Shown: positions 1 through 64,000 of the stretch, piece after piece | Layout of the letters: each line of letters begins with the position of its first letter | Numbering within the stretch: the first letter of the stretch is position 1 | From: the human T2T-CHM13v2.0 reference genome, Homo sapiens | Assembly (NCBI GenBank): GCA_009914755.4 | Contig: CP068257.2 | Span: 1,248,001-1,312,000 of the forward strand | Reading direction: 5' to 3' | DNA length: 64,000 nt | Translations under genes and position numbers: made by a program | The notes under the pieces: generated by a model | The model's database searches: none | What the model was told of the DNA's origin: nothing | The model's input: only the letters and a program-made list of their open reading frames with translations

Positions 1-1477
1 CAAATATATATTCTATACTGTACATAAAATATCAAAGTACCCAAACAATACATTATATACTGTATATAAAATATGAAATTACATCAAATATATATTATAT
101 TAGGTACATAAAATATGAAAGTACATCAAATATAGATTATATACTGTACATAAAATATCAAATTACACCAAATATATATTATATACTGTACATGAAATAT
201 CAAAGTTCACAAACTATATATTATATACTGTACATAAAATATGAATGTACCCAAGGTATATATTCTATACTGTAAAAAAAATATGAAAGTACCCAAACCA
301 TGTATTATATACTGTACATAAAATATGAAAGTACATAAAATGTATATTTTAATCTGTAGAAAAAATATAAAAGTACACCAAATATATATTCTATAGTGTA
401 CAAAAAATTAAAAAGTACCCAAACTATACATTATATACTGTACATAAAATATGAAATTACGTCAAAAATATATTAGGTACGTAAAATATGAAAGTACATC
501 AAATATAAATTATATACCGTACATAAAATATCAAAGTACACCAAATATATATTATAAAGTATACATGAAATATCAAAGTTCACAAACTATGTATTATAAA
601 CTGTACATAAAATATCAAAATACCCAAGGTATATATTCTATACTGTATAAAAAATATCAAAGTACCCAAAGTATGTATTATATACTGTACATAAAATATG
701 AAAGTACATCAAATATATATTTTATTCTATACAAAAAATATCAAAGTACAGCAAATATATATTCTATACTGTACATAAAATATCAAAGTACCCAAAGCAT
801 GTATTATATACTGTACATAAAATATGAAAGTACATGAAATATATATATTATTCTGTACATAAAATATCAAAGTACACGAAATATATATTCTATAGTGTAC
901 ATAAAATATCAAAGTACCCAAACTATACTTTATGTACAGTACATAAAATATCAAATTACATCAAAAATATATTATATTAGGTACAAAAAATATGAAAGTA
1001 CATCATATATAGATTATATACTGTACATAAAATATCAAAGTACCCCAAATATATATTATATACTCTACATGAAATATCAAAGTTCACAAACTATATATTT
1101 TATACTGTACATAAAATATCAATGTACCCAAGGTATATATTCTATACGGTACAAAAAATATCAAAGTACCCAAAGCATGTATTATATACTGTACATAAAA
1201 TATGAAAGTACATCAAATATATATTTTATTCTGTACATAAAATATCAAAGTACACCAAATATATATTCTATAGTGTACATAAAATATCAAAGTACCCAAA
1301 CTATACATTATATACTGTACATAAAATATGAAATTACATCAAAAAAATATTAGGTACGTAAAATATGAAAGTACATCAAATATAGATTATATACCTTACA
1401 TAAAATATCAAAGTACCCCAAATATATATTATATACTGTACATGAAATATCAAAGTTCAGAAACTATATATTATATA

Positions 1478-1529
1478 CTGTACATAAAATATCAAAGTAC
1501 CCAAGTACATCAAATGTAGATTGTATACC
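1478..1529 (+). repeat. Fused (deletion-junction) monomer: a C-type 5' part (…caaagtacccaag) joined to an I-type 3' part (tacatcaaatgtagattgtatacc). A second instance is at 4227-4277.
   Basis: ctgtacataaaatatcaaagtacccaag|tacatcaaat… was read directly at both sites, 2749 nt apart. The flanking ORFs end …QSTQVHQM (1519) and …QSTQVHQI (4267). Confidence 0.7.
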
Positions 1530-2076
1530 GTACATAAAATATCAAAGTACCCTAAATATATATTATATACTGTACATGAAATATCAAAGTTCACAAACTA
1601 TATATTATATACTGTACATAAAATATCAATGTACCAAGGTATATATTCTATACTGTACAAAAAATATCAAAGTACCCAAAGCATGTGTTATATACTGTAC
1701 ATAAAATATGAAAGTACATCAAATATATATTTTATTCTGTACAAAAAATATCAAAGTACACCAAATATATATTCTATAGTGTACATAAAATATCGAAGTA
1801 CCCATACTATACATTATATACTGTACATAAAATATGAAATTACATCAAATATATATTATATTAGGTACATAAAATATGAAAGTACATTAAATATAGATTA
1901 TATACTGTACATAAAATACCAAAGTACCCCAAATATATATTTTATACTGTACATGAAATATCAAAGTTCACAACTATATATTATATACTGTACATAAAAT
2001 ATCAAAGTACCCAAGGTATATATTCTATACTGTACAAAAAATATCAAAGTACCCAAAGCATGTATTATATACTGTT

Positions 2077-3530
2077 CATAAGATACGAAAGTACATCAAA
2101 TATATATTTTATTCTGTACATAATATATCAAAGTACATGAAATATATATTCCATAGTGTACATAAAATATCAAAGTACCCAAACTATACATTATATACTG
2201 TACATAAAATATGAAATTACATCAAATATATATTATATTAGGTACATAAAATATGAAAGTACATCAAATATAGATTATATACTGTACATAAAATACCAAA
2301 GTACCCCAAATATATATTTTATACTGTACATGAAATATCAAACTTCACAAACTATATATTATATACTCTACATAAAATATCAATGTACCCAAGGTATATA
2401 TTGTATACTGTACAAAAAATATCAAAGTACCCAAAGCATGTATTATATACTGTACATAAAATATGAAAGTACATCAAATATATATTTTATTCTGTACATA
2501 AAATATCAAAGTACACGAAATATATATTCTATACTGTACATAAAATATCAAAGTACCCAAACTATACATTATATACTGTACATAAAATATGAAATTACAT
2601 CAAACATATATTATATTAGGTACATAAAATATGAAAGTACATAAAATATGAAAATACATCAAATATAGATTATATACTGTACATAAAATACCAAAGTACC
2701 CCAAATATATTTTATACTGTACATGAAATAACAAAGTTCACAAACTATATATTATATACTGTATATAAAATATCAAAGTAACCAAGGTATATATTCTATA
2801 CTGTACAAAAAATATCAAAGTACCCAAAGCATGTATTATATACTGCACAAAAAATATGAAAGTACATCAAATATATATTTTATTCTGTACATAAAATATC
2901 AAAGTACACCAAATATATATTGTATATTGTACATAAAATATCAAAGTATCCAAACTATACTTTATATACTGTACATAAAATATGGAATTACATCAAATAT
3001 ATATTATATTAGGTACATAAAATATGAAAGTACATCAAATATAGATTATATACTCTACATAAAATATCAAGGTACCCAAATATATATTATATACTGTACA
3101 TGAAATATCAAAGTTCACAAACTATATATTATATACTGTACATAAAATATCAATGTACCCAAGTATATATTCTATACTGTACAAAAAATATCAAAGTACC
3201 CAAAGCATGTATTATATACTGTACATAAAATATGAAAGTACATCAAATATATATTTTATTCTGTACATAAAATATCAAAGTACACGAAATATATATTCTA
3301 TAGTTTACATACAATATCAAAGTACCCAAAATATACATTATATACTGTACATAAAATATGAAATTACATCATATATATATTATATTAGGTACATGAAATA
3401 TGAAGGTACATCAAATATAGGTTATATACTGTACACAAAATATCAAAGTACCCCAAATATATATTATATGCTTTACATGAAATATCAAAGTTCACTAACT
3501 ATATATTATATACGGTACATAAAATATCAA
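2077..3530 (+). repeat. Ancient duplicated block, with a diverged partner at 10380-12180. The offset is 8303 and drifts to 8286 and then 8650 through indels.
   Basis: Rare variants are shared between the two: cataagatacgaaag at 2077 and 10380; …QSIQTILYILYIKYG(I/L)TSNIYYIRYIKYESTSNIDYILYIKYQ(G/S)TQIYIIYCT in ORFs 2831 and 11117; tttacatacaatatcaaagtacccaaaatatac at about 3303 and 11953. Confidence 0.55.
2156..2533 (+). repeat. Reference copy of the 378-bp HOR. Monomer order is G-H-I-A-B-C-D-E-F; monomer H is 43 bp and contains atatattatattagg; monomer I is 41 bp.
   Basis: A G-type monomer (gtgtacataaaatatcaaagtacccaaactatacattatata) starts at 2156 and the same type recurs at 2534. In ORF 2156..2644 the motif QSTQTIHYILYIKYEITSNIYYIRYIKYESTSNID recurs after 126 aa, which is 378 nt. 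Confidence 0.8.
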
Positions 3531-4319
3531 TGTACCCAAGGTATATATTCTATACTGTACAAAAAATATCAAAGTACCCAAAGCATGTATTATATACTGT
3601 ACATAAAATATGAAATTACATCAAATGTATATTTTATTCTGTAAATAAAATATCAAACTATACCAAATATATATTCTATAGTGTACATAAAATATCAAAG
3701 TACGCAAACTATACATTATATACTGTACATAATATATGAAATTACATCAAATACATTTATATTAGGTACATAAAATATGAAAGTACATCGAATATAGATT
3801 ATATACCGTACATAAAATATCAAAGTACCCCAAATATATATTATATACTGTACATGAAATATCAAAGTTCATAAACTATATATTACGTACTGTACATAAA
3901 ATAACAAAGTACCCATGGTATATATTCTATACTTTACAAAAAATATCAAATTACCCAAAGCATGTATTATATACTGTACATAAAATATGAAAGTGCATCA
4001 AATATATATTTTATTCTGTACATAAAATATCAAAGTACCCTTACTATACATTATATACTGTACATAAAATATGAAATTACATCAAATATATATTATATTA
4101 GGTACATAAAATATGAAAGTACATCCAATATAGATTATATACTGTACATAAAATATCAAAGTACCCCAAATATATATTATATACTGTACATGAAATATCA
4201 AATTTCACAAACTACGTATTATATACTGTACATAAAATATCAAAGTACCCAAGTACATCAAATATAGATTATATACCGTATATAAAATATCAAAGTACCC
4301 TAAATATATATTATATACT

Positions 4320-6909
4320 GTACATGAAATATCAAAGTTCACAAACTATATATTATATACTGTACATAAAATATCAAAATACCCAAGGTATATATTCTAT
4401 ACTGTACAAAAAATATCAAAGTACCCAAAGCATGTATTATATACTGTACATAAAATATGAAAGTACATCAAATATATATTTTATTCTGTACATAAAATAT
4501 CAAAGTACACCAAATATATATTCTATAGTGTACATAAAATATCAAAGTACCCAAACTATAGATTACATACTGTACATAGAATATGAAATTACATCAAAAA
4601 TATATTAGGTACATAAAATATGAAAGTACATCAAATATAGATTATATACTGTACATAAAATATCAAAGTACCCCAAATATATATTATATACACTACATGA
4701 GATACCAAAGTTCACAAACTATATATTATATACTGTACATAAAATATCAATGTACCAAGGTATATATTCTATACTGTACAAAAAATATCAAAGTACCCAA
4801 AGCATGTGTTATATACTGTACATAAAATATGAAAGTACATCAAATATATATTTTATTCTGTACATAAAATATCAAAGTACACCAAATATATATTCTATAG
4901 TGTACATAAAATATCAAAGTACCCAAACTATACATTATATACTGTACATAAAATATGAAATTATATCAAAAATATATTAGGTACGTAAAATATGAAAGTA
5001 CATCAAATACAGATTATATACCTTACATAAAATATCAAAGTACCCCAAATATATATTATATACTGTACATGAAATATCAAAGTTCACAAACTATATATTA
5101 TATACTGTACATAAAATAACAAAGTACCCAAGGTATATATTCTATACTGTAAAAAAATATCAAAGTACCCAAATCATGTATTATGTACTGTACATAAAAT
5201 ATGAAATTACATCAAATATATATTTTATTCTGCACATAAAATATCAAACTACAGCAAATATATATTCTATAGTGTACATAAAATATCAAAATACCCAAAC
5301 TATACATTATATACTGTACAAAATATATGAAATTACATCAAATATATATTATATTAGGTACATAAAAGATCAAAGTACATCAAATATAGATTATATACTG
5401 TACATAAAATATCAAAGTACCCCAAATATATATTACATACTGTACATGAAATATCAAAGTTCACAAACTATATATTATATACTGTACATAAAATATCAAT
5501 GTACCCAAGGTATATATTCTATACTGTACAAAAAATATCAAAGTACCCAAAGCATGTATTATATACTGTACATAAAATATGAAAGTACATCAAATATATA
5601 TTTTATTCTGTACAAAAAATATCAAAGTACACCAAATATATATTCTATAGTGTACATAAAATATCAAAGTACCCAAACTATACATTATATACTGTACATA
5701 AAATATGAAATGATATCAAATATATATTACATTAGGTACATAAAATATGAAAGTACATCAAATATAGATTATATACTGTACATAAAATATCAAAGTACCC
5801 AAATATATATTATATACTGTACAGGAAATATCAAAGTTCACAAACTATATATTATATACTGTACATAAAATATCAATGTACCCAAGTATATATTCTATAC
5901 TGTACAAAAAATATCAAAGTACCCAAAGCATGTATTCTATACTGTACATAAAATATGAAAGTACATCAAATATATATTTTATTCTGTACATAAAATATCA
6001 AAGTACACCAAATATATATTCTATACTGTACAAAAAATATCAAAGTATCCAAACTATACATTATATACTGTACATAAAATATGAAATTACATCAAATATA
6101 TATTATATTAGGTACATAAAATATTAAAGTACATCAAATATAGATTAAATAGTGTACATAAAATATCAAAGTACCCCAAATATATATTATATACTGTACA
6201 TGAAATATCAAAGTTCACAAACTATATATTATATACTGTACATAAAATATCAATGTACCCAAGTTATATATTCTATACTGTACAAAAAATATCAAACTAC
6301 CCAAAGCATGTATTATATACTGTACATAAAATATGAAAGTACATCAAATATATATTTTCTTCTGTACAAAAAATATCAAAGTACACCAAATATATATTCT
6401 ATAGCGTACATAAAATATCAATGTACCCAAACTATACATTATATACTGTACATAAAATATGAAATTACATCAAAAATATATTATATTAGGTACGTAAAAT
6501 ATGAAAGTACTTCAAAGATAGATTATATACCTTACATAAAATATCAAAGTACCCCAAATATATATTATATACTGTACATGAAATATCAAATTTCAGAAAC
6601 TATGTATTATATACTGTACATAAACTAAAAAAGTACCCAAGGTATATATTCTATACTTTACAAAAAATATCAAAGTACCCAAAGCATGTATTATATACTG
6701 TACATAAAATATGAAAGCACATCAAATATATATTTTATTCTGTAAATAAAATATCAACATACCCTTACTATACATTATATACTGTACATAAAATATGAAA
6801 TTACATCAAATATATATCATATTAGGTGCATAAAATATGAAAGTACATCAAATATAGATTATATACTGTACATAAAATATCAAAGTACCCCAAATATATA
6901 TTATATACT
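4320..6909 (+). repeat. Copy 1 of a 2590-bp tandem segmental duplication (about 7 HORs), almost identical to copy 2.
   Basis: ORFs at 4324, 4583, 4750, 5176, 5876 and 6152 reappear with identical or near-identical translations at +2590 (6914, 7173, 7340, 7766, 8466, 8742). The 230-aa ORFs 5176 and 7766 differ at one residue. Confidence 0.85.
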
Positions 6910-9545
6910 GTACATGAAATATCAAAGTTCACAAACTATATATTATATACTGTACATAAAATATCAAAATACCCAAGGTATATATTCTATACTGTACAAA
7001 AAATATCAAAGTACCCAAAGCATGTATTATATACTGTACATAAAATATGAAAGTACATCAAATATATATTTTATTCTGTACATAAAATATCAAAGTACAC
7101 CAAATATATATTCTATAGTGTACATAAAATATCAAAGTACCCAAACTATAGATTACATACTGTACATAGAATATGAAATTACATCAAAAATATATTAGGT
7201 ACATAAAATATGAAAGTACATCAAATATAGATTATATACTGTACATAAAATATCAAAGTACCCCAAATATATATTATATACTGTACATGAGATACCAAAG
7301 TTCACAAACTATATATTATATACTGTACATAAAATATCAATGTACCAAGGTATATATTCTATACTGTACAAAAAATATCAAAGTACCCAAAGCATGTGTT
7401 ATATACTGTACATAAAATATGAAAGTACATCAAATATATATTTTATTCTGTACATAAAATATCAAAGTACACCAAATATATATTCTATAGTGTACATAAA
7501 ATATCAAAGTACCCAAACTATACATTATATACTGTACATAAAATATGAAATTATATCAAAAATATATTAGGTACGTAAAATATGAAAGTACATCAAATAC
7601 AGATTATATACCTTACATAAAATATCAAAGTACCCCAAATATATATTATATACTGTACATGAAATATCAAAGTTCACAAACTATATATTATATACTGTAC
7701 ATAAAATAACAAAGTACCCAAGGTATATATTCTATACTGTAAAAAAATATCAAAGTACCCAAATCATGTATTATGTACTGTACATAAAATATGAAATTAC
7801 ATCAAATATATATTTTATTCTGCACATAAAATATCAAACTACAGCAAATATATATTCTATAGTGTACATAAAATATCAAAATACCCAAACTATACATTAT
7901 ATACTGTACAAAATATATGAAATTACATCAAATATATATTATATTAGGTACATAAAAGATCAAAGTACATCAAATATAGATTATATACTGTACATAAAAT
8001 ATCAAAGTACCCCAAATATATATTACATACTGTACATGAAATATCAAAGTTTACAAACTATATATTATATACTGTACATAAAATATCAATGTACCCAAGG
8101 TATATATTCTATACTGTACAAAAAATATCAAAGTACCCAAAGCATGTATTATATACTGTACATAAAATATGAAAGTACATCAAATATATATTTTATTCTG
8201 TACAAAAAATATCAAAGTACACCAAATATATATTCTATAGTGTACATAAAATATCAAAGTACCCAAACTATACATTATATACTGTACATAAAATATGAAA
8301 TGATATCAAATATATATTACATTAGGTACATAAAATATGAAAGTACATCAAATATAGATTATATACTGTACATAAAATATCAAAGTACCCAAATATATAT
8401 TATATACTGTACAGGAAATATCAAAGTTCACAAACTATATATTATATACTGTACATAAAATATCAATGTACCCAAGTATATATTCTATACTGTACAAAAA
8501 ATATCAAAGTACCCAAAGCATGTATTCTATACTGTACATAAAATATGAAAGTCCATCAAATATATATTTTATTCTGTACATAAAATATCAAAGTACACCA
8601 AATATATATTCTATACTGTACAAAAAATATCAAAGTATCCAAACTATACATTATATACTGTACATAAAATATGAAATTACATCAAATATATATTATATTA
8701 GGTACATAAAATATTAAAGTACATCAAATATAGATTAAATAGTGTACATAAAATATCAAAGTACCCCAAATATATATTATATACTGTACATGAAATATCA
8801 AAGTTCACAAACTATATATTATATACTGTACATAAAATATCAATGTACCCAAGTTATATATTCTATACTGTACAAAAAATATCAAACTACCCAAAGCATG
8901 TATTATATACTGTACATAAAATATGAAAGTACATCAAATATATATTTTCTTCTGTACAAAAAATATCAAAGTACACCAAATATATATTCTATAGCGTACA
9001 TAAAATATCAATGTACCCAAACTATACATTATATACTGTACATAAAATATGAAATTACATCAAAAATATATTATATTAGGTACGTAAAATATGAAAGTAC
9101 TTCAAAGATAGATTATATACCTTACATAAAATATCAAAGTACCCCAAATATATATTATATACTGTACATGAAATATCAAATTTCAGAAACTATGTATTAT
9201 ATACTGTACATAAACTAAAAAAGTACCCAAGGTATATATTCTATACTTTACAAAAAATATCAAAGTACCCAAAGCATGTATTATATACTGTACATAAAAT
9301 ATGAAAGCACATCAAATATATATTTTATTCTGTAAATAAAATATCAACATACCCTTACTATACATTATATACTGTACATAAAATATGAAATTACATCAAA
9401 TATATATCATATTAGGTGCATAAAATATGAAAGTACATCAAATATAGATTATATACTGTACATAAAATATCAAAGTACCCCAAATATATATTATATACTG
9501 TACATGAAATATCAAAGTTCACAAACTATATATTATATACTGTAC
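6910..9545 (+). repeat. Copy 2 of the 2590-bp tandem duplication. Identity to the following unit continues to about 9545. After that the third unit (9504 onward) is an older copy with about 4% nucleotide divergence.
   Basis: The raw sequence 6601-6962 is identical to 9191-9552 and diverges at caaaatacccaagg versus caatgtaaccaagg. ORF 9504 differs from ORF 6914 at roughly 10% of residues. Confidence 0.8.
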
Positions 9546-10443
9546 ATAAAATATCAATGTAACCAAGGTATATATTCTATAATGTACAAAAAATATCAAA
9601 GTACCCAAAGCATGTATTATATACTGTACATAAAATATGAAAGTGCATCAAATATATATTGTCTTCTGTACATAAAATATAAAAGTACACCAAATATATA
9701 TTCTATACTGTACATAAAATATCAAAGTACCCAAACTATACATTATATACTGTACATAAAATATGAAATTACATCAAAAATATATTAGGTATGTAAAATA
9801 TGAAAGTACATCAAAAATAGATTTTATACCTTACATAAAATATCAAAGTACCCCAAATATATATTATATACTGTACATGAAATACCAAATTTCAAAATCT
9901 ATATATTATATACTGTACATAAAATATCAAAGTACCCAAGGTATATGTTCTATAGTGTACAAAAAATATCAAAGTACCCAAAGCATGTATTATATACTGT
10001 ACATAAAATATGAAAGTACATCAAATATATATTTTATTCTGTACATAATATATCAAAGTACAACAAATATATATTCTATAGTGTACATAAAATATCAAAC
10101 TACCCAAACTATTCATTATATACTGTACATAAAAGATGAAATTACATCAAAAATATATTATATTAGGTACATAAAATATGAAAGTACATCAAATATAGAT
10201 TATATACTGCACGTAAAATATCAAAGTACCCCAAATATGTATTATATACTCTACATGAAATATCAAAGTTCACCAACTATATATTATATACTGTACATAA
10301 AATATCAATGTACCCAAGATATATATTCTATACTGTACAAAAAATATCAAAGTACCCAAAGCGTGTATTATATACTGTACATAAGATACGAAAGTACATC
10401 AAATATATATTTTATTCTGTACATAATATATCAAAGTACATGA
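7766..10443 (+). repeat. Older duplicated block, with a diverged partner at +6359 (14125-16826).
   Basis: The ORF pairs 7766/14125, 8466/14825, 8742/15101, 9504/15863 and 9763/16122 all sit at an offset of 6359. Divergence is a few percent on the left and falls to about 1% on the right (the 158-aa ORFs 8742 and 15101 differ at 3 residues). Confidence 0.75.
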
Positions 10444-13400
10444 AATATATATTCCATAGTGTACATAAAATATCAAAGTAGCCAAACTATACATTATATA
10501 CTGTACATAAAATATGAAATTACATCAAATATATATTATATTAGGTACATAAAATATGAAAGTACATCAAATATAGATTATATACTGTACATAAAATACC
10601 AAAGTACCCCAAATATATATTTTATACTGTACATGAAATATCAAAGTTCACAAACTATATATTTTATACTCTACATAAAATATCAAAGTACCCAAGGTAT
10701 ATATTCTATACTGTACAAAAAATATCAAAGTACCCAAAGCATGTATTATATACTGTACATAAAATATGAAAGTACATAAAATATATATTTTATACTGTAC
10801 ATAAAATATCAAAGTACACGAAATATATATTGTATACTGTACATAAAATATCAAAGTACCCAAACTATACATTATATACTGTACATAAAATATGAAATTA
10901 CATCAAACATATATTATATTAGGTACATAAAATATGAAAGTACATCAAATATAGATTATATACTGTACATAAAATACCAAAGTACCCCAAATATATTTTA
11001 TACTGTATATGAAATAACAAAGTTCACAAACTATATATTATATACTGTATAAAAAATATCAAAGTAAACAAGGTATATATTCTATACTGTAGAAAAAATA
11101 TCAAAGTACCGAAAGCATGTATTATATGCTGTACAAAAAATATGAAAGTACATCAAATATATATTTTATTCTGTACATAAAATATCAAAGTACACCAAAT
11201 ATATATTGTATACTGTACATAAAATATCAAATTATCCAAACTATACTTTATATACTGTACATAAAATATGGACTTACATCAAATATATATTATATTAGGT
11301 ACATAAAATATGAAAGTACATCAAATATAGATTATATACTCTACATAAAATATCAAAGTACCCAAATATATATTATATACTGTACATGAAATATCAAAGT
11401 TCACAAACTATATATTATATACTGTACATATAATATCAATGTACCCAAGTATATATTCTATACTGTACAAAAAATATCAAAGTACCCAAAGCATGTATTA
11501 TATACTGTACATAAAATATGAAAGTACATCAAATATATATTTTATTCTGTACATAAAATATCAAAGAACACCAAATATATATTCTATACTCTACATAAAA
11601 TATCAAAGTATCCAAACTATACATTATATACTGTACATAAAATATGAAATTACATCAAAAATATATTAGGTAGGTAAAATATGACAGTACATCAAATATA
11701 GATTATATACCTTACATAAAATATCAAAGTACCCCAAATGTATATTTTATACTGTACATGAAATATCAAAGTTCACAAAATATATATTATATACTGTACA
11801 TAAAATATCAAAGTACCCAAGTATATATACTATACTGTACAAAAAATATCAAAGTACCCAAACATTTATTACATTCTGTACATAAGATATGAAAATACAT
11901 CAAATATATATTTTATTCTGGACATAAAATATCAAAGTACACGAAATATATATTCTAGAGTTTACATACAATATCAAAGTACCCAAAATATACATTATAT
12001 ACTGTACATAAAATATGAAATTACATCATATATATATTATATTAGGTAGATAAAATATGAAAGTACATCAAATATAGATTATATACTGTACACAAAATAT
12101 CAAAGTACCCCAAATATATATTATATGCTTTATATGAAATATCAAAGTCCACAAACTATATATTATATACTGTACATAAAATATCAATGTACCCAAGTTA
12201 TATATTCTATACTGTACAAAAAATATCAAAGTACCCAAAGCATATATTATATACGGTACATAAAATATGAAAGTACATCAAATATATATTGTATTCTGTA
12301 CATAAAATATCAAAGTACACGAAATATATATTCTATAGTGTACATAAAATATCAAAGTACCCAAACTATACATTATATACAGTACATAAAAGATGAAATT
12401 ACATCAAAAATATATTATATTAGGTACATAAAATATGAAAGTACATCAAATATAGATTATATACTGTACATAAAATATCAAAGTACCCCAAATATATATT
12501 ATATACTCTACATGAAATATCAAAGTTCACAAACTATATATTATATACTGTACATAAAATATCAATGTACCCAAGGTATATATTCTATACGGTACAAAAA
12601 ATATCAAAGTACCCAAAGCATGTATTATATACTGTACATAAAATATGAAAGTACATCAAATATATATTTTATTCTGTACATAAAATATCAAAGTACACCA
12701 AATATATATTCTATAGTGTACATAAAATATCAAAGTACCCAAACTATACATTATATACTGTACATAAAATATGAAATTACATCAAATATATATTAGGTAT
12801 GTAAAATATGAAAGTACATCAAATATAGATTATATACCTTACATAAAATATCAAAGTACCCCAAATATATATTATATACTGTACATGAAATATCAAATTT
12901 CACAAACTATATATTATATACTGTACATAAAATATCAAAGTACACAAGTTATATATTCTATACTGTACGAAAAATATCAAAGTACACAAAGCATGTATTA
13001 TATACTGTACATAAAATATGAAAGTACATCAAATATATATTTTATTCTGTACATAAAATATCAAAGTACACCAAATATATATTCTATAGTGTACATAAAA
13101 TATCAAAGTACCCAAACTATACATTATATACTGTAGATAAAATATGAAATTACATCAAATATATATTATATTAGTTACGTAAAATAAGAAAGTACATCAA
13201 TTATAGATTATATACCATACATAAAATATCAAAGTACCCCAAATATATATTTTATACTGTACATGAAATATGAAAGTTCACAAACTATATATTATATACT
13301 GTACATAAAATACCAAAGTACCCAAGGTATATATTCTATACTGTACAAAATATATCAAAGTACCCAAAGCATGTATTATATAATGTACATAAAATATGAA

Positions 13401-14124
13401 AGTACATCAAATATATATTTTATTCTGTACAAAAAATATCAAAGTACACCAAATATATATTCTATAGTGTACATAAAATATCAAAGTACCCAAACTGTAC
13501 ATTATATACTGTACATAAAATATGAAATTACATCAAATATATATTATATTAGGTACATAAAATATGAAAGAACATCAAATATAGATTATATACTGTACAT
13601 AAAATACCAAAGTACCCGAAATATATATTATATACTGTACATGAAATATCAAAGTTCACAAACTATATATTATATACTGTACATAAAATATCATTGTACC
13701 AAGGTATATATTCTATACTGTACAAAAATATCAAAGTACCCAAAGCATATATTTTATACTGTACATAAAATATGAAAGTACATCATATATATATTTTTTT
13801 CTCTACATAAAATATCAAAGTACACCAAACATATATTCTATACTGTACATAAAATATCAAAGTACCCAAACTATACATTATATACTGTACATAAAAGATG
13901 AAATTACATCAAAAATATATTATATTAGGTACATTAAATATGAAAGTACATCAAATATAGATTATATACTGCACATAAAATATCAAAGTACCCCAAATAT
14001 ATATTATATACTCTACATGAAATATCAAAGTTAACCAACTATATATTATATACTGTACATAAAATATCAATGTACCCAAGGTATATATTCTATACTGTAC
14101 AAAAAATAACAAAGTACCCAAAAC

Positions 14125-16826
14125 ATGTATTATGTACTGTACATAAAATATGAAAGTACATCAAATATATATTTTATTCTGTACATAAAATATCAAAGTA
14201 CACCAAATATATATTCTATAGTGTACATAAAATATCAAAGTACCCAAACTATACATTATATACTGTACAAAAAATATGAAATTACATCAAATATATATTA
14301 TATTAGGTACATAAAAGATGAAAGTACATCAAATATAGATTATATACTGTACATAAAATATCAAAGTACCCCAAATATATATTATACACTGTACATGAAA
14401 TATCAAAGTTCACAAACTATATATTATATACTGTACATAAAATATCAATATACCCAAGGTATATATTCTATACTGTACCAAAAATATCAAAGTACCCAAA
14501 GCATGTATTATATACTGTACATAAAATATGAAAGTACATCAAATATATATTTTATTCTGTACAAAAAATATCAAAGTACACCAAATATATATTCTATAGT
14601 GTACATAAAATATCAAAGTACCCAAACTATACATTATATACTGTACATAAAATATGAAATGATATCAAATATATATTATATTAGGTACATAAAATATGAA
14701 AGTACATCAAATATAGATTATATACTGTACATAAAATATCAAAGTACCCAAATATATATTATATACTGTACAGGAAATATCAAAGTTCACAAACTATATA
14801 TTATATACTGTACATAAAATATCAATGTACCCAAGTATATATTCTATACTGTACAAAAAATATCAAAGTACCCAAAGCATGTATTCTATACTGTACATAA
14901 AATATGAAAGTACATCAAATATATATTTTATTCTGTACATAAAATATCAAAGTACACCAAATATATATTCTATACTGTACATAAAATATCAAAGTATCCA
15001 AACTATACATTATATACTGTACATAAAATATGAAATTACATCAAATATATATTATATTAGGTACATAAAATATGAAAGTACATCAAATATAGATTAAATA
15101 GTGTACATAAAATATCAAAGTACCCCAAATATATATTATATACTGTACATGAAATATCAAAGTTCACAAACTATATATTATATACTGTACATAAAATATC
15201 AATGTACCCAAGTTATATATTCTATACTGTACAAAAAATATCAAACTACCCAAAGCATGTATTATATACTGTACATAAAATATGAAAGTACATCAAATAT
15301 ATATTTTCTTCTGTACAAAAAATATCAAAGTACACCAAATATATATTCTATAGCGTACATAAAATATCAATGTACCCAAACTATACATTATATACTGTAC
15401 ATAAAATATGAAATTACCTCAAAAATATATTATAATAGGTACGTAAAATATGAAAGTACTTCAAAGATAGATTATATACCTTACATAAAATATCAAAGTA
15501 CCCCAAATATATATTATATACTGTACATGAAATATCAAATTTCACAAACTATGTATTATATACTGTACATAATCTAAAAAAGTACCCAAGGTATATATTC
15601 TATACTTTACAAAAAACATCAAAGTACCCAAAGCATGTATTATATACTGTACATAAAATATGAAAGCACATCAAATATATATTTTATTCTGTAAATAAAA
15701 TATCAACGTACCCTTACTATACATTAAATACTGTACATAAAATATGAAATTACATCAAATATATATCATATTAGGTGCATAAAATATGAAAGTACATCAA
15801 ATATAGATTATATACTGTACATAAAATATCAAAGTACCCCAAATATATATCATATACTGTACATGAAATATCAAAGTTCACAAACTATATATTATATACT
15901 GTACATAAAATATGAATGTAACCAAGGTATATATTCTATAATGTACAAAAAATATCAAAGTACCCAAAGCATGTATTATATACTGTACATAAAATATGAA
16001 AGTGCATCAAATATATATTGTCTTCTGTACATAAAATATAAAAGTACACCAAATATATATTCTATACTGTACATAAAATATCAAAGTACCCAAACTATAC
16101 ATTATATACTGTACATAAAATATGAAATTACATCAAAAATATATTAGGTATGTAAAATATGAAAGTACATCAAATATAGATTTTATACCTTACATAAAAT
16201 ATCAAAGTACCCCAAATATATATTATATACTGTACATGAAATACCAAATTTCAAAATCTATATATTATATACTGTACATAAAATATCAAAGTACCCAAGG
16301 TATATATTCTATAGTGTACAAAAAATATCAAAGTACCCAAAGCATGTATTATATACTGTACCAAAGCATGTATTATATACTGTACATAAAATATGAAAGT
16401 ACATCAAATATATATTTTATTCTGTACATAATATATCAAAGTACAACAAATATATATTCTATAGTGTACATAAAATATCAAACTACCCAAACTATTCATT
16501 ATATATTGTACATAAAAGATGAAATTACATCAAAAATATATTATATTAGGTACATAAAATATGAAAGTACATCAAATATAGATTATATACTGCACATAAA
16601 ATATCAAAGTACCGCAAATATGTATTATATACTCTACATGAAATATCAAAGTTCACCAACTATATATTATATACTGTACATAAAATATCAATGTACCCAA
16701 GGTATATATTCTATACTGTACAAAAAATATCAAAGTACCCAAAGCATGTATTATGTACTGTACATAAAATATGAAAGTACATCAAATATATATTTTATTC
16801 TGTACATAAAATATCAAAGTACACCA
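14125..16826 (+). repeat. Partner of 7766-10443 at offset 6359. It carries a private 24-bp tandem micro-duplication at 16337-16384.
   Basis: Same ORF anchors as the partner block. The string ccaaagcatgtattatatactgta occurs twice in tandem at 16337-16360 and 16361-16384. The partner at about 9977 has it once. Confidence 0.75.
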
Positions 16827-19800
16827 AATATATATTCTATAGTGTACATAAAATATCAAAGTACCCAAACTATAAATTATATACTGTATAAAAAATATGA
16901 AATTACATCAAATATATATTATATTAGGTACATAAAAGATGAAAGTACATCAAATATAGATTATATACTGTACATAAAATATCAAAGTACCCCAAATATA
17001 TATTATATACTGTACATGAAATATCAAATTTCACAAACTATATATTATATACTGTACATAAAATATCAAAGTACCCAAGGTATATATTCTATTCTGTACA
17101 AAAAATATCAAAGTACCCAAAGCATGTATTATATACTGTACATAAGATATGAAAGTACATCAAATATATATTTTATTCTGTACATAAAATATCAAAGTAC
17201 ACGAAATATATATTCTATAGTGTACATAAAATATCAAAGTACCCAAACTATACATTACATACTGTCCATAAAATATGAAATTACATCAATTATATATTAT
17301 ATTAGGTACATAAAATATGAAAGAACTTCAAATATAGATTATATACTGTACATAAAATATCAAAGTTAACCAAATATATATTTTATGCTGTACATGAAAT
17401 ATCAAAGTTCACAAACTATATATCATATACTGTACATAAAATATCAAAGTACCCAAGGTATATATTCTATACTGTACAAAAAATATCAAAGTACCCAAAT
17501 CATGTATTATGTACTGTACATAAAATATGAAAGTTCAGCAAATATATATTTTATTCTGTACATAAAATATAAAAGTACACGAAATATATATTCTACACTG
17601 TACAGAAAATATCAAATTACCCAAACTATACATTATATACTGTACATAAAATATGAAATTACATCAAATATATATTATATTAGGTACATAAAATATGAAA
17701 GTACATCAAATATAGATTATATACTGTACATAAAATATCAAAGTACCCCAAATATATATTATATACTGTACATGAAATATCAATGTACCCAAGGTATATA
17801 TTCTATACTGTACAAAAAATATCAAAGTACCCAAAGCATGTATTATATGCTGTACATAAAATATGAAAGTACATCAAATATATATTTTATTCTGTACAAA
17901 AAATACTAAAGTACCCCAAATATATATTATATACTGTACATGAAATATCAAAGTTCACAAACTATATATTATATACTGTACATAAAATATCAATGTACCC
18001 ATGGTACATATTCTATAGTGTACAAAAAATATCAAAGTACCCAAAGCAAGTATTTTATGCTGTACATAAAATATGAAATTACATCAAATATATATTTTAT
18101 TCTGTACATAAAATATCAAAGTACACCAAATATATAATCTACACTGTACATAAAATATCAAATTACCCAAACTATACATTATATACTGTACATAAAAGTT
18201 GAAATTACATCAAATATATATTATATTAGGTACATAAAATATGAAAGTACATCAAATATTTATTATATACTGTACATAAAATACCAAAGTACCCCAAATA
18301 TATATTTTATACTGTACATGAAATATCAAAGTACATAAACTATATATTATATACTGTACAAAAAATATCAAAGTACCCAAGGTATATCTTCTATACTGTA
18401 CAAAAAATATCAAAGTACCCATAGCATGTATTATATACTGTACATAAAATATGAAAGTACATCAAATATATATTTCATTCTGTACATAAAATATCAAAGT
18501 ACACCAAATATATATTCTATAGTGTACATAAAGTATCAAAGTACCCAAACTATACATTATATACTGTACATAAAAGATGAAATTACATCAAATATATATT
18601 ATATTAGGTACATAAAATATGAAAGTACGTCAAATATAGATTATATACTGTACATAAAATACCAAAGTACCCCAAATATATATTTTATACTGTACATGAA
18701 ATATCAAAGTTCACAAACTATATATTATATACTGTACATAAAATATCAATGTACCCAAGTATATATTCTATACTGTACAAAAAATATCAAAGTACCCAAA
18801 GCATGTATTACATGCTCTACATAAAATATGAAATTACATCAAATATATATTTTATTCTGTACAAAAACTATCAAAGTACACCAAATATATATTCTATAGT
18901 GTACATAAAATATCAAAGTACCCAAACTATACATTATATACTGTACATAAAATATGAAATTACATCAAATATATATTATATTAGTTACATAAAATATGAA
19001 AGTACATCAAATATAGATTATATACTGTACATAAAATACCAAAGTACCCCAAATATATATTTTACACTGTTCATGAAATATCAAAGTACACAAAATATAT
19101 ATTATATACTGCTCATAAAATATCAAAGTACCCAAGGTATATATTCTATACTGTACAAAAAATATCAAAGTACCCAAAGCATGTATTATATACTGTACAT
19201 AAAATATGAAAGTACATCAAATATATATTTTATACTGTACATGGAATATCAAAGTTCACAAACTATATATTATATACTGTACATAAAATATCAAAGTACT
19301 CAACGTATATATTCTATACTGTACAAAAAATATCAAAGTACCCAAAGCATGTATTATATACTGTACATAAAATACGAAAGTACATGAAATATATATTTTA
19401 TTCTGTACAAAAAATATCAAAGTACACCAAATATATATTCTATACTGTACATAAAATATCAAAGTACCCAAACTATACATTATATACTGTACAAAAAATA
19501 TGAAATTACATCAAATATATATTATATTAGGTACATAAAATATGAAAGTACATCAAATATAGATTATATACTGTACATAAAATATCAAAGTACCCCAAAT
19601 ATATATTATATACTGTACATGAAATATCAAAGTTCACAAACTATATATTATATACTGTACATAAAATCTGAATGTACCCATGGTATATATTCTATACTGT
19701 ATAAAAAATATCAAATTACCCAAACCTTGTATTACATACTGTACATCAAATATGAACGTACATAAAATGTATATTTTATTCTGTACAAAAAATATCAAAG

Positions 19801-21499
19801 CACACCAAATATATATTCTATAGTGTACATAAAATATCAAAGTACCCAAACTATACATTATATACTGTACATAAAATATGAAATTACATCAAATATATAT
19901 TATATTAGGTAGATAAATTATGAAAGAACATCAAATATAGATTATAGACTCTACATAAAATACCAAAGTACCACAAATATATATTTTATACTGTACATGA
20001 AATATCAAATTTCACAAATTATATATTATATACTGCACATAAAATATCAAAGTACCCTAGGTATATATTCTATACTGTACAAAAAATATCAAAGAACACA
20101 AAGCATGTATTATATACTGTACATGAAATATGAAAGTACATCAAATATATATTTTATTCTGTACATAAAATATCAAAGTACACCAAATATATATTCTATA
20201 GTGTACATAAAATATTCAAGTACCCAAACTATACATTATATACTGTACATAAAATATGAAATTACATCAAATATATATTATATTAGGTACATAAAATATG
20301 AAAGTACATCAAATATAGATTATATACTGTACATAAAATACCAAAGTACCCCAAATATATATTTTATAGTGTACATGAAATATCAAAGTTCACAAACTAT
20401 ATATTATATACTGCAAATAAAATATCAAAGTACCCAAGTTATATATTCTATACTGTACAAAAAATATCAAAGTACCCAAAGCATGTATTATATACTGTAC
20501 ATAAAATATGAAAGTACATCAAATATATATTTTATACTGTACATAAAATATCAAAGTACACCAAAAATATATTCTATAGTGTACATAAAATATCAAAGTA
20601 CCCAAACTATACATTATATACTGTACATAAAATATGAAATTACATCAAATATATATTATATTAGGTACATAACATATGAAAGTACATCAAATATAGATTA
20701 TATACTGTACTTAAAATACCAAAGTACCTCAAATATATATTTTACACTGTACATGAAATATCAAAGTTCACAAACTATATATTATATACTGTACATAAAA
20801 TATCAAAGTACCCAAGGTATATATTCTATACTGCAGAAAAAATATCAAAGTACCCAAAGCATGTATTATATACTGTACATAAAATATGAAAGTACATCAA
20901 ATATATATTTTGTCCTGTATATAAAGTATCAAAGTACACCAAATATATATTCTATAGTTTACATATAATATCAAAGTATCCAAACTATACATTATATACT
21001 GTACATAAAATATGAAATTACATCGAATATATATTATATTAGGTACAGAAAATATGAAAGTACATCAAATATAGATTATATACTGTACATAAAATACCAA
21101 AGTACCCCAAATATATATTTTATACTGTACATGAAATATCAAAGTTCACAAACTATATATTATATACTGCACATAAAATATGAAAGTATCCAAGGTATAT
21201 ATTTTGTACTGTACAAAAAATATCAAAGTACCCAAAGCATGTATTATATACTGTACATAAAATATGAAAGTGCATCAAATATATATTTTATTCTGTACAT
21301 AAAATATCAAAGTACACCAGATATATATTCTATAGTGTACATAAAATATCAAAGTACCCAAACTATACATTATATACTGTACGTAAAATATGAAATTACA
21401 TCAAATATATATTAGGTACATAAAATATGAAAGTATATCAAATATAGATTATATACTGTACATATAATATCAATGTACCCCAAATATATATTTTACACT

Positions 21500-24000
21500 C
21501 TACATGAAATATCAAAATTCACAAACCATATATTATATACTGTACATAAAATATCAAAGTACCCAAGGTATATATTCTATACTGTACAAAAAATATCAAA
21601 GTACCCAAAGCATGTATTATATACTGTACATAAAATATGAAAGTACATCAAATATATATTTTATTCTGTACATAAAATATCAAAGTACACCAGATATATA
21701 TTCTATAGTGTACATAAAATAACAAAGTAAAAAAACTATAAATTATATACTGTACATAAAATATGAAATTACATCAAATATATATTAGGTACATAAAATA
21801 TGAACGTACATCAAATATAGATTATATACTGTACATAAAATATCAATGTACCCCAAATATATATTTTATACTCTACATGAAATATCAAAGTTCACAAACC
21901 ATATATTATATACTGTACATAAAATATCAAAGTACCCAAGGTATATATTCTATGCTGTACAAAAAATATCAAAGTACCCAAAGCATGTATTATATACTGT
22001 ACTTAAAATATGAAACTACATCAAATATATATTTTATTCTGTACAAAAAATATCAAAGTACACCAGATATATATTCTATAGTGTACATAAAATATAAAAG
22101 TACCCAAACTATACATTATATACTGTACATAAAATATGAAATTACATCAAATATGTATTGTATTAGGTACATAAAATATGAAAGCATATCAAATATAGAT
22201 TATATACTGTATATTAAATACCAAAGTACCCCAAATATATATTTTATACTGTACATCAAATATCAAAGTTCACAAACTATATATTATATACTGTACATTA
22301 AATATCAAAGTACCCATGATATATATTCTATACTGTACAAAAAATATCAAAGTCCCCAAAGCGTGTATTATATACTGTACATAAAATATGAAAGTACATC
22401 AAATATATATTTTATTCTGTACATAAAATATCAAATTACACCAGATATATATTCTATAGTGTACATAAAATATCAAAGTACCCAAACTATACATTATATA
22501 CTGTACATAAAATATGAAATTACATCAAATTTATATTAGGCACATAAAATATGAAAGTACATCAAATATAGATCATATACTGTACATAAAATATCAAAGT
22601 ACCCCAAATATATATTATATACTCTACATGAAATATCAAAGTTCACAAACTATATATTATATACTGTACATAAAATATCAAAGTACCCAAGGTATATATT
22701 CTATACTGTACAAAAAATATCAAAGTATACAAAGCATGTATTATATACTGTATATAAAATATGAAAGTACATTAAATATATATTTTATTCTGTACATAAA
22801 ATATCAAAGTACACCAGATATATATTCTATAGTGTACATAAAATAACAAAGTACACAAACTGTAAATTATATACTGTACATAAAATATGAAATTACATCA
22901 AATATATATTAGGTACATAATATATGAAAGTACATCAAATATAGATTATATACTGTACATATAATATCAATGTACCCCAAATATATATTTTATACTCTAC
23001 ATGAAATATCAAAGTTCACAAACCATACATTATATAGTGTACATAAAATATCAAAGTACCCAAGGTATATATTTTATACTGTACAAAAAATATCAAAGTA
23101 CCCAAAGCATGTATTATATACTGTACATAAAATATGAAAGTACATCAAATATATATTTTATTCTGTACATAAAACATCAAAGTACACCAGATATATATTC
23201 TATAGAGTACATAAAATATCAAAGTACCCAAACTATACATTATATACTGTACATAAAATATGAAATTACATCAAATATATATTATATTAGGTACATAAAA
23301 TATGAAAGTACATCAAATATAGATTATATACTGTACATAAAATATCAAAGTACCCCAAATATATATTATATACTCTACATGAAATATCAAAGTTCACAAA
23401 CTATATATTATATACTGTACAAAAAATATCAAAGTACCCAAGGTATATATTCTATACTGTACAAAAAATATCAAAGTACCCAAAGCATGTATTATATACT
23501 GTACATAAAATATGAAAGTACATCAAATATATATTTTATTCTGTACATAATATATCAAAGTACACCAGATATATATTCTATAGTGTACATAAAATAACAA
23601 AGTAAAAAAACTATTCATTATATACTGTACATAAAATATGAGATTACATCAAATATATATTATATTAGGTACATAAAATATGAAAGTACATCAGATATAG
23701 ATTATATACTGTACATAAAATATCAAAGTACCCCAAATATATATTATATACTCTACATGAAATATCAAAGTTCACAAACTATATATTATATACTGTACAT
23801 AAAATATCAAAGTACCCAAGGTATATATTCTATACTGTACAAAAAATATCAAAGTACCCAAAGCATGCATTATATACTGTATATAAAATATGAAAATACA
23901 TTAAATATATATTTTATTTTGTACGTAAAATATCAAAGTACACCAGAAATATATTCTATAGTGTACATAAAATAACAAAGTACACAAACTATAAATTATA
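21500..24000 (+). repeat. Domain II block with a paralogous partner at +4501 (about 26000-28500), roughly 97-99% identical.
   Basis: ORF pairs 21504/26005, 21763/26264, 22514/27015 (110 aa, 1 difference) and 23001/27502 all lie at an offset of 4501. Confidence 0.7.
22861..23989 (+). repeat. Copy 1 of a 1129-bp tandem duplication (3 HORs). Copy 2 is 23990-25118.
   Basis: The 198-aa ORFs 23001..23597 and 24130..24726 are near-identical. Both carry the rare STPDIYSIEYIKYQ and ends …IIYQSTPDIYSIVYIK / …IIYQSTPDIYSIVYKK. The flanks 23581-23990 and 24710-25119 match and share the rare gcatgcatt and gtacgtaaaat / gtaggtaaaat variants. Confidence 0.75.
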
Positions 24001-26440
24001 TACTGTATGTAAAATATGAAATTACATCAAATATATATTAGGTACATAAAATATGAAAGTACATCAAATATAGATTATATACTGTACATATAATATCAAT
24101 GTACCCCAAATATATATTTTATACTCTACATGAAATATCAAAGTTCACAAACCATACATTATATACTGTACATAAAATATCAAAGTACCCAAGGTATATA
24201 TTCTATACTGTACAAAAAATATCAAAGTACCCAAAGCATGTATTATATACTGTACATAAAATATGAAAGTACATCAAATATATATTTTATTCTGTACATA
24301 AAACATCAAAGTACAGCAGATATATATTCTATAGAGTACATAAAATATCAAAGTACCCAAACTATACATTATATACTGTACATAAAATATGAAATTACAT
24401 CAAATATATATTATATTAGGTACATAAAATATGAAAGTACATCAAATATAGATTATATACTGTACATAAAATATCAAAGTACCCCAAATATATATTATAT
24501 ACTCTACATGAAATATCAAAGTTCACAAACTATATATTATATACTGTACAAAAAATATCAAAGTACCCAAGGTATATATTCTATACTGTACAAAAAATAT
24601 CAAAGTACCCAAAGCATGTATTATATACTGTACATAAAATATGAAAGTACATCAAATATATATTTTATTCTGTACATAATATATCAAAGTACACCAGATA
24701 TATATTCTATAGTGTACAAAAAATAACAAAGTAAAAAAACTATTCATTATATACTGTACATAAAATATGAGATTACATCAAATATATATTATATTAGGTA
24801 CATAAAATATGAAAGTACATCAGATATAGATTATATACTGTACATAAAATATCAAAGTACCCCAAATATATATTATATACTCTACATGAAATATCAAAGT
24901 TCACAAACTATATATTATATACTGTACATAAAATATCAAAGTACCCAAGGTATATATTCTATACTGTACAAAAAATATCAAAGTACCCAAAGCATGCATT
25001 ATATACTGTATATAAAATATGAAAATACATTAAATATATATTTTATTTTGTAGGTAAAATATCAAAGTACACCAGATATATATTCTATAGTGTACATAAA
25101 ATAACAAAGTACACAAACTATAAATTATATACTGTATGTAAAATATGAAATTACATCAAATATATATTAGGTACATAAAATATGAAAGTACATCAAATAT
25201 AGATTATATACTGTACATATAATATCAATGTACCCCAAATATATATTTTATACTCTACATGAAATATCAAAGTTCACAAACCATACATTATATACTGTAC
25301 AGAAAATATCAAAGTACCCAAGGTATATATTCTATAGTGTACAAAAAATATCAAAGTACCCAAAGCATGTATTATATACTGTACATAAAATATGAAAGTA
25401 CATCAAATATATATTTTATTCTGTACATAAAATATCAAAGTACACCAGATATATATTCTATAGTGTACATAAAATATCAAAGTACCCAAACTATACATTA
25501 TATACTGTACATAAAATATGAAATTACATCAAATATATATTAGGTACATAAAATATGAAAGTACATCAAATATAGATTATATACTGTACATAAAATATCA
25601 AAGTACCCCAAATATATATTATATACTGTACATGAAATATCAAAGTTCACAAACTATATATTATATACTGTACATAAAATATCAAAGTACACAAGGTATA
25701 TATTCTATACTGTACAAAAAATATCAAAATACCCAAAGCATGTATTATACACTGTACATAAAATATGAAATTACATCAAATATATATTTTATTCTGTACA
25801 TAAAATATCAAAGTACACCAGATATATATTCTATAGTGTACATAAAATATCAAAGTACCCAAACTATACATTATATACTGTACATAAAATATGAAATTAC
25901 ATCAAATTTATATTAGGTACATATAATATGAAAGTACATCAAATATAGATTATATACTGTACATAAAATATCAAAGTACCCCAAATATATATTATATACT
26001 CTACATGAAATATCAATGTTCACAAACTATATATTATATACTGTACATAAAATATCCAAGTACCCAAGGTATATATTCTATACTGTACAAAAAATATGAA
26101 AGTATCCAAAGCATGTATTATATACTGTATATAAAATATGAAAGTACATCACATATATATTTTATTCTGTACATAAAATATCAAAGTACACCAGATATAT
26201 ATTCTATAGTGTACATAAAATAACAAAGTAAAAAAACTATAAATTATATACTGTTCATAAAATATGAAATTACATCAAATATATATTAGGTACATAAAAT
26301 ATGAACGTATATCAAATATAGATTATATACTGTTCATAAAATATCAATGTACCCCAAATATATATTTTATACTCTACATGAAATATCAAAGTTCACAAAC
26401 CATATATTATATACTGTACATAAAATATCAAAATACCCAA

Positions 26441-29400
26441 GGTATATATTCTATACTATACAAAAAATATCAAAGTACCCAAAGCATGTATTATATACTG
26501 TACATAAAATATGAAAGTACATCAAATATATATTTTATTCTGTACATAAAATATCAAAGTACACCAGATATATATTCTATAGTGTACATAAAATATAAAA
26601 GTACCCAAACTATACATTATATACTGTACATAAAATATGAAATTACATCAAATATGTATTATATTAGGTACATAAAATATGAAAGCATATCAAATATAGA
26701 TTATATACTGTATATTAAATACCAAAGTACCCCAAATATATATTTTATACTGTACATCAAATATCAAAGTTCACAAACTATATATTATATACTGTACATA
26801 AAATATCAAAGTACCCATGATATATATTCTATACTGTACAAAAAATATCAAAGTACCCAAAGCGTGTATTATATACTGTACATAAAATATGAAAGTATAT
26901 CAAATATATATTTTATTCTGTACATAAAATATCAAAGTACACCAGATATATATTCTATAGTGTACATAAAATATCAAAGTACCCAAACTATACATTAAAT
27001 ACTGTACATAAAATATGAAATTACATCAAATTTATATTAGGGACATAAAATATGAAAGTACATCAAATATAGATCATATACTGTACATAAAATATCAAAG
27101 TACCCCAAATATATATTATATACTCTACATGAAATATCAAAGTTCACAAACTATATATTATATACTGTACATAAAATATCAAAGTACCCAAGGTATATAT
27201 TCTATACTGTACAAAAAATATCAAAGTATACAAAGCATGTATTATATACTGTATATAAAATATGAAAGTACATTAAATATATATTTTATTCTGTACATAA
27301 AATATCAAAGTACACCAGATATATATTCTATAGTGTACATAAAATAACAAAGTACACAAACTGTAAATTATATACTGTACATAAAATATGAAATTACATC
27401 AAATATATATTAGGTACATAATATATGAAAGTACATCAAATATAGATTATATACTGTACATATAATATCAATGTACCCCAAATATATATTTTATACTCTA
27501 CATGAAATATCAAAGTTCACAAACCATACATTATATACTGTACATAAAATATCAAAGTACCCAAGGTATATATTCTATACTGTACAAAAAATATCAAAGT
27601 ACCCAAAGCATGTATTATATACTGTACATAAAATATGAAAGTACATCAAATATATATTTTATTCTGTACATAAAACATCAAAGTACACCAGATATATATT
27701 CTATAGAGTACATAAAATATCAAAGTACCCAAACTATACATTATATACTGTACATAAAATATGAAATTACATCAAATATATATTATATTAGGTACATAAA
27801 ATATGAAAGTACATCAAATATAGATTATATACTGTACATAAAATATCAAAGTACCCCAAATATATATTATATACTCTACATGAAATATCAAAGTTCACAA
27901 ACTATATATTATATACTGTACAAAAAATATCAAAGTACCCAAGGTATATATTCTATACTGTACAAAAAATATCAAAGTACCCAAAGCATGTATTATATAC
28001 TGTACATAAAATATGAAACTACATCAAATATATATTTTATTCTGTACATAATATATCAAAGTACACCAGATATATATTGTATAGTGTACATAAAATAACA
28101 AAGTAAAAAAACTATTCATTATATACTGTACATAAAATATGAGATTACATCAAATATATATTATATTAGGTACAGAAAATATGAAAGTACATCAGATATA
28201 GATTATATACTGTACATAAAATATCAAAATACCCCAAATATATATTATATACTCTACATGAAATATCAAAGTTCACAAACTATATATTATATACTGTACA
28301 TAAAATATCAAAGTACCCAAGGTATATATTCTATACTGTACAAAAAATATCAAAGTACCCAAAGCATGTATTATATACTGTACATAAAATATGAAAGTAC
28401 ATCAAATATATATTTTATTCTGTACATAAAATATCAAAGTACACCAGATATATATTCTATAGTGTACATAAAATATCAATGTACCCAAACTATACATTAT
28501 ATACTGTACATAAAATATGAAATTACATAAAATATATATTATATTAGGTACATAAAATATGAAAGCACATCAAATATAGATTATATACTGTACATTAAAT
28601 ACCAAAGTACCCCAAATATATATTTTATACTGTACATCAAATATCAAAGTTCACAAACTATATATTATATACTGTACATAAAATATCAAAGTACCCAAGG
28701 TATATATTCTATACTGTACAAAAAATATCAAAGTACCCAAAGCATGTATTATATACTGTATATAAAATATGAAAATACATTAAATACATATTTTAATCTG
28801 TACATAAAATATCAAAGTACACCAGATATATATTCTATAGTGTACATAAAATAACAAAGTACACAAACTATAAATTATATACTGTACATAAAATATGAAA
28901 TTACATCAAACATATATTAGGTACATAAAATATGAAAGTACATCAAATATAGATTATATACTGTACATATAATATCAATGTACCCCAAATATATATTATA
29001 TACTCTACATGAAATATCAAAGTTCACAAACCATACATTATATACTGCACATAAAATATCAAAGTACCCAAGGTATATATTCTATAGTGTACAAAAAATA
29101 TCAAAGTACCCAAAGCATGTATTATATACTGTACATAAAATATGAAAGTATATCAAATATATATTTTATTCTGTACATAAAATATCAAAGTACACCAGAT
29201 ATATATTCTATAGTGTACATAAAATATCAAAGTACCCAAACTATACATTATATACTGTACATAAAATATGAAATTACATCAAATATATATTAGGTACATA
29301 AAATATGAAAGTACATCAAATATAGATTATATACTGTACATAAAATATCAAAGTACCCCAAATATATATTATATACTCTACATGAAATATCAACGTTCAC

Positions 29401-32400
29401 AAACTATATATTATATACTGTACATAAAATATCAAAGTACCCAAGGTATATATTCTATACTGTACAAAAAATATCAAAGTACCCAAAGCATGTATTATAT
29501 ACTGTATATAAAATATGAAAGTACATCACATATATATTTTATTCTGTACATAAAATATCAAAGTACACCAGATATATATTCTATAGTGTACATAAAATAA
29601 CAAAGTAAAAAAACTATAAATTATATACTGTACATAAAATATGAAATTACATCAAATATATATTAGGTACATAAAATATGAACGTACATCAAATATAGAT
29701 TATATACTGTACATAAAATATCAATGTACCCCAAATATATATTTTATACTCTACATGAAATATCAAAGTTCACAAACCATATATTATATACTGTACATAA
29801 AATATCAAAGTACCCAAGGTATATATTCTATACTATACAAAAAATATCAAAGTACCCAAAGCATGTATTATATACTGTACATAAAATATGAAAGTACATC
29901 AATTATATATTTTATTCTGTACATAAAATATCAAAGTACACCAGATATATATTCTATAGTGTACATAAAATATAAAAGTACCCAAACTATACATTATATA
30001 CTGTACATAAAATATGAAATTACATCAAATATGTATTATATTAGGTACATAAAATATGAAAGCATATCAAATATAGATTATATACTGTATATTAAATACC
30101 AAAGTACCCCAAATATATATTTTGTACTGTACATCAAATATCAAAGTTCACAAACTATATATTATATACTGTACATAAAATATCAAAGTACCCAAGGTAT
30201 ATATTCTATACTGTACAAAAAATATCAAAGTACCCAAAGCGTGTATTATATACTGTACATAAAATATGAAAGTACATCAAATATATATTTTATTCTGTAC
30301 ATAAAATATCAAAGTACACCAGATATATATTCTATAGTGTACATAAAATATCAAAGTACCCAAACTATACATTATATACTGTACATAAAATATGAGATTA
30401 CATCAAATATATATTATATTAGCTACATAAAATATGAAAGTACATCAGATATAGATTATATACTGTACATAAAATATCAAAGTACCCCAAATATATATTA
30501 TATACTCTACATGAAATATCAAAGTTCACAAACTATATATTATATACTGTACATAAAATATCAATGTACCCAAGGTATATATTCTATACTGTACAAAAAA
30601 TATCAAAGTACCCAAAGCATGTATTATATACTGTATACAAAATATGAAAATACATTAAATATATATTTTATTCTGTACATAAAATATCAAAGTACACCAG
30701 ATATGTATTCTATAGTGTACATAAAATAACAAATTACAAAAACTATAAATTATATACTGTACGTTAAATATGAAATTACATCAAATATATATTAGGTACA
30801 TAAAATATGAAAGTACATCAAATATAGATTATATACTGTACATATAATATCAATGTACCCCAAATATATATTTTATACTCTACATGAAATATCAAAGTTC
30901 ACAAACCATACATTATATACTGTACATAAAATATCAAAGTACCCAAGGTATATATTCTATACTGTACGAAAAATATCAAAGTACCCAAAGCATGTATTAT
31001 ATACTGTACATAAAATATGAAAGTACATCAAATATATATTTCATTCTGTACATAAAATATCAAAGTACACCAGATATATATTCTATAGTGTACATAAAAT
31101 ATCAAAGTACCCAAACTATACATTATATACTGTACATAAAATATGAAATTACATCAAATATATATTAGGTACATAAAATATGAAAGTATATCAAATATAG
31201 ATTATATACTGTACATATAATATCAATGTACCCCAAATATATATTTTATACTCTACATGAAATATCAAAATTCAAAAACCATATATTATATACTGTACAT
31301 AAAATATCAAAGTACCCAAGGTATATATTCTATACTGTACAAAAAATATCAAAGTACCCAAAGCATGTATTATATACTGTACATAAAATATGAAAGTACA
31401 TCAAATATATATTTTATTCTGTACATAAAATATCAAAGTACACCAGATATATATTCTATAGTGTACATAAAATATCAATGTACCCAAACTATACATTATA
31501 TACTGTACATAAAATATGAAATTACATCAAATATATATTATATTAGGTACATAAAATATGAAAACACATCAAATATAGATTATATACTGTACATTAAATG
31601 CCAAAGTACCCCAAATATATATTTTATACTGTACATCAAATATCAAAGTTCACAAACTATATATTATATACTGTACATAAAATATCAAAGTACCCAAGGT
31701 ATATATTCTATACTGTACAAAAAATATCAAAGTACCCAAAGCATGTATTATATACTGTACATAAAATATGAAAGTACATCAAATATATATTTTATTCTGT
31801 ACTTAAAACATCAAAATACACCAGATATATATTCTATAGTGTACATAAAATATCAAAGTACCCAAACTATACATTATATACTGTACATAAAATATGAAAT
31901 TACATCAAATATATATTAGGTACATAAAATATGAAAGTACATCAAATATAGATTATATACTGTACATAAAATATCAAAGTACCCAAATATATATTATATA
32001 CTCTACATGAAATATCAAAGTTCACAAACTATATATTATATACTATACATAAAATATCAAAGTACCCAAGGTATCTATTGTATACTGTACAAAATATATC
32101 AAAGTACCCAAAGCATGTATTATATACTCTACATAAAATATGAAAGTACATCAAATATATATTTTATTCTGTACATAAAATATAAAAGTACACCAGATAT
32201 ATATTCTATAGTGTACATAAAATAACAAAGTACACAAACTATAAATTATATACTGTACGTAAAATATGAAATTACATCAAATATATATTAGGTACATAAA
32301 ATATGAAAGTACATCAAATATAGATTATATACTGTACATAAAATATCAAAGTACCCCAAATATATATTATATACTGTATATGAAATATCAAAGTTCACAA

Positions 32401-35400
32401 ACTATATATTATATACTGTACATAAAATATCAAAGTACCCAAGATATATATTCTATACTGTACAAAAAATATCAAAGTACCCAAAGCATGTATTATATAC
32501 TGTACATAAAATATGAAAGTACATCAAATATATATTTTATTCTGTACATAAAATATCAAAGTACACCAGATATATATTCTATAGTGTACATAAAATATCA
32601 AAGTACCCAAACTATACATTATATACTATACATAAAATATGAAATTACATCAAATATATATTATATTAGGTACATAAAATATGAAAGCACATCAAATATA
32701 GATTATATACTGTACATAAAATATCAAAGTACCCCAAATATATATTATATACTGTATATGAAATATCAAAGTTCACAAACTATATATTATATACTGTACA
32801 TAAAATATCAAAGTACCCAAGATATATATTCTATACTGTACAAAAAATATCAAAGTACCCAAAGCATGTATTATATACTGTACATAAAATATGAAAGTAC
32901 ATCAAATATATATTTTATTCTGTACATAAAATATCAAAGTACACCAGATATATATTCTATAGTGTACATAAAATAACAAAGTACAGAAACTATAAATTAT
33001 ATACTGTACATAAAACATGAAATTACATCAAATATATATTAGGTACATAAAATATGAAAGTACATCAAATATAGATTATATACTGTACATAAAATATCAA
33101 TGTACCCCAAATATATATTTTATACTCTACATGAAATATCAAAGTTCACAAACCATATATTATATACTGTACATAAAATATCAAAGTACCCAAGGTATAT
33201 ATTCTATACTATACAAAAAATATCAAAGTACCCAAAGCATGTATTATATACTGTACATAAAATATGAAATTATATCAAATATATAATTTATTCTGTACAC
33301 AAAATATCAAAGTACACCAGATATATATTCTATAGTGTACATAAAATATCAAAGTACCCAAACTATACATTATATACTGTACATAAAATATGAAATTACA
33401 TCAAATATATATTAGGTACATAAAATATGAAAGTATATCAAATATAGATTATATACTGTACATATAATATCAATGTACCCCAAATATATATTTTATACTC
33501 TACATGAAATATCAAAGTTCACAAACCATATATTACATACTGTACATAAAATATCAAAGTACCCAAGGTATATATTCTATACTGTACAAAAAATATCAAA
33601 GTACACAAAGCATGTATTATATACTGTACATAAAATATGAAAGTACATCAAATATATATTTTATTCTGTACATAATATATGAAAGTACACCAGATATATA
33701 TTCTATAGTGTACATAAAATATAAAAGTACCCAAACTATACATTATATACTGTACATAAAATATGAAATTACATCATATATATATCATATTAGGTACATA
33801 AAATATGAAAGCATATCAAATATAGATTATATACTGTATATTAAATACCAAAGTACCCCAAATATATATTTTATACTGTACATCCAATATCAAAGTTCAC
33901 AAACTATATATTATATACTGAACATAAAATATCAAAGTACCCAAGGTATATATTCTATACTGTACAAAAAATATCAAAGTACCCAAAGCATGTATTATAT
34001 ACTGTACATAAAATATGAAAGTACATCAAATATATATTTTATTCTGTACATAAAACATCAAAGTACACCAGATATATATTCTATACTGTACAAAAAATAT
34101 CAAAGTACCCAAAGCGTGTATTATATACTGTACATAAAATATGAAAGTACATCAAATATATATTTTATTCTGTACATAAAATATCAAAGTACACCAGATA
34201 TATATTCTATAGTGTACATAAAGTAACAAAGTACACAAACTATAAATTATATACTGTACGTAAAATATGAAATTACATCAAATATATATTAGGTACATAA
34301 AATATGAAAGTACATCAAATATAGATTATATACTGTACATAAAATATCAATGTACCCCAAATATATATTTTATACTCTACATGAAATATCAAAGTTCACA
34401 AACCATATATTATATACTGTACATAAAATATCAAAGTACCCAAGGTATATATTCTATACTGTACAAAAAATATCAAAGTACCCAAAGCATGTATTATATA
34501 CTGTACATAAAATATGAAACTTCATCAAATATATATTTTATTCTGTACAAAAAATATCAAAGTACACCAGACATATTTTCTATAGTGTACATAAAATATC
34601 AAAGTACCCAAAGCATGTATTATATACTGTACATAAAATATGAAAGTACATCAAATATATATTTTATTCTGTACATAAAACATCAAAGTACACTAGATAT
34701 ATATTCTATAGTGTACATAAAATATCAAAGTACCCAAACTATACATTATATACTGTACATAAAATATGAAATTACATCAAATATATATTATATTAGGTAC
34801 ATAAAATATGAAAGTACATCAAATATAGATTATATACTGTACATAAAATATCAAAGTACCCAAATATATATTATATACTCTACATGAAATATCAAAGTTC
34901 ACAAACTATATATTATATACTGTACATAAAATATCAAAGTACCCAAGGTATATATTCTATACTGTACAAAAAATATCAAAGTATCCAAAGCATGTATTAT
35001 ATACTGTATATAAAATATGAAAGTACATTAAATATATATTTTATTCTGTACATAAAATATCAAAGTACACCAGATATATATTCTATAGTGTACATAAAAT
35101 AACAAAGTACACAAACTATAAATTATATACTGTACATAAAATATGAAATTACATCAAATATATATTAGGTACATAAAATATGAAAGTACATCAAATATAG
35201 ATTATATACTGTACATATAATATCAATGTACCCCAAATATATATTTTATACTCTACATGAAATATCAAATTTCACAAACCATACATTATATACTGTAAAT
35301 AAAATATCAAATTACACAAGGTATATATTCTATACTGTACAAAAAATATGAAAGTACCCAAAGCATGTATTATATACTGTACATAAAATATGAAAGTACA

Positions 35401-37380
35401 TCAAATATATATTTTATTCTGTACAAAAAATATCAAAGTACACCAGATATATATTCTATAGTGTACATAAAATAACAAAGTACACAAAATATAAATTATA
35501 TACTGTACATAAAATATGAAATTACATCAAATATATATTAGGTACATAAAATATGAAAGTACATCAAATATAGATTATATACTGTACATAAAATATCAAT
35601 GTACCCCAAATATATATTTTATACTCTACATGAAATATCAAAGTTCACAAACCATATATTATATACTGTACATAAAATATCAAAGTACCCAAGGTATATA
35701 TTCTATACTGTACAAAAAATATCAAAGTATCCAAAGCACGTATTATATACTGTATATAAAATATGAAATTACATTAAATATATATTTTATTCTGTACATA
35801 AAACATCAAAGTACACCAGATATATATTCTATAGTGTACATAAAATATCAAAGTAACCAAACTATACATTATATACTGTACAGAAAATATGAAATTACAT
35901 CAAATATATATTATATTAGGTACATAAAATATGAAAGTACATCAAATATAGATTCTATACTGTACATAAAATATCAAAGTACCCCAAATATATATTATAT
36001 ACTCTACATGAAATATCAAAGTTCACAAACTATATATTATATACTGTACATAAAATATCAAAGTACCCAAGGTATATATTCTATACTGTACAAAAAATAT
36101 CAAAGTATCCAAAGCATGTATTATATACTGTATATAAAATATGAAAGTACATTAAATATATATTTTATTCTGTACATAAAATATCAAAGTACACCAGATA
36201 TATATTCTATAGTGTACATAAAATATCAAAGTACGCAAACTATACATTATATACTGTACATAAAATATGAAATTACATCAAATATATATTAGGTACATAA
36301 AATATGAAAGTACATCAAATATAGATTATATACTGTACATAAAATATCAAAGTACCCCAAATATATATTATATACTCTACATGAAATATCAAAGTTCACA
36401 AACTATATATTATAAACTATACATAAAATATCAAGGTACCCAAGGTATATATTCTATACTGTACAAAAAATATCAAAGTACCCAAAGCATGTATTATATA
36501 CTGTACATAAAATATGAAAGTACATCAAATATATATTTTACTCTGTACATAAAATATCAAAGTACACCAGATATATATTCTATAGTGTACATAAAATAAC
36601 AAAGTACACAAACTATAAATTATATACTGTACATAAAATATGAAATTACATCAAATATATATTAGGTACATAAAATATGAAAGTACATCAAATATAGATT
36701 ATATACTGTACATAAAATATCAATGTACCCCAAATATATATTTTATACTCTACATGAAATATCAAAGTTCACAAACCATATATTATATACTGTACATAAA
36801 ATATCAAAGTACCCAAGGTATATATTCTATACTATACAAAAAATATCAAAGTACCCAAAGCATGTATTATATACTGTACATAAAATATGAAAGTACATCA
36901 AATATATATTTTATTCTGTACACAAAATATCAAAGTACACCAGATATATATTTTATAGTGTACATAAAATATCAAAGTACCCAAACTATACATTATACAC
37001 TGTACATAAAATATGAGATTACATCAAATATATATTATATTAGGTACATAAAATATGAAAGTACATCTGATATAGATTATATACTGTACATAAAATATCA
37101 AAGTACCCCAAATATATATTATATACTCTACATGAAATATCAAAGTTCACAAACTATATATTATATACTGTACATAAAATATCAAAGTACCCAAGGTATA
37201 TATTCTATACTGTACAAAAAATATCAAAGTACCCAAAGCATGTATTATATACTGTATATAAAATATGAAAATACATTAAATATATATTTTATTCTGTACA
37301 TGAAATATAAAGGTACACCAGATATATATTCTATAGTGTACATAAAATAACAAAGTACACAAACTATAAATTATATACTG
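26441..37380 (+). repeat. Copy 1 of an ~11-kb tandem segmental duplication. Its left part, X (26441-28755), matches 37568-40255 at offset 11127 and then 11500. Its right part, Y (28650-37380), matches 41866-50596 at offset 13216.
   Basis: Identical ORF translations: 27015=38142, 27502=38629 and 28258=39758. Across 29009 to 36640 the ORFs equal those at 42225 to 49856. The 362-aa ORFs 29641 and 42857 differ at 3 residues. The raw-sequence breakpoints were checked at 28650/41866 and 37380/50596. Confidence 0.8.
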
Positions 37381-37567
37381 TACATAAAATATGAAATTAC
37401 ATCAAATATATATTAGGTACATAAAATATGAAAGTACATCAAATATAGATTATATACTGTACATATAATATCAATGTACCCCAAATATATATTTTATACT
37501 CTACATGAAATATCAAAGTTCACAAACCATACATTATATACTGTACATAAAATATCAAAGTACCCAA

Positions 37568-40500
37568 GGTATATATTCTATACTATACAAAAAATATCAA
37601 AGTACCCAAAGCATGTATTATATACTGTACATAAAATATGAAAGTACATCAAATATATATTTTATTCTGTACATAAAATATCAAAGTACACCAGATATAT
37701 ATTCTATAGTGTACATAAAATATAAAAGTACCCAAACTATACATTATATACTGTACATAAAATATGAAATTACATCAAATATGTATTATATTAGGTACAT
37801 AAAATATGAAAGCATATCAAATATAGATTATATACTGTATATTAAATACCAAAGTACCCCAAATATATATTTTATACTGTACATCAAATATCAAAGTTCA
37901 CAAACTATATATTATATACTGTACATAAAATATCAAAGTACCCATGATATATATTCTATACTGTACAAAAAATATCAAAGTACCCAAAGCGTGTATTATA
38001 TACTGTACATAAAATATGAAAGTATATCAAATATATATTTTATTCTGTACATAAAATATCAAAGTACACCAGATATATATTCTATAGTGTACATAAAATA
38101 TCAAAGTACCCAAACTATACATTATATACTGTACATAAAATATGAAATTACATCAAATTTATATTAGGGACATAAAATATGAAAGTACATCAAATATAGA
38201 TCATATACTGTACATAAAATATCAAAGTACCCCAAATATATATTATATACTCTACATGAAATATCAAAGTTCACAAACTATATATTATATACTGTACATA
38301 AAATATCAAAGTACCCAAGGTATATATTCTATACTGTACAAAAAATATCAAAGTATACAAAGCATGTATTATATACTGTATATAAAATATGAAAGTACAT
38401 TAAATATATATTTTATTCTGTACATAAAATATCAAAGTACACCAGATATATATTCTATAGTGTACATAAAATAACAAAGTACACAAACTGTAAATTATAT
38501 ACTGTACATAAAATATGAAATTACATCAAATATATATTAGGTACATAATATATGAAAGTACATCAAATATAGATTATATACTGTACATATAATATCAATG
38601 TACCCCAAATATATATTTTATACTCTACATGAAATATCAAAGTTCACAAACCATACATTATATACTGTACATAAAATATCAAAGTACCCAAGGTATATAT
38701 TCTATACTGTACAAAAAATATCAAAGTACCCAAAGCATGTATTATATACTGTACATAAAATATGAAAGTACATCAAATATATATTTTATTCTGTACATAA
38801 AACATCAAAGTACACCAGATATATATTCTATAGAGTACATAAAATATCAAAGTACCCAAACTATACATTATATACTGTACATAAAATATGAAATTACATC
38901 AAATATATATTATATTAGGTACATAAAATATGAAAGTACATCAAATATAGATTATATACTGTACATAAAATATCAAAGTACCCCAAATATATATTATATA
39001 CTCTACATGAAATATCAAAGTTCACAAACTATATATTATATACTGTACAAAAAATATCAAAGTACCCAAGGTATATATTCTATACTGTACAAAAAATATC
39101 AAAGTACCCAAAGCATGTATTATATACTGTACATAAAATATGAAACTACATCAAATATATATTTTATTCTGTACATAATATATCAAAGTACACCAGATAT
39201 ATATTGTATAGTGTACATAAAATAACAAAGTAAAAAAACTATTCATTATATACTGTACATAAAATATGAGATTACATCAAATATATATTATATTAGGTAC
39301 ATAAAATATGAAAGTACATCAGATATAGATTATATACTGTACATAAAATATCAAAATACCCCAAATATATATTATATACTCTACATGAAATATCAAAGTT
39401 CACAAACTATATATTATATACTGTACATAAAATATCAAAGTACCCAAGGTATATATTCTATACTGTACGAAAAATATCAAAGTACCCAAAGCATGCATTA
39501 TATACTGTATATAAAATATGAAAATACATTAAATATATATTTTATTCTGTACGTAAAATATCAAAGTACACCAGATATATATTCTATAGTGTACATAAAA
39601 TAACAAAGTACACAAACTATAAATTATATACTGTATGTAAAATATGAAATTACATCAAATATATATTAGGTACATAAAATATGAAAGTACATCAAATATA
39701 GATTATATACTGTACATATAATATCAATGTACCCCAAATATATATTTTATACTCTACATGAAATATCAAAGTTCACAAACCATATATTATATACTGTACA
39801 TAAAATATCAAAGTACCCAAGGTATATATTCTATACTGTACAAAAAATATCAAAGTACCCAAAGCATGTATTATATACTGTACATAAAATATGAAAGTAC
39901 ATCAAATATATATTTTATTCTGTACATAAAATATCAAAGTACACCAGATATATATTCTATAGTGTACATAAAATATCAATGTACCCAAACTATACATTAT
40001 ATACTGTACATAAAATATGAAATTACATAAAATATATATTATATTAGGTACATAAAATATGAAAGCACATCAAATATAGATTATATACTGTACATTAAAT
40101 ACCAAAGTACCCCAAATATATATTTTATACTGTACATCAAATATCAAAGTTCACAAACTATATATTATATACTGTACATAAAATATCAAAGTACCCAAGG
40201 TATATATTCTATACTGTACAAAAAATATCAAAGTACCCAAAGCATGTATTATATACTGTACATAAAATATGAAAGTAGATCAAATATATATTTTATTCTG
40301 TACATAAAATATCAAAGTACACCAAATATATATTATATACTCTACATGAAATATCAAAGTTCACAAACTATATATTATATACTGTACATAAAATATCAAA
40401 GTACCCAAGGTATATATTCTATACTGTACAAAAAATATCAAAGTACCCAAAGCATGTATTATATACTGTACATAAAATATGAAAGTACATCAAATATATA

Positions 40501-43500
40501 TTTTATTCTGTACATAATATATCAAAGTACACCAGATATATATTCTATAGTGTACATAAAATATCAAAGTACCCAAACTATACATTATATACTGTACATA
40601 AAATATGAGATTACATCAAATATATATTATATTAGGTACATAAAATATGAAAGTACATCAGATATAGATTATATACTGTACAAAAAATATCAAAGTACCC
40701 CAAATATATATTATATACTCTACATGAAATATCAAAGTTCACAAACTATATATTATATACTGTACATAAAATATCAAAGTACCCAAGGTATGTATTCTAT
40801 ACTGTACAAAAAATATCAAAGTATCCAAAGCATGTATTATATACTGTATATAAAATATGAAAGTACATTAAATATATATTTTATTCTGTACATAAAATAT
40901 CAAAGTACACCAGATATATATTCTATAGTGTACATAAAATAACAAAGTACACAAACTATAAATTATATACAGTACATAAAATATGAAATTATATCAAATA
41001 TATATTAGGTACATAAAATATGAAAGTACATCAAATATAGATTATATACTGTACATATAATATCAATGTACCCCAAATATATATTTTATACTCTACATGA
41101 AATATCAAAGTTCACAAACCATATATTATATACTGTACATAAAATATCAAAGTACCCAAGGTATATATTCTATACTATACAAAAAATATCAAAGTACCCA
41201 AAGCATGTATTATATACTGTACATAAAATATGAAAGTACATCAAATATATATTTTATTCTGTACATAATATATCAAAGTACACCAGATATATATTTTATA
41301 GTGTACATAAAATATCAAAATACCCAAACTATACATTATATACTGTACATAAAATATGAGATTACATCAAATATATATTATATTAGGTACATAAAATATG
41401 AAAGTACATCAGATATAGATTATATACTGTACATAAAATATCAAAGAACCCAAATATATATTATATACTCTACATGAAATATCAAAGTTCACAAACTATA
41501 TATTATATACTGTACATAAAATATCAAAGTACCCAAGGTATATATTCTATACTGTACAAAAAATATCAAAGTACCCAAAGCGTGTATTATATACTGTACA
41601 TAAAATATGAAAGTACATCAAATATATATTTTATTCTGTACATAAAATATCAAAGTACACCAGATATATATTCTATAGTGTACATAAAATATCAAAGTAC
41701 CCAAACTATACATTATATACTGTACATAAAATATGAAATTAAATCAAATATATATTATATTAGGTACATAAAATATGAAAGTACATCAAATATAGATTAT
41801 ATACTGTACATAAAATATCAAAGTACCCCAAATATATATTTTATACTCTACATGAAATATCAAAGTTCACACACTATATATTATATACTGTACATAAAAT
41901 ATCAAAGTACCCAAGGTATATATTCTATACTGTACAAAAAATATCAAAGTACCCAAAGCATGTATTATATACTGTATATAAAATATGAAAATACATTAAA
42001 TACATATTTTAATCTGTACATAAAATATCAAAGTACGCCAGATATATATTCTATAGTGTACATAAAATAACAAAGTACACAAACTATAAATTATATACTG
42101 TACATAAAATATGAAATTACATCAAACATATATTAGGTACATAAAATATGAAAGTACATCAAATATAGATTATATACTGTACATATAATATCAATGTACC
42201 CCAAATATATATTTTATACTCTACATGAAATATCAAAGTTCACAAACCATACATTATATACTGCACATAAAATATCAAAGTACCCAAGGTATATATTCTA
42301 TAGTGTACAAAAAATATCAAAGTACCCAAAGCATGTATTATATATTGTACATAAAATATGAAAGTATATCAAATATATATTTTATTCTGTACATAAAATA
42401 TCAAAGTACACCAGATATATATTCTATAGTGTACATAAAATATCAAAGTACCCAAACTATACATTATATACTGTACATAAAATATGAAATTACATCAAAT
42501 ATATATTAGGTACATAAAATATGAAAGTACATCAAATATAGATTATATACTGTACATAAAATATCAAAGTACCCCAAATATATATTATATACTCTACATG
42601 AAATATCAACGTTCACAAACTATATATTATATACTGTACATAAAATATCAAAGTACCCAAGGTATATATTCTATACTGTACAAAAAATATCAAAGTACCC
42701 AAAGCATGTATTATATACTGTATATAAAATATGAAAGTACATCACATATATATTTTATTCTGTACATAAAATATCAAAGTACACCAGATATATATTCTAT
42801 AGTGTACATAAAATAACAAAGTAAAAAAACTATAAATTATATACTGTACATAAAATATGAAATTACATCAAATATATATTAGGTACATAAAATATGAAAG
42901 TACATCAAATATAGATTATATACTGTACATAAAATATCAATGTACCCCAAATATATATTTTATACTCTACATGAAATATCAAAGTTCACAAACCATATAT
43001 TATATACTGTACATAAAATATCAAAGTACCCAAGGTATATATTCTATACTATACAAAAAATATCAAAGTACCCAAAGCATGTATTATATACTGTACATAA
43101 AATATGAAAGTACATCAATTATATATTTTATTCTGTACATAAAATATCAAAGTACACCAGATATATATTCTATAGTGTACATAAAATATAAAAGTACCCA
43201 AACTATACATTATATACTGTACATAAAATATGAAATTACATCAAATATGTATTATATTAGGTACATAAAATATGAAAGCATATCAAATATAGATTATATA
43301 CTGTATATTAAATACCAAAATTCCCCAAATATATATTTTGTACTGTACATCAAATACCAAAGTTCACAAACTATATATTATATACTGTACATAAAATATC
43401 AAAGTACCCAAGGTATATATTCTATACTGTACAAAAAATATCAAAGTACCCAAAGCGTGTATTATATACTGTACATAAAATATGAAAGTACATCAAATAT

Positions 43501-46500
43501 ATATTTTATTCTGTACATAAAATATCAAAGTACACCAGATATATATTCTATAGTGTACATAAAATATCAAAGTACCCAAACTATACATTATATACTGTAC
43601 ATAAAATATGAGATTACATCAAATATATATTATATTAGCTACATAAAATATGAAAGTACATCAGATATAGATTATATACTGTACATAAAATATCAAAGTA
43701 CCCCAAATATATATTATATACTCTACATGAAATATCAAAGTTCACAAACTATATATTATATACTGTACATAAAATATCAATGTACCCAAGGTATATATTC
43801 TATACTGTACAAAAAATATCAAAGTACCCAAAGCATGTATTATATACTGTATACAAAATATGAAAATACATTAAATATATATTTTATTCTGTACATAAAA
43901 TATCAAAGTACACCAGATATGTATTCTATAGTGTACATAAAATAACAAATTACAAAAACTATAAATTATATACTGTACGTTAAATATGAAATTACATCAA
44001 ATATATATTAGGTACATAAAATATGAAAGTACATCAAATATAGATTATATACTGTACATATAATATCAATGTACCCCAAATATATATTTTATACTCTACA
44101 TGAAATATCAAAGTTCACAAACCATACATTATATACTGTACATAAAATATCAAAGTACCCAAGGTATATATTCTATACTGTACGAAAAATATCAAAGTAC
44201 CCAAAGCATGTATTATATACTGTACATAAAATATGAAAGTACATCAAATATATATTTTATTCTGTACATAAAATATCAAAGTACACCAGATATATATTCT
44301 ATAGTGTACATAAAATATCAAAGTACCCAAACTATACATTATATACTGTACATAAAATATGAAATTACATCAAATATATATTAGGTACATAAAATATGAA
44401 AGTATATCAAATATAGATTATATACTGTACATATAATATCAATGTACCCCAAATATATATTTTATACTCTACATGAAATATCAAAATTCAAAAACCATAT
44501 ATTATATACTGTACATAAAATATCAAAGTACCCAAGGTATATATTCTATACTGTACAAAAAATATCAAAGTACCCAAAGCATGTATTATATACTGTACAT
44601 AAAATATGAAAGTACATCAAATATATATTTTATTCTGTACATAAAATATCAAAGTACACCAGATATATATTCTATAGTGTACATAAAATATCAATGTACC
44701 CAAACTATACATTATATACTGTACATAAAATATGAAATTACATCAAATATATATTATATTAGGTACATAAAATATGAAAACACATCAAATATAGATTATA
44801 TACTGTACATTAAATGCCAAAGTACCCCAAATATATATTTTATACTGTACATCAAATATCAAAGTTCACAAACTATATATTATATACTGTACATAAAATA
44901 TCAAAGTACCCAAGGTATATATTCTATACTGTACAAAAAATATCAAAGTACCCAAAGCATGTATTATATACTGTACATAAAATATGAAAGTACATCAAAT
45001 ATATATTTTATTCTGTACTTAAAACATCAAAATACACCAGATATATATTCTATAGTGTACATAAAATATCAAAGTACCCAAACTATACATTATATACTGT
45101 ACATAAAATATGAAATTACATCAAATATATATTAGGTACATAAAATATGAAAGTACATCAAATATAGATTATATACTGTACATAAAATATCAAAGTACCC
45201 AAATATATATTATATACTCTACATGAAATATCAAAGTTCACAAACTATATATTATATACTATACATAAAATATCAAAGTACCCAAGGTATCTATTCTATA
45301 CTGTACAAAATATATCAAAGTACCCAAAGCATGTATTATATACTGTACATAAAATATGAAAGTACATCAAATATATATTTTATTCTGTACATAAAATGTA
45401 AAAGTACACCAGATATATATTCTATAGTGTACATAAAATAACAAAGTACACAAACTATAAATTATATACTGTACGTAAAATATGAAATTACATCAAATAT
45501 ATATTAGGTACATAAAATATGAAAGTACATCAAATATAGATTATATACTGTACATAAAATATCAAAGTACCCCAAATATATATTATATACTGTATATGAA
45601 ATATCAAAGTTCACAAACTATATATTATATACTGTACATAAAATATCAAAGTACCCAAGATATATATTCTATACTGTACAAAAAATATCAAAGTACCCAA
45701 AGCATGTATTATATACTGTACATAAAATATGAAAGTACATCAAATATATATTTTATTCTGTACATAAAATATCAAAGTACACCAGATATATATTCTATAG
45801 TGTACATAAAATATCAAAGTACCCAAACTATACATTATATACTATACATAAAATATGAAATTACATCAAATATATATTATATTAGGTACATAAAATATGA
45901 AAGCACATCAAATATAGATTATATACTGTACATAAAATATCAAAGTACCCCAAATATATATTATATACTGTATATGAAATATCAAAGTTCACAAACTATA
46001 TATTATATACTGTACATAAAATATCAAAGTACCCAAGATATATATTCTATACTGTACAAAAAATATCAAAGTACCCAAAGCATGTATTATATACTGTACA
46101 TAAAATATGAAAGTACATCAAATATATATTTTATTCTGTACATAAAATATCAAAGTACACCAGATATATATTCTATAGTGTACATAAAATAACAAAGTAC
46201 AGAAACTATAAATTATATACTGTACATAAAACATGAAATTACATCAAATATATATTAGGTACATAAAATATGAAAGTACATCAAATATAGATTATATACT
46301 GTACATAAAATATCAATGTACCCCAAATATATATTTTATACTCTACATGAAATATCAAAGTTCACAAACCATATATTATATACTGTACATAAAATATCAA
46401 AGTACCCAAGGTATATATTCTATACTATACAAAAAATATCAAAGTACCCAAAGCATGTATTATATACTGTACATAAAATATGAAATTATATCAAATATAT

Positions 46501-49500
46501 AATTTATTCTGTACACAAAATATCAAAGTACACCAGATATATATTCTATAGTGTACATAAAATATCAAAGTACCCAAACTATACATTATATACTGTACAT
46601 AAAATATGAAATTACATCAAATATATATTAGGTACATAAAATATGAAAGTATATCAAATATAGATTATATACTGTACATATAATATCAATGTACCCCAAA
46701 TATATATTTTATACTCTACATGAAATATCAAAGTTCACAAACCATATATTACATACTGTACATAAAATATCAAAGTACCCAAGGTATATATTCTATACTG
46801 TACAAAAAATATCAAAGTACACAAAGCATGTATTATATACTGTACATAAAATATGAAAGTACATCAAATATATATTTTATTCTGTACATAAAATATGAAA
46901 GTACACCAGATATATATTCTATAGTGTACATAAAATATAAAAGTACCCAAACTATACATTATATACTGTACATAAAATATGAAATTACATCATATATATA
47001 TCATATTAGGTACATAAAATATGAAAGCATATCAAATATAGATTATATACTGTATATTAAATACCAAAGTACCCCAAATATATATTTTATACTGTACATC
47101 CAATATCAAAGTTCACAAACTATATATTATATACTGAACATAAAATATCAAAGTACCCAAGGTATATATTCTATACTGTACAAAAAATATCAAAGTACCC
47201 AAAGCATGTATTATATACTGTACATAAAATATGAAAGTACATCAAATATATATTTTATTCTGTACATAAAACATCAAAGTACACCAGATATATATTCTAT
47301 ACTGTACAAAAAATATCAAAGTACCCAAAGCGTGTATTATATACTGTACATAAAATATGAAAGTACATCAAATATATATTTTATTCTGTACATAAAATAT
47401 CAAAGTACACCAGATATATATTCTATAGTGTACATAAAGTAACAAAGTACACAAACTATAAATTATATACTGTACGTAAAATATGAAATTACATCAAATA
47501 TATATTAGGTACATAAAATATGAAAGTACATCAAATATAGATTATATACTGTACATAAAATATCAATGTACCCCAAATATATATTTTATACTCTACATGA
47601 AATATCAAAGTTCACAAACCATATATTATATACTGTACATAAAATATCAAAGTACCCAAGGTATATATTCTATACTGTACAAAAAATATCAAAGTACCCA
47701 AAGCATGTATTATATACTGTACATAAAATATGAAACTTCATCAAATATATATTTTATTCTGTACAAAAAATATCAAAGTACACCAGACATATTTTCTATA
47801 GTGTACATAAAATATCAAAGTACCCAAAGCATGTATTATATACTGTACATAAAATATGAAAGTACATCAAATATATATTTTATTCTGTACATAAAACATC
47901 AAAGTACACCAGATATATATTCTATAGTGTACATAAAATATCAAAGTACCCAAACTATACATTATATACTGTACATAAAATATGAAATTACATCAAATAT
48001 ATATTATATTAGGTACATAAAATATGAAAGTACATCAAATATAGATTATATACTGTACATAAAATATCAAAGTACCCAAATATATATTATATACTCTACA
48101 TGAAATATCAAAGTTCACAAACTATATATTATATACTGTACATAAAATATCAAAGTACCCAAGGTATATATTCTATACTGTACAAAAAATATCAAAGTAT
48201 CCAAAGCATGTATTATATACTGTATATAAAATATGAAAGTACATTAAATATATATTTTATTCTGTACATAAAATATCAAAGTACACCAGATATATATTCT
48301 ATAGTGTACATAAAATAACAAAGTACACAAACTATAAATTATATACTGTACATAAAATATGAAATTACATCAAATATATATTAGGTACATAAAATATGAA
48401 AGTACATCAAATATAGATTATATACTGTACATATAATATCAATGTACCCCAAATATATATTTTATACTCTACATGAAATATCAAATTTCACAAACCATAC
48501 ATTATATACTGTAAATAAAATATCAAATTACACAAGGTATATATTCTATACTGTACAAAAAATATGAAAGTACCCAAAGCATGTATTATATACTGTACAT
48601 AAAATATGAAAGTACATCAAATATATATTTTATTCTGTACAAAAAATATCAAAGTACACCAGATATATATTCTATAGTGTACATAAAATAACAAAGTACA
48701 CAAAATATAAATTATATACTGTACATAAAATATGAAATTACATCAAATATATATTAGGTACATAAAATATGAAAGTACATCAAATATAGATTATATACTG
48801 TACATAAAATATCAATGTACCCCAAATATATATTTTATACTCTACATGAAATATCAAAGTTCACAAACCATATATTATATACTGTACATAAAATATCAAA
48901 GTACCCAAGGTATATATTCTATACTGTACAAAAAATATCAAAGTATCCAAAGCACGTATTATATACTGTATATAAAATATGAAATTACATTAAATATATA
49001 TTTTATTCTGTACATAAAATATCAAAGTACACCAGATATATATTCTATAGTGTACATAAAATATCAAAGTAACCAAACTATACATTATATACTGTACAGA
49101 AAATATGAAATTACATCAAATATATATTATATTAGGTACATAAAATATGAAAGTACATCAAATATAGATTCTATACTGTACATAAAATATCAAAGTACCC
49201 CAAATATATATTATATACTCTACATGAAATATCAAAGTTCACAAACTATATATTATATACTGTACATAAAATATCAAAGTACCCAAGGTATATATTCTAT
49301 ACTGTACAAAAAATATCAAAGTATCCAAAGCATGTATTATATACTGTATATAAAATATGAAAGTACATTAAATATATATTTTATTCTGTACATAAAATAT
49401 CAAAGTACACCAGATATATATTCTATAGTGTACATAAAATATCAAAGTACGCAAACTATACATTATATACTGTACATAAAATATGAAATTACATCAAATA

Positions 49501-50596
49501 TATATTAGGTACATAAAATATGAAAGTGCATCAAATATAGATTATATACTGTACATAAAATATCAAAGTACCCCAAATATATATTATATACTCTACATGA
49601 AATATCAAAGTTCACAAACTATATATTATAAACTATACATAAAATATCAAGGTACCCAAGGTATATATTCTATACTGTACAAAAAATATCAAAGTACCCA
49701 AAGCATGTATTATATACTGTACATAAAATATGAAAGTACATCAAATATATATTTTACTCTGTACATAAAATATCAAAGTACACCAGATATATATTCTATA
49801 GTGTACATAAAATAACAAAGTACACAAACTATAAATTATATACTGTACATAAAATATGAAATTACATCAAATATATATTAGGTACATAAAATATGAAAGT
49901 ACATCAAATATAGATTATATACTGTACATAAAATATCAATGTACCCCAAATATATATTTTATACTCTACATGAAATATCAAAGTTCACAAACCATATATT
50001 ATATACTGTACATAAAATATCAAAGTACCCAAGGTATGTATTCTATACTATACAAAAAATATCAAAGTACCCAAAGCATGTATTATATACTGTACATAAA
50101 ATATGAAAGTACATCAAATATATATTTTATTCTGTACACAAAATATCAAAGTACACCAGATATATATTTTATAGTGTACATAAAATATCAAAGTACCCAA
50201 ACTATACATTATACACTGTACATAAAATATGAGATTACATCAAATATATATTATATTAGGTACATAAAATATGAAAGTACATCTGATATAGATTATATAC
50301 TGTACATAAAATATCAAAGTACCCCAAATATATATTATATACTCTACATGAAATATCAAAGTTCACAAACTATATATTATATACAGTACATAAAATATCA
50401 AAGTACCCAAGGTATATATTCTATACTGTACAAAAAATATCAAAGTACCCAAAGCATGTATTATATACTGTATATAAAATATGAAAATACATTAAATATA
50501 TATTTTATTCTGTACATGAAATATAAAGGTACACCAGATATATATTCTATAGTGTACATAAAATAACAAAGTACACAAACTATAAATTATATACTG
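37568..50596 (+). repeat. Copy 2 of the ~11-kb tandem duplication, with two copy-specific differences. One extra 373-bp HOR sits at about 39378-39750. About 1.6 kb of non-matching satellite (Z) lies at about 40255-41866.
   Basis: The offset to copy 1 steps from 11127 to 11500 to 13216. ORF 39385 has no counterpart in X but resembles ORF 23757 (shared SMHY and ENTLNIYFILYV markers). Confidence 0.75.
47483..47981 (+). repeat. 499-bp HOR variant: a 373-bp HOR plus a 126-bp internal duplication of the D-E-F monomer triplet. The junction forms a G/D hybrid monomer at 47801-47842.
   Basis: caccagacatattttctata is followed by gtgtacataaaatatcaaagtacccaaagcatgtattatata (a G 5' half fused to a D 3' half). 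The same 206-aa ORF (…ETSSNIYFILYKKYQSTPDIFSIVYIKYQSTQSMYY…) occurs at 34267, 47483 and 52472. The ORFs at 57461 and 62468 diverge from it in their C-terminal part. MKLHQ start spacing is 1249-1250 nt, which equals 751 + 499. Confidence 0.75.
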
Positions 50597-50966
50597 TACG
50601 TAAAATATGAAATTACATCAAATATATATTAGGTACATAAAATATGAAAGTACATCAAATATAGATTATATACTGTACATATAATATCAATGTACCCCAA
50701 ATATATATTTTATACTCTACATGAAATATCAAAGTTCACAAACCATACATTATATACTGTACATAAAAAATCAAAGTACCCAAGGTATATATTCTATAGT
50801 GTACAAAAAATATCAAAGTACCCAAAGCATGTATTATATACTGTACATAAAATATGAAAGTACATCAAATATATATTTTATTCTGTACATAAAATATCAA
50901 AGTCCACCAGATATATATTCTATAGTGTACATAAAATATCAAAGTACCCAAACTATACATTATATA

Positions 50967-51339
50967 CTGTACATAAAATATGAAATTACATCAAATATAT
51001 ATTAGGTACATAAAATATGAAAGTACATCAAATATAGATTATATACTGTACATAAAATATCAAAGTACCCCAAATATATATTATATACTCTACATGAAAT
51101 ATCAAAGTTCACAAACTATATATTATATACTGTACATAAAATATCAAAGTACCCAAGGTATATATTCTATACTGTACAAAAAATATCAAAGTACCCAAAG
51201 CATGTATTATATACTGTACATAAAATATGAAAGTACATCAAATATATATTTTATTCTGTACATAAAATATCAAAGTACACCAGATATATATTCTATAGTG
51301 AACATAAAATAACAAAGTACACAAACGATAAATTATATA
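50967..51339 (+). repeat. Reference copy of the 373-bp HOR. Same nine monomer types, but monomer H is shortened to 38 bp by a 5-bp deletion (…caaatatatattaggtac).
   Basis: An H-type monomer (ctgtacataaaatatgaaattacatc…) starts at 50967 and the next at 51340. The MKLHQIYIRYIKYE ORF starts at 50980, 51353, 51726, 52099 and 52472, all 373 nt apart. Confidence 0.8.
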
Positions 51340-52471
51340 CTGTACATAAAATATGACATTACATCAAATATATATTAGGTACATAAAATATGAAAGTACA
51401 TCAAATATAGATTATATAATGTACATAAAATATCAATGTACCCCAAATATATATTTTATACTCTACATGAAATATCAAAGTTCACAAACTATATATTATA
51501 TACTGTACATAAAATATCAAAGTACCCAAGGTATATATTCTATACTGTACAAAAGATATCAAAGTACCCAAAGCATGTATTAGATACTGTACATAAAATA
51601 TGAAAGTACATCAAATATATATTTTATTCTGTACATAAAATATCAAAGTACACCAGATATATATTCTACAGTGTACATAAAATATCAAACTACCCAAACT
51701 ATTTATTATATACTGTACATAAAATATGAAATTACATCAAATATATATTAGGTACATAAAATATGAAAGTACATCAAATATAGATTATATACTGTACATA
51801 AAATATCAATGTACCCCAAATATATATTTTATACTCTACATGAAATATCAAAGTTCACAAACCATATATTATATACTGTACATAAAATATCAAAGTACCC
51901 AAGGTATATATTCTATACTGTACAAAAAATATCAAAGTACCAAAAGCATGTATTATATACTGTACCTAAAATATGACAGTACATCAAATATATATTTTAC
52001 TCTGTACATAAAATATCAAAGTACTCCAGATATATATTCTATAGTGTACATAAAATATCAAAGTACCCAAACTATACATTATATACTGTACATAAAATAT
52101 GAAATTACATCAAATATATATTAGGTACATAAAATATGAAAGTACATCAAATATAGATTATATACTGTACATAAAATATCAATGTACCCCAAATATATAT
52201 TTTATACTCTACATGAAATATCAAAGTTCACAAACCATATATTGTATACTGTACATAAAATATCAAAGTACCCAAGGTATGTATTCTATACTGTACAAAA
52301 AATATCAAAGTACCCAAAGCATGTATTATATACTGTACATAAAATATGAAAGTACATCAAATATATATTTTATTCTGTACATAAAATATCAAGGTACACC
52401 AGATATATATTCTATAGTGTACATAAAATAGCAAAGTACACAAACTATAAATTTTATACTGTACATAAAAT

Positions 52472-55400
52472 ATGAAATTACATCAAATATATATTAGGTA
52501 CATAAAATTTGAAAGTACATCAAATATAGATTATATACTGTACAGAAAATATCAATGTACCCCAAATATATATTTTATACTCTACATGAAATATCAAAGT
52601 TCACAAACCATATATTATATACTGTACATAAAATATCAAAGTACCCAAGGTATATATTCTATACTGTACAAAAAATATCAAAGTACCCAAAGCATGTATT
52701 ATATACTGTACATAAAATATGAAACTTCATCAAATATATATTTTATTCTGTACAAAAAATATCAAAGTACACCAGACATATTTTCTATAGTGTACATAAA
52801 ATATCAAAGTACCCAAAGCATGTATTATATACTGTACATAAAATATGAAAGTACATCAAATATATATTTTATTCTGTACATAAAACATCAAAGTACACCA
52901 GATATATATTCTATAGTGTACATAAAATATCAAAGTACCCAAACTATACATTATATACTGTACATAAAATATGAAATTACATCAAATATATATTATATTA
53001 GGTACATAAAATATGAAAGTACATCAAATATAGATTATATACTGTACATAAAATATCAAAGTACCCAAATATATATTATATACTCTACATGAAATATCAA
53101 AGTTCACAAACTATATATTATATACTGTACATAAAATATCAAAGTACCCAAGGTATATATTCTATACTGTACAAAAAATATCAAAGTATCCAAAGCATGT
53201 ATTATATACTGTATATAAAATATGAAAGTACATTAAATATATATTTTATTCTGTACATAAAATATCAAAGTACACCAGATATATATTCTATAGTGTACAT
53301 AAAATAACAAAGTACACAAACTATAAATTATATACTGTACATAAAATATGAAATTACATCAAATATATATTAGGTACATAAAATATGAAAGTACATCAAA
53401 TATAGATTATATACTGTACATATAATATCAATGTACCCCAAATATATATTTTATACTCTACATGAAATATCAAATTTCACAAACCATACATTATATACTG
53501 TAAATAAAATATCAAATTACACAAGGTATATATTCTATACTGTACAAAAAATATGAAAGTACCCAAAGCATGTATTATATACTGTACATAAAATATGAAA
53601 GTACATCAAATATATATTTTATTCTGTACAAAAAATATCAAAGTACACCAGATATATATTCTATAGTGTACATAAAATAACAAAGTACACAAAATATAAA
53701 TTATATACTGTACATAAAATATGAAATTACATCAAATATATATTAGGTACATAAAATATGAAAGTACATCAAATATAGATTATATACTGTACATAAAATA
53801 TCAATGTACCCCAAATATATATTTTATACTCTACATGAAATATCAAAGTTCACAAACCATATATTATATACTGTACATAAAATATCAAAGTACCCAAGGT
53901 ATATATTCTATACTGTACAAAAAATATCAAAGTATCCAAAGCACGTATTATATACTGTATATAAAATATGAAATTACATTAAATATATATTTTATTCTGT
54001 ACATAAAACATCAAAGTACACCAGATATATATTCTATAGTGTACATAAAATATCAAAGTAACCAAACTATACATTATATACTGTACAGAAAATATGAAAT
54101 TACATCAAATATATATTATATTAGGTACATAAAATATGAAAGTACATCAAATATAGATTCTATACTGTACATAAAATATCAAAGTACCCCAAATATATAT
54201 TATATACTCTACATGAAATATCAAAGTTCACAAACTATATATTATATACTGTACATAAAATATCAAAGTACCCAAGGTATATATTCTATACTGTACAAAA
54301 AATATCAAAGTATCCAAAGCATGTATTATATACTGTATATAAAATATGAAAGTACATTAAATATATATTTTATTCTGTACATAAAATATCAAAGTACACC
54401 AGATATATATTCTATAGTGTACATAAAATATCAAAGTACGCAAACTATACATTATATACTGTACATAAAATATGAAATTACATCAAATATATATTAGGTA
54501 CATAAAATATGAAAGTGCATCAAATATAGATTATATACTGTACATAAAATATCAAAGTACCCCAAATATATATTATATACTCTACATGAAATATCAAAGT
54601 TCACAAACTATATATTATAAACTATACATAAAATATCAAGGTACCCAAGGTATATATTCTATACTGTACAAAAAATATCAAAGTACCCAAAGCATGTATT
54701 ATATACTGTACATAAAATATGAAAGTACATCAAATATATATTTTACTCTGTACATAAAATATCAAAGTACACCAGATATATATTCTATAGTGTACATAAA
54801 ATAACAAAGTACACAAACTATAAATTATATACTGTACATAAAATATGAAATTACATCAAATATATATTAGGTACATAAAATATGAAAGTACATCAAATAT
54901 AGATTATATACTGTACATAAAATATCAATGTACCCCAAATATATATTTTATACTCTACATGAAATATCAAAGTTCACAAACCATATATTATATACTGTAC
55001 ATAAAATATCAAAGTACCCAAGGTATGTATTCTATACTATACAAAAAATATCAAAGTACCCAAAGCATGTATTATATACTGTACATAAAATATGAAAGTA
55101 CATCAAATATATATTTTATTCTGTACACAAAATATCAAAGTACACCAGATATATATTTTATAGTGTACATAAAATATCAAAGTACCCAAACTATACATTA
55201 TACACTGTACATAAAATATGAGATTACATCAAATATATATTATATTAGGTACATAAAATATGAAAGTACATCTGATATAGATTATATACTGTACATAAAA
55301 TATCAAAGTACCCCAAATATATATTATATACTCTACATGAAATATCAAAGTTCACAAACTATATATTATATACAGTACATAAAATATCAAAGTACCCAAG

Positions 55401-57460
55401 GTATATATTCTATACTGTACAAAAAATATCAAAGTACCCAAAGCATGTATTATATACTGTATATAAAATATGAAAATACATTAAATATATATTTTATTCT
55501 GTACATGAAATATAAAGGTACACCAGATATATATTCTATAGTGTACATAAAATAACAAAGTACACAAACTATAAATTATATACTGTACGTAAAATATGAA
55601 ATTACATCAAATATATATTAGGTACATAAAATATGAAAGTACATCAAATATAGATTATATACTGTACATATAATATCAATGTACCCCAAATATATATTTT
55701 ATACTCTACATGAAATATCAAAGTTCACAAACCATACATTATATACTGTACATAAAAAATCAAAGTACCCAAGGTATATATTCTATAGTGTACAAAAAAT
55801 ATCAAAGTACCCAAAGCATGTATTATATACTGTACATAAAATATGAAAGTACATCAAATATATATTTTATTCTGTACATAAAATATCAAAGTCCACCAGA
55901 TATATATTCTATAGTGTACATAAAATATCAAAGTACCCAAACTATACATTATATACTGTACATAAAATATGAAATTACATCAAATATATATTAGGTACAT
56001 AAAATATGAAAGTACATCAAATATAGATTATATACTGTACATAAAATATCAAAGTACCCCAAATATATATTATATACTCTACATGAAATATCAAAGTTCA
56101 CAAACTATATATTATATACTGTACATAAAATATCAAAGTACCCAAGGTATATACTCTATACTGTAAAAAAAATATCAAAGTACCCAAAGCATGTATTATA
56201 TACTGTACATAAAATATGAAAGTACATCAAATATATATTTTATTCTGTACATAAAATATCAAAGTACACCAGATATATATTCTATAGTGAACATAAAATA
56301 ACAAAGTACACAAACGATAAATTATATACTGTACATAAAATATGACATTACATCAAATATATATTAGGTACATAAAATATGAAAGTACATCAAATATAGA
56401 TTATATAATGTACATAAAATATCAATGTACCCCAAATATATATTTTATACTCTACATGAAATATCAAAGTTCACAAACTATATATTATATACTGTACATA
56501 AAATATCAAAGTACCCAAGGTATATATTCTATACTGTACAAAAGATATCAAAGTACCCAAAGCATGTATTAGATACTGTACATAAAATATGAAAGTACAT
56601 CAAATATATATTTTATTCTGTACATAAAATATCAAAGTACACCAGATATATATTCTACAGTGTACATAAAATATCAAACTACCCAAACTATTTATTATAT
56701 ACTGGACATAAAATATGAAATTACATCAAATATATATTAGGTACATAAAATATGAAAGTACATCAAATATAGATTATATACTGTACATAAAATATCAATG
56801 TACCCCAAATATATATTTTATACTCTACATGAAATATCAAAGTTCACAAACCATATATTATATACTGTACATAAAATATCAAAGTACCCAAGGTATATAT
56901 TCTATACTGTACAAAAAATATCAAAGTACCAAAAGCATGTATTATATACTGTACCTAAAATATGACAGTACATCAAATATATATTTTACTCTGTACATAA
57001 AATATCAAAGTACTCCAGATATATATTCTATAGTGTACATAAAATATCAAAGTACCCAAACTATACATTATATACTGTACATAAAATATGAAATTACATC
57101 AAATATATATTAGGTACATAAAATATGAAAGTACATCAAATATAGATTATATACTGTACATAAAATATCAATGTACCCCAAATATATATTTTATACTCTA
57201 CATGAAATATCAAAGTTCACAAACCATATATTGTATACTGTACATAAAATATCAAAGTACCCAAGGTATGTATTCTATACTGTACAAAAAATATCAAAGT
57301 ACCCAAAGCATGTATTATATACTGTACATAAAATATGAAAGTACATCAAATATATATTTTATTCTGTACATAAAATATCAAGGTACACCAGATATATATT
57401 CTATAGTGTACATAAAATAGCAAAGTACACAAACTATAAATTTTATACTGTACATAAAAT
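52472..57460 (+). repeat. Copy B of the 4989-bp tandem super-repeat. A partial third copy starts at 57461 and diverges by about 57850.
   Basis: As above. ORF 57461 matches ORF 52472 over its first ~130 residues and then diverges. Confidence 0.85.
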
Positions 57461-58700
57461 ATGAAATTACATCAAATATATATTAGGTACATAAAATTTG
57501 AAAGTACATCAAATATAGATTATATACTGTACAGAAAATATCAATGTACCCCAAATATATATTTTATACTCTACATGAAATATCAAAGTTCACAAACCAT
57601 ATATTATATACTGTACATAAAATATCAAAGTACCCAAAGTATATATTCTATACTGTACAAAAAATATCAAAGTACCCAAAGCATGTATTATATACTGTAC
57701 ATAAAATATGAAACTTCGTCAAATATATATTTTATTCTGTACAAAAAATATCAAAGTACACCAGACATATTTTCTATAGTGTACATAAAATATCAAAGTA
57801 CCCAAAGCATGTATTATATACTGTACATAAAATATGAAAGTACATCAAATATATATTCTATTCTGTGCATAAAATATCAAAGTACACCAGATATATATTC
57901 TATAGTGTACATAAAATATCAAAAGTACCCAAACTATACATTATATACTGTACATAAAATATGAAATTACTTCAAATATATATTATATTAGGTACATAAA
58001 ATATGAAAGTACATCAAATATAGATTATATACTGTACATTAAATACCAAAGTACCCCAAATATATATTTTATACTGTACATGAAATATCAAAGTTCACAC
58101 ACTATATATTATATACTGTACATAAAATATCAAAGTACCCAAGCTATATATTCTATACTGTACAAAAAATATCAAAGTACCCAAAGCATGTATTATATAC
58201 TGTACATAAAATATGAAAGTACATCAAATATATATTATACTCTGTACATAAAATATCAAAGTACACCAGATATATATTCTATAGTGTACATAAAATATCA
58301 AAGTACCCAAACTATACATTATATACTGTACTTAAAATATGAGATTACATCAAATATATATTATATTAGCTACATAAAATATGAAAGTACATCAGATATA
58401 GATTATATACTGTACATAAAATATCAAAGTACCCCAAATATATATTATATACTCTACATGAAATATCAAAGTTCACAAACTACATATTATATACTGTACA
58501 TAAAATATCAAAGTACCCAAGGTATATATTCTATACTGTACAAAAAATATCAAAGTACCCAAAGCATGTATTATATACTGTATACAAAATATGAAAATAC
58601 ATTAAATATATATTTTATTCTGTACATAAAATATCAAAGTACACCAGATATGTATTCTATAGTGTACATAAAATAACAAAGTACACAAACTATAAATTAT
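57461..58700 (+). repeat. Block with a related copy at about +5007 (62468-63700). Both share a private 1-bp insertion (caaaagtac).
   Basis: The 167-aa ORFs 57461 and 62468 are about 93% identical. Both end …YIKYQKYPNYTLYTVHKI because of an extra A at 57920-57928 and 62931-62939. The rare variant ttcacacact occurs at about 58090 and 63100. Confidence 0.6.
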
Positions 58701-59842
58701 ATACTGTACATAAAATATGAAATTACATCAAATATATATTAGGTACATAAAATATGAAAGTACATCAAATATAGATTATATACTGTACATATAATATCAA
58801 AGTACCCCAAATATATATTTTATACTCTACATGAAATATCAAAGTTCACAAACCATACATTATATACTGTACATAAAATATCAAAGTACCCAAGGTATAT
58901 ATTCTATACTGTACAAAAAATATCAAAGTACCCAAAGCATGTATTATATACTGTACATAAAATATGAAAGTACATCAAATATATATTTTATTCTGTACAT
59001 AAAATATCAAAGTACACCAGATATATATTCTATAGTGTACATAAAATATCAAAGTACCCAAACTATACATTATATACTGTACATATAATATGAAATTACA
59101 TCAAATATATATTATATTAGGTACATAAAATATGAAAGCACATCAAATATAGATTATATACTGTACATTAAATACCAAAGTACCCCAAATATATATTTTA
59201 TACTGTACATCAAATATCAAAGTTCACAAACTATATATTATATACTGTACATAAAATATCAAAGTACCCAAGGTATATATTCTATACTGTACAAAAAATA
59301 TCAAAGTACCCAAAGCATGTATTATATACTGTACATAAAATATGAAAGTACATCAAATATATATTTTATTCTGTACATAAAACATCAAAGTACACCAGAT
59401 ATATATTCTATAGTGTACATAAAATATCAAAGTACCCAAACTATACATTATACACTGTACATAAAATATGAGATTACATCAAATATATATTATATTAGGT
59501 ACATAAAATATGAAAGTACATTTGATATAGATTATATACTGTACATAAAATATCAAAGTACCCCAAATATATATTATATACTCTACATGAAATATCAAAG
59601 TTCACAAACTATATATTATATACTGTACATAAAATAAAGTACCCAAGGTATATATTCTATACTGTACAAAAAATATCAAAGTACACAAAGCATGTATTAT
59701 ATACTGTACATAAAATATGAAAGTACATCAAATATATATTTTATTCTGTACATAAAATATCAAAGTACACCAGATATATATTCTATAGTGTACATAAAAT
59801 AACAAAGTACACAAACCATAAATTATATACTGAACATAAAAT

Positions 59843-60930
59843 ATGACATTACATCAAATATATATTAGGTACATAAAATATGAAAGTACATCAAATATAG
59901 ATTATATACTGTACATAAAATATCAATGTACCCCAAATATATATTTTATACTCTACATGAAATATCAAAGTTCACAAACTATATATTATATACTGTACAT
60001 AAAATATCAAAGTACCCAAGGTATATATTCTATACTGTACAAAAGATATCAAAGTACCCAAAGCACGTATTATATACTGTACAAAAAATATGAAAGTACA
60101 TCAAATATATATTTTATTCTGTACATAAAATATCAAAGTACACCAGATATATATTCTATAGTGTACATAAAATATCAAACTACCCAAACTATTTATTATA
60201 TACTGTACATAAAATTTGAAATTACATCAAATATATATTATATTAGGTACATAAAATATGAAAGTACATCAAATATAGATTATATACTGTACACTAAAAA
60301 CCAAAGTACCCCAAATATATATTTTATACTGTACATGAAATATCAAAGTTCACAAACTATATGTTATATACTGTACATAAAATATCAAAGTACCCAAGGT
60401 ATGTATTCTATACTGTACAAAAAATATCAAAGTACCCAAAGCATGTATTATATACTGTACATAAAATATGAAAGTACATCAAATATATATTTTATTCTGT
60501 ACATAAAATATCAAGGTACACCAGATATATATTCTATAGTGTACATAAAATAGCAAAGTACACAAACTATAAATTATATACTGTACATAAAATATGAAAT
60601 TACATCAAATATATATTAGGTACATAAAATATGAAAGTACATCAAATATAGATTATATACTGTACATAAAATATCAATGTACCCCAAATATATATTTTAT
60701 ACTCTACATGAAATATCAAAGTTCACAAACCATATATTGTATACTGTACATAAAATATCAAAGTACCCAAGGTATGTATTCTATACTGTACAAAAAATAT
60801 CAAAGTACCCAAAGCATGTATTATATACTGTACATAAAATATGAAAGTACATCAAATATATATTTTATTCTGTACATAAAACATCAAAGTACACCAGATA
60901 TATATTCTATAGTGTACATAAAATATCAAA
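59843..60930 (+). repeat. Block related to 56342-57420 at an offset of about 3501-3506.
   Basis: The MTLHQIYIRYIKYESTSNIDYI(M/L)YIKYQCTPNIYFILYMKYQ… ORFs at 56342 and 59843 correspond. ORFs 57088 and 60594 share the rare …QTIYCILYIKYQSTQGMYSILYKKYQ…. Confidence 0.55.
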
Positions 60931-63900
60931 GTACCCAAACTATACATTATATACTGTACATAAAATATGAAATTACATCAAATATATATTATATTAGGTA
61001 CATAAAATATGAAAGTACATCAAATATAGATTATATACTGTACATAAAATACCAAAGTACCCCAAATATATATTATATACTCTACATGAAATATCAAATT
61101 TCACAAACTATATATTATATACTGTACATAAAATATCAAAGTACCCAAGGTATATATTCTATACTGTACAAAAAATATCAAAGTATCCAAACATGTATTA
61201 TATACTGTATATAAAATATGAAAGTACATTAAATATATATTTTATTCTGTACATAAAATATCAAAGTACACCAGATATATATTCTATAGTGTACATAAAA
61301 TAACAAAGTACACAAACTATAAATTATATACTGTACATAAAATATGAAATTTCATCAAATATATATTAGGTACATAAAATATGACAGTACATCAAATATA
61401 GATTATATACTGTACATAAAATATCAATGTACCCCAAATATATATTTTATACTCTACATGAAATATCAAAGTTCACAAACCATATATTATATACTGTACA
61501 TAAAATATCAAAGTACCCAAGGTATATATTCTATACTATACAAAAAATATCAAAGTACCCAAAGCATGTATTATATACTGTACATAAAATATGAAAGTAC
61601 ATCAAATATATATTTTATTCTGTACACAAAATATCAAAGTACACCACATATATATTCTATAGTGTACATAAAATATCAAAGTACCCAAACTATACATTAT
61701 ACACTGTACATAAAATATGAGATTACATCAAATATATATTATATTAGGTACATAAAATATGAAAGTACATCTGATATAGATTATATACTGTACATAAAAT
61801 ATCAAAGTACCCCAAATATATATTATATACTCTACATGAAATATCAAAGTTCACAAACTATATATTATATACTGTACATAAAATATCAAAGTACCCAAGG
61901 TATATATTCTATACTGTACAAAAAATATCAAAGTACCCAAAGCATGTATTATATGCTGTACATAAAATATGAAAGTACATCAAATATATATTTTATTCTG
62001 TACATAAAATATCAAAGTACACCAGATATATATTCTATAGTGTACATAAAATAACAAAGTACACAAACTATAAATTATATACTGTACATAAAATATGACA
62101 TTACATCAAATATATATTAGGTACATAAAATATGAAAGCACATCAAATATAGATTATATACTGTACATTAAATACCAAAGTAACACAAATATATATTTTA
62201 TACTGTACATCAAATATCAAAGTTCACAAGCTATATATTATATACTGTACATAAAATATCAAAGTACCCAAGGTATATATTCTATACTGTACAAAAAATA
62301 TCAAAGTACCCAAAGCATGTATTATATACTGTACATAAAATATGAAAGTACATCAAATATATATTTTATTCTGTACATAAAATATCAAAGTACACCAGAT
62401 ATATATTCTATAGTGTACATATAATAACAAAGTACACAAACTATAAATTATATACTGTACATAAAATATGAAATTACATCAAATATATATTAGGTACATA
62501 AAATATGAAAGTACATCAAATATAGATTATATACTGTACATAAAATATCAAAGTACCCCAAATATATATTTTATACTCTACATGAAATATCAAAGTTCAC
62601 AAACCATATATTATATACTGTACATAAAATATCAAAGTACCCAAGGTATATATTCTATACAGTACAAAAAATATCAAAGTACCCAAAGCATGTATTATAT
62701 ACTGTACATAAAATATGAAACTTCATCAAATATATATTTTATTCTGGACAAAAAATATCAAAGTACACCAGACATATTTTCTATAGTGTACATAAAATAT
62801 CAAAGTACCCAAAGCATGTATTATATACTGTACATAAAATATGAAATTACATCAAATATATATTTTATTCTGTACATAAAATATCAAAGTACACCAGATA
62901 TATATTCTATAGTGTACATAAAATATCAAAAGTACCCAAACTATACATTATATACTGTACATAAAATATGAAATTACATCAAATATATATTATATTAGGT
63001 ACATAAAATATGAAAGTACATCAAATATAGATTATATACTGTACATTAAATACCAAAGTACCCCAAATATATATTTTATACTGTACATGTAATATCAAAG
63101 TTCACACACTATATATTATATACTGTACATAAAATATCAAAGTACCAAAGGTATATATTCTATACTGTACAAAAAACATCAAAGTACCCAAAGCATGTAT
63201 TATATACTGTACATAAAATATGAAAGTACGTCAAATATATATTGTATTCTGTACGTAAAATATCAAAGTACACCAGATATATATTCTATAGTGTATATAA
63301 AATATCAAAGTACCCAAACTATATATTATATACTGTACATAAAATATGAAATTACATCAAATATATATTATATTAGGTACATAAAATATGAAAGTACATC
63401 AAATATAGATTATATACTGTACATAAAATATCAAAGTACCCCAAAGATATATTATATACTCTACATGAAATATCAAAGTTCACAAACTATATATTATATA
63501 CTGTACATAAAATATCAAAGTACCCAAGGTATATATTCTATACTGTACAAAAAATATCAAAGTACCCAAAGCATGTTTTATATACTGTATATAAAATATG
63601 AAAGTACATCAAATATATATTTTATTCTGTACATAAAATATCAAAGTACACCAGATATATATTCTATAGTGTACATAAAATAACAAAGTACACAAACTAT
63701 AAATTATATACTGTACGTAAAATATGAAATTACATCAAATATATATTAGGTACATAAAATATGAAAGTACATCAAAAATAGATTATATACTGTACATATA
63801 ATATCAATGTACCCCAAATATATATTTTATACTCTACATGAAATATCAAAGTTCAGAAACCATATATTATACACTGTACATAAAATATCAAAGTACCCAA

Positions 63901-64000
63901 GGTATATATTCTATACTGTACAAAAAATATCAAAGTACCCAAAGCATGTATTATATACTGTACATAAAATATGAAAGCACATCAAATATATATTTTATTC

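What the first reader, a model, noticed from the sequence alone, without database searches (positions are those of the whole stretch)
1..64000. The entire window is one uninterrupted satellite array: 42-bp monomers in a 9-monomer HOR of 373 or 378 bp
There is no gene content. This is a single-orientation tandem array with a clear hierarchy of 42-bp monomers, nine monomer types in fixed order, and HORs. I cannot match it to any satellite family I know, so it may be undescribed or simply unrecognised. An uninterrupted array longer than 64 kb with HOR structure is typical of centromeric or pericentromeric satellites. An array of this size and purity is very unlikely to be prokaryotic.
Basis: partly seen in the sequence, partly recalled or inferred. 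Interest (0 to 1): 0.5.

Follow-up and report, generated by a model that had tools for sequence, protein, structure and literature searches.

The report
Human satellite 1A (HSat1A) array
The whole window is an internal stretch of human satellite 1A, the long-known AT-rich 42-bp satellite of pericentromeres and acrocentric short arms, so the repeat structure is real but already described.

Summary
All 64,000 bases are one head-to-tail, single-orientation array with 21.5% GC. It contains 1,532 monomers, and 1,412 of them are exactly 42 bp. The monomers are ordered in a nine-monomer higher-order repeat (HOR). Monomers nine apart are 92.5% identical, against about 81% at other offsets. Of 166 HOR units, 66 are 373 bp and 55 are 378 bp. 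About 11% are structural variants with 8 or 12 monomers. There are no interruptions, RNA genes or protein domains.

The "possibly undescribed" reading fails. This is HSat1A, also called SAR or classical human satellite I. GTAC sites split each monomer into 17 + 25 bp, matching the published A/B subunits. The 378-bp nine-monomer repeat and the 751-bp period (373+378) are both published for HSat1A. A published human HSat1A transcript read aligns at 89% over 202 nt (E 1e-72).

The same HOR occurs at 96-99% identity on tiny, mostly ~1x-coverage contigs in unrelated bacterial assemblies. That is the usual signature of human DNA contamination, so a human source is likely. A non-human African ape is not excluded. 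The chromosome cannot be determined from the window.

Verdict: already known, low interest.

The parts
1..64000 (+). One continuous HSat1A (SAR) array of 1,532 complete monomers that runs off both ends of the window. The + strand reads GTACATAAAATATCAAA (A subunit, 17 bp) followed by GTACACCAAATATATATTATATACT (B subunit, 25 bp).
   Evidence: TRF period 42 over 1..63998. Lag identities. Monomer segmentation. GTAC spacing of 17 bp (926 times) and 25 bp (831 times). A published human HSat1A read aligns on the + strand at 89%.
1..19236 (+). Domain 1, the less regular part of the array. HOR units are mostly 377/378 bp, with 336-bp 8-monomer units and other variants. The boundary at about 19.2 kb is approximate.
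   Evidence: Unit lengths and type strings. Mean HOR identity is 93.7% within domain 1 and 92.8% between domains.
19237..64000 (+). Domain 2, with interleaved 373-bp and 378-bp HOR haplotypes. The interleaving produces the 751-bp and 1124/1129-bp periods.
19615..19992 (+). Example of a 378-bp nine-monomer HOR unit (ABCDEFGHI).
21500..21872 (+). Example of a 373-bp HOR unit. Monomer 7 is 37 bp because of a 5-bp deletion, and monomers 6 and 9 are variant forms.
4401..9590 (+). Tandem copies of a 2,590-bp super-repeat made of seven HOR units (373+372+377+377+377+378+336). The copies are 99.7-100% identical.
28401..37600 (+). First copy of a 9.2-kb intra-array duplication. The partner copy lies 13,216 bp downstream.
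   Evidence: 99.67% ungapped identity.
41617..50816 (+). Second copy of the 9.2-kb duplication.
47601..57789 (+). Two tandem copies of a 4,989-bp block, 47601-52800 and 52590-57789, at 99.88% identity.

Best explanation
The window is an internal piece of a human satellite 1A array. HSat1A is also called SAR in RepeatMasker/Dfam and classical satellite I. It is the most AT-rich satellite of the human genome and lies in pericentromeric heterochromatin and on acrocentric short arms. The basic unit is a 42-bp monomer made of a 17-bp A subunit and a 25-bp B subunit. Nine diverged monomers form a higher-order unit of 378 bp, and a second haplotype of that unit is 373 bp.

Shown here: copies of the higher-order unit are far more alike than neighbouring monomers are. 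Multi-kilobase blocks of higher-order units have been duplicated in tandem very recently, at 99.7-99.9% identity.

Inferred from established models of satellite evolution: the array is maintained and reshaped by unequal crossing-over or replication-associated tandem duplication, with the nine-monomer unit as the unit of homogenisation. Monomer-register slips generate the 8- and 12-monomer variants.

The array encodes nothing. It is constitutive heterochromatin rather than the kinetochore-forming satellite. Low-level transcription into non-coding RNA has been reported for the family.
For: Structure: 42-bp period, HOR at nine monomers, 373/378 units. Substructure: GTAC sites are spaced 17 and 25 bp apart, matching the published A (17 bp) + B (25 bp) description. 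Composition: 21-22% GC throughout, against 23% for cloned HSat1A. Published periodicities of HSat1A are 378, 751, 3013, 3474 and 6330 bp, and the 4.9-Mb chr13 array shows a 378-bp HOR. The window shows 378 and 751. Sequence: a 217-nt human HSat1A 3'RACE read (PMC9909926, Additional file 6) aligns over 202 nt at 89.1%, E 1e-72, with 1,425 plus-strand HSPs. Its monomers are 83-93% identical to the window's monomer consensus. Human source: 34 contigs carrying the core 24-mer sit in unrelated bacterial assemblies (Streptomyces, Legionella, Mycobacterium, oral Streptococcus and Rothia MAGs), and 32 of them are full-length satellite contigs of 250-1,540 bp with 19-25% GC, mostly at ~1x coverage. Twenty match the window's HOR at 96-99% (nineteen over their full length, L004 over its 487-bp satellite part). 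This fits the documented pattern of human high-copy-repeat contamination (PMC6581058). CpG is depleted to 88 observed against 682 expected, as expected for methylated vertebrate DNA. An independent ENA metagenome contig (L001/L036) has the same 42/373/378 periods and aligns at 95.8% over 3.77 kb. Recent tandem duplication: blocks of 2.6-9.2 kb at 98.8-99.9% identity. No coding or RNA content.
Against: The window was not compared directly with a human genome assembly or with the Dfam SAR consensus (DF0001062), because neither was available. Species and chromosome are therefore inferred, not shown. HSat1A is also abundant in chimpanzee, bonobo and gorilla. Published HSat1A primers match the window only with 3 or more mismatches, so the window belongs to a different subfamily from those cloned loci. 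The duplication mechanism is inferred from the sequence pattern. Near-identical multi-kb copies could in principle include assembly error.
Confidence: 0.95

Rival explanations
1. It is the orthologous SAR/HSat1A satellite of a non-human African ape (chimpanzee, bonobo or gorilla) rather than of human.
For: HSat1A is expanded in non-human African apes, including on their X, Y and acrocentric chromosomes. Nothing in the window itself names the species.
Against: The same HOR, not merely the same monomer family, occurs at 96-99% identity on contaminant contigs in many unrelated bacterial assemblies and human oral MAGs. The expected common contaminant there is human DNA. The 378- and 751-bp periods are those published for human arrays.
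Confidence: 0.1
2. It is a previously undescribed satellite family from an unidentified eukaryote.
For: No repeat database such as Repbase or Dfam could be queried here.
Against: All tested defining features of HSat1A are met. A published human HSat1A read aligns at 89% over 202 nt, which is higher than the identity between neighbouring monomers within the window itself.
Confidence: 0.01
3. It is HSat1B (HSATI), the other family of classical satellite I.
For: Both families are AT-rich and come from the same density fraction.
Against: [quoted passage not shown] The window has uniform 21-22% GC, no gap longer than 126 bp between core motifs and no foreign insert.
Confidence: 0.01
4. It is prokaryotic, phage, plasmid or synthetic-construct DNA, or an assembly artefact that inflates a much shorter repeat.
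For: The core 24-mer is found in 34 contigs of bacterial genome assemblies. Several multi-kb blocks are 99.7-100% identical, as a collapsed or expanded assembly might produce.
Against: The bacterial hits are mostly short, mostly ~1x-coverage contigs of about 21% GC in hosts such as high-GC actinomycetes. Two of them are chimeric. There is no match in 72,556 plasmids or 50,697 phage records. HOR copies differ by real substitutions and structural variants, with 87-100% pairwise identity. An independent contig shows the same organisation.
Confidence: 0.02

Closest known systems
HSat1A (SAR, Dfam DF0001062; classical human satellite I, 42-bp A+B repeat)
   Same: 42-bp monomer, 17+25 bp substructure, about 21-23% GC, nine-monomer 378-bp HOR, 751-bp period, long single-orientation arrays without transposon inserts, and direct sequence similarity to a published human HSat1A read.
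   Different: No defining feature differs. This stretch is a particular subfamily or haplotype mix: 373/378 interleaved, with a 2,590-bp super-repeat and a 13.2-kb duplication. It is not the locus of the cloned references, because primers from JX174276.1 and pTRI-6 have 3 or more mismatches. The longer published periods (3013, 3474, 6330 bp) are not the ones seen here.
HSat1B (HSATI)
   Same: AT-rich classical satellite I fraction.
   Different: HSat1B has a composite unit containing Alu fragments and lies mostly on the Y chromosome. The window has no such insert.
Alpha satellite higher-order repeats
   Same: Same kind of organisation and presumed dynamics. Diverged monomers form a multi-monomer unit that is homogenised as a whole, with structural-variant HORs, HOR haplotypes and local recent expansions (for alpha satellite; here).
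   Different: Alpha satellite has monomers of about 171 bp and is the satellite on which CENP-A chromatin forms. The window's monomer is 42 bp, and HSat1A arrays lie beside or interrupt alpha arrays.

Membership tests
HSat1A / SAR | Tandem 42-bp monomer | tested here: met
   TRF period 42 with 1533 copies. 1,412 of 1,532 monomers are exactly 42 bp. Definition taken.
HSat1A / SAR | Monomer composed of alternating A (17 bp) and B (25 bp) units | tested here: met
   GTAC-to-GTAC spacing is 17 bp (926 times) and 25 bp (831 times). That RsaI (GTAC) delimits the units in the original description is my recollection of Prosser et al. 1986 and was not checked here.
HSat1A / SAR | Extreme AT-richness (most AT-rich part of the genome; clones about 23% GC) | tested here: met
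   20.8-22.3% GC in every 2-kb window. Literature values.
HSat1A / SAR | Higher-order organisation as a 378-bp nine-monomer repeat (also a 751-bp period) | tested here: met
   Offset-9 identity is 92.5% against about 81% elsewhere. Units of 378 bp (55) and 373 bp (66). Lag 751 is a peak. Literature.
HSat1A / SAR | Sequence similarity to bona fide HSat1A sequence | tested here: met
   A human HSat1A 3'RACE read aligns at 89.1% over 202 nt, E 1e-72, with 1,425 + strand HSPs. Comparison with the Dfam SAR consensus was not possible because the consensus was not available.
HSat1A / SAR | Location in pericentromeres of chromosomes 3, 4 and 13 and on acrocentric short arms | not testable with these tools
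   The window has no non-satellite flank and no human assembly could be searched.
HSat1A / SAR | Source organism is human (or another African ape) | tested here: inconclusive
   The same HOR occurs at 96-99% identity in contaminant contigs of unrelated bacterial assemblies. This pattern is typical of human DNA contamination. CpG is depleted. Apes are not excluded.
HSat1B / HSATI | Composite unit of AT-rich sequence plus Alu fragments | tested here: not met
   Uniform GC. The maximum gap between core motifs is 126 bp. There are no foreign monomers.
Alpha satellite | Monomer of about 171 bp | tested here: not met
   No 171-bp period appears. The ranked periods are 42 bp and its multiples, plus 373 and 378.

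The most novel reading that the evidence does not exclude
The particular arrangement could be an uncatalogued HSat1A array variant that is specific to a chromosome, a haplotype or a non-human ape. The arrangement consists of two interleaved HOR haplotypes of 373 and 378 bp, a 2,590-bp seven-HOR super-repeat and a 13.2-kb macro-duplication. If so, it would be useful as a marker for tracing exchange between acrocentric short arms.
Probability: 0.15. Interest if true: 0.15.

Novelty: already known. Interest (0 to 1): 0.06.

Why it matters
It matters little as a discovery, because HSat1A and its 378-bp HOR are already described in complete human and ape assemblies. It has two practical uses. First, the window is a clean positive control showing that the first-stage reader can read monomer and HOR structure correctly from raw sequence, although it failed to recognise a classical human satellite. 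Second, this satellite sits as contaminant contigs in bacterial species-representative genomes and metagenome assemblies. There, its stop-free reading frames are called as genes and feed spurious proteins into databases.

Tried and rejected
- Full-text searches for six 17-23-mers and six 13-15-mers of the monomer found no paper that prints the sequence in its main text. The only hit was an unrelated fission-yeast paper. Real HSat1A sequence was eventually found in a supplementary table.
- The Altemose review (DOI 10.1016/j.semcdb.2022.04.012) and PMC9233505 are not held.
- A coding reading was considered because 117 ORFs of 60 aa or more, up to 415 aa, lie almost all on the + strand. It was rejected. 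Two frames of the 42-bp (14-codon) consensus on each strand have no stop codon, so long ORFs are automatic. They break where 373-bp units shift the frame. They have no Pfam match.
- Rfam, tRNA, plasmid and phage searches gave nothing.
- Published primers for JX174276.1 and pTRI-6 were tested as subfamily markers. There were no matches with 2 or fewer mismatches, so they give no locus assignment.
- An exact look-up of a recurrent 72-aa ORF found only one ENA metagenome contig. Its sample (ERZ25068762) cannot be identified with these tools.
- The costly protein-database searches and the metagenome scan were deliberately not used, because the answer did not depend on them.
Full report

Yes. Tandem Repeats Finder reports a single array from 1 to 63,998 with period 42, 1,533 copies and 79% matches. 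Base composition is flat at 20.8-22.3% GC, with constant negative GC skew and positive AT skew across all 32 two-kilobase windows. There is therefore no inversion and no foreign insert.

Ungapped self-identity as a function of lag peaks at 42 bp (0.775) and its multiples, then at 373 (0.617) and 378 (0.614). Lags 374-377 and 379 give 0.27-0.36, and the compositional expectation is 0.344. Further peaks lie at 751 and 1124.

The 15-mer CTGTACATAAAATAT occurs 574 times on the + strand and never on the - strand. The longest stretch without a near-match to the core motif is 126 bp.

**2. Anatomy**

A wrap-around alignment to the 42-bp consensus GTACATAAAATATCAAAGTACACCAAATATATATTATATACT cuts the window into 1,532 monomers. 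Of these, 1,412 are 42 bp, 76 are 37 bp and 32 are 41 bp. Mean identity between monomers is 80.5-83% at every offset except multiples of nine: 92.5% at 9, 91.6% at 18 and 91.3% at 27.

Clustering gives nine monomer types in the order ABCDEFGHI. Cutting at each A-B junction gives 166 higher-order units:
- 66 of 373 bp
- 55 of 378 bp
- 16 of 377 bp
- 6 of 372 bp
- 148 of the 166 have exactly nine monomers.

The other units are monomer-register variants. They include three 336-bp units lacking E, about eight ~503-bp units with CDE duplicated, and two truncated units of 168 and 210 bp.

The 373- and 378-bp forms are distinct HOR haplotypes. The 373 form has a 37-bp monomer 7, in which ...ATATT ATATT AG is reduced to ...ATATT AG. 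It also has five changes in monomer 6 (four substitutions and one inserted base) and two substitutions in monomer 9. Interleaving of the two haplotypes explains the 751- and 1124/1129-bp periods.

Pairwise identity among nine-monomer units averages 93.8%, with a range of 87-100%.

The window has two domains:
- From 1 to about 19.2 kb the units are mostly 377/378 bp with 336-bp variants. A 2,590-bp block of seven units is repeated at 99.7-100% identity.
- From about 19.2 kb onward the 373/378 mixture dominates.

Large, very recent tandem duplications are nested in the array:
- 9.2 kb at a distance of 13,216 bp (28401-37600 against 41617-50816, 99.67%)
- 5.2 kb at a distance of 4,989 bp (99.88%)
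- several blocks of 2-3.4 kb.

**3. Gene content**

There is none. Rfam at gathering thresholds finds nothing, ARAGORN finds no tRNA, and the three longest ORFs have no Pfam match.

The 117 ORFs of 60 aa or more, almost all on the + strand and up to 415 aa, are artefacts. The monomer is 14 codons long, and two frames of its consensus on each strand lack stop codons. Open frames therefore persist until a 373-bp unit shifts the frame.

**4. What it is**

GTAC sites are spaced 17 bp (926 times) and 25 bp (831 times) apart. Each monomer is therefore a 17-bp unit plus a 25-bp unit. [quoted passage not shown] It reported new HORs in HSat1. [quoted passage not shown] That array is 4.9 Mb long.

PMC9909926 lists the HSat1A periodicities as 378, 751, 3013, 3474 and 6330 bp. 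The value 751 equals 373+378, the dimer seen here.

For a sequence-level test I took a 217-nt human HSat1A 3'RACE read from Additional file 6 of PMC9909926. It aligns to the window over 202 nt at 89.1% identity (E 1e-72), and 1,425 of its 1,427 HSPs are on the + strand. Its five monomers are 83-93% identical to the window's consensus. That is as close as the window's own neighbouring monomers are to each other. Family membership is therefore established by sequence as well as by architecture.

HSat1B is excluded because there is no Alu-containing composite unit. Alpha satellite is excluded by the period.

**5. Source organism**

This could not be shown directly, because no human or ape assembly is searchable here. 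Three lines of indirect evidence are available.

- **Contaminant contigs.** A scan of 185,579 prokaryotic species-representative genomes for the core 24-mer found 34 contigs. Thirty-two are 250-1,540 bp long with 19-25% GC and are satellite along their full length; most that state a coverage are at about 1x. The other two (L004, L006) are chimeric. They come from unrelated assemblies, including high-GC Streptomyces, Actinomadura and Mycobacterium, Legionella, marine single-cell genomes, and human oral Streptococcus mitis and Rothia MAGs. Twenty match the window's HOR at 96-99% identity, nineteen of them over their full length. The others match at 82-92%, presumably from other HSat1A subfamilies. 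This is the documented signature of human contamination. [quoted passage not shown]
- **CpG depletion.** CpG is depleted to 13% of expectation (88 observed against 682 expected), as in methylated vertebrate DNA.
- **Independent contig.** An ENA metagenome contig of 14.7 kb, of which 10.8 kb was read, carries an identical 72-aa artefactual ORF. It shows the same 42/373/378 periods and aligns at 95.8% over 3.77 kb.

Human origin is therefore likely. HSat1A is also expanded in chimpanzee, bonobo and gorilla and is absent from orangutan acrocentric arms, so an African ape source remains possible. The chromosome cannot be assigned. The published primers for JX174276.1 and pTRI-6 do not match with fewer than three mismatches.

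**6. How it works**

Two things are shown. HOR copies are much more alike than adjacent monomers are. Blocks of several HORs have been duplicated in tandem so recently that the copies differ by only 0.1-0.3%.

The following is inferred from the standard model of satellite evolution, as discussed for alpha satellite:
- Unequal crossing-over or replication-associated duplication in HOR register homogenises and expands the array locally.
- Out-of-register events at monomer level produce the 8- and 12-monomer variants.
- A slip between two ATATT repeats produced the 373-bp haplotype.

Functionally the array is non-coding constitutive heterochromatin. On human chromosomes 3 and 4, HSat1A arrays interrupt the active alpha-satellite arrays, and on chromosome 4 CENP-A lies on the alpha satellite on either side. 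"Pericentromeric" is therefore right, and "centromere-forming" is not. Low-level transcription of HSat1A has been reported (PMC9909926).

**7. Verdict**

The suggestion of novelty is wrong. This is a textbook satellite family whose HOR was published with the T2T assemblies.

Novelty: already known. Interest: low.

Noticed in passing
window 1-64000, + strand (e.g. 16122-17369, 29641-30729): 117 ORFs of 60 aa or more (up to 415 aa) arise only because the 42-bp (14-codon) monomer has stop-free frames. Gene callers do call them: 19 'genes' are listed on the related ENA contig L036, and one 72-aa product is present verbatim in the public protein collection. This satellite therefore seeds spurious proteins.
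   Followed up: partly
L002-L035 (genome-contig scan): 34 contigs carrying HSat1A sit in prokaryotic species-representative assemblies; 32 are 250-1,540 bp, 19-25% GC and satellite along their full length, most at about 1x coverage. Examples are Thiocystis violacea NZ_NRRF01000279.1, Streptomyces sp. DH5, Legionella sp. 515359 and Actinomadura cremea BMRF01000199.1. They look like unremoved human contamination. Twenty match this window's HOR at 96-99%.
   Followed up: partly
L004 1-1674 (LZSE01000128.1, Mycobacterium sp. 1554424.7 contig_83): This is a chimeric contig. 487 bp of HSat1A (99.2% identical to window 23109-23595, minus strand) is joined to about 1.2 kb of low-GC sequence with bacterial-looking ORFs. 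Neither part fits a Mycobacterium genome.
   Followed up: no
L006 1-179 (CALGXU010000221.1, uncultured Rothia sp. MAG, 8.6-kb contig): A 59%-GC bacterial contig ends in 179 bp of HSat1A-like sequence (88.8% to the window). This is probably an assembly chimera between host and bacterial reads.
   Followed up: no
window 1-64000: CpG is strongly depleted (88 observed, 682 expected from base composition) while GpC occurs 248 times. This is consistent with long-term cytosine methylation of the array.
   Followed up: no
window about 19,069-19,614: A boundary lies here between two HOR-variant domains, marked by a truncated 168-bp unit (ABCD). Upstream units are mostly 377/378/336 bp. Downstream the 373/378 haplotypes interleave.
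   Followed up: partly
window-wide, primers from PMC9909926 Table S1: The published HSat1A PCR/qPCR primers (F1/R1 on JX174276.1, F2/R2 on pTRI-6 L01057.1) have no site in the window with fewer than 3-4 mismatches. Copy-number and expression assays based on them may under-sample this HOR subfamily.
   Followed up: partly

What the first reader, a model, noticed from the sequence alone, without database searches (positions are those of the whole stretch)
1..64000. Monomers have a conserved 23-bp 'box' plus a variable 19-bp 'address' half; the box carries a TGTACA palindrome and a second GTAC
Across all nine monomer types the first ~23 bp, (c/g)TGTACAtaaaatat(c/g)aaaGTAC, are nearly invariant. 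The remaining ~19 bp are type-specific. A phase-locked, palindrome-containing conserved box once per 42 bp resembles the protein-binding boxes of other satellites, such as the CENP-B box. It could be the functional element under constraint, with the variable half free to diverge.
Basis: partly seen in the sequence, partly recalled or inferred. Interest (0 to 1): 0.5.

Follow-up and report, generated by a model that had tools for sequence, protein, structure and literature searches.

The report
Known A/B units of human satellite 1

Summary
The window is one 64-kb array of a 42-bp repeat arranged as a 9-monomer higher-order repeat of 373-378 bp. Its sequence matches the published units of human satellite I (HSat1A/SAR): A = ACATAAAATAT(G/C)AAAGT and B1/B2.

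Within the window the contrast is modest and not significant (0.38 vs 0.52 bit/site, p = 0.11). The exact degenerate box is present in only 27.5% of monomers and 5 of 9 HOR slots. Copies of the same monomer type show no box/address difference.

Across 105 independent HSat1A contigs, recovered from human contamination in public assemblies, the contrast is real. Entropy is 0.385 vs 0.663 bit/site (p = 0.0016). Amplified variants are about half as frequent per site in the box, while private mutations are equal (odds ratio 0.53, p = 0.0016).

The best-conserved core is ATAAAATAT, not the TGTACA palindrome. The second GTAC is a remnant of an internal A-like duplication. There is no CENP-B box. Weak constraint or conversion-driven homogenisation both fit the data, and protein binding is untested. 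The structure is already known, so interest is low.

The parts
1..63998 (+). Uninterrupted HSat1A (satellite I / SAR) array: about 1534 monomers of 42 bp, 21% G+C, with the A-rich strand as given
   Evidence: TRF period 42, 1533 copies, 79% matches; composition; wraparound alignment into 1534 monomers; match to the published A and B1/B2 units
28168..28545 (+). One example 9-monomer HOR copy (378 bp) with slots F-B-D-G-C-A-E-H-a; each monomer is a 23-bp 'box' followed by a 19-bp 'address'
   Evidence: Monomer typing and coordinates. The literature reports a 378-bp 9-mer as the predominant HSat1A periodicity (PMC9909926)
28546..28919 (+). The alternative HOR version F-B-D-G-C-A-E-J-I (374 bp), whose last monomer (I) is 38 bp; the alternation with the H-a version gives periods of about 751 and 1124 bp
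   Evidence: autocorrelation peaks at 373, 378, 751 and 1124
28420..28442 (+). Example of the canonical 'box' CTGTACATAAAATATCAAAGTAC: CTGT (the 3' end of a B unit), the 17-bp A unit ACATAAAATATCAAAGT, and AC (the start of the next B unit). The two GTAC sites are RsaI sites
   Evidence: A unit as published, ACATAAAATAT(G/C)AAAGT (PMC9032817)
28443..28461 (+). Example 'address' (type E: ACCAGATATATATTCTATA), which is the interior of the 25-bp B unit. The hypervariable patch is columns 24-30(34); the ATT.TAT core at columns 35-41 is conserved
   Evidence: Per-column entropy; the maximum-entropy 7- and 11-column windows start at column 24
29001..37000 (+). Segment duplicated 13,216 bp downstream at 99.7% identity or more (a macro-repeat inside the array)
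   Evidence: Lag-identity blocks; matching TRF coordinates

Best explanation
The window is an array of human classical satellite 1 (HSat1A, formerly SAR). The 'box' and 'address' are its long-known sub-units seen in a register shifted by 4 bp. The box is the 17-bp A unit plus the two GTAC (RsaI) junctions, and the address is the interior of the 25-bp B unit.

The B unit is itself a decayed A-like copy (GTACAT[C]AAATAT...) followed by an AT-rich tail, which is why there is a second GTAC.

The nine monomer types of the HOR differ mainly in the first 7-11 bp of the B interior and at a few isolated columns. HOR amplification then copies those old differences about 170 times, which makes them look like type-specific 'addresses'.

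The better conservation of the A part is real but modest, about two-fold. It does not arise at mutation input, since new variants are equally frequent in both halves. It arises in which variants persist and get amplified across arrays.

My inference, not shown here, is that the main cause is concerted evolution. A variant in the A unit lies in sequence shared by all monomers, so conversion or unequal exchange with any neighbour can erase it. A variant in the B interior can only be erased by the one-in-nine monomers of the same type. Weak functional constraint on the A-unit core ATAAAATAT may add to this. No evidence supports a sequence-specific protein box of the CENP-B type.
For: Identity:
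- The units match the published satellite I units A = ACATAAAATAT(G/C)AAAGT and B1/B2.
- The monomer is 42 bp and the dominant nested repeat is a 378-bp 9-mer, as reported for HSat1A in CHM13 and GM12878.
- TRF finds 17- and 25-bp sub-periods.
- The same repeat turns up as about 1x-coverage contaminant contigs in unrelated bacterial assemblies and in human gut and oral metagenomes, with up to 99.2% identity to the window.

Internal duplication: the A-unit 17-mer has its best internal match at column 20 (13/17 identical, and 12/13 in B1-type monomers).

Old versus new variation:
- Between monomer types, pairwise differences are 0.103 (box) vs 0.232 (address) per site. Within types they are 0.027 vs 0.023, and singletons are 3.35 vs 3.47 per site.
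- Lag-42 identity is 0.864 vs 0.762, but lag-378 identity is 0.931 vs 0.934.

Family-wide:
- Entropy is 0.385 vs 0.663 bit/site, p = 0.0016.
- Parsimony changes among 98 abundant haplotypes are 3.17 vs 5.84 per site (p = 0.004), while private mutations are 5.61 vs 5.47 per site; odds ratio 0.53, p = 0.0016.

Exchange between box and address backgrounds: all four column-16 x column-25 combinations are common in distant arrays (3565/488/418/201), against near-complete linkage inside the window.
Against: - The conversion-versus-selection step is inference. Both predict equal private mutations and fewer retained variants in the box, and I could not separate them.
- The parsimony counts use a UPGMA tree and ungapped columns, so a B1/B2 register difference counts as several substitutions in columns 24-30. 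With that patch removed, the contrast is weaker (3.17 vs 5.25 per site, p = 0.043).
- Private singletons in metagenome contigs include assembly errors, which would flatten real rate differences.
- The external contigs overlap one another to an unknown degree.
- Neutral block amplification alone does not predict a position effect, so some force beyond history is needed, and real function cannot be excluded.
Confidence: 0.6

Rival explanations
1. One reading: the 23-bp box, or its core, is a sequence-specific binding site for a DNA-binding protein. It sits once per 42 bp and is kept by purifying selection, as the CENP-B box is in alpha satellite, while the address is free to drift.
For: The box is less variable family-wide. 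The MK-like deficit of amplified variants comes with equal private mutation input (odds ratio 0.48-0.53). The same modal 23-mer is shared by arrays that are only about 83% identical. Of the two paralogous segments within each monomer (columns 3-15 and 20-32), only the first is kept, as the per-column entropies show.
Against: The box is exact in only 27.5% of monomers, and both GTAC sites are intact in about half. Two of nine HOR slots lack TGTACA and two lack the second GTAC. The best-conserved part is the A/T-only core ATAAAATAT, not the palindrome. The window shows no deficit of variants in the box. The box polymorphism at column 16 is linked to the address type. No binding factor is reported in the HSat1A papers I read. 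HSat1A is absent from orangutan acrocentric short arms and described as an 'invasion' in African apes and human, and it is highly variable in copy number.
Confidence: 0.15
2. An RNA-level element: HSat1A is transcribed, and on the A-rich strand the box carries the poly(A)-signal variant CAUAAA (columns 6-11) and UGUACAUA (columns 2-9), which fits the Pumilio consensus UGUANAUA. The conserved part would then act in transcript processing or protein sequestration rather than as a DNA site.
For: Polyadenylated HSat1A transcripts are reported with lengths peaking at multiples of 42 nt and with non-canonical poly(A) signals (PMC9909926; PMC10505914). TGTANATA occurs 847 times on the + strand and 6 times on the - strand. 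The conserved core, columns 5-15, includes CATAAA. That CAUAAA is a known poly(A)-signal variant and UGUANAUA the Pumilio element comes from my own knowledge.
Against: This is motif resemblance only. A motif fixed in a repeat is a single event however many copies exist. TGTACATA ranks only 7th to 10th among 8-mers for conservation. The oligo-dT 3' RACE ladder could reflect internal priming on the AAAA tract. No paper links Pumilio to HSat1. Transcript levels are low and variable.
Confidence: 0.07
3. A mutational explanation: the address simply mutates faster, through slippage in its (TA)n-like low-complexity part, and the box is conserved by default.
For: Indels are almost confined to the address: deletions at columns 24, 27, 30, 36 and 40 and insertions after columns 28-29, against 3 or fewer per column at box columns 2-22. 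Four of the five 6-bp palindromes in the consensus are (TA)n in the address.
Against: Substitution input is uniform. Within-type variants run 0.027 vs 0.023 per site and singletons 3.35 vs 3.47. Rare plus mid-frequency variants run 0.020 vs 0.014. Private singletons run 5.61 vs 5.47. Lag-378 identity is equal in the two halves. The most variable columns, 24-26, lie in the C-rich start of the B unit, not in the TA run.
Confidence: 0.08
4. An artefact: the apparent conservation comes from anchoring the monomer alignment on TGTACA/GTAC.
For: A reader aligning by eye would naturally anchor on GTAC. The degenerate consensus it wrote allows two free positions in the box.
Against: The contrast persists with a wraparound alignment that has uniform scoring and no anchor. 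It persists with fixed-lag comparison that needs no alignment, with stacking of an indel-free run by position modulo 42 (0.398 vs 0.529), and in loci retrieved with an address-anchored pattern.
Confidence: 0.02

Closest known systems
Human classical satellite I / HSat1A (RepeatMasker 'SAR'): 42-bp repeat of alternating A (17 bp) and B (25 bp) units (Prosser et al. 1986, as cited in PMC9909926, PMC8125562 and PMC9032817)
   Same: The 42-bp period is the same. The A unit ACATAAAATAT(G/C)AAAGT matches base for base, including the G/C polymorphism at column 16. The B1 form (ACATCAAATATA(G/T)ATT(A/T)TAT(A/T)CTGT) and the B2-like form (ACCCAAAG.CAT.) are both present. RsaI/GTAC sites bound the units. 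The sequence is extremely AT-rich (21% G+C), and the 9-mer repeat is 378 bp.
   Different: Nothing essential differs. The chromosome of origin could not be determined here.
CENP-B box of alpha satellite (17-bp motif bound by CENP-B)
   Same: Both are short segments that recur in phase within a satellite monomer and are better conserved than their surroundings.
   Different: There is no sequence relation: the core TTCGNNNNANNCGGG has 0 exact matches, and 2 matches at two mismatches against 5.1 expected by chance. No binding protein is known. Conservation is far weaker, with the box exact in about 27% of monomers. HSat1A is pericentromeric heterochromatin, not the kinetochore-forming repeat.
Alpha-satellite-type higher-order repeats
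   Same: Diverged monomer types sit in a fixed order and are amplified as a block. Copies of the same slot are 93-96% identical, while neighbouring monomers are about 77-86% identical. There are nested macro-duplications.
   Different: The monomer is 42 bp rather than 171 bp, and the family is unrelated.

Membership tests
HSat1A / human satellite I (SAR) | Tandem 42-bp monomer | tested here: met
   TRF period 42, 1533 copies across 1..63998; 1336 of 1534 monomers are exactly 42 bp
HSat1A / human satellite I (SAR) | Monomer made of a 17-bp A unit ACATAAAATAT(G/C)AAAGT and a 25-bp B unit (B1/B2), bounded by RsaI (GTAC) sites | tested here: met
   Type consensuses compared with the published units in PMC9032817. 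The top A-unit haplotypes are ACATAAAATATCAAAGT at 24% and ACATAAAATATGAAAGT at 15%. TRF finds 17- and 25-bp sub-periods
HSat1A / human satellite I (SAR) | [quoted passage not shown] | tested here: met
   G+C is 0.21 throughout the window; literature statements
HSat1A / human satellite I (SAR) | Predominant 9-mer nested or higher-order repeat of 378 bp | tested here: met
   Nine-slot HOR of 373-378 bp; PMC9909926 reports the 378-bp 9-mer in CHM13 and GM12878
HSat1A / human satellite I (SAR) | Located in annotated HSat1A arrays of a human or African-ape genome (chr3, 4, 13 and other acrocentrics) | not testable with these tools
   No human genome is available in the tools. Indirect support comes from near-identical contigs (up to 99.2%) that are low-coverage contaminants of unrelated bacterial assemblies and human gut/oral metagenomes
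CENP-B box | Core motif TTCGNNNNANNCGGG within the monomer | tested here: not met
   0 exact matches; 2 matches at two mismatches against 5.1 expected from shuffles
CENP-B box | Specific binding by a known centromere protein | not testable with these tools
   This needs EMSA, ChIP or DiMeLo. No HSat1A-binding factor is reported in the papers I read
Functionally constrained satellite 'box' (generic) | Per-position variability significantly lower in the box than in the rest of the monomer, independent of the alignment anchor | tested here: inconclusive
   Window: 0.376 vs 0.522 bit/site, p = 0.11, and no event-based signal (odds ratio 0.89, p = 0.76). Distant arrays: 0.385 vs 0.663, p = 0.0016, odds ratio 0.53, p = 0.0016. 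The contrast is real family-wide, but conversion and selection are not separated

The most novel reading that the evidence does not exclude
The A-unit core of HSat1A (about ACATAAAATAT, columns 5-15, possibly with the flanking GTACs) is under genuine purifying selection. It would be a phased recognition element for a DNA-binding protein, or, on the A-rich transcript, a once-per-monomer poly(A)-signal or Pumilio-type (UGUACAUA) element. That would give this so far function-less satellite of African apes and humans a defined cis-element. The roughly two-fold deficit of amplified variants in the box, with equal private mutation input across independent arrays (odds ratio about 0.5), does not exclude this.
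Probability: 0.15. Interest if true: 0.6.

Novelty: already known. Interest (0 to 1): 0.2.

Why it matters
As it stands this matters little. The window is a textbook HSat1A array, and the box/address pattern is the A/B unit structure published in 1986.

The one point of some value is quantitative. Across independent arrays, variants in the A unit are retained and amplified only about half as often as variants in the B interior, although new mutations arise equally in both.

If that asymmetry reflected selection rather than conversion, it would give a concrete 11- to 23-bp candidate element to test in a satellite that makes up about 0.4% of the human genome and has no known function or binding partner. 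It would also be a natural paired control, because each monomer carries one kept and one decayed copy of the same ancestral segment.

Tried and rejected
- **Mis-registered pattern.** My first metagenome scan used a pattern with two extra bases and found nothing. I checked it against the window (0 matches vs 692 for the corrected pattern) and re-ran the scan.
- **Viral contigs.** No matches.
- **Anchor artefact.** Rejected.
- **Palindrome as special.** 6-bp palindromes are expected by chance (P = 0.78) and TGTACA is not the best-conserved hexamer.
- **Hairpin or cruciform from the box.** Single-strand DNA folding of the box gives z = 0.01, and monomer dimers give z of about -1.2.
- **Intrinsic bending by A-tract phasing (42 = 4 x 10.5).** The AA/TT 10.5-bp harmonic is not above shuffles (P = 0.39). 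The literature reports HSat1A overlapping inverted and mirror repeats, not A-phased repeats.
- **CENP-B box.** Absent.
- **Known RNA families.** None.
- **Coding potential.** There are 117 ORFs of at least 60 aa, but four of six frames of the consensus lack stops and 42 bp is 14 codons, so these are mechanical.
- **Box elsewhere.** An isolated single copy of the 22-mer in a Bacteroidales contig (L004) has no repeat context and reads as a chance match. The human genome itself could not be searched.
- **Chromosome or species assignment.** Not possible with these tools.
- **Gapped-alignment bias.** The first event-based test dropped B2-register monomers. I redid it on raw ungapped 42-mers.


Full report
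**1. What is in the window.**
TRF reports a single tandem array with period 42 from 1 to 63998 (1533 copies, 79% matches), plus recurrent sub-periods of 17 and 25 bp. G+C is a uniform 0.21 and the given strand is A-rich. I aligned the whole window to a 42-mer with a wraparound dynamic programme that uses uniform scoring and no motif anchor. This gave 1534 monomers, 1336 of them exactly 42 bp.

Clustering gives ten monomer types in a fixed order, F-B-D-G-C-A-E-(H or J)-(a or I). This is a nine-slot higher-order repeat of 378 bp, or 373-374 bp when the 38-bp type I is used. That explains the autocorrelation peaks at 373, 378, 751 and 1124 bp.

**2. Identity.**
A table in PMC9032817 reproduces the classical description of human satellite I as alternating fragments: A (17 bp) = ACATAAAATAT(G/C)AAAGT, and B (25 bp) in two forms, B1 and B2.
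- The window's modal A-unit haplotypes are ACATAAAATATCAAAGT (24%) and ACATAAAATATGAAAGT (15%).
- Its B units fall into the B1 form (ACATCAAATATA(G/T)ATT...CTGT) and B2-like forms (ACCCAAAGCATGTATT...).
- PMC9909926 and the T2T centromere paper describe HSat1A (formerly SAR) as a 42-bp A+B repeat, the most AT-rich part of the genome, with a predominant 378-bp 9-mer periodicity.

Independent support for a human origin came from two scans:
- A box pattern in 185,579 prokaryotic genomes returned 38 contigs. Nearly all are short, most of them a few hundred bp, and those whose names give coverage are near 1x. They come from unrelated bacteria such as Streptomyces, Mycobacterium and Legionella, which is typical of human contamination.
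- An address-anchored pattern returned 120 metagenome contigs, several of them labelled human gut or oral metagenome.

Against the window, most of these contigs are 82-84% identical, so they come from other HSat1A arrays. Some are 94-99% identical.

**3. The observation, tested in the window.**
- Mean per-column entropy is 0.376 bit in columns 1-23 and 0.522 bit in columns 24-42. Permuting columns gives p = 0.11 for that split and p = 0.44 for the best 23-column window.
- The degenerate box is exact in 27.5% of monomers. TGTACA is intact in 70%, the second GTAC in 68%, and both in 51%.
- At the level of type consensuses the box matches in 5 of 9 slots. F has GGTACA, D has TCTACA and GTTC, and slot 9 has TTAC.
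- Consensuses vary at 9/23 box columns and 10/19 address columns (Fisher p = 0.53). The box differences are mostly confined to one type, so pairwise divergence is 0.103 vs 0.232 per site.
- The address is not uniformly variable. Columns 27, 31-32, 35-37 and 39-41 are 98-99% conserved, and the hot columns are 24-26, 28-30, 33-34, 38 and 42.

The contrast is not an alignment artefact. Fixed-lag comparison gives 0.864 vs 0.762 identity at lag 42, and stacking an indel-free run by position modulo 42 gives 0.398 vs 0.529 bit.

The contrast disappears between copies of the same slot:
- Lag 378 gives 0.931 vs 0.934 identity, and lag 373 gives 0.953 vs 0.957.
- Within-type deviations are 0.027 vs 0.023 per site.
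- Distinct variants are 8.26 vs 7.95 per site, and singletons 3.35 vs 3.47 per site.

So in this array the pattern reflects old differences between monomer types that HOR amplification has multiplied. It does not reflect any current deficit of change in the box.

**4. The observation, tested on independent arrays.**
I processed all 158 loci with the same anchor-free method. In the 105 distant loci (5284 monomers):
- Entropy is 0.385 vs 0.663 bit/site (permutation p = 0.0016).
- The lowest-entropy 23-column window starts exactly at column 1, and the highest-entropy 7- and 11-column windows start at column 24.
- This holds although these loci were retrieved with an address-anchored pattern, and it also holds in the box-anchored set.
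- The entropy profiles of the window and the external set correlate (Spearman 0.72).
- Columns with a minor allele of at least 5% number 3/23 vs 14/19 (p = 1e-4).
- The canonical 23-mer is the modal box in the window (16%) and in distant arrays (24.5%). The window's ten commonest 19-bp addresses each occur at 1.5% or less elsewhere.

**5. Mutation input versus retention.**
- Rare and mid-frequency variants are not rarer in the box (0.020 vs 0.014 per site per monomer in distant arrays; 0.013 vs 0.009 in the window). Common variants are (0.040 vs 0.122; 0.060 vs 0.108).
- In an event-based version on raw ungapped 42-mers, parsimony changes among 98 abundant haplotypes are 3.17 vs 5.84 per site (p = 0.004). 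Private singletons one step from an abundant haplotype are 5.61 vs 5.47 per site.
- The resulting 2x2 table gives an odds ratio of 0.53, p = 0.0016. Using all external loci gives 0.48, p = 1e-4. The window alone gives 0.89, p = 0.76.
- Caveats: the tree is UPGMA, a B1/B2 register shift inflates columns 24-30, the contigs overlap, and assembly errors contribute to the singletons. Without columns 24-30 the contrast is 3.17 vs 5.25 per site (p = 0.043).

A simple mutational hot-spot explanation for the address is thus disfavoured for substitutions. Indels, however, are almost confined to the address.

**6.
- The best-conserved k-mers are AAATAT, AAAATA and ATAAAATA (columns 7-15). TGTACA ranks 3rd of 42 in the window and 9th in distant arrays. 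The second GTAC ranks 15th to 17th.
- A 42-mer of this composition has at least one 6-bp palindrome with P = 0.78. The consensus has five, four of them (TA)n in the address.
- The A-unit 17-mer finds its best internal match at column 20 (13/17 identical, and 12/13 in B1-type monomers). B is therefore a decayed A-like copy plus an AT tail, and the second GTAC is a duplication remnant (TRF 17-bp rows).
- Box and address are not independent modules. Column 16 (G/C) and column 25 share 0.82 bit of mutual information in the window. G16 goes with an ATC address in 89% of window monomers, and in 43% in distant arrays, where ATC is not among the five commonest addresses of C16 monomers (each of which is 8% or more).
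- In distant arrays all four 16 x 25 combinations are common, which shows exchange or recurrence over the family's history.
- No CENP-B box is present. Neither the box (z = 0.01) nor monomer dimers (z about -1.2) show notable single-strand folding. There is no 10.5-bp AA/TT phasing above chance and no Rfam family.

**7. Mechanism.**
Shown:
- The element is the A/B structure of HSat1A.
- The contrast is between monomer types and between arrays, not between recent copies.
- Mutation input is uniform, and retention differs about two-fold.

Inferred: the retention bias is most simply produced by concerted evolution. A-unit variants lie in sequence shared by every monomer and can be erased by conversion or unequal exchange with any neighbour. 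B-interior variants are protected by heterology and get frozen into HOR slots. Weak functional constraint on the A-unit core is a live alternative that the same data fit.

RNA-level readings rest on motif resemblance plus the reported polyadenylated transcripts in multiples of 42 nt. These readings are the CAUAAA poly(A)-signal variant at columns 6-11, and UGUACAUA fitting the Pumilio consensus (847 sites on the + strand vs 6 on the - strand). No paper links Pumilio to HSat1.

In the reviews and primary papers I read, no DNA-binding partner of HSat1A is reported. The satellite is absent from orangutan acrocentric arms and is described as an 'invasion' in African apes and human.

**8. Verdict.**
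The finding rediscovers a known structure. The functional interpretation is only partly supported and is not specific to the palindrome. Novelty: already known. Interest: low.

Noticed in passing
window 5001-7000 (+2590), 48001-52000 (+4989), 29001-37000 (+13216): There are nested macro-duplications inside the array. Blocks of about 2, 4 and 8 kb recur 2,590, 4,989 and 13,216 bp downstream at 99.6% identity or more, which is far above the 93-96% identity between ordinary same-slot HOR copies. They indicate very recent local expansions.
   Followed up: partly
window 1-20000 versus 20000-64000: The first ~20 kb have many more unclassifiable monomers and irregular HOR copies (missing or extra slots). 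From about 21 kb onward the array is a regular alternation of the FBDGCAE-H-a and FBDGCAE-J-I versions. This looks like an older, more diverged flank next to a younger homogenised core.
   Followed up: no
window-wide, e.g. 16122-17369 (+): There are 117 ORFs of at least 60 aa (up to 415 aa), almost all on the + strand. Because 42 bp is 14 codons and four of six frames of the consensus have no stop (+1 reads LYIKYQSTPNIYYI), long ORFs arise mechanically. They end at the 38- and 41-bp monomers or at point mutations.
   Followed up: yes
window-wide, columns 16 and 25 of the monomer (e.g. 28378-28419): The G/C polymorphism in the A unit is almost perfectly linked to the B1-type address ATC... within the window (502 G-T and 952 C-C, against 12 G-C and 8 C-T). 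This points to two old monomer lineages, A(G)+B1 and A(C)+B2-like, that are interleaved in the HOR at slots 1, 6 and 9.
   Followed up: partly
L091 11640-11740; L007 23-86; L004 829-850: Some public 'bacterial' or metagenome contigs are chimeras that end in about 100 bp of HSat1A carrying the window's own E-H-I monomer types (L091). L007, a Rothia MAG contig, may be another: its two box matches lie at the contig end, though I did not inspect its sequence. One Bacteroidales contig (L004) holds a single isolated copy of the 22-mer box in non-repeat sequence, probably by chance.
   Followed up: partly
L146 (14.4 kb), L052, L064, L089 (contigs BNJS01002444.1, BNJT01002868.1): Long metagenome contigs of pure HSat1A are 87-95% identical to the window over 7-14 kb. 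They are neither the same array (which would be 99% or more) nor the common ~83% class, so they may be a sister array on another chromosome or from another haplotype or species.
   Followed up: no

What the first reader, a model, noticed from the sequence alone, without database searches (positions are those of the whole stretch)
20950..21300. Abrupt boundary between two satellite subfamilies
Upstream, F monomers read caccaaat and HORs are mutually diverged. Downstream, essentially all F monomers read caccagat, a stop-bearing G variant appears, and kb-scale blocks are about 99.5-100% identical. The switch happens within one HOR. This suggests two independently homogenised domains, an old array on the left and a recently expanded one on the right, meeting here. 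Such junctions can mark the edge of an active or recently amplified core.
Basis: seen in the sequence. Interest (0 to 1): 0.55.

Follow-up and report, generated by a model that had tools for sequence, protein, structure and literature searches.

The report
Variant-domain boundary inside one satellite array
The window is one unbroken array of a 42-base AT-rich satellite that matches the published description of human HSat1A, and at about 21.3 kb it changes sharply but in register from an older repeat variant to a derived, recently block-duplicated one, which is a real but ordinary outcome of local tandem-repeat expansion.

Summary
The whole window is one same-strand array of a 42-bp satellite (21% GC). 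It is organised as a 9-monomer higher-order repeat (HOR) of 378 bp, or 373 bp in one variant. These features fit published descriptions of human HSat1A. All 51 F monomers left of 21309 carry A at position 12. Of the 118 to the right, 117 carry G. The lone downstream 'caccaaat' lies in a different monomer type. A change-point scan gives a single differentiation peak, exactly at 21309.

- These are not two subfamilies. Monomer order and register continue across the junction, only one of 378 columns is fixed, and the two consensus HORs differ by five events.
- The right side is not more homogenised at the HOR level. Adjacent-HOR identity is about 94% and identity to the domain's own consensus about 96.5% on both sides.
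- The real difference is the recency of multi-kb block duplication. 76% of right HORs have a twin at 99% identity or better, against 29% on the left, and the left also holds a near-perfect 2.6-kb duplication.
- G is the derived state. It is shared by all diverged right subtypes and predominates in independent public contigs.

The best reading is a HOR-haplotype boundary produced by local in-register unequal exchange. A link to CENP-A is untestable here and not expected. Interest is low.

The parts
1..63998 (+). Single uninterrupted 42-bp AT-rich satellite array of about 1534 monomers, organised as a 9-monomer HOR (my labels F-G-H-I-A-B-C-D-E). It has one orientation throughout.
   Evidence: TRF reports one array with period 42, 1533 copies and 17- and 25-bp sub-periods. 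GC is 0.21-0.22 and GC skew is uniformly negative.
1..21308 (+). Left domain, carrying the ancestral HOR haplotype with F position 12 = A in 51 of 51 F monomers. Units are mostly 378 bp, with 9 irregular units. A private variant, C-monomer position 3 T, is present in 24 of 42 canonical HORs.
21309..64000 (+). Right domain, carrying the derived HOR haplotype with F position 12 = G in 117 of 118 F monomers. It holds at least 8 HOR subtypes that are about 5-6% apart and interleaved in 2-3-HOR super-units. Units are 373 bp (64) or 378 bp (35). It extends to the end of the window.
21216..21320 (+). Junction interval, in register, covering the D and E monomers and the first 12 bases of F. No insertion, inversion or foreign sequence is present.
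   Evidence: Haplotype markers seen only on the left reach about 21135. Mismatch density to right-side paralogues falls from about 7.5% (21057-21215) to about 1% after 21215. The first fixed G is at 21320. Per-monomer exact-copy counts switch from left-type to right-type at 21309.
20931..21308 (+). Last left-type HOR (378 bp). Its nearest relative is only 95.2% identical and lies on the left (20175).
21309..21681 (+). First right-type HOR (373 bp, with a 5-bp deletion in H). It is 99.2% identical to the HOR at 31062.
21724..21765 (+). It is always preceded by an F monomer with position 41 T>A.
4236..9823 (+). Left-domain 2.59-kb tandem duplication. Its component HORs are 99.5-100% identical, which shows that recent block duplication is not exclusive to the right side.
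28227..51011 (+). Right-domain 9.6-kb duplicated blocks, 28227-37795 and 41443-51011, at lag 13216 and 99.56% identity.
47248..57937 (+). Right-domain 5.7-kb tandem duplication, 47248-52948 and 52237-57937, at lag 4989 and 99.4% identity.

Best explanation
The window lies inside one tandem array of a 42-bp AT-rich satellite with a 9-monomer, 378-bp higher-order repeat (HOR). This fits published descriptions of human HSat1A, also called classical satellite I or SAR. At 21216-21320 the array passes, in register, from one HOR-haplotype domain to another of the same HOR family.

The inferred order of events is as follows.
1. The ancestral HOR had A at F position 12, as on the left.
2. An A>G change arose once in an HOR lineage.
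3. That lineage expanded locally and diversified into several subtypes, including G', a 5-bp deletion in H, A3T and B14C. These became arranged as 2-3-HOR super-units.
4. Multi-kb blocks of these super-units were then copied very recently, leaving 0-0.6% divergence.

The left domain went through the same kind of process. Its own variants were involved and its block duplications are on average older. No sequence has been exchanged across the junction since the two sides separated.

The proposed mechanism is in-register unequal sister-chromatid exchange, or replication-associated duplication and deletion, acting locally within the array. The anatomy and the relative ages are shown by the data. 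The molecular mechanism is inferred from established models of satellite evolution.
For: **Anatomy**
- One array, one strand, one HOR order. The F-to-F spacing across the junction is exactly 378 bp.

**Partition**
- F12 is A in 51 of 51 left F monomers and G in 117 of 118 right ones.
- The differentiation scan has a single peak, at 21309.
- No 97% cluster is shared between the sides.
- The best identity between any left and any right HOR is 97.6%.
- No long near-identical block crosses the junction.

**Polarity and timing**
- G is derived, because the other eight monomer types have A at position 12.
- G predates the recent duplications, because it is fixed across right subtypes that differ by 5-6%.
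- Independent public contigs include G-type arrays that lack the right-private G' and 5-bp H-deletion variants, namely L001 and L014.

**Same family on both sides**
- Only 1 of 378 columns is fixed, and the consensus HORs differ by 5 events.

**Recency**
- 76% of right HORs have a twin at 99% identity or better, against 29% on the left. Adjacent-HOR identity is equal on both sides.

**The G haplotype is real and widespread**
- 18 metagenome-derived stretches carry it, with about 130 G against 7 A. Most contigs carry a single allele.

**Published context**
- HSat1A is a 42-bp (17+25) repeat that mostly forms 378-bp 9-mers.
- Nested repeats in human satellite arrays 'evolve and expand hyper-locally', and layered expansion with HOR-haplotype domains is documented for alpha satellite.
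- A de novo 6.8-kb deletion and large length changes have been seen in HSat1A arrays in pedigrees.
Against: - Only one side of the right domain is inside the window, so the symmetric 'older flanks' expected under layered expansion cannot be seen.
- There is no gradient of relatedness to the right domain with distance from the junction (Spearman 0.14, p 0.39).
- Without the F12 column, one right subtype (14 copies, the 22055 type) groups with left HORs rather than with the other right subtypes. The internal branches are very short. So either recombination or gene conversion has shuffled variants, or the G allele was spread among pre-existing subtypes rather than inherited from one founder.
- Species and family identity rest on matching descriptive features and not on alignment to a reference sequence.
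Confidence: 0.72

Rival explanations
1. Two arrays of separate origin were juxtaposed. The right domain would have been brought in by an ectopic exchange between HSat1A arrays, between chromosomes or over a long distance, rather than growing out of the local array. This is the strong form of the reader's 'two independently homogenised domains meeting here'.
For: The boundary is abrupt, with no transitional HORs, and relatedness shows no gradient with distance from the junction. No HOR cluster is shared and the best cross-boundary identity is 97.6%. The G-type haplotype is widespread elsewhere, while the left-private marker C3T is nearly absent from other contigs.
Against: The junction is perfectly in register, with the same monomer order. 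Only one column is fixed, and between-side identity is 92.8% against 93.5-94.7% within sides. Without F12, a right subtype is sister to a left group that includes the junction-adjacent HORs 20175, 20553 and 20931. An in-register homologous exchange would look the same whether local or ectopic, so this rival is weakened but not excluded.
Confidence: 0.12
2. The F12 G allele was spread across already diverged HOR subtypes of the right domain by gene conversion, possibly GC-biased because the change is A>G, rather than by descent from one founder HOR.
For: G is fixed across subtypes that are 5-6% apart. Polymorphisms at A22, A29 and E34 are shared between the two domains. Without F12, the 22055-type right subtype groups with left HORs. 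The same A>G change at position 12 is also seen in 14 of 111 I monomers on the right and in none of 57 on the left. That could reflect conversion between monomers.
Against: Conversion would have to stop exactly at 21309 and reach 117 of 118 copies. Descent with later diversification explains fixation more simply. Arrays that carry G but otherwise show the ancestral states at the marker sites exist elsewhere (L001 and L014), as expected if G came first.
Confidence: 0.1
3. Assembly artefact: a false join or collapse between two similar satellite regions at about 21.3 kb.
For: Satellite arrays are prone to mis-assembly, and a join made through an overlap would also be in register. No reads are available to check.
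Against: Sequence just left of the junction is only about 92-95% identical to right-side paralogues, which is a poor substrate for a false overlap with accurate long reads. Both haplotypes exist independently in other public contigs. There is no coverage-like anomaly or abrupt indel at the junction.
Confidence: 0.05

Closest known systems
Human satellite 1A (HSat1A, formerly SAR, classical satellite I)
   Same: It shares a 42-bp monomer built from a 17-bp and a 25-bp sub-unit, extreme AT richness (21-22% GC here, about 23% reported for clones) and a predominant 378-bp 9-monomer higher-order repeat. The satellite also turns up as a contaminant in many unrelated metagenome assemblies, some of them chimeric with bacterial DNA. 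That would fit a host or handler genome such as human, but it is only suggestive.
   Different: No features were found to differ, but no reference sequence was available, so identity was not tested by alignment. A closely related ape orthologue cannot be excluded. The chromosome of origin is unknown.
HOR-haplotype ('HOR-hap') domains and layered expansion in alpha-satellite arrays (Altemose et al., as read)
   Same: Contiguous domains of one HOR family are distinguished by a few variants. Boundaries are sharp, the younger domain shows recent large duplications ('macro-repeats'), and the older variant lies at the flank.
   Different: The satellite family is different (42-bp HSat1A-like, not 171-bp alpha satellite). 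It is pericentromeric rather than kinetochore-forming, so the link to CENP-A and hypomethylated regions is not expected. Only one flank is visible, so symmetry cannot be judged. Here the younger domain is no more uniform at the single-HOR level.
Nested tandem repeats that expand hyper-locally in HSat and beta-satellite arrays (NTRprism analysis)
   Same: Periodicity changes along the array. The left side is dominated by 378 bp. The right side is dominated by 373 bp plus composite 751- and 1124-bp periods, which reflects alternation of subtypes.
   Different: The published statement is general. This particular boundary and its variants were not found described in the papers searched.

Membership tests
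HSat1A (SAR / classical human satellite I) | 42-bp monomer | tested here: met
   TRF period 42 with 1533 copies. 1417 of 1534 monomers are exactly 42 bp.
HSat1A (SAR / classical human satellite I) | Monomer composed of alternating A (17 bp) and B (25 bp) units | tested here: met
   TRF repeatedly reports 17-bp (GTACATAAAATATGAAA) and 25-bp (GTACATCAAATATAATTATATACT) sub-periods within the array. The feature is as stated.
HSat1A (SAR / classical human satellite I) | Extreme AT richness (most AT-rich satellite; clones about 23% GC) | tested here: met
   GC is 0.208-0.223 in every 2-kb window.
HSat1A (SAR / classical human satellite I) | Predominant 378-bp 9-monomer higher-order repeat | tested here: met
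   152 canonical 9-monomer units. 378 bp is the commonest unit length on the left. On the right, units are 373 bp (with a 5-bp deletion) or 378 bp. The feature is as stated.
HSat1A (SAR / classical human satellite I) | Sequence identity to the reference consensus (Dfam DF0001062 / clone pTRI-6 L01057) | not testable with these tools
   No reference sequence is held. Literal searches for 17-19-mers in the paper library found nothing.
HSat1A (SAR / classical human satellite I) | Location on human chromosomes 3, 4, 13 or the acrocentric short arms | not testable with these tools
   The window has no flanking unique sequence, and no human genome collection is available.
HOR-haplotype boundary / layered expansion | Same HOR structure and register on both sides | tested here: met
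   The FGHIABCDE order is kept on both sides, and 20931 to 21309 is 378 bp.
HOR-haplotype boundary / layered expansion | Variants partitioned in space, with HORs clustering by domain | tested here: met
   The F12 partition is perfect. No 97% cluster is shared. The side label needs 4-6 tree steps against about 37 at random. The scan has a single peak. The domains are not reciprocally monophyletic.
HOR-haplotype boundary / layered expansion | Younger domain carries derived variants and more recent duplications | tested here: met
   G is derived relative to the eight other monomer types. Nearest-neighbour identity is 99.7% on the right against 97.5% on the left.
HOR-haplotype boundary / layered expansion | Older layers flank the young core symmetrically on both sides | not testable with these tools
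   The right domain runs off the end of the window.
Active centromere core (CENP-A / hypomethylated region) | CENP-A enrichment and a dip in CpG methylation | not testable with these tools
   No epigenetic data are available. CpG is very sparse, at 2.2 per kb on the left and 0.96 per kb on the right. In the cited work CENP-A sits on alpha-satellite HOR arrays, with HSat1A described as interrupting them.

The most novel reading that the evidence does not exclude
The boundary could be the footprint of an ectopic, possibly inter-chromosomal, in-register exchange between HSat1A arrays. It could instead mark a G allele driven through diverged HOR subtypes by GC-biased gene conversion that stops at a fixed point. 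Either would make this junction a usable marker for tracing exchange or conversion dynamics in the least-studied classical human satellite.
Probability: 0.12. Interest if true: 0.4.

Novelty: new member of a known kind. Interest (0 to 1): 0.15.

Why it matters
Sharp haplotype boundaries inside satellite arrays record how the arrays grow. They can serve as landmarks for assembly validation and for comparing haplotypes across people. This one shows a useful point for an HSat1A-type array. A 'young' domain can differ from an 'old' one only in how recently multi-HOR blocks were copied. Neighbouring repeats can be just as dissimilar in both. Identity-to-consensus plots would therefore miss the boundary, while nearest-neighbour identity and private variants reveal it. 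Beyond that, it is an expected product of unequal exchange and does not open a new question.

Tried and rejected
- **Self-BLAST for long duplicates** returned only the self-hit. I replaced it with a direct per-lag identity scan.
- **Literal sequence searches in the paper library** for 17-19-mers of the monomer found nothing. Family identity therefore rests on descriptive features.
- **Exact-product look-ups** of three satellite ORFs in public assemblies, meant to identify the source genome, found nothing.
- **Metagenome contigs as a second copy of the junction.** None is the same locus, and the best identity is 85-97%. Contig L013, with allele order 'AGGGG', and L007 were not followed up to see whether the lone A is in an F monomer.
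- **Non-satellite flanks in contigs L006, L008 and L012** are bacterial and so are chimeric assemblies. The first 4.6 kb of L003 is a degraded, low-quality copy of the satellite itself. None of these helps identify the species. No Alu, CENP-B box or HSat2/3 motifs were found.
- **A coding reading of the 'stop-bearing' variant** was rejected. The long + strand ORFs (up to 415 aa) follow mechanically from a 42-bp (14-codon) repeat that lacks stops in one frame.
- **A gradient of relatedness towards the boundary** was tested and not found.
- **Higher homogeneity of the right domain at the HOR level** was tested and not found.

Full report
**What the window is**

Tandem Repeats Finder reports one array covering 1-63998, with period 42, about 1533 copies and 79% matches. 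It also finds recurring 17- and 25-bp sub-periods. GC content is 0.21-0.22 in every 2-kb window and GC skew is negative throughout. There is therefore no inversion and no foreign insert.

A wrap-around alignment to the 42-bp consensus splits the window into 1534 monomers. Of these, 1417 are exactly 42 bp and 77 are 37 bp. The monomers fall into nine types that recur in a fixed order, which I label F-G-H-I-A-B-C-D-E. This gives a 9-monomer higher-order repeat (HOR) of 378 bp, or 373 bp when monomer H carries a 5-bp deletion.

These features match what the literature says of human HSat1A, formerly called SAR or classical satellite I. It has a 42-bp monomer made of a 17-bp A unit and a 25-bp B unit, it is the most AT-rich part of the genome, and it is predominantly organised as 378-bp 9-mers. 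No reference sequence was available to me, so I could not confirm this by alignment.

The satellite also occurs in 18 stretches of public metagenome contigs, several of them chimeric with bacterial DNA. That would fit a host or handler genome such as human, but it is only suggestive.

**Checking the observation**

CACCAAAT occurs 36 times: 35 at or before 20937, plus one at 40320. CACCAGAT occurs 106 times, all at or after 21315.

With monomers typed, position 12 of the F monomer gives a cleaner result:
- It is A in 51 of 51 F monomers to the left of 21309.
- It is G in 117 of 118 to the right, with a single C at 61636.
- The CACCAAAT at 40320 lies in an A-type monomer, so the partition among F monomers is perfect.

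The last A is at 20942 and the first G at 21320, exactly one 378-bp HOR apart.

I call it G' (AAAGTACACAAACTATAAATT...). It is coupled to a T>A change at F position 41, and it is present in 51 of 110 canonical right HORs and 0 of 42 left HORs. The term 'stop-bearing' reflects only that one + strand frame of a 42-bp (14-codon) repeat is otherwise mostly open. That frame gives mechanical ORFs of up to 415 aa, and nothing suggests coding.

The near-identical kb-scale blocks on the right are also real:
- 28227-37795 matches 41443-51011 (9.6 kb, 99.56%).
- 47248-52948 matches 52237-57937 (5.7 kb, 99.4%).
- Several blocks of 1-3 kb match at 98.4-98.9%.

One correction is needed. The left side also holds a 2.59-kb tandem duplication (4236-7233 against 6826-9823) whose HORs are 99.5-100% identical. 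It also has further copies at 14.1-16.4 kb.

**Is the boundary real and unique?**

I extracted 152 canonical 9-monomer HORs, 42 on the left and 110 on the right, into a 378-column alignment. Five results bear on the question.
- A sliding comparison of 12 HORs on each side gives one peak of differentiation, 0.187, exactly at 21309. Beyond about 2.5 kb on either side of it the value stays at or below 0.05.
- At 97% identity, no HOR cluster contains members from both sides.
- The best identity between any left and any right HOR is 97.6%.
- No block of 1 kb or more at 98.5% identity or better crosses 21.0-21.3 kb.
- On a neighbour-joining tree the left/right label needs 4 changes, or 6 if the F12 column is removed. 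Shuffled labels need about 37, with a minimum of 31.

They are met only weakly for the tree, as described below.

**Where exactly is the junction?**

The last left HOR (20931-21308) carries minor variant combinations found only on the left, reaching about 21135. Its nearest relative is 95.2% identical.

I compared this region with the paralogues of the first right HOR. Mismatch density is about 7.5% over 21057-21215. There is one mismatch in 21216-21308, and about 1% mismatch from 21309 onward. Exact-copy counts per monomer switch from left-type to right-type at 21309.

The exchange point therefore lies in 21216-21320. The D and E monomers in that interval are too consensus-like to narrow it further. 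The junction is in register and contains nothing unusual.

**How different are the two sides?**

They differ much less than 'two subfamilies' implies.
- Only F12 is fixed among 378 columns. The other differences are polymorphisms private to one side.
  - On the right, at 20-60% frequency: G', the 5-bp deletion in H, A3T, B14C, D32T and E10T.
  - On the left: C3T, in 24 of 42 HORs.
- The two consensus HORs differ by five events.
- Mean identity is 93.5% within the left, 94.7% within the right and 92.8% between them.
- The right side is not more uniform at the HOR level. Adjacent HORs are 94.1% identical on the right and 93.9% on the left. Identity to the domain's own consensus is 96.5% against 96.4%.

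The right domain is a mosaic of at least eight subtypes. The G'-bearing 373-bp subtype recurs at every second or third position. This produces composite periods of 751 and 1124 bp.

What does differ is how recently multi-HOR blocks were copied. Median nearest-neighbour identity is 99.7% on the right and 97.5% on the left. A twin at 99% or better exists for 76% of right HORs and 29% of left HORs. The 16.4-21.3 kb stretch just left of the junction has no close copies at all, with nearest-neighbour identity of 94-97.6%.

**Polarity and order of events**

All eight other monomer types have A at position 12, so G in F is the derived state.

G is fixed across right subtypes that are 5-6% apart. It is therefore older than the subtype diversification and much older than the block duplications, unless it was spread by gene conversion.

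Independent contigs support G coming first. Stretches L001 and L014, both from one long metagenome contig, have G in all F monomers but lack the G' and 5-bp H-deletion markers and show A29 = G. Across the 18 metagenome stretches G outnumbers A by about 130 to 7. Most contigs carry only one allele. The right-private markers recur there, while the left-private C3T is almost absent.

The G haplotype family therefore appears to be the predominant form among these contigs. The left domain looks like a minority, ancestral-state remnant with its own private variants.

**Mechanism**

The simplest account is local, in-register unequal exchange, or replication-associated duplication and deletion, within a single array. 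A derived HOR lineage expands, diversifies and is re-copied in larger blocks. A neighbouring older domain evolves separately, and the limit of spread is a sharp in-register boundary.

This is the process described as layered expansion and HOR-haplotype domains in alpha satellite, and as nested repeats 'expanding hyper-locally' in other human satellites. Pedigree data show de novo multi-kb deletion and large length changes in HSat1A arrays.

The anatomy and the relative ages are shown by the data. The molecular mechanism is inferred.

**Caveats and rivals**

- Without the F12 column the left HORs are not a clade. One right subtype (the 22055 type, 14 copies) is sister to a left group that includes the junction-adjacent HORs, on very short branches. 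Polymorphisms at A22, A29 and E34 are also shared between the sides. This points either to recombination among HOR variants or to conversion-driven spread of G. I give the conversion-driven rival 0.10.
- The same A>G change occurs in 14 of 111 I monomers on the right and in none of 57 on the left. This is unexplained.
- Relatedness shows no gradient with distance from the junction. The right haplotype is also widespread elsewhere. Both leave room for an ectopic origin of the right domain (0.12).
- An assembly mis-join cannot be excluded without reads. It is unlikely, because the flank just left of the junction is only about 92-95% identical to right-side paralogues (0.05).

**Verdict**

There is a real, unique boundary between an ancestral-state domain and a derived, recently block-amplified domain. 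Both belong to one HOR family and are not separate subfamilies. The young side is not more homogenised at the single-HOR level, and the old side has recent duplications too. The link to an 'active core' is untestable here and not expected for this satellite.

This is a new instance of a well-known kind of feature, and interest is low.

Noticed in passing
window 1-64000, + strand (e.g. 16122-17369, 29641-30729): One + strand reading frame is largely free of stop codons, giving 89 ORFs of 90 aa or more (up to 415 aa), all on the + strand. This is a mechanical result of a 42-bp (14-codon) repeat.
   Followed up: partly
window 21309-64000, I monomers: The same A>G change at monomer position 12 ('caGat') is present in 14 of 111 I-type monomers on the right and in none of 57 on the left. 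It could be parallel mutation or conversion between the F and I monomers.
   Followed up: no
window 743, 34060, 34559, 47276, 47775, 52764, 57753, 62760: There are truncated 126-bp units consisting of F-D-E only (G-H-I-A-B-C deleted). Seven are on the right, mostly propagated by the large duplications, and one is on the left.
   Followed up: partly
window 3655, 6378, 8968, 15327 (also 1247, 16041, 17572, 18873): Irregular HOR units occur in the left domain. F-less 8-monomer units (G-H-I-A-B-C-D-E) follow a normal HOR four times. There are also units with extra I-A-B, A-B-C-D-E or B-C-D-E segments. In all, 9 of 51 left units are irregular, against 8 of 117 right units.
   Followed up: partly
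window 1-21308 vs 21309-64000: CpG density is very low and differs between the sides, at 2.2 per kb on the left and 0.96 per kb on the right. Methylation-based profiling would have little signal here.
   Followed up: no
L006 1-1220, L008 1-11612, L012 1-878 and 1274-2184: Metagenome contigs join this satellite directly to bacterial coding sequence. They are chimeric assemblies of host-contaminant and bacterial reads.
   Followed up: partly
L002 (Ga0115841_10218) 328-1486 (-) and 2440-3225 (+): This contig carries the satellite in both orientations, which means an inversion junction or an assembly artefact. The window itself has no inversion.
   Followed up: no
L013 (AACY020042998.1) and L007 (BNJT01002868.1): These contigs contain both the CACCAAAT and CACCAGAT words (allele order 'AGGGG' and 'GAGG...'). 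They might be other A/G junctions, or the A might lie in a non-F monomer as at window 40320.
   Followed up: no
L003 1-4617: The first 4.6 kb of this stretch of contig BNJS01002444.1 looks like a heavily degraded, GC-enriched copy of the same satellite on the opposite strand. It is probably low-quality long-read sequence.
   Followed up: partly
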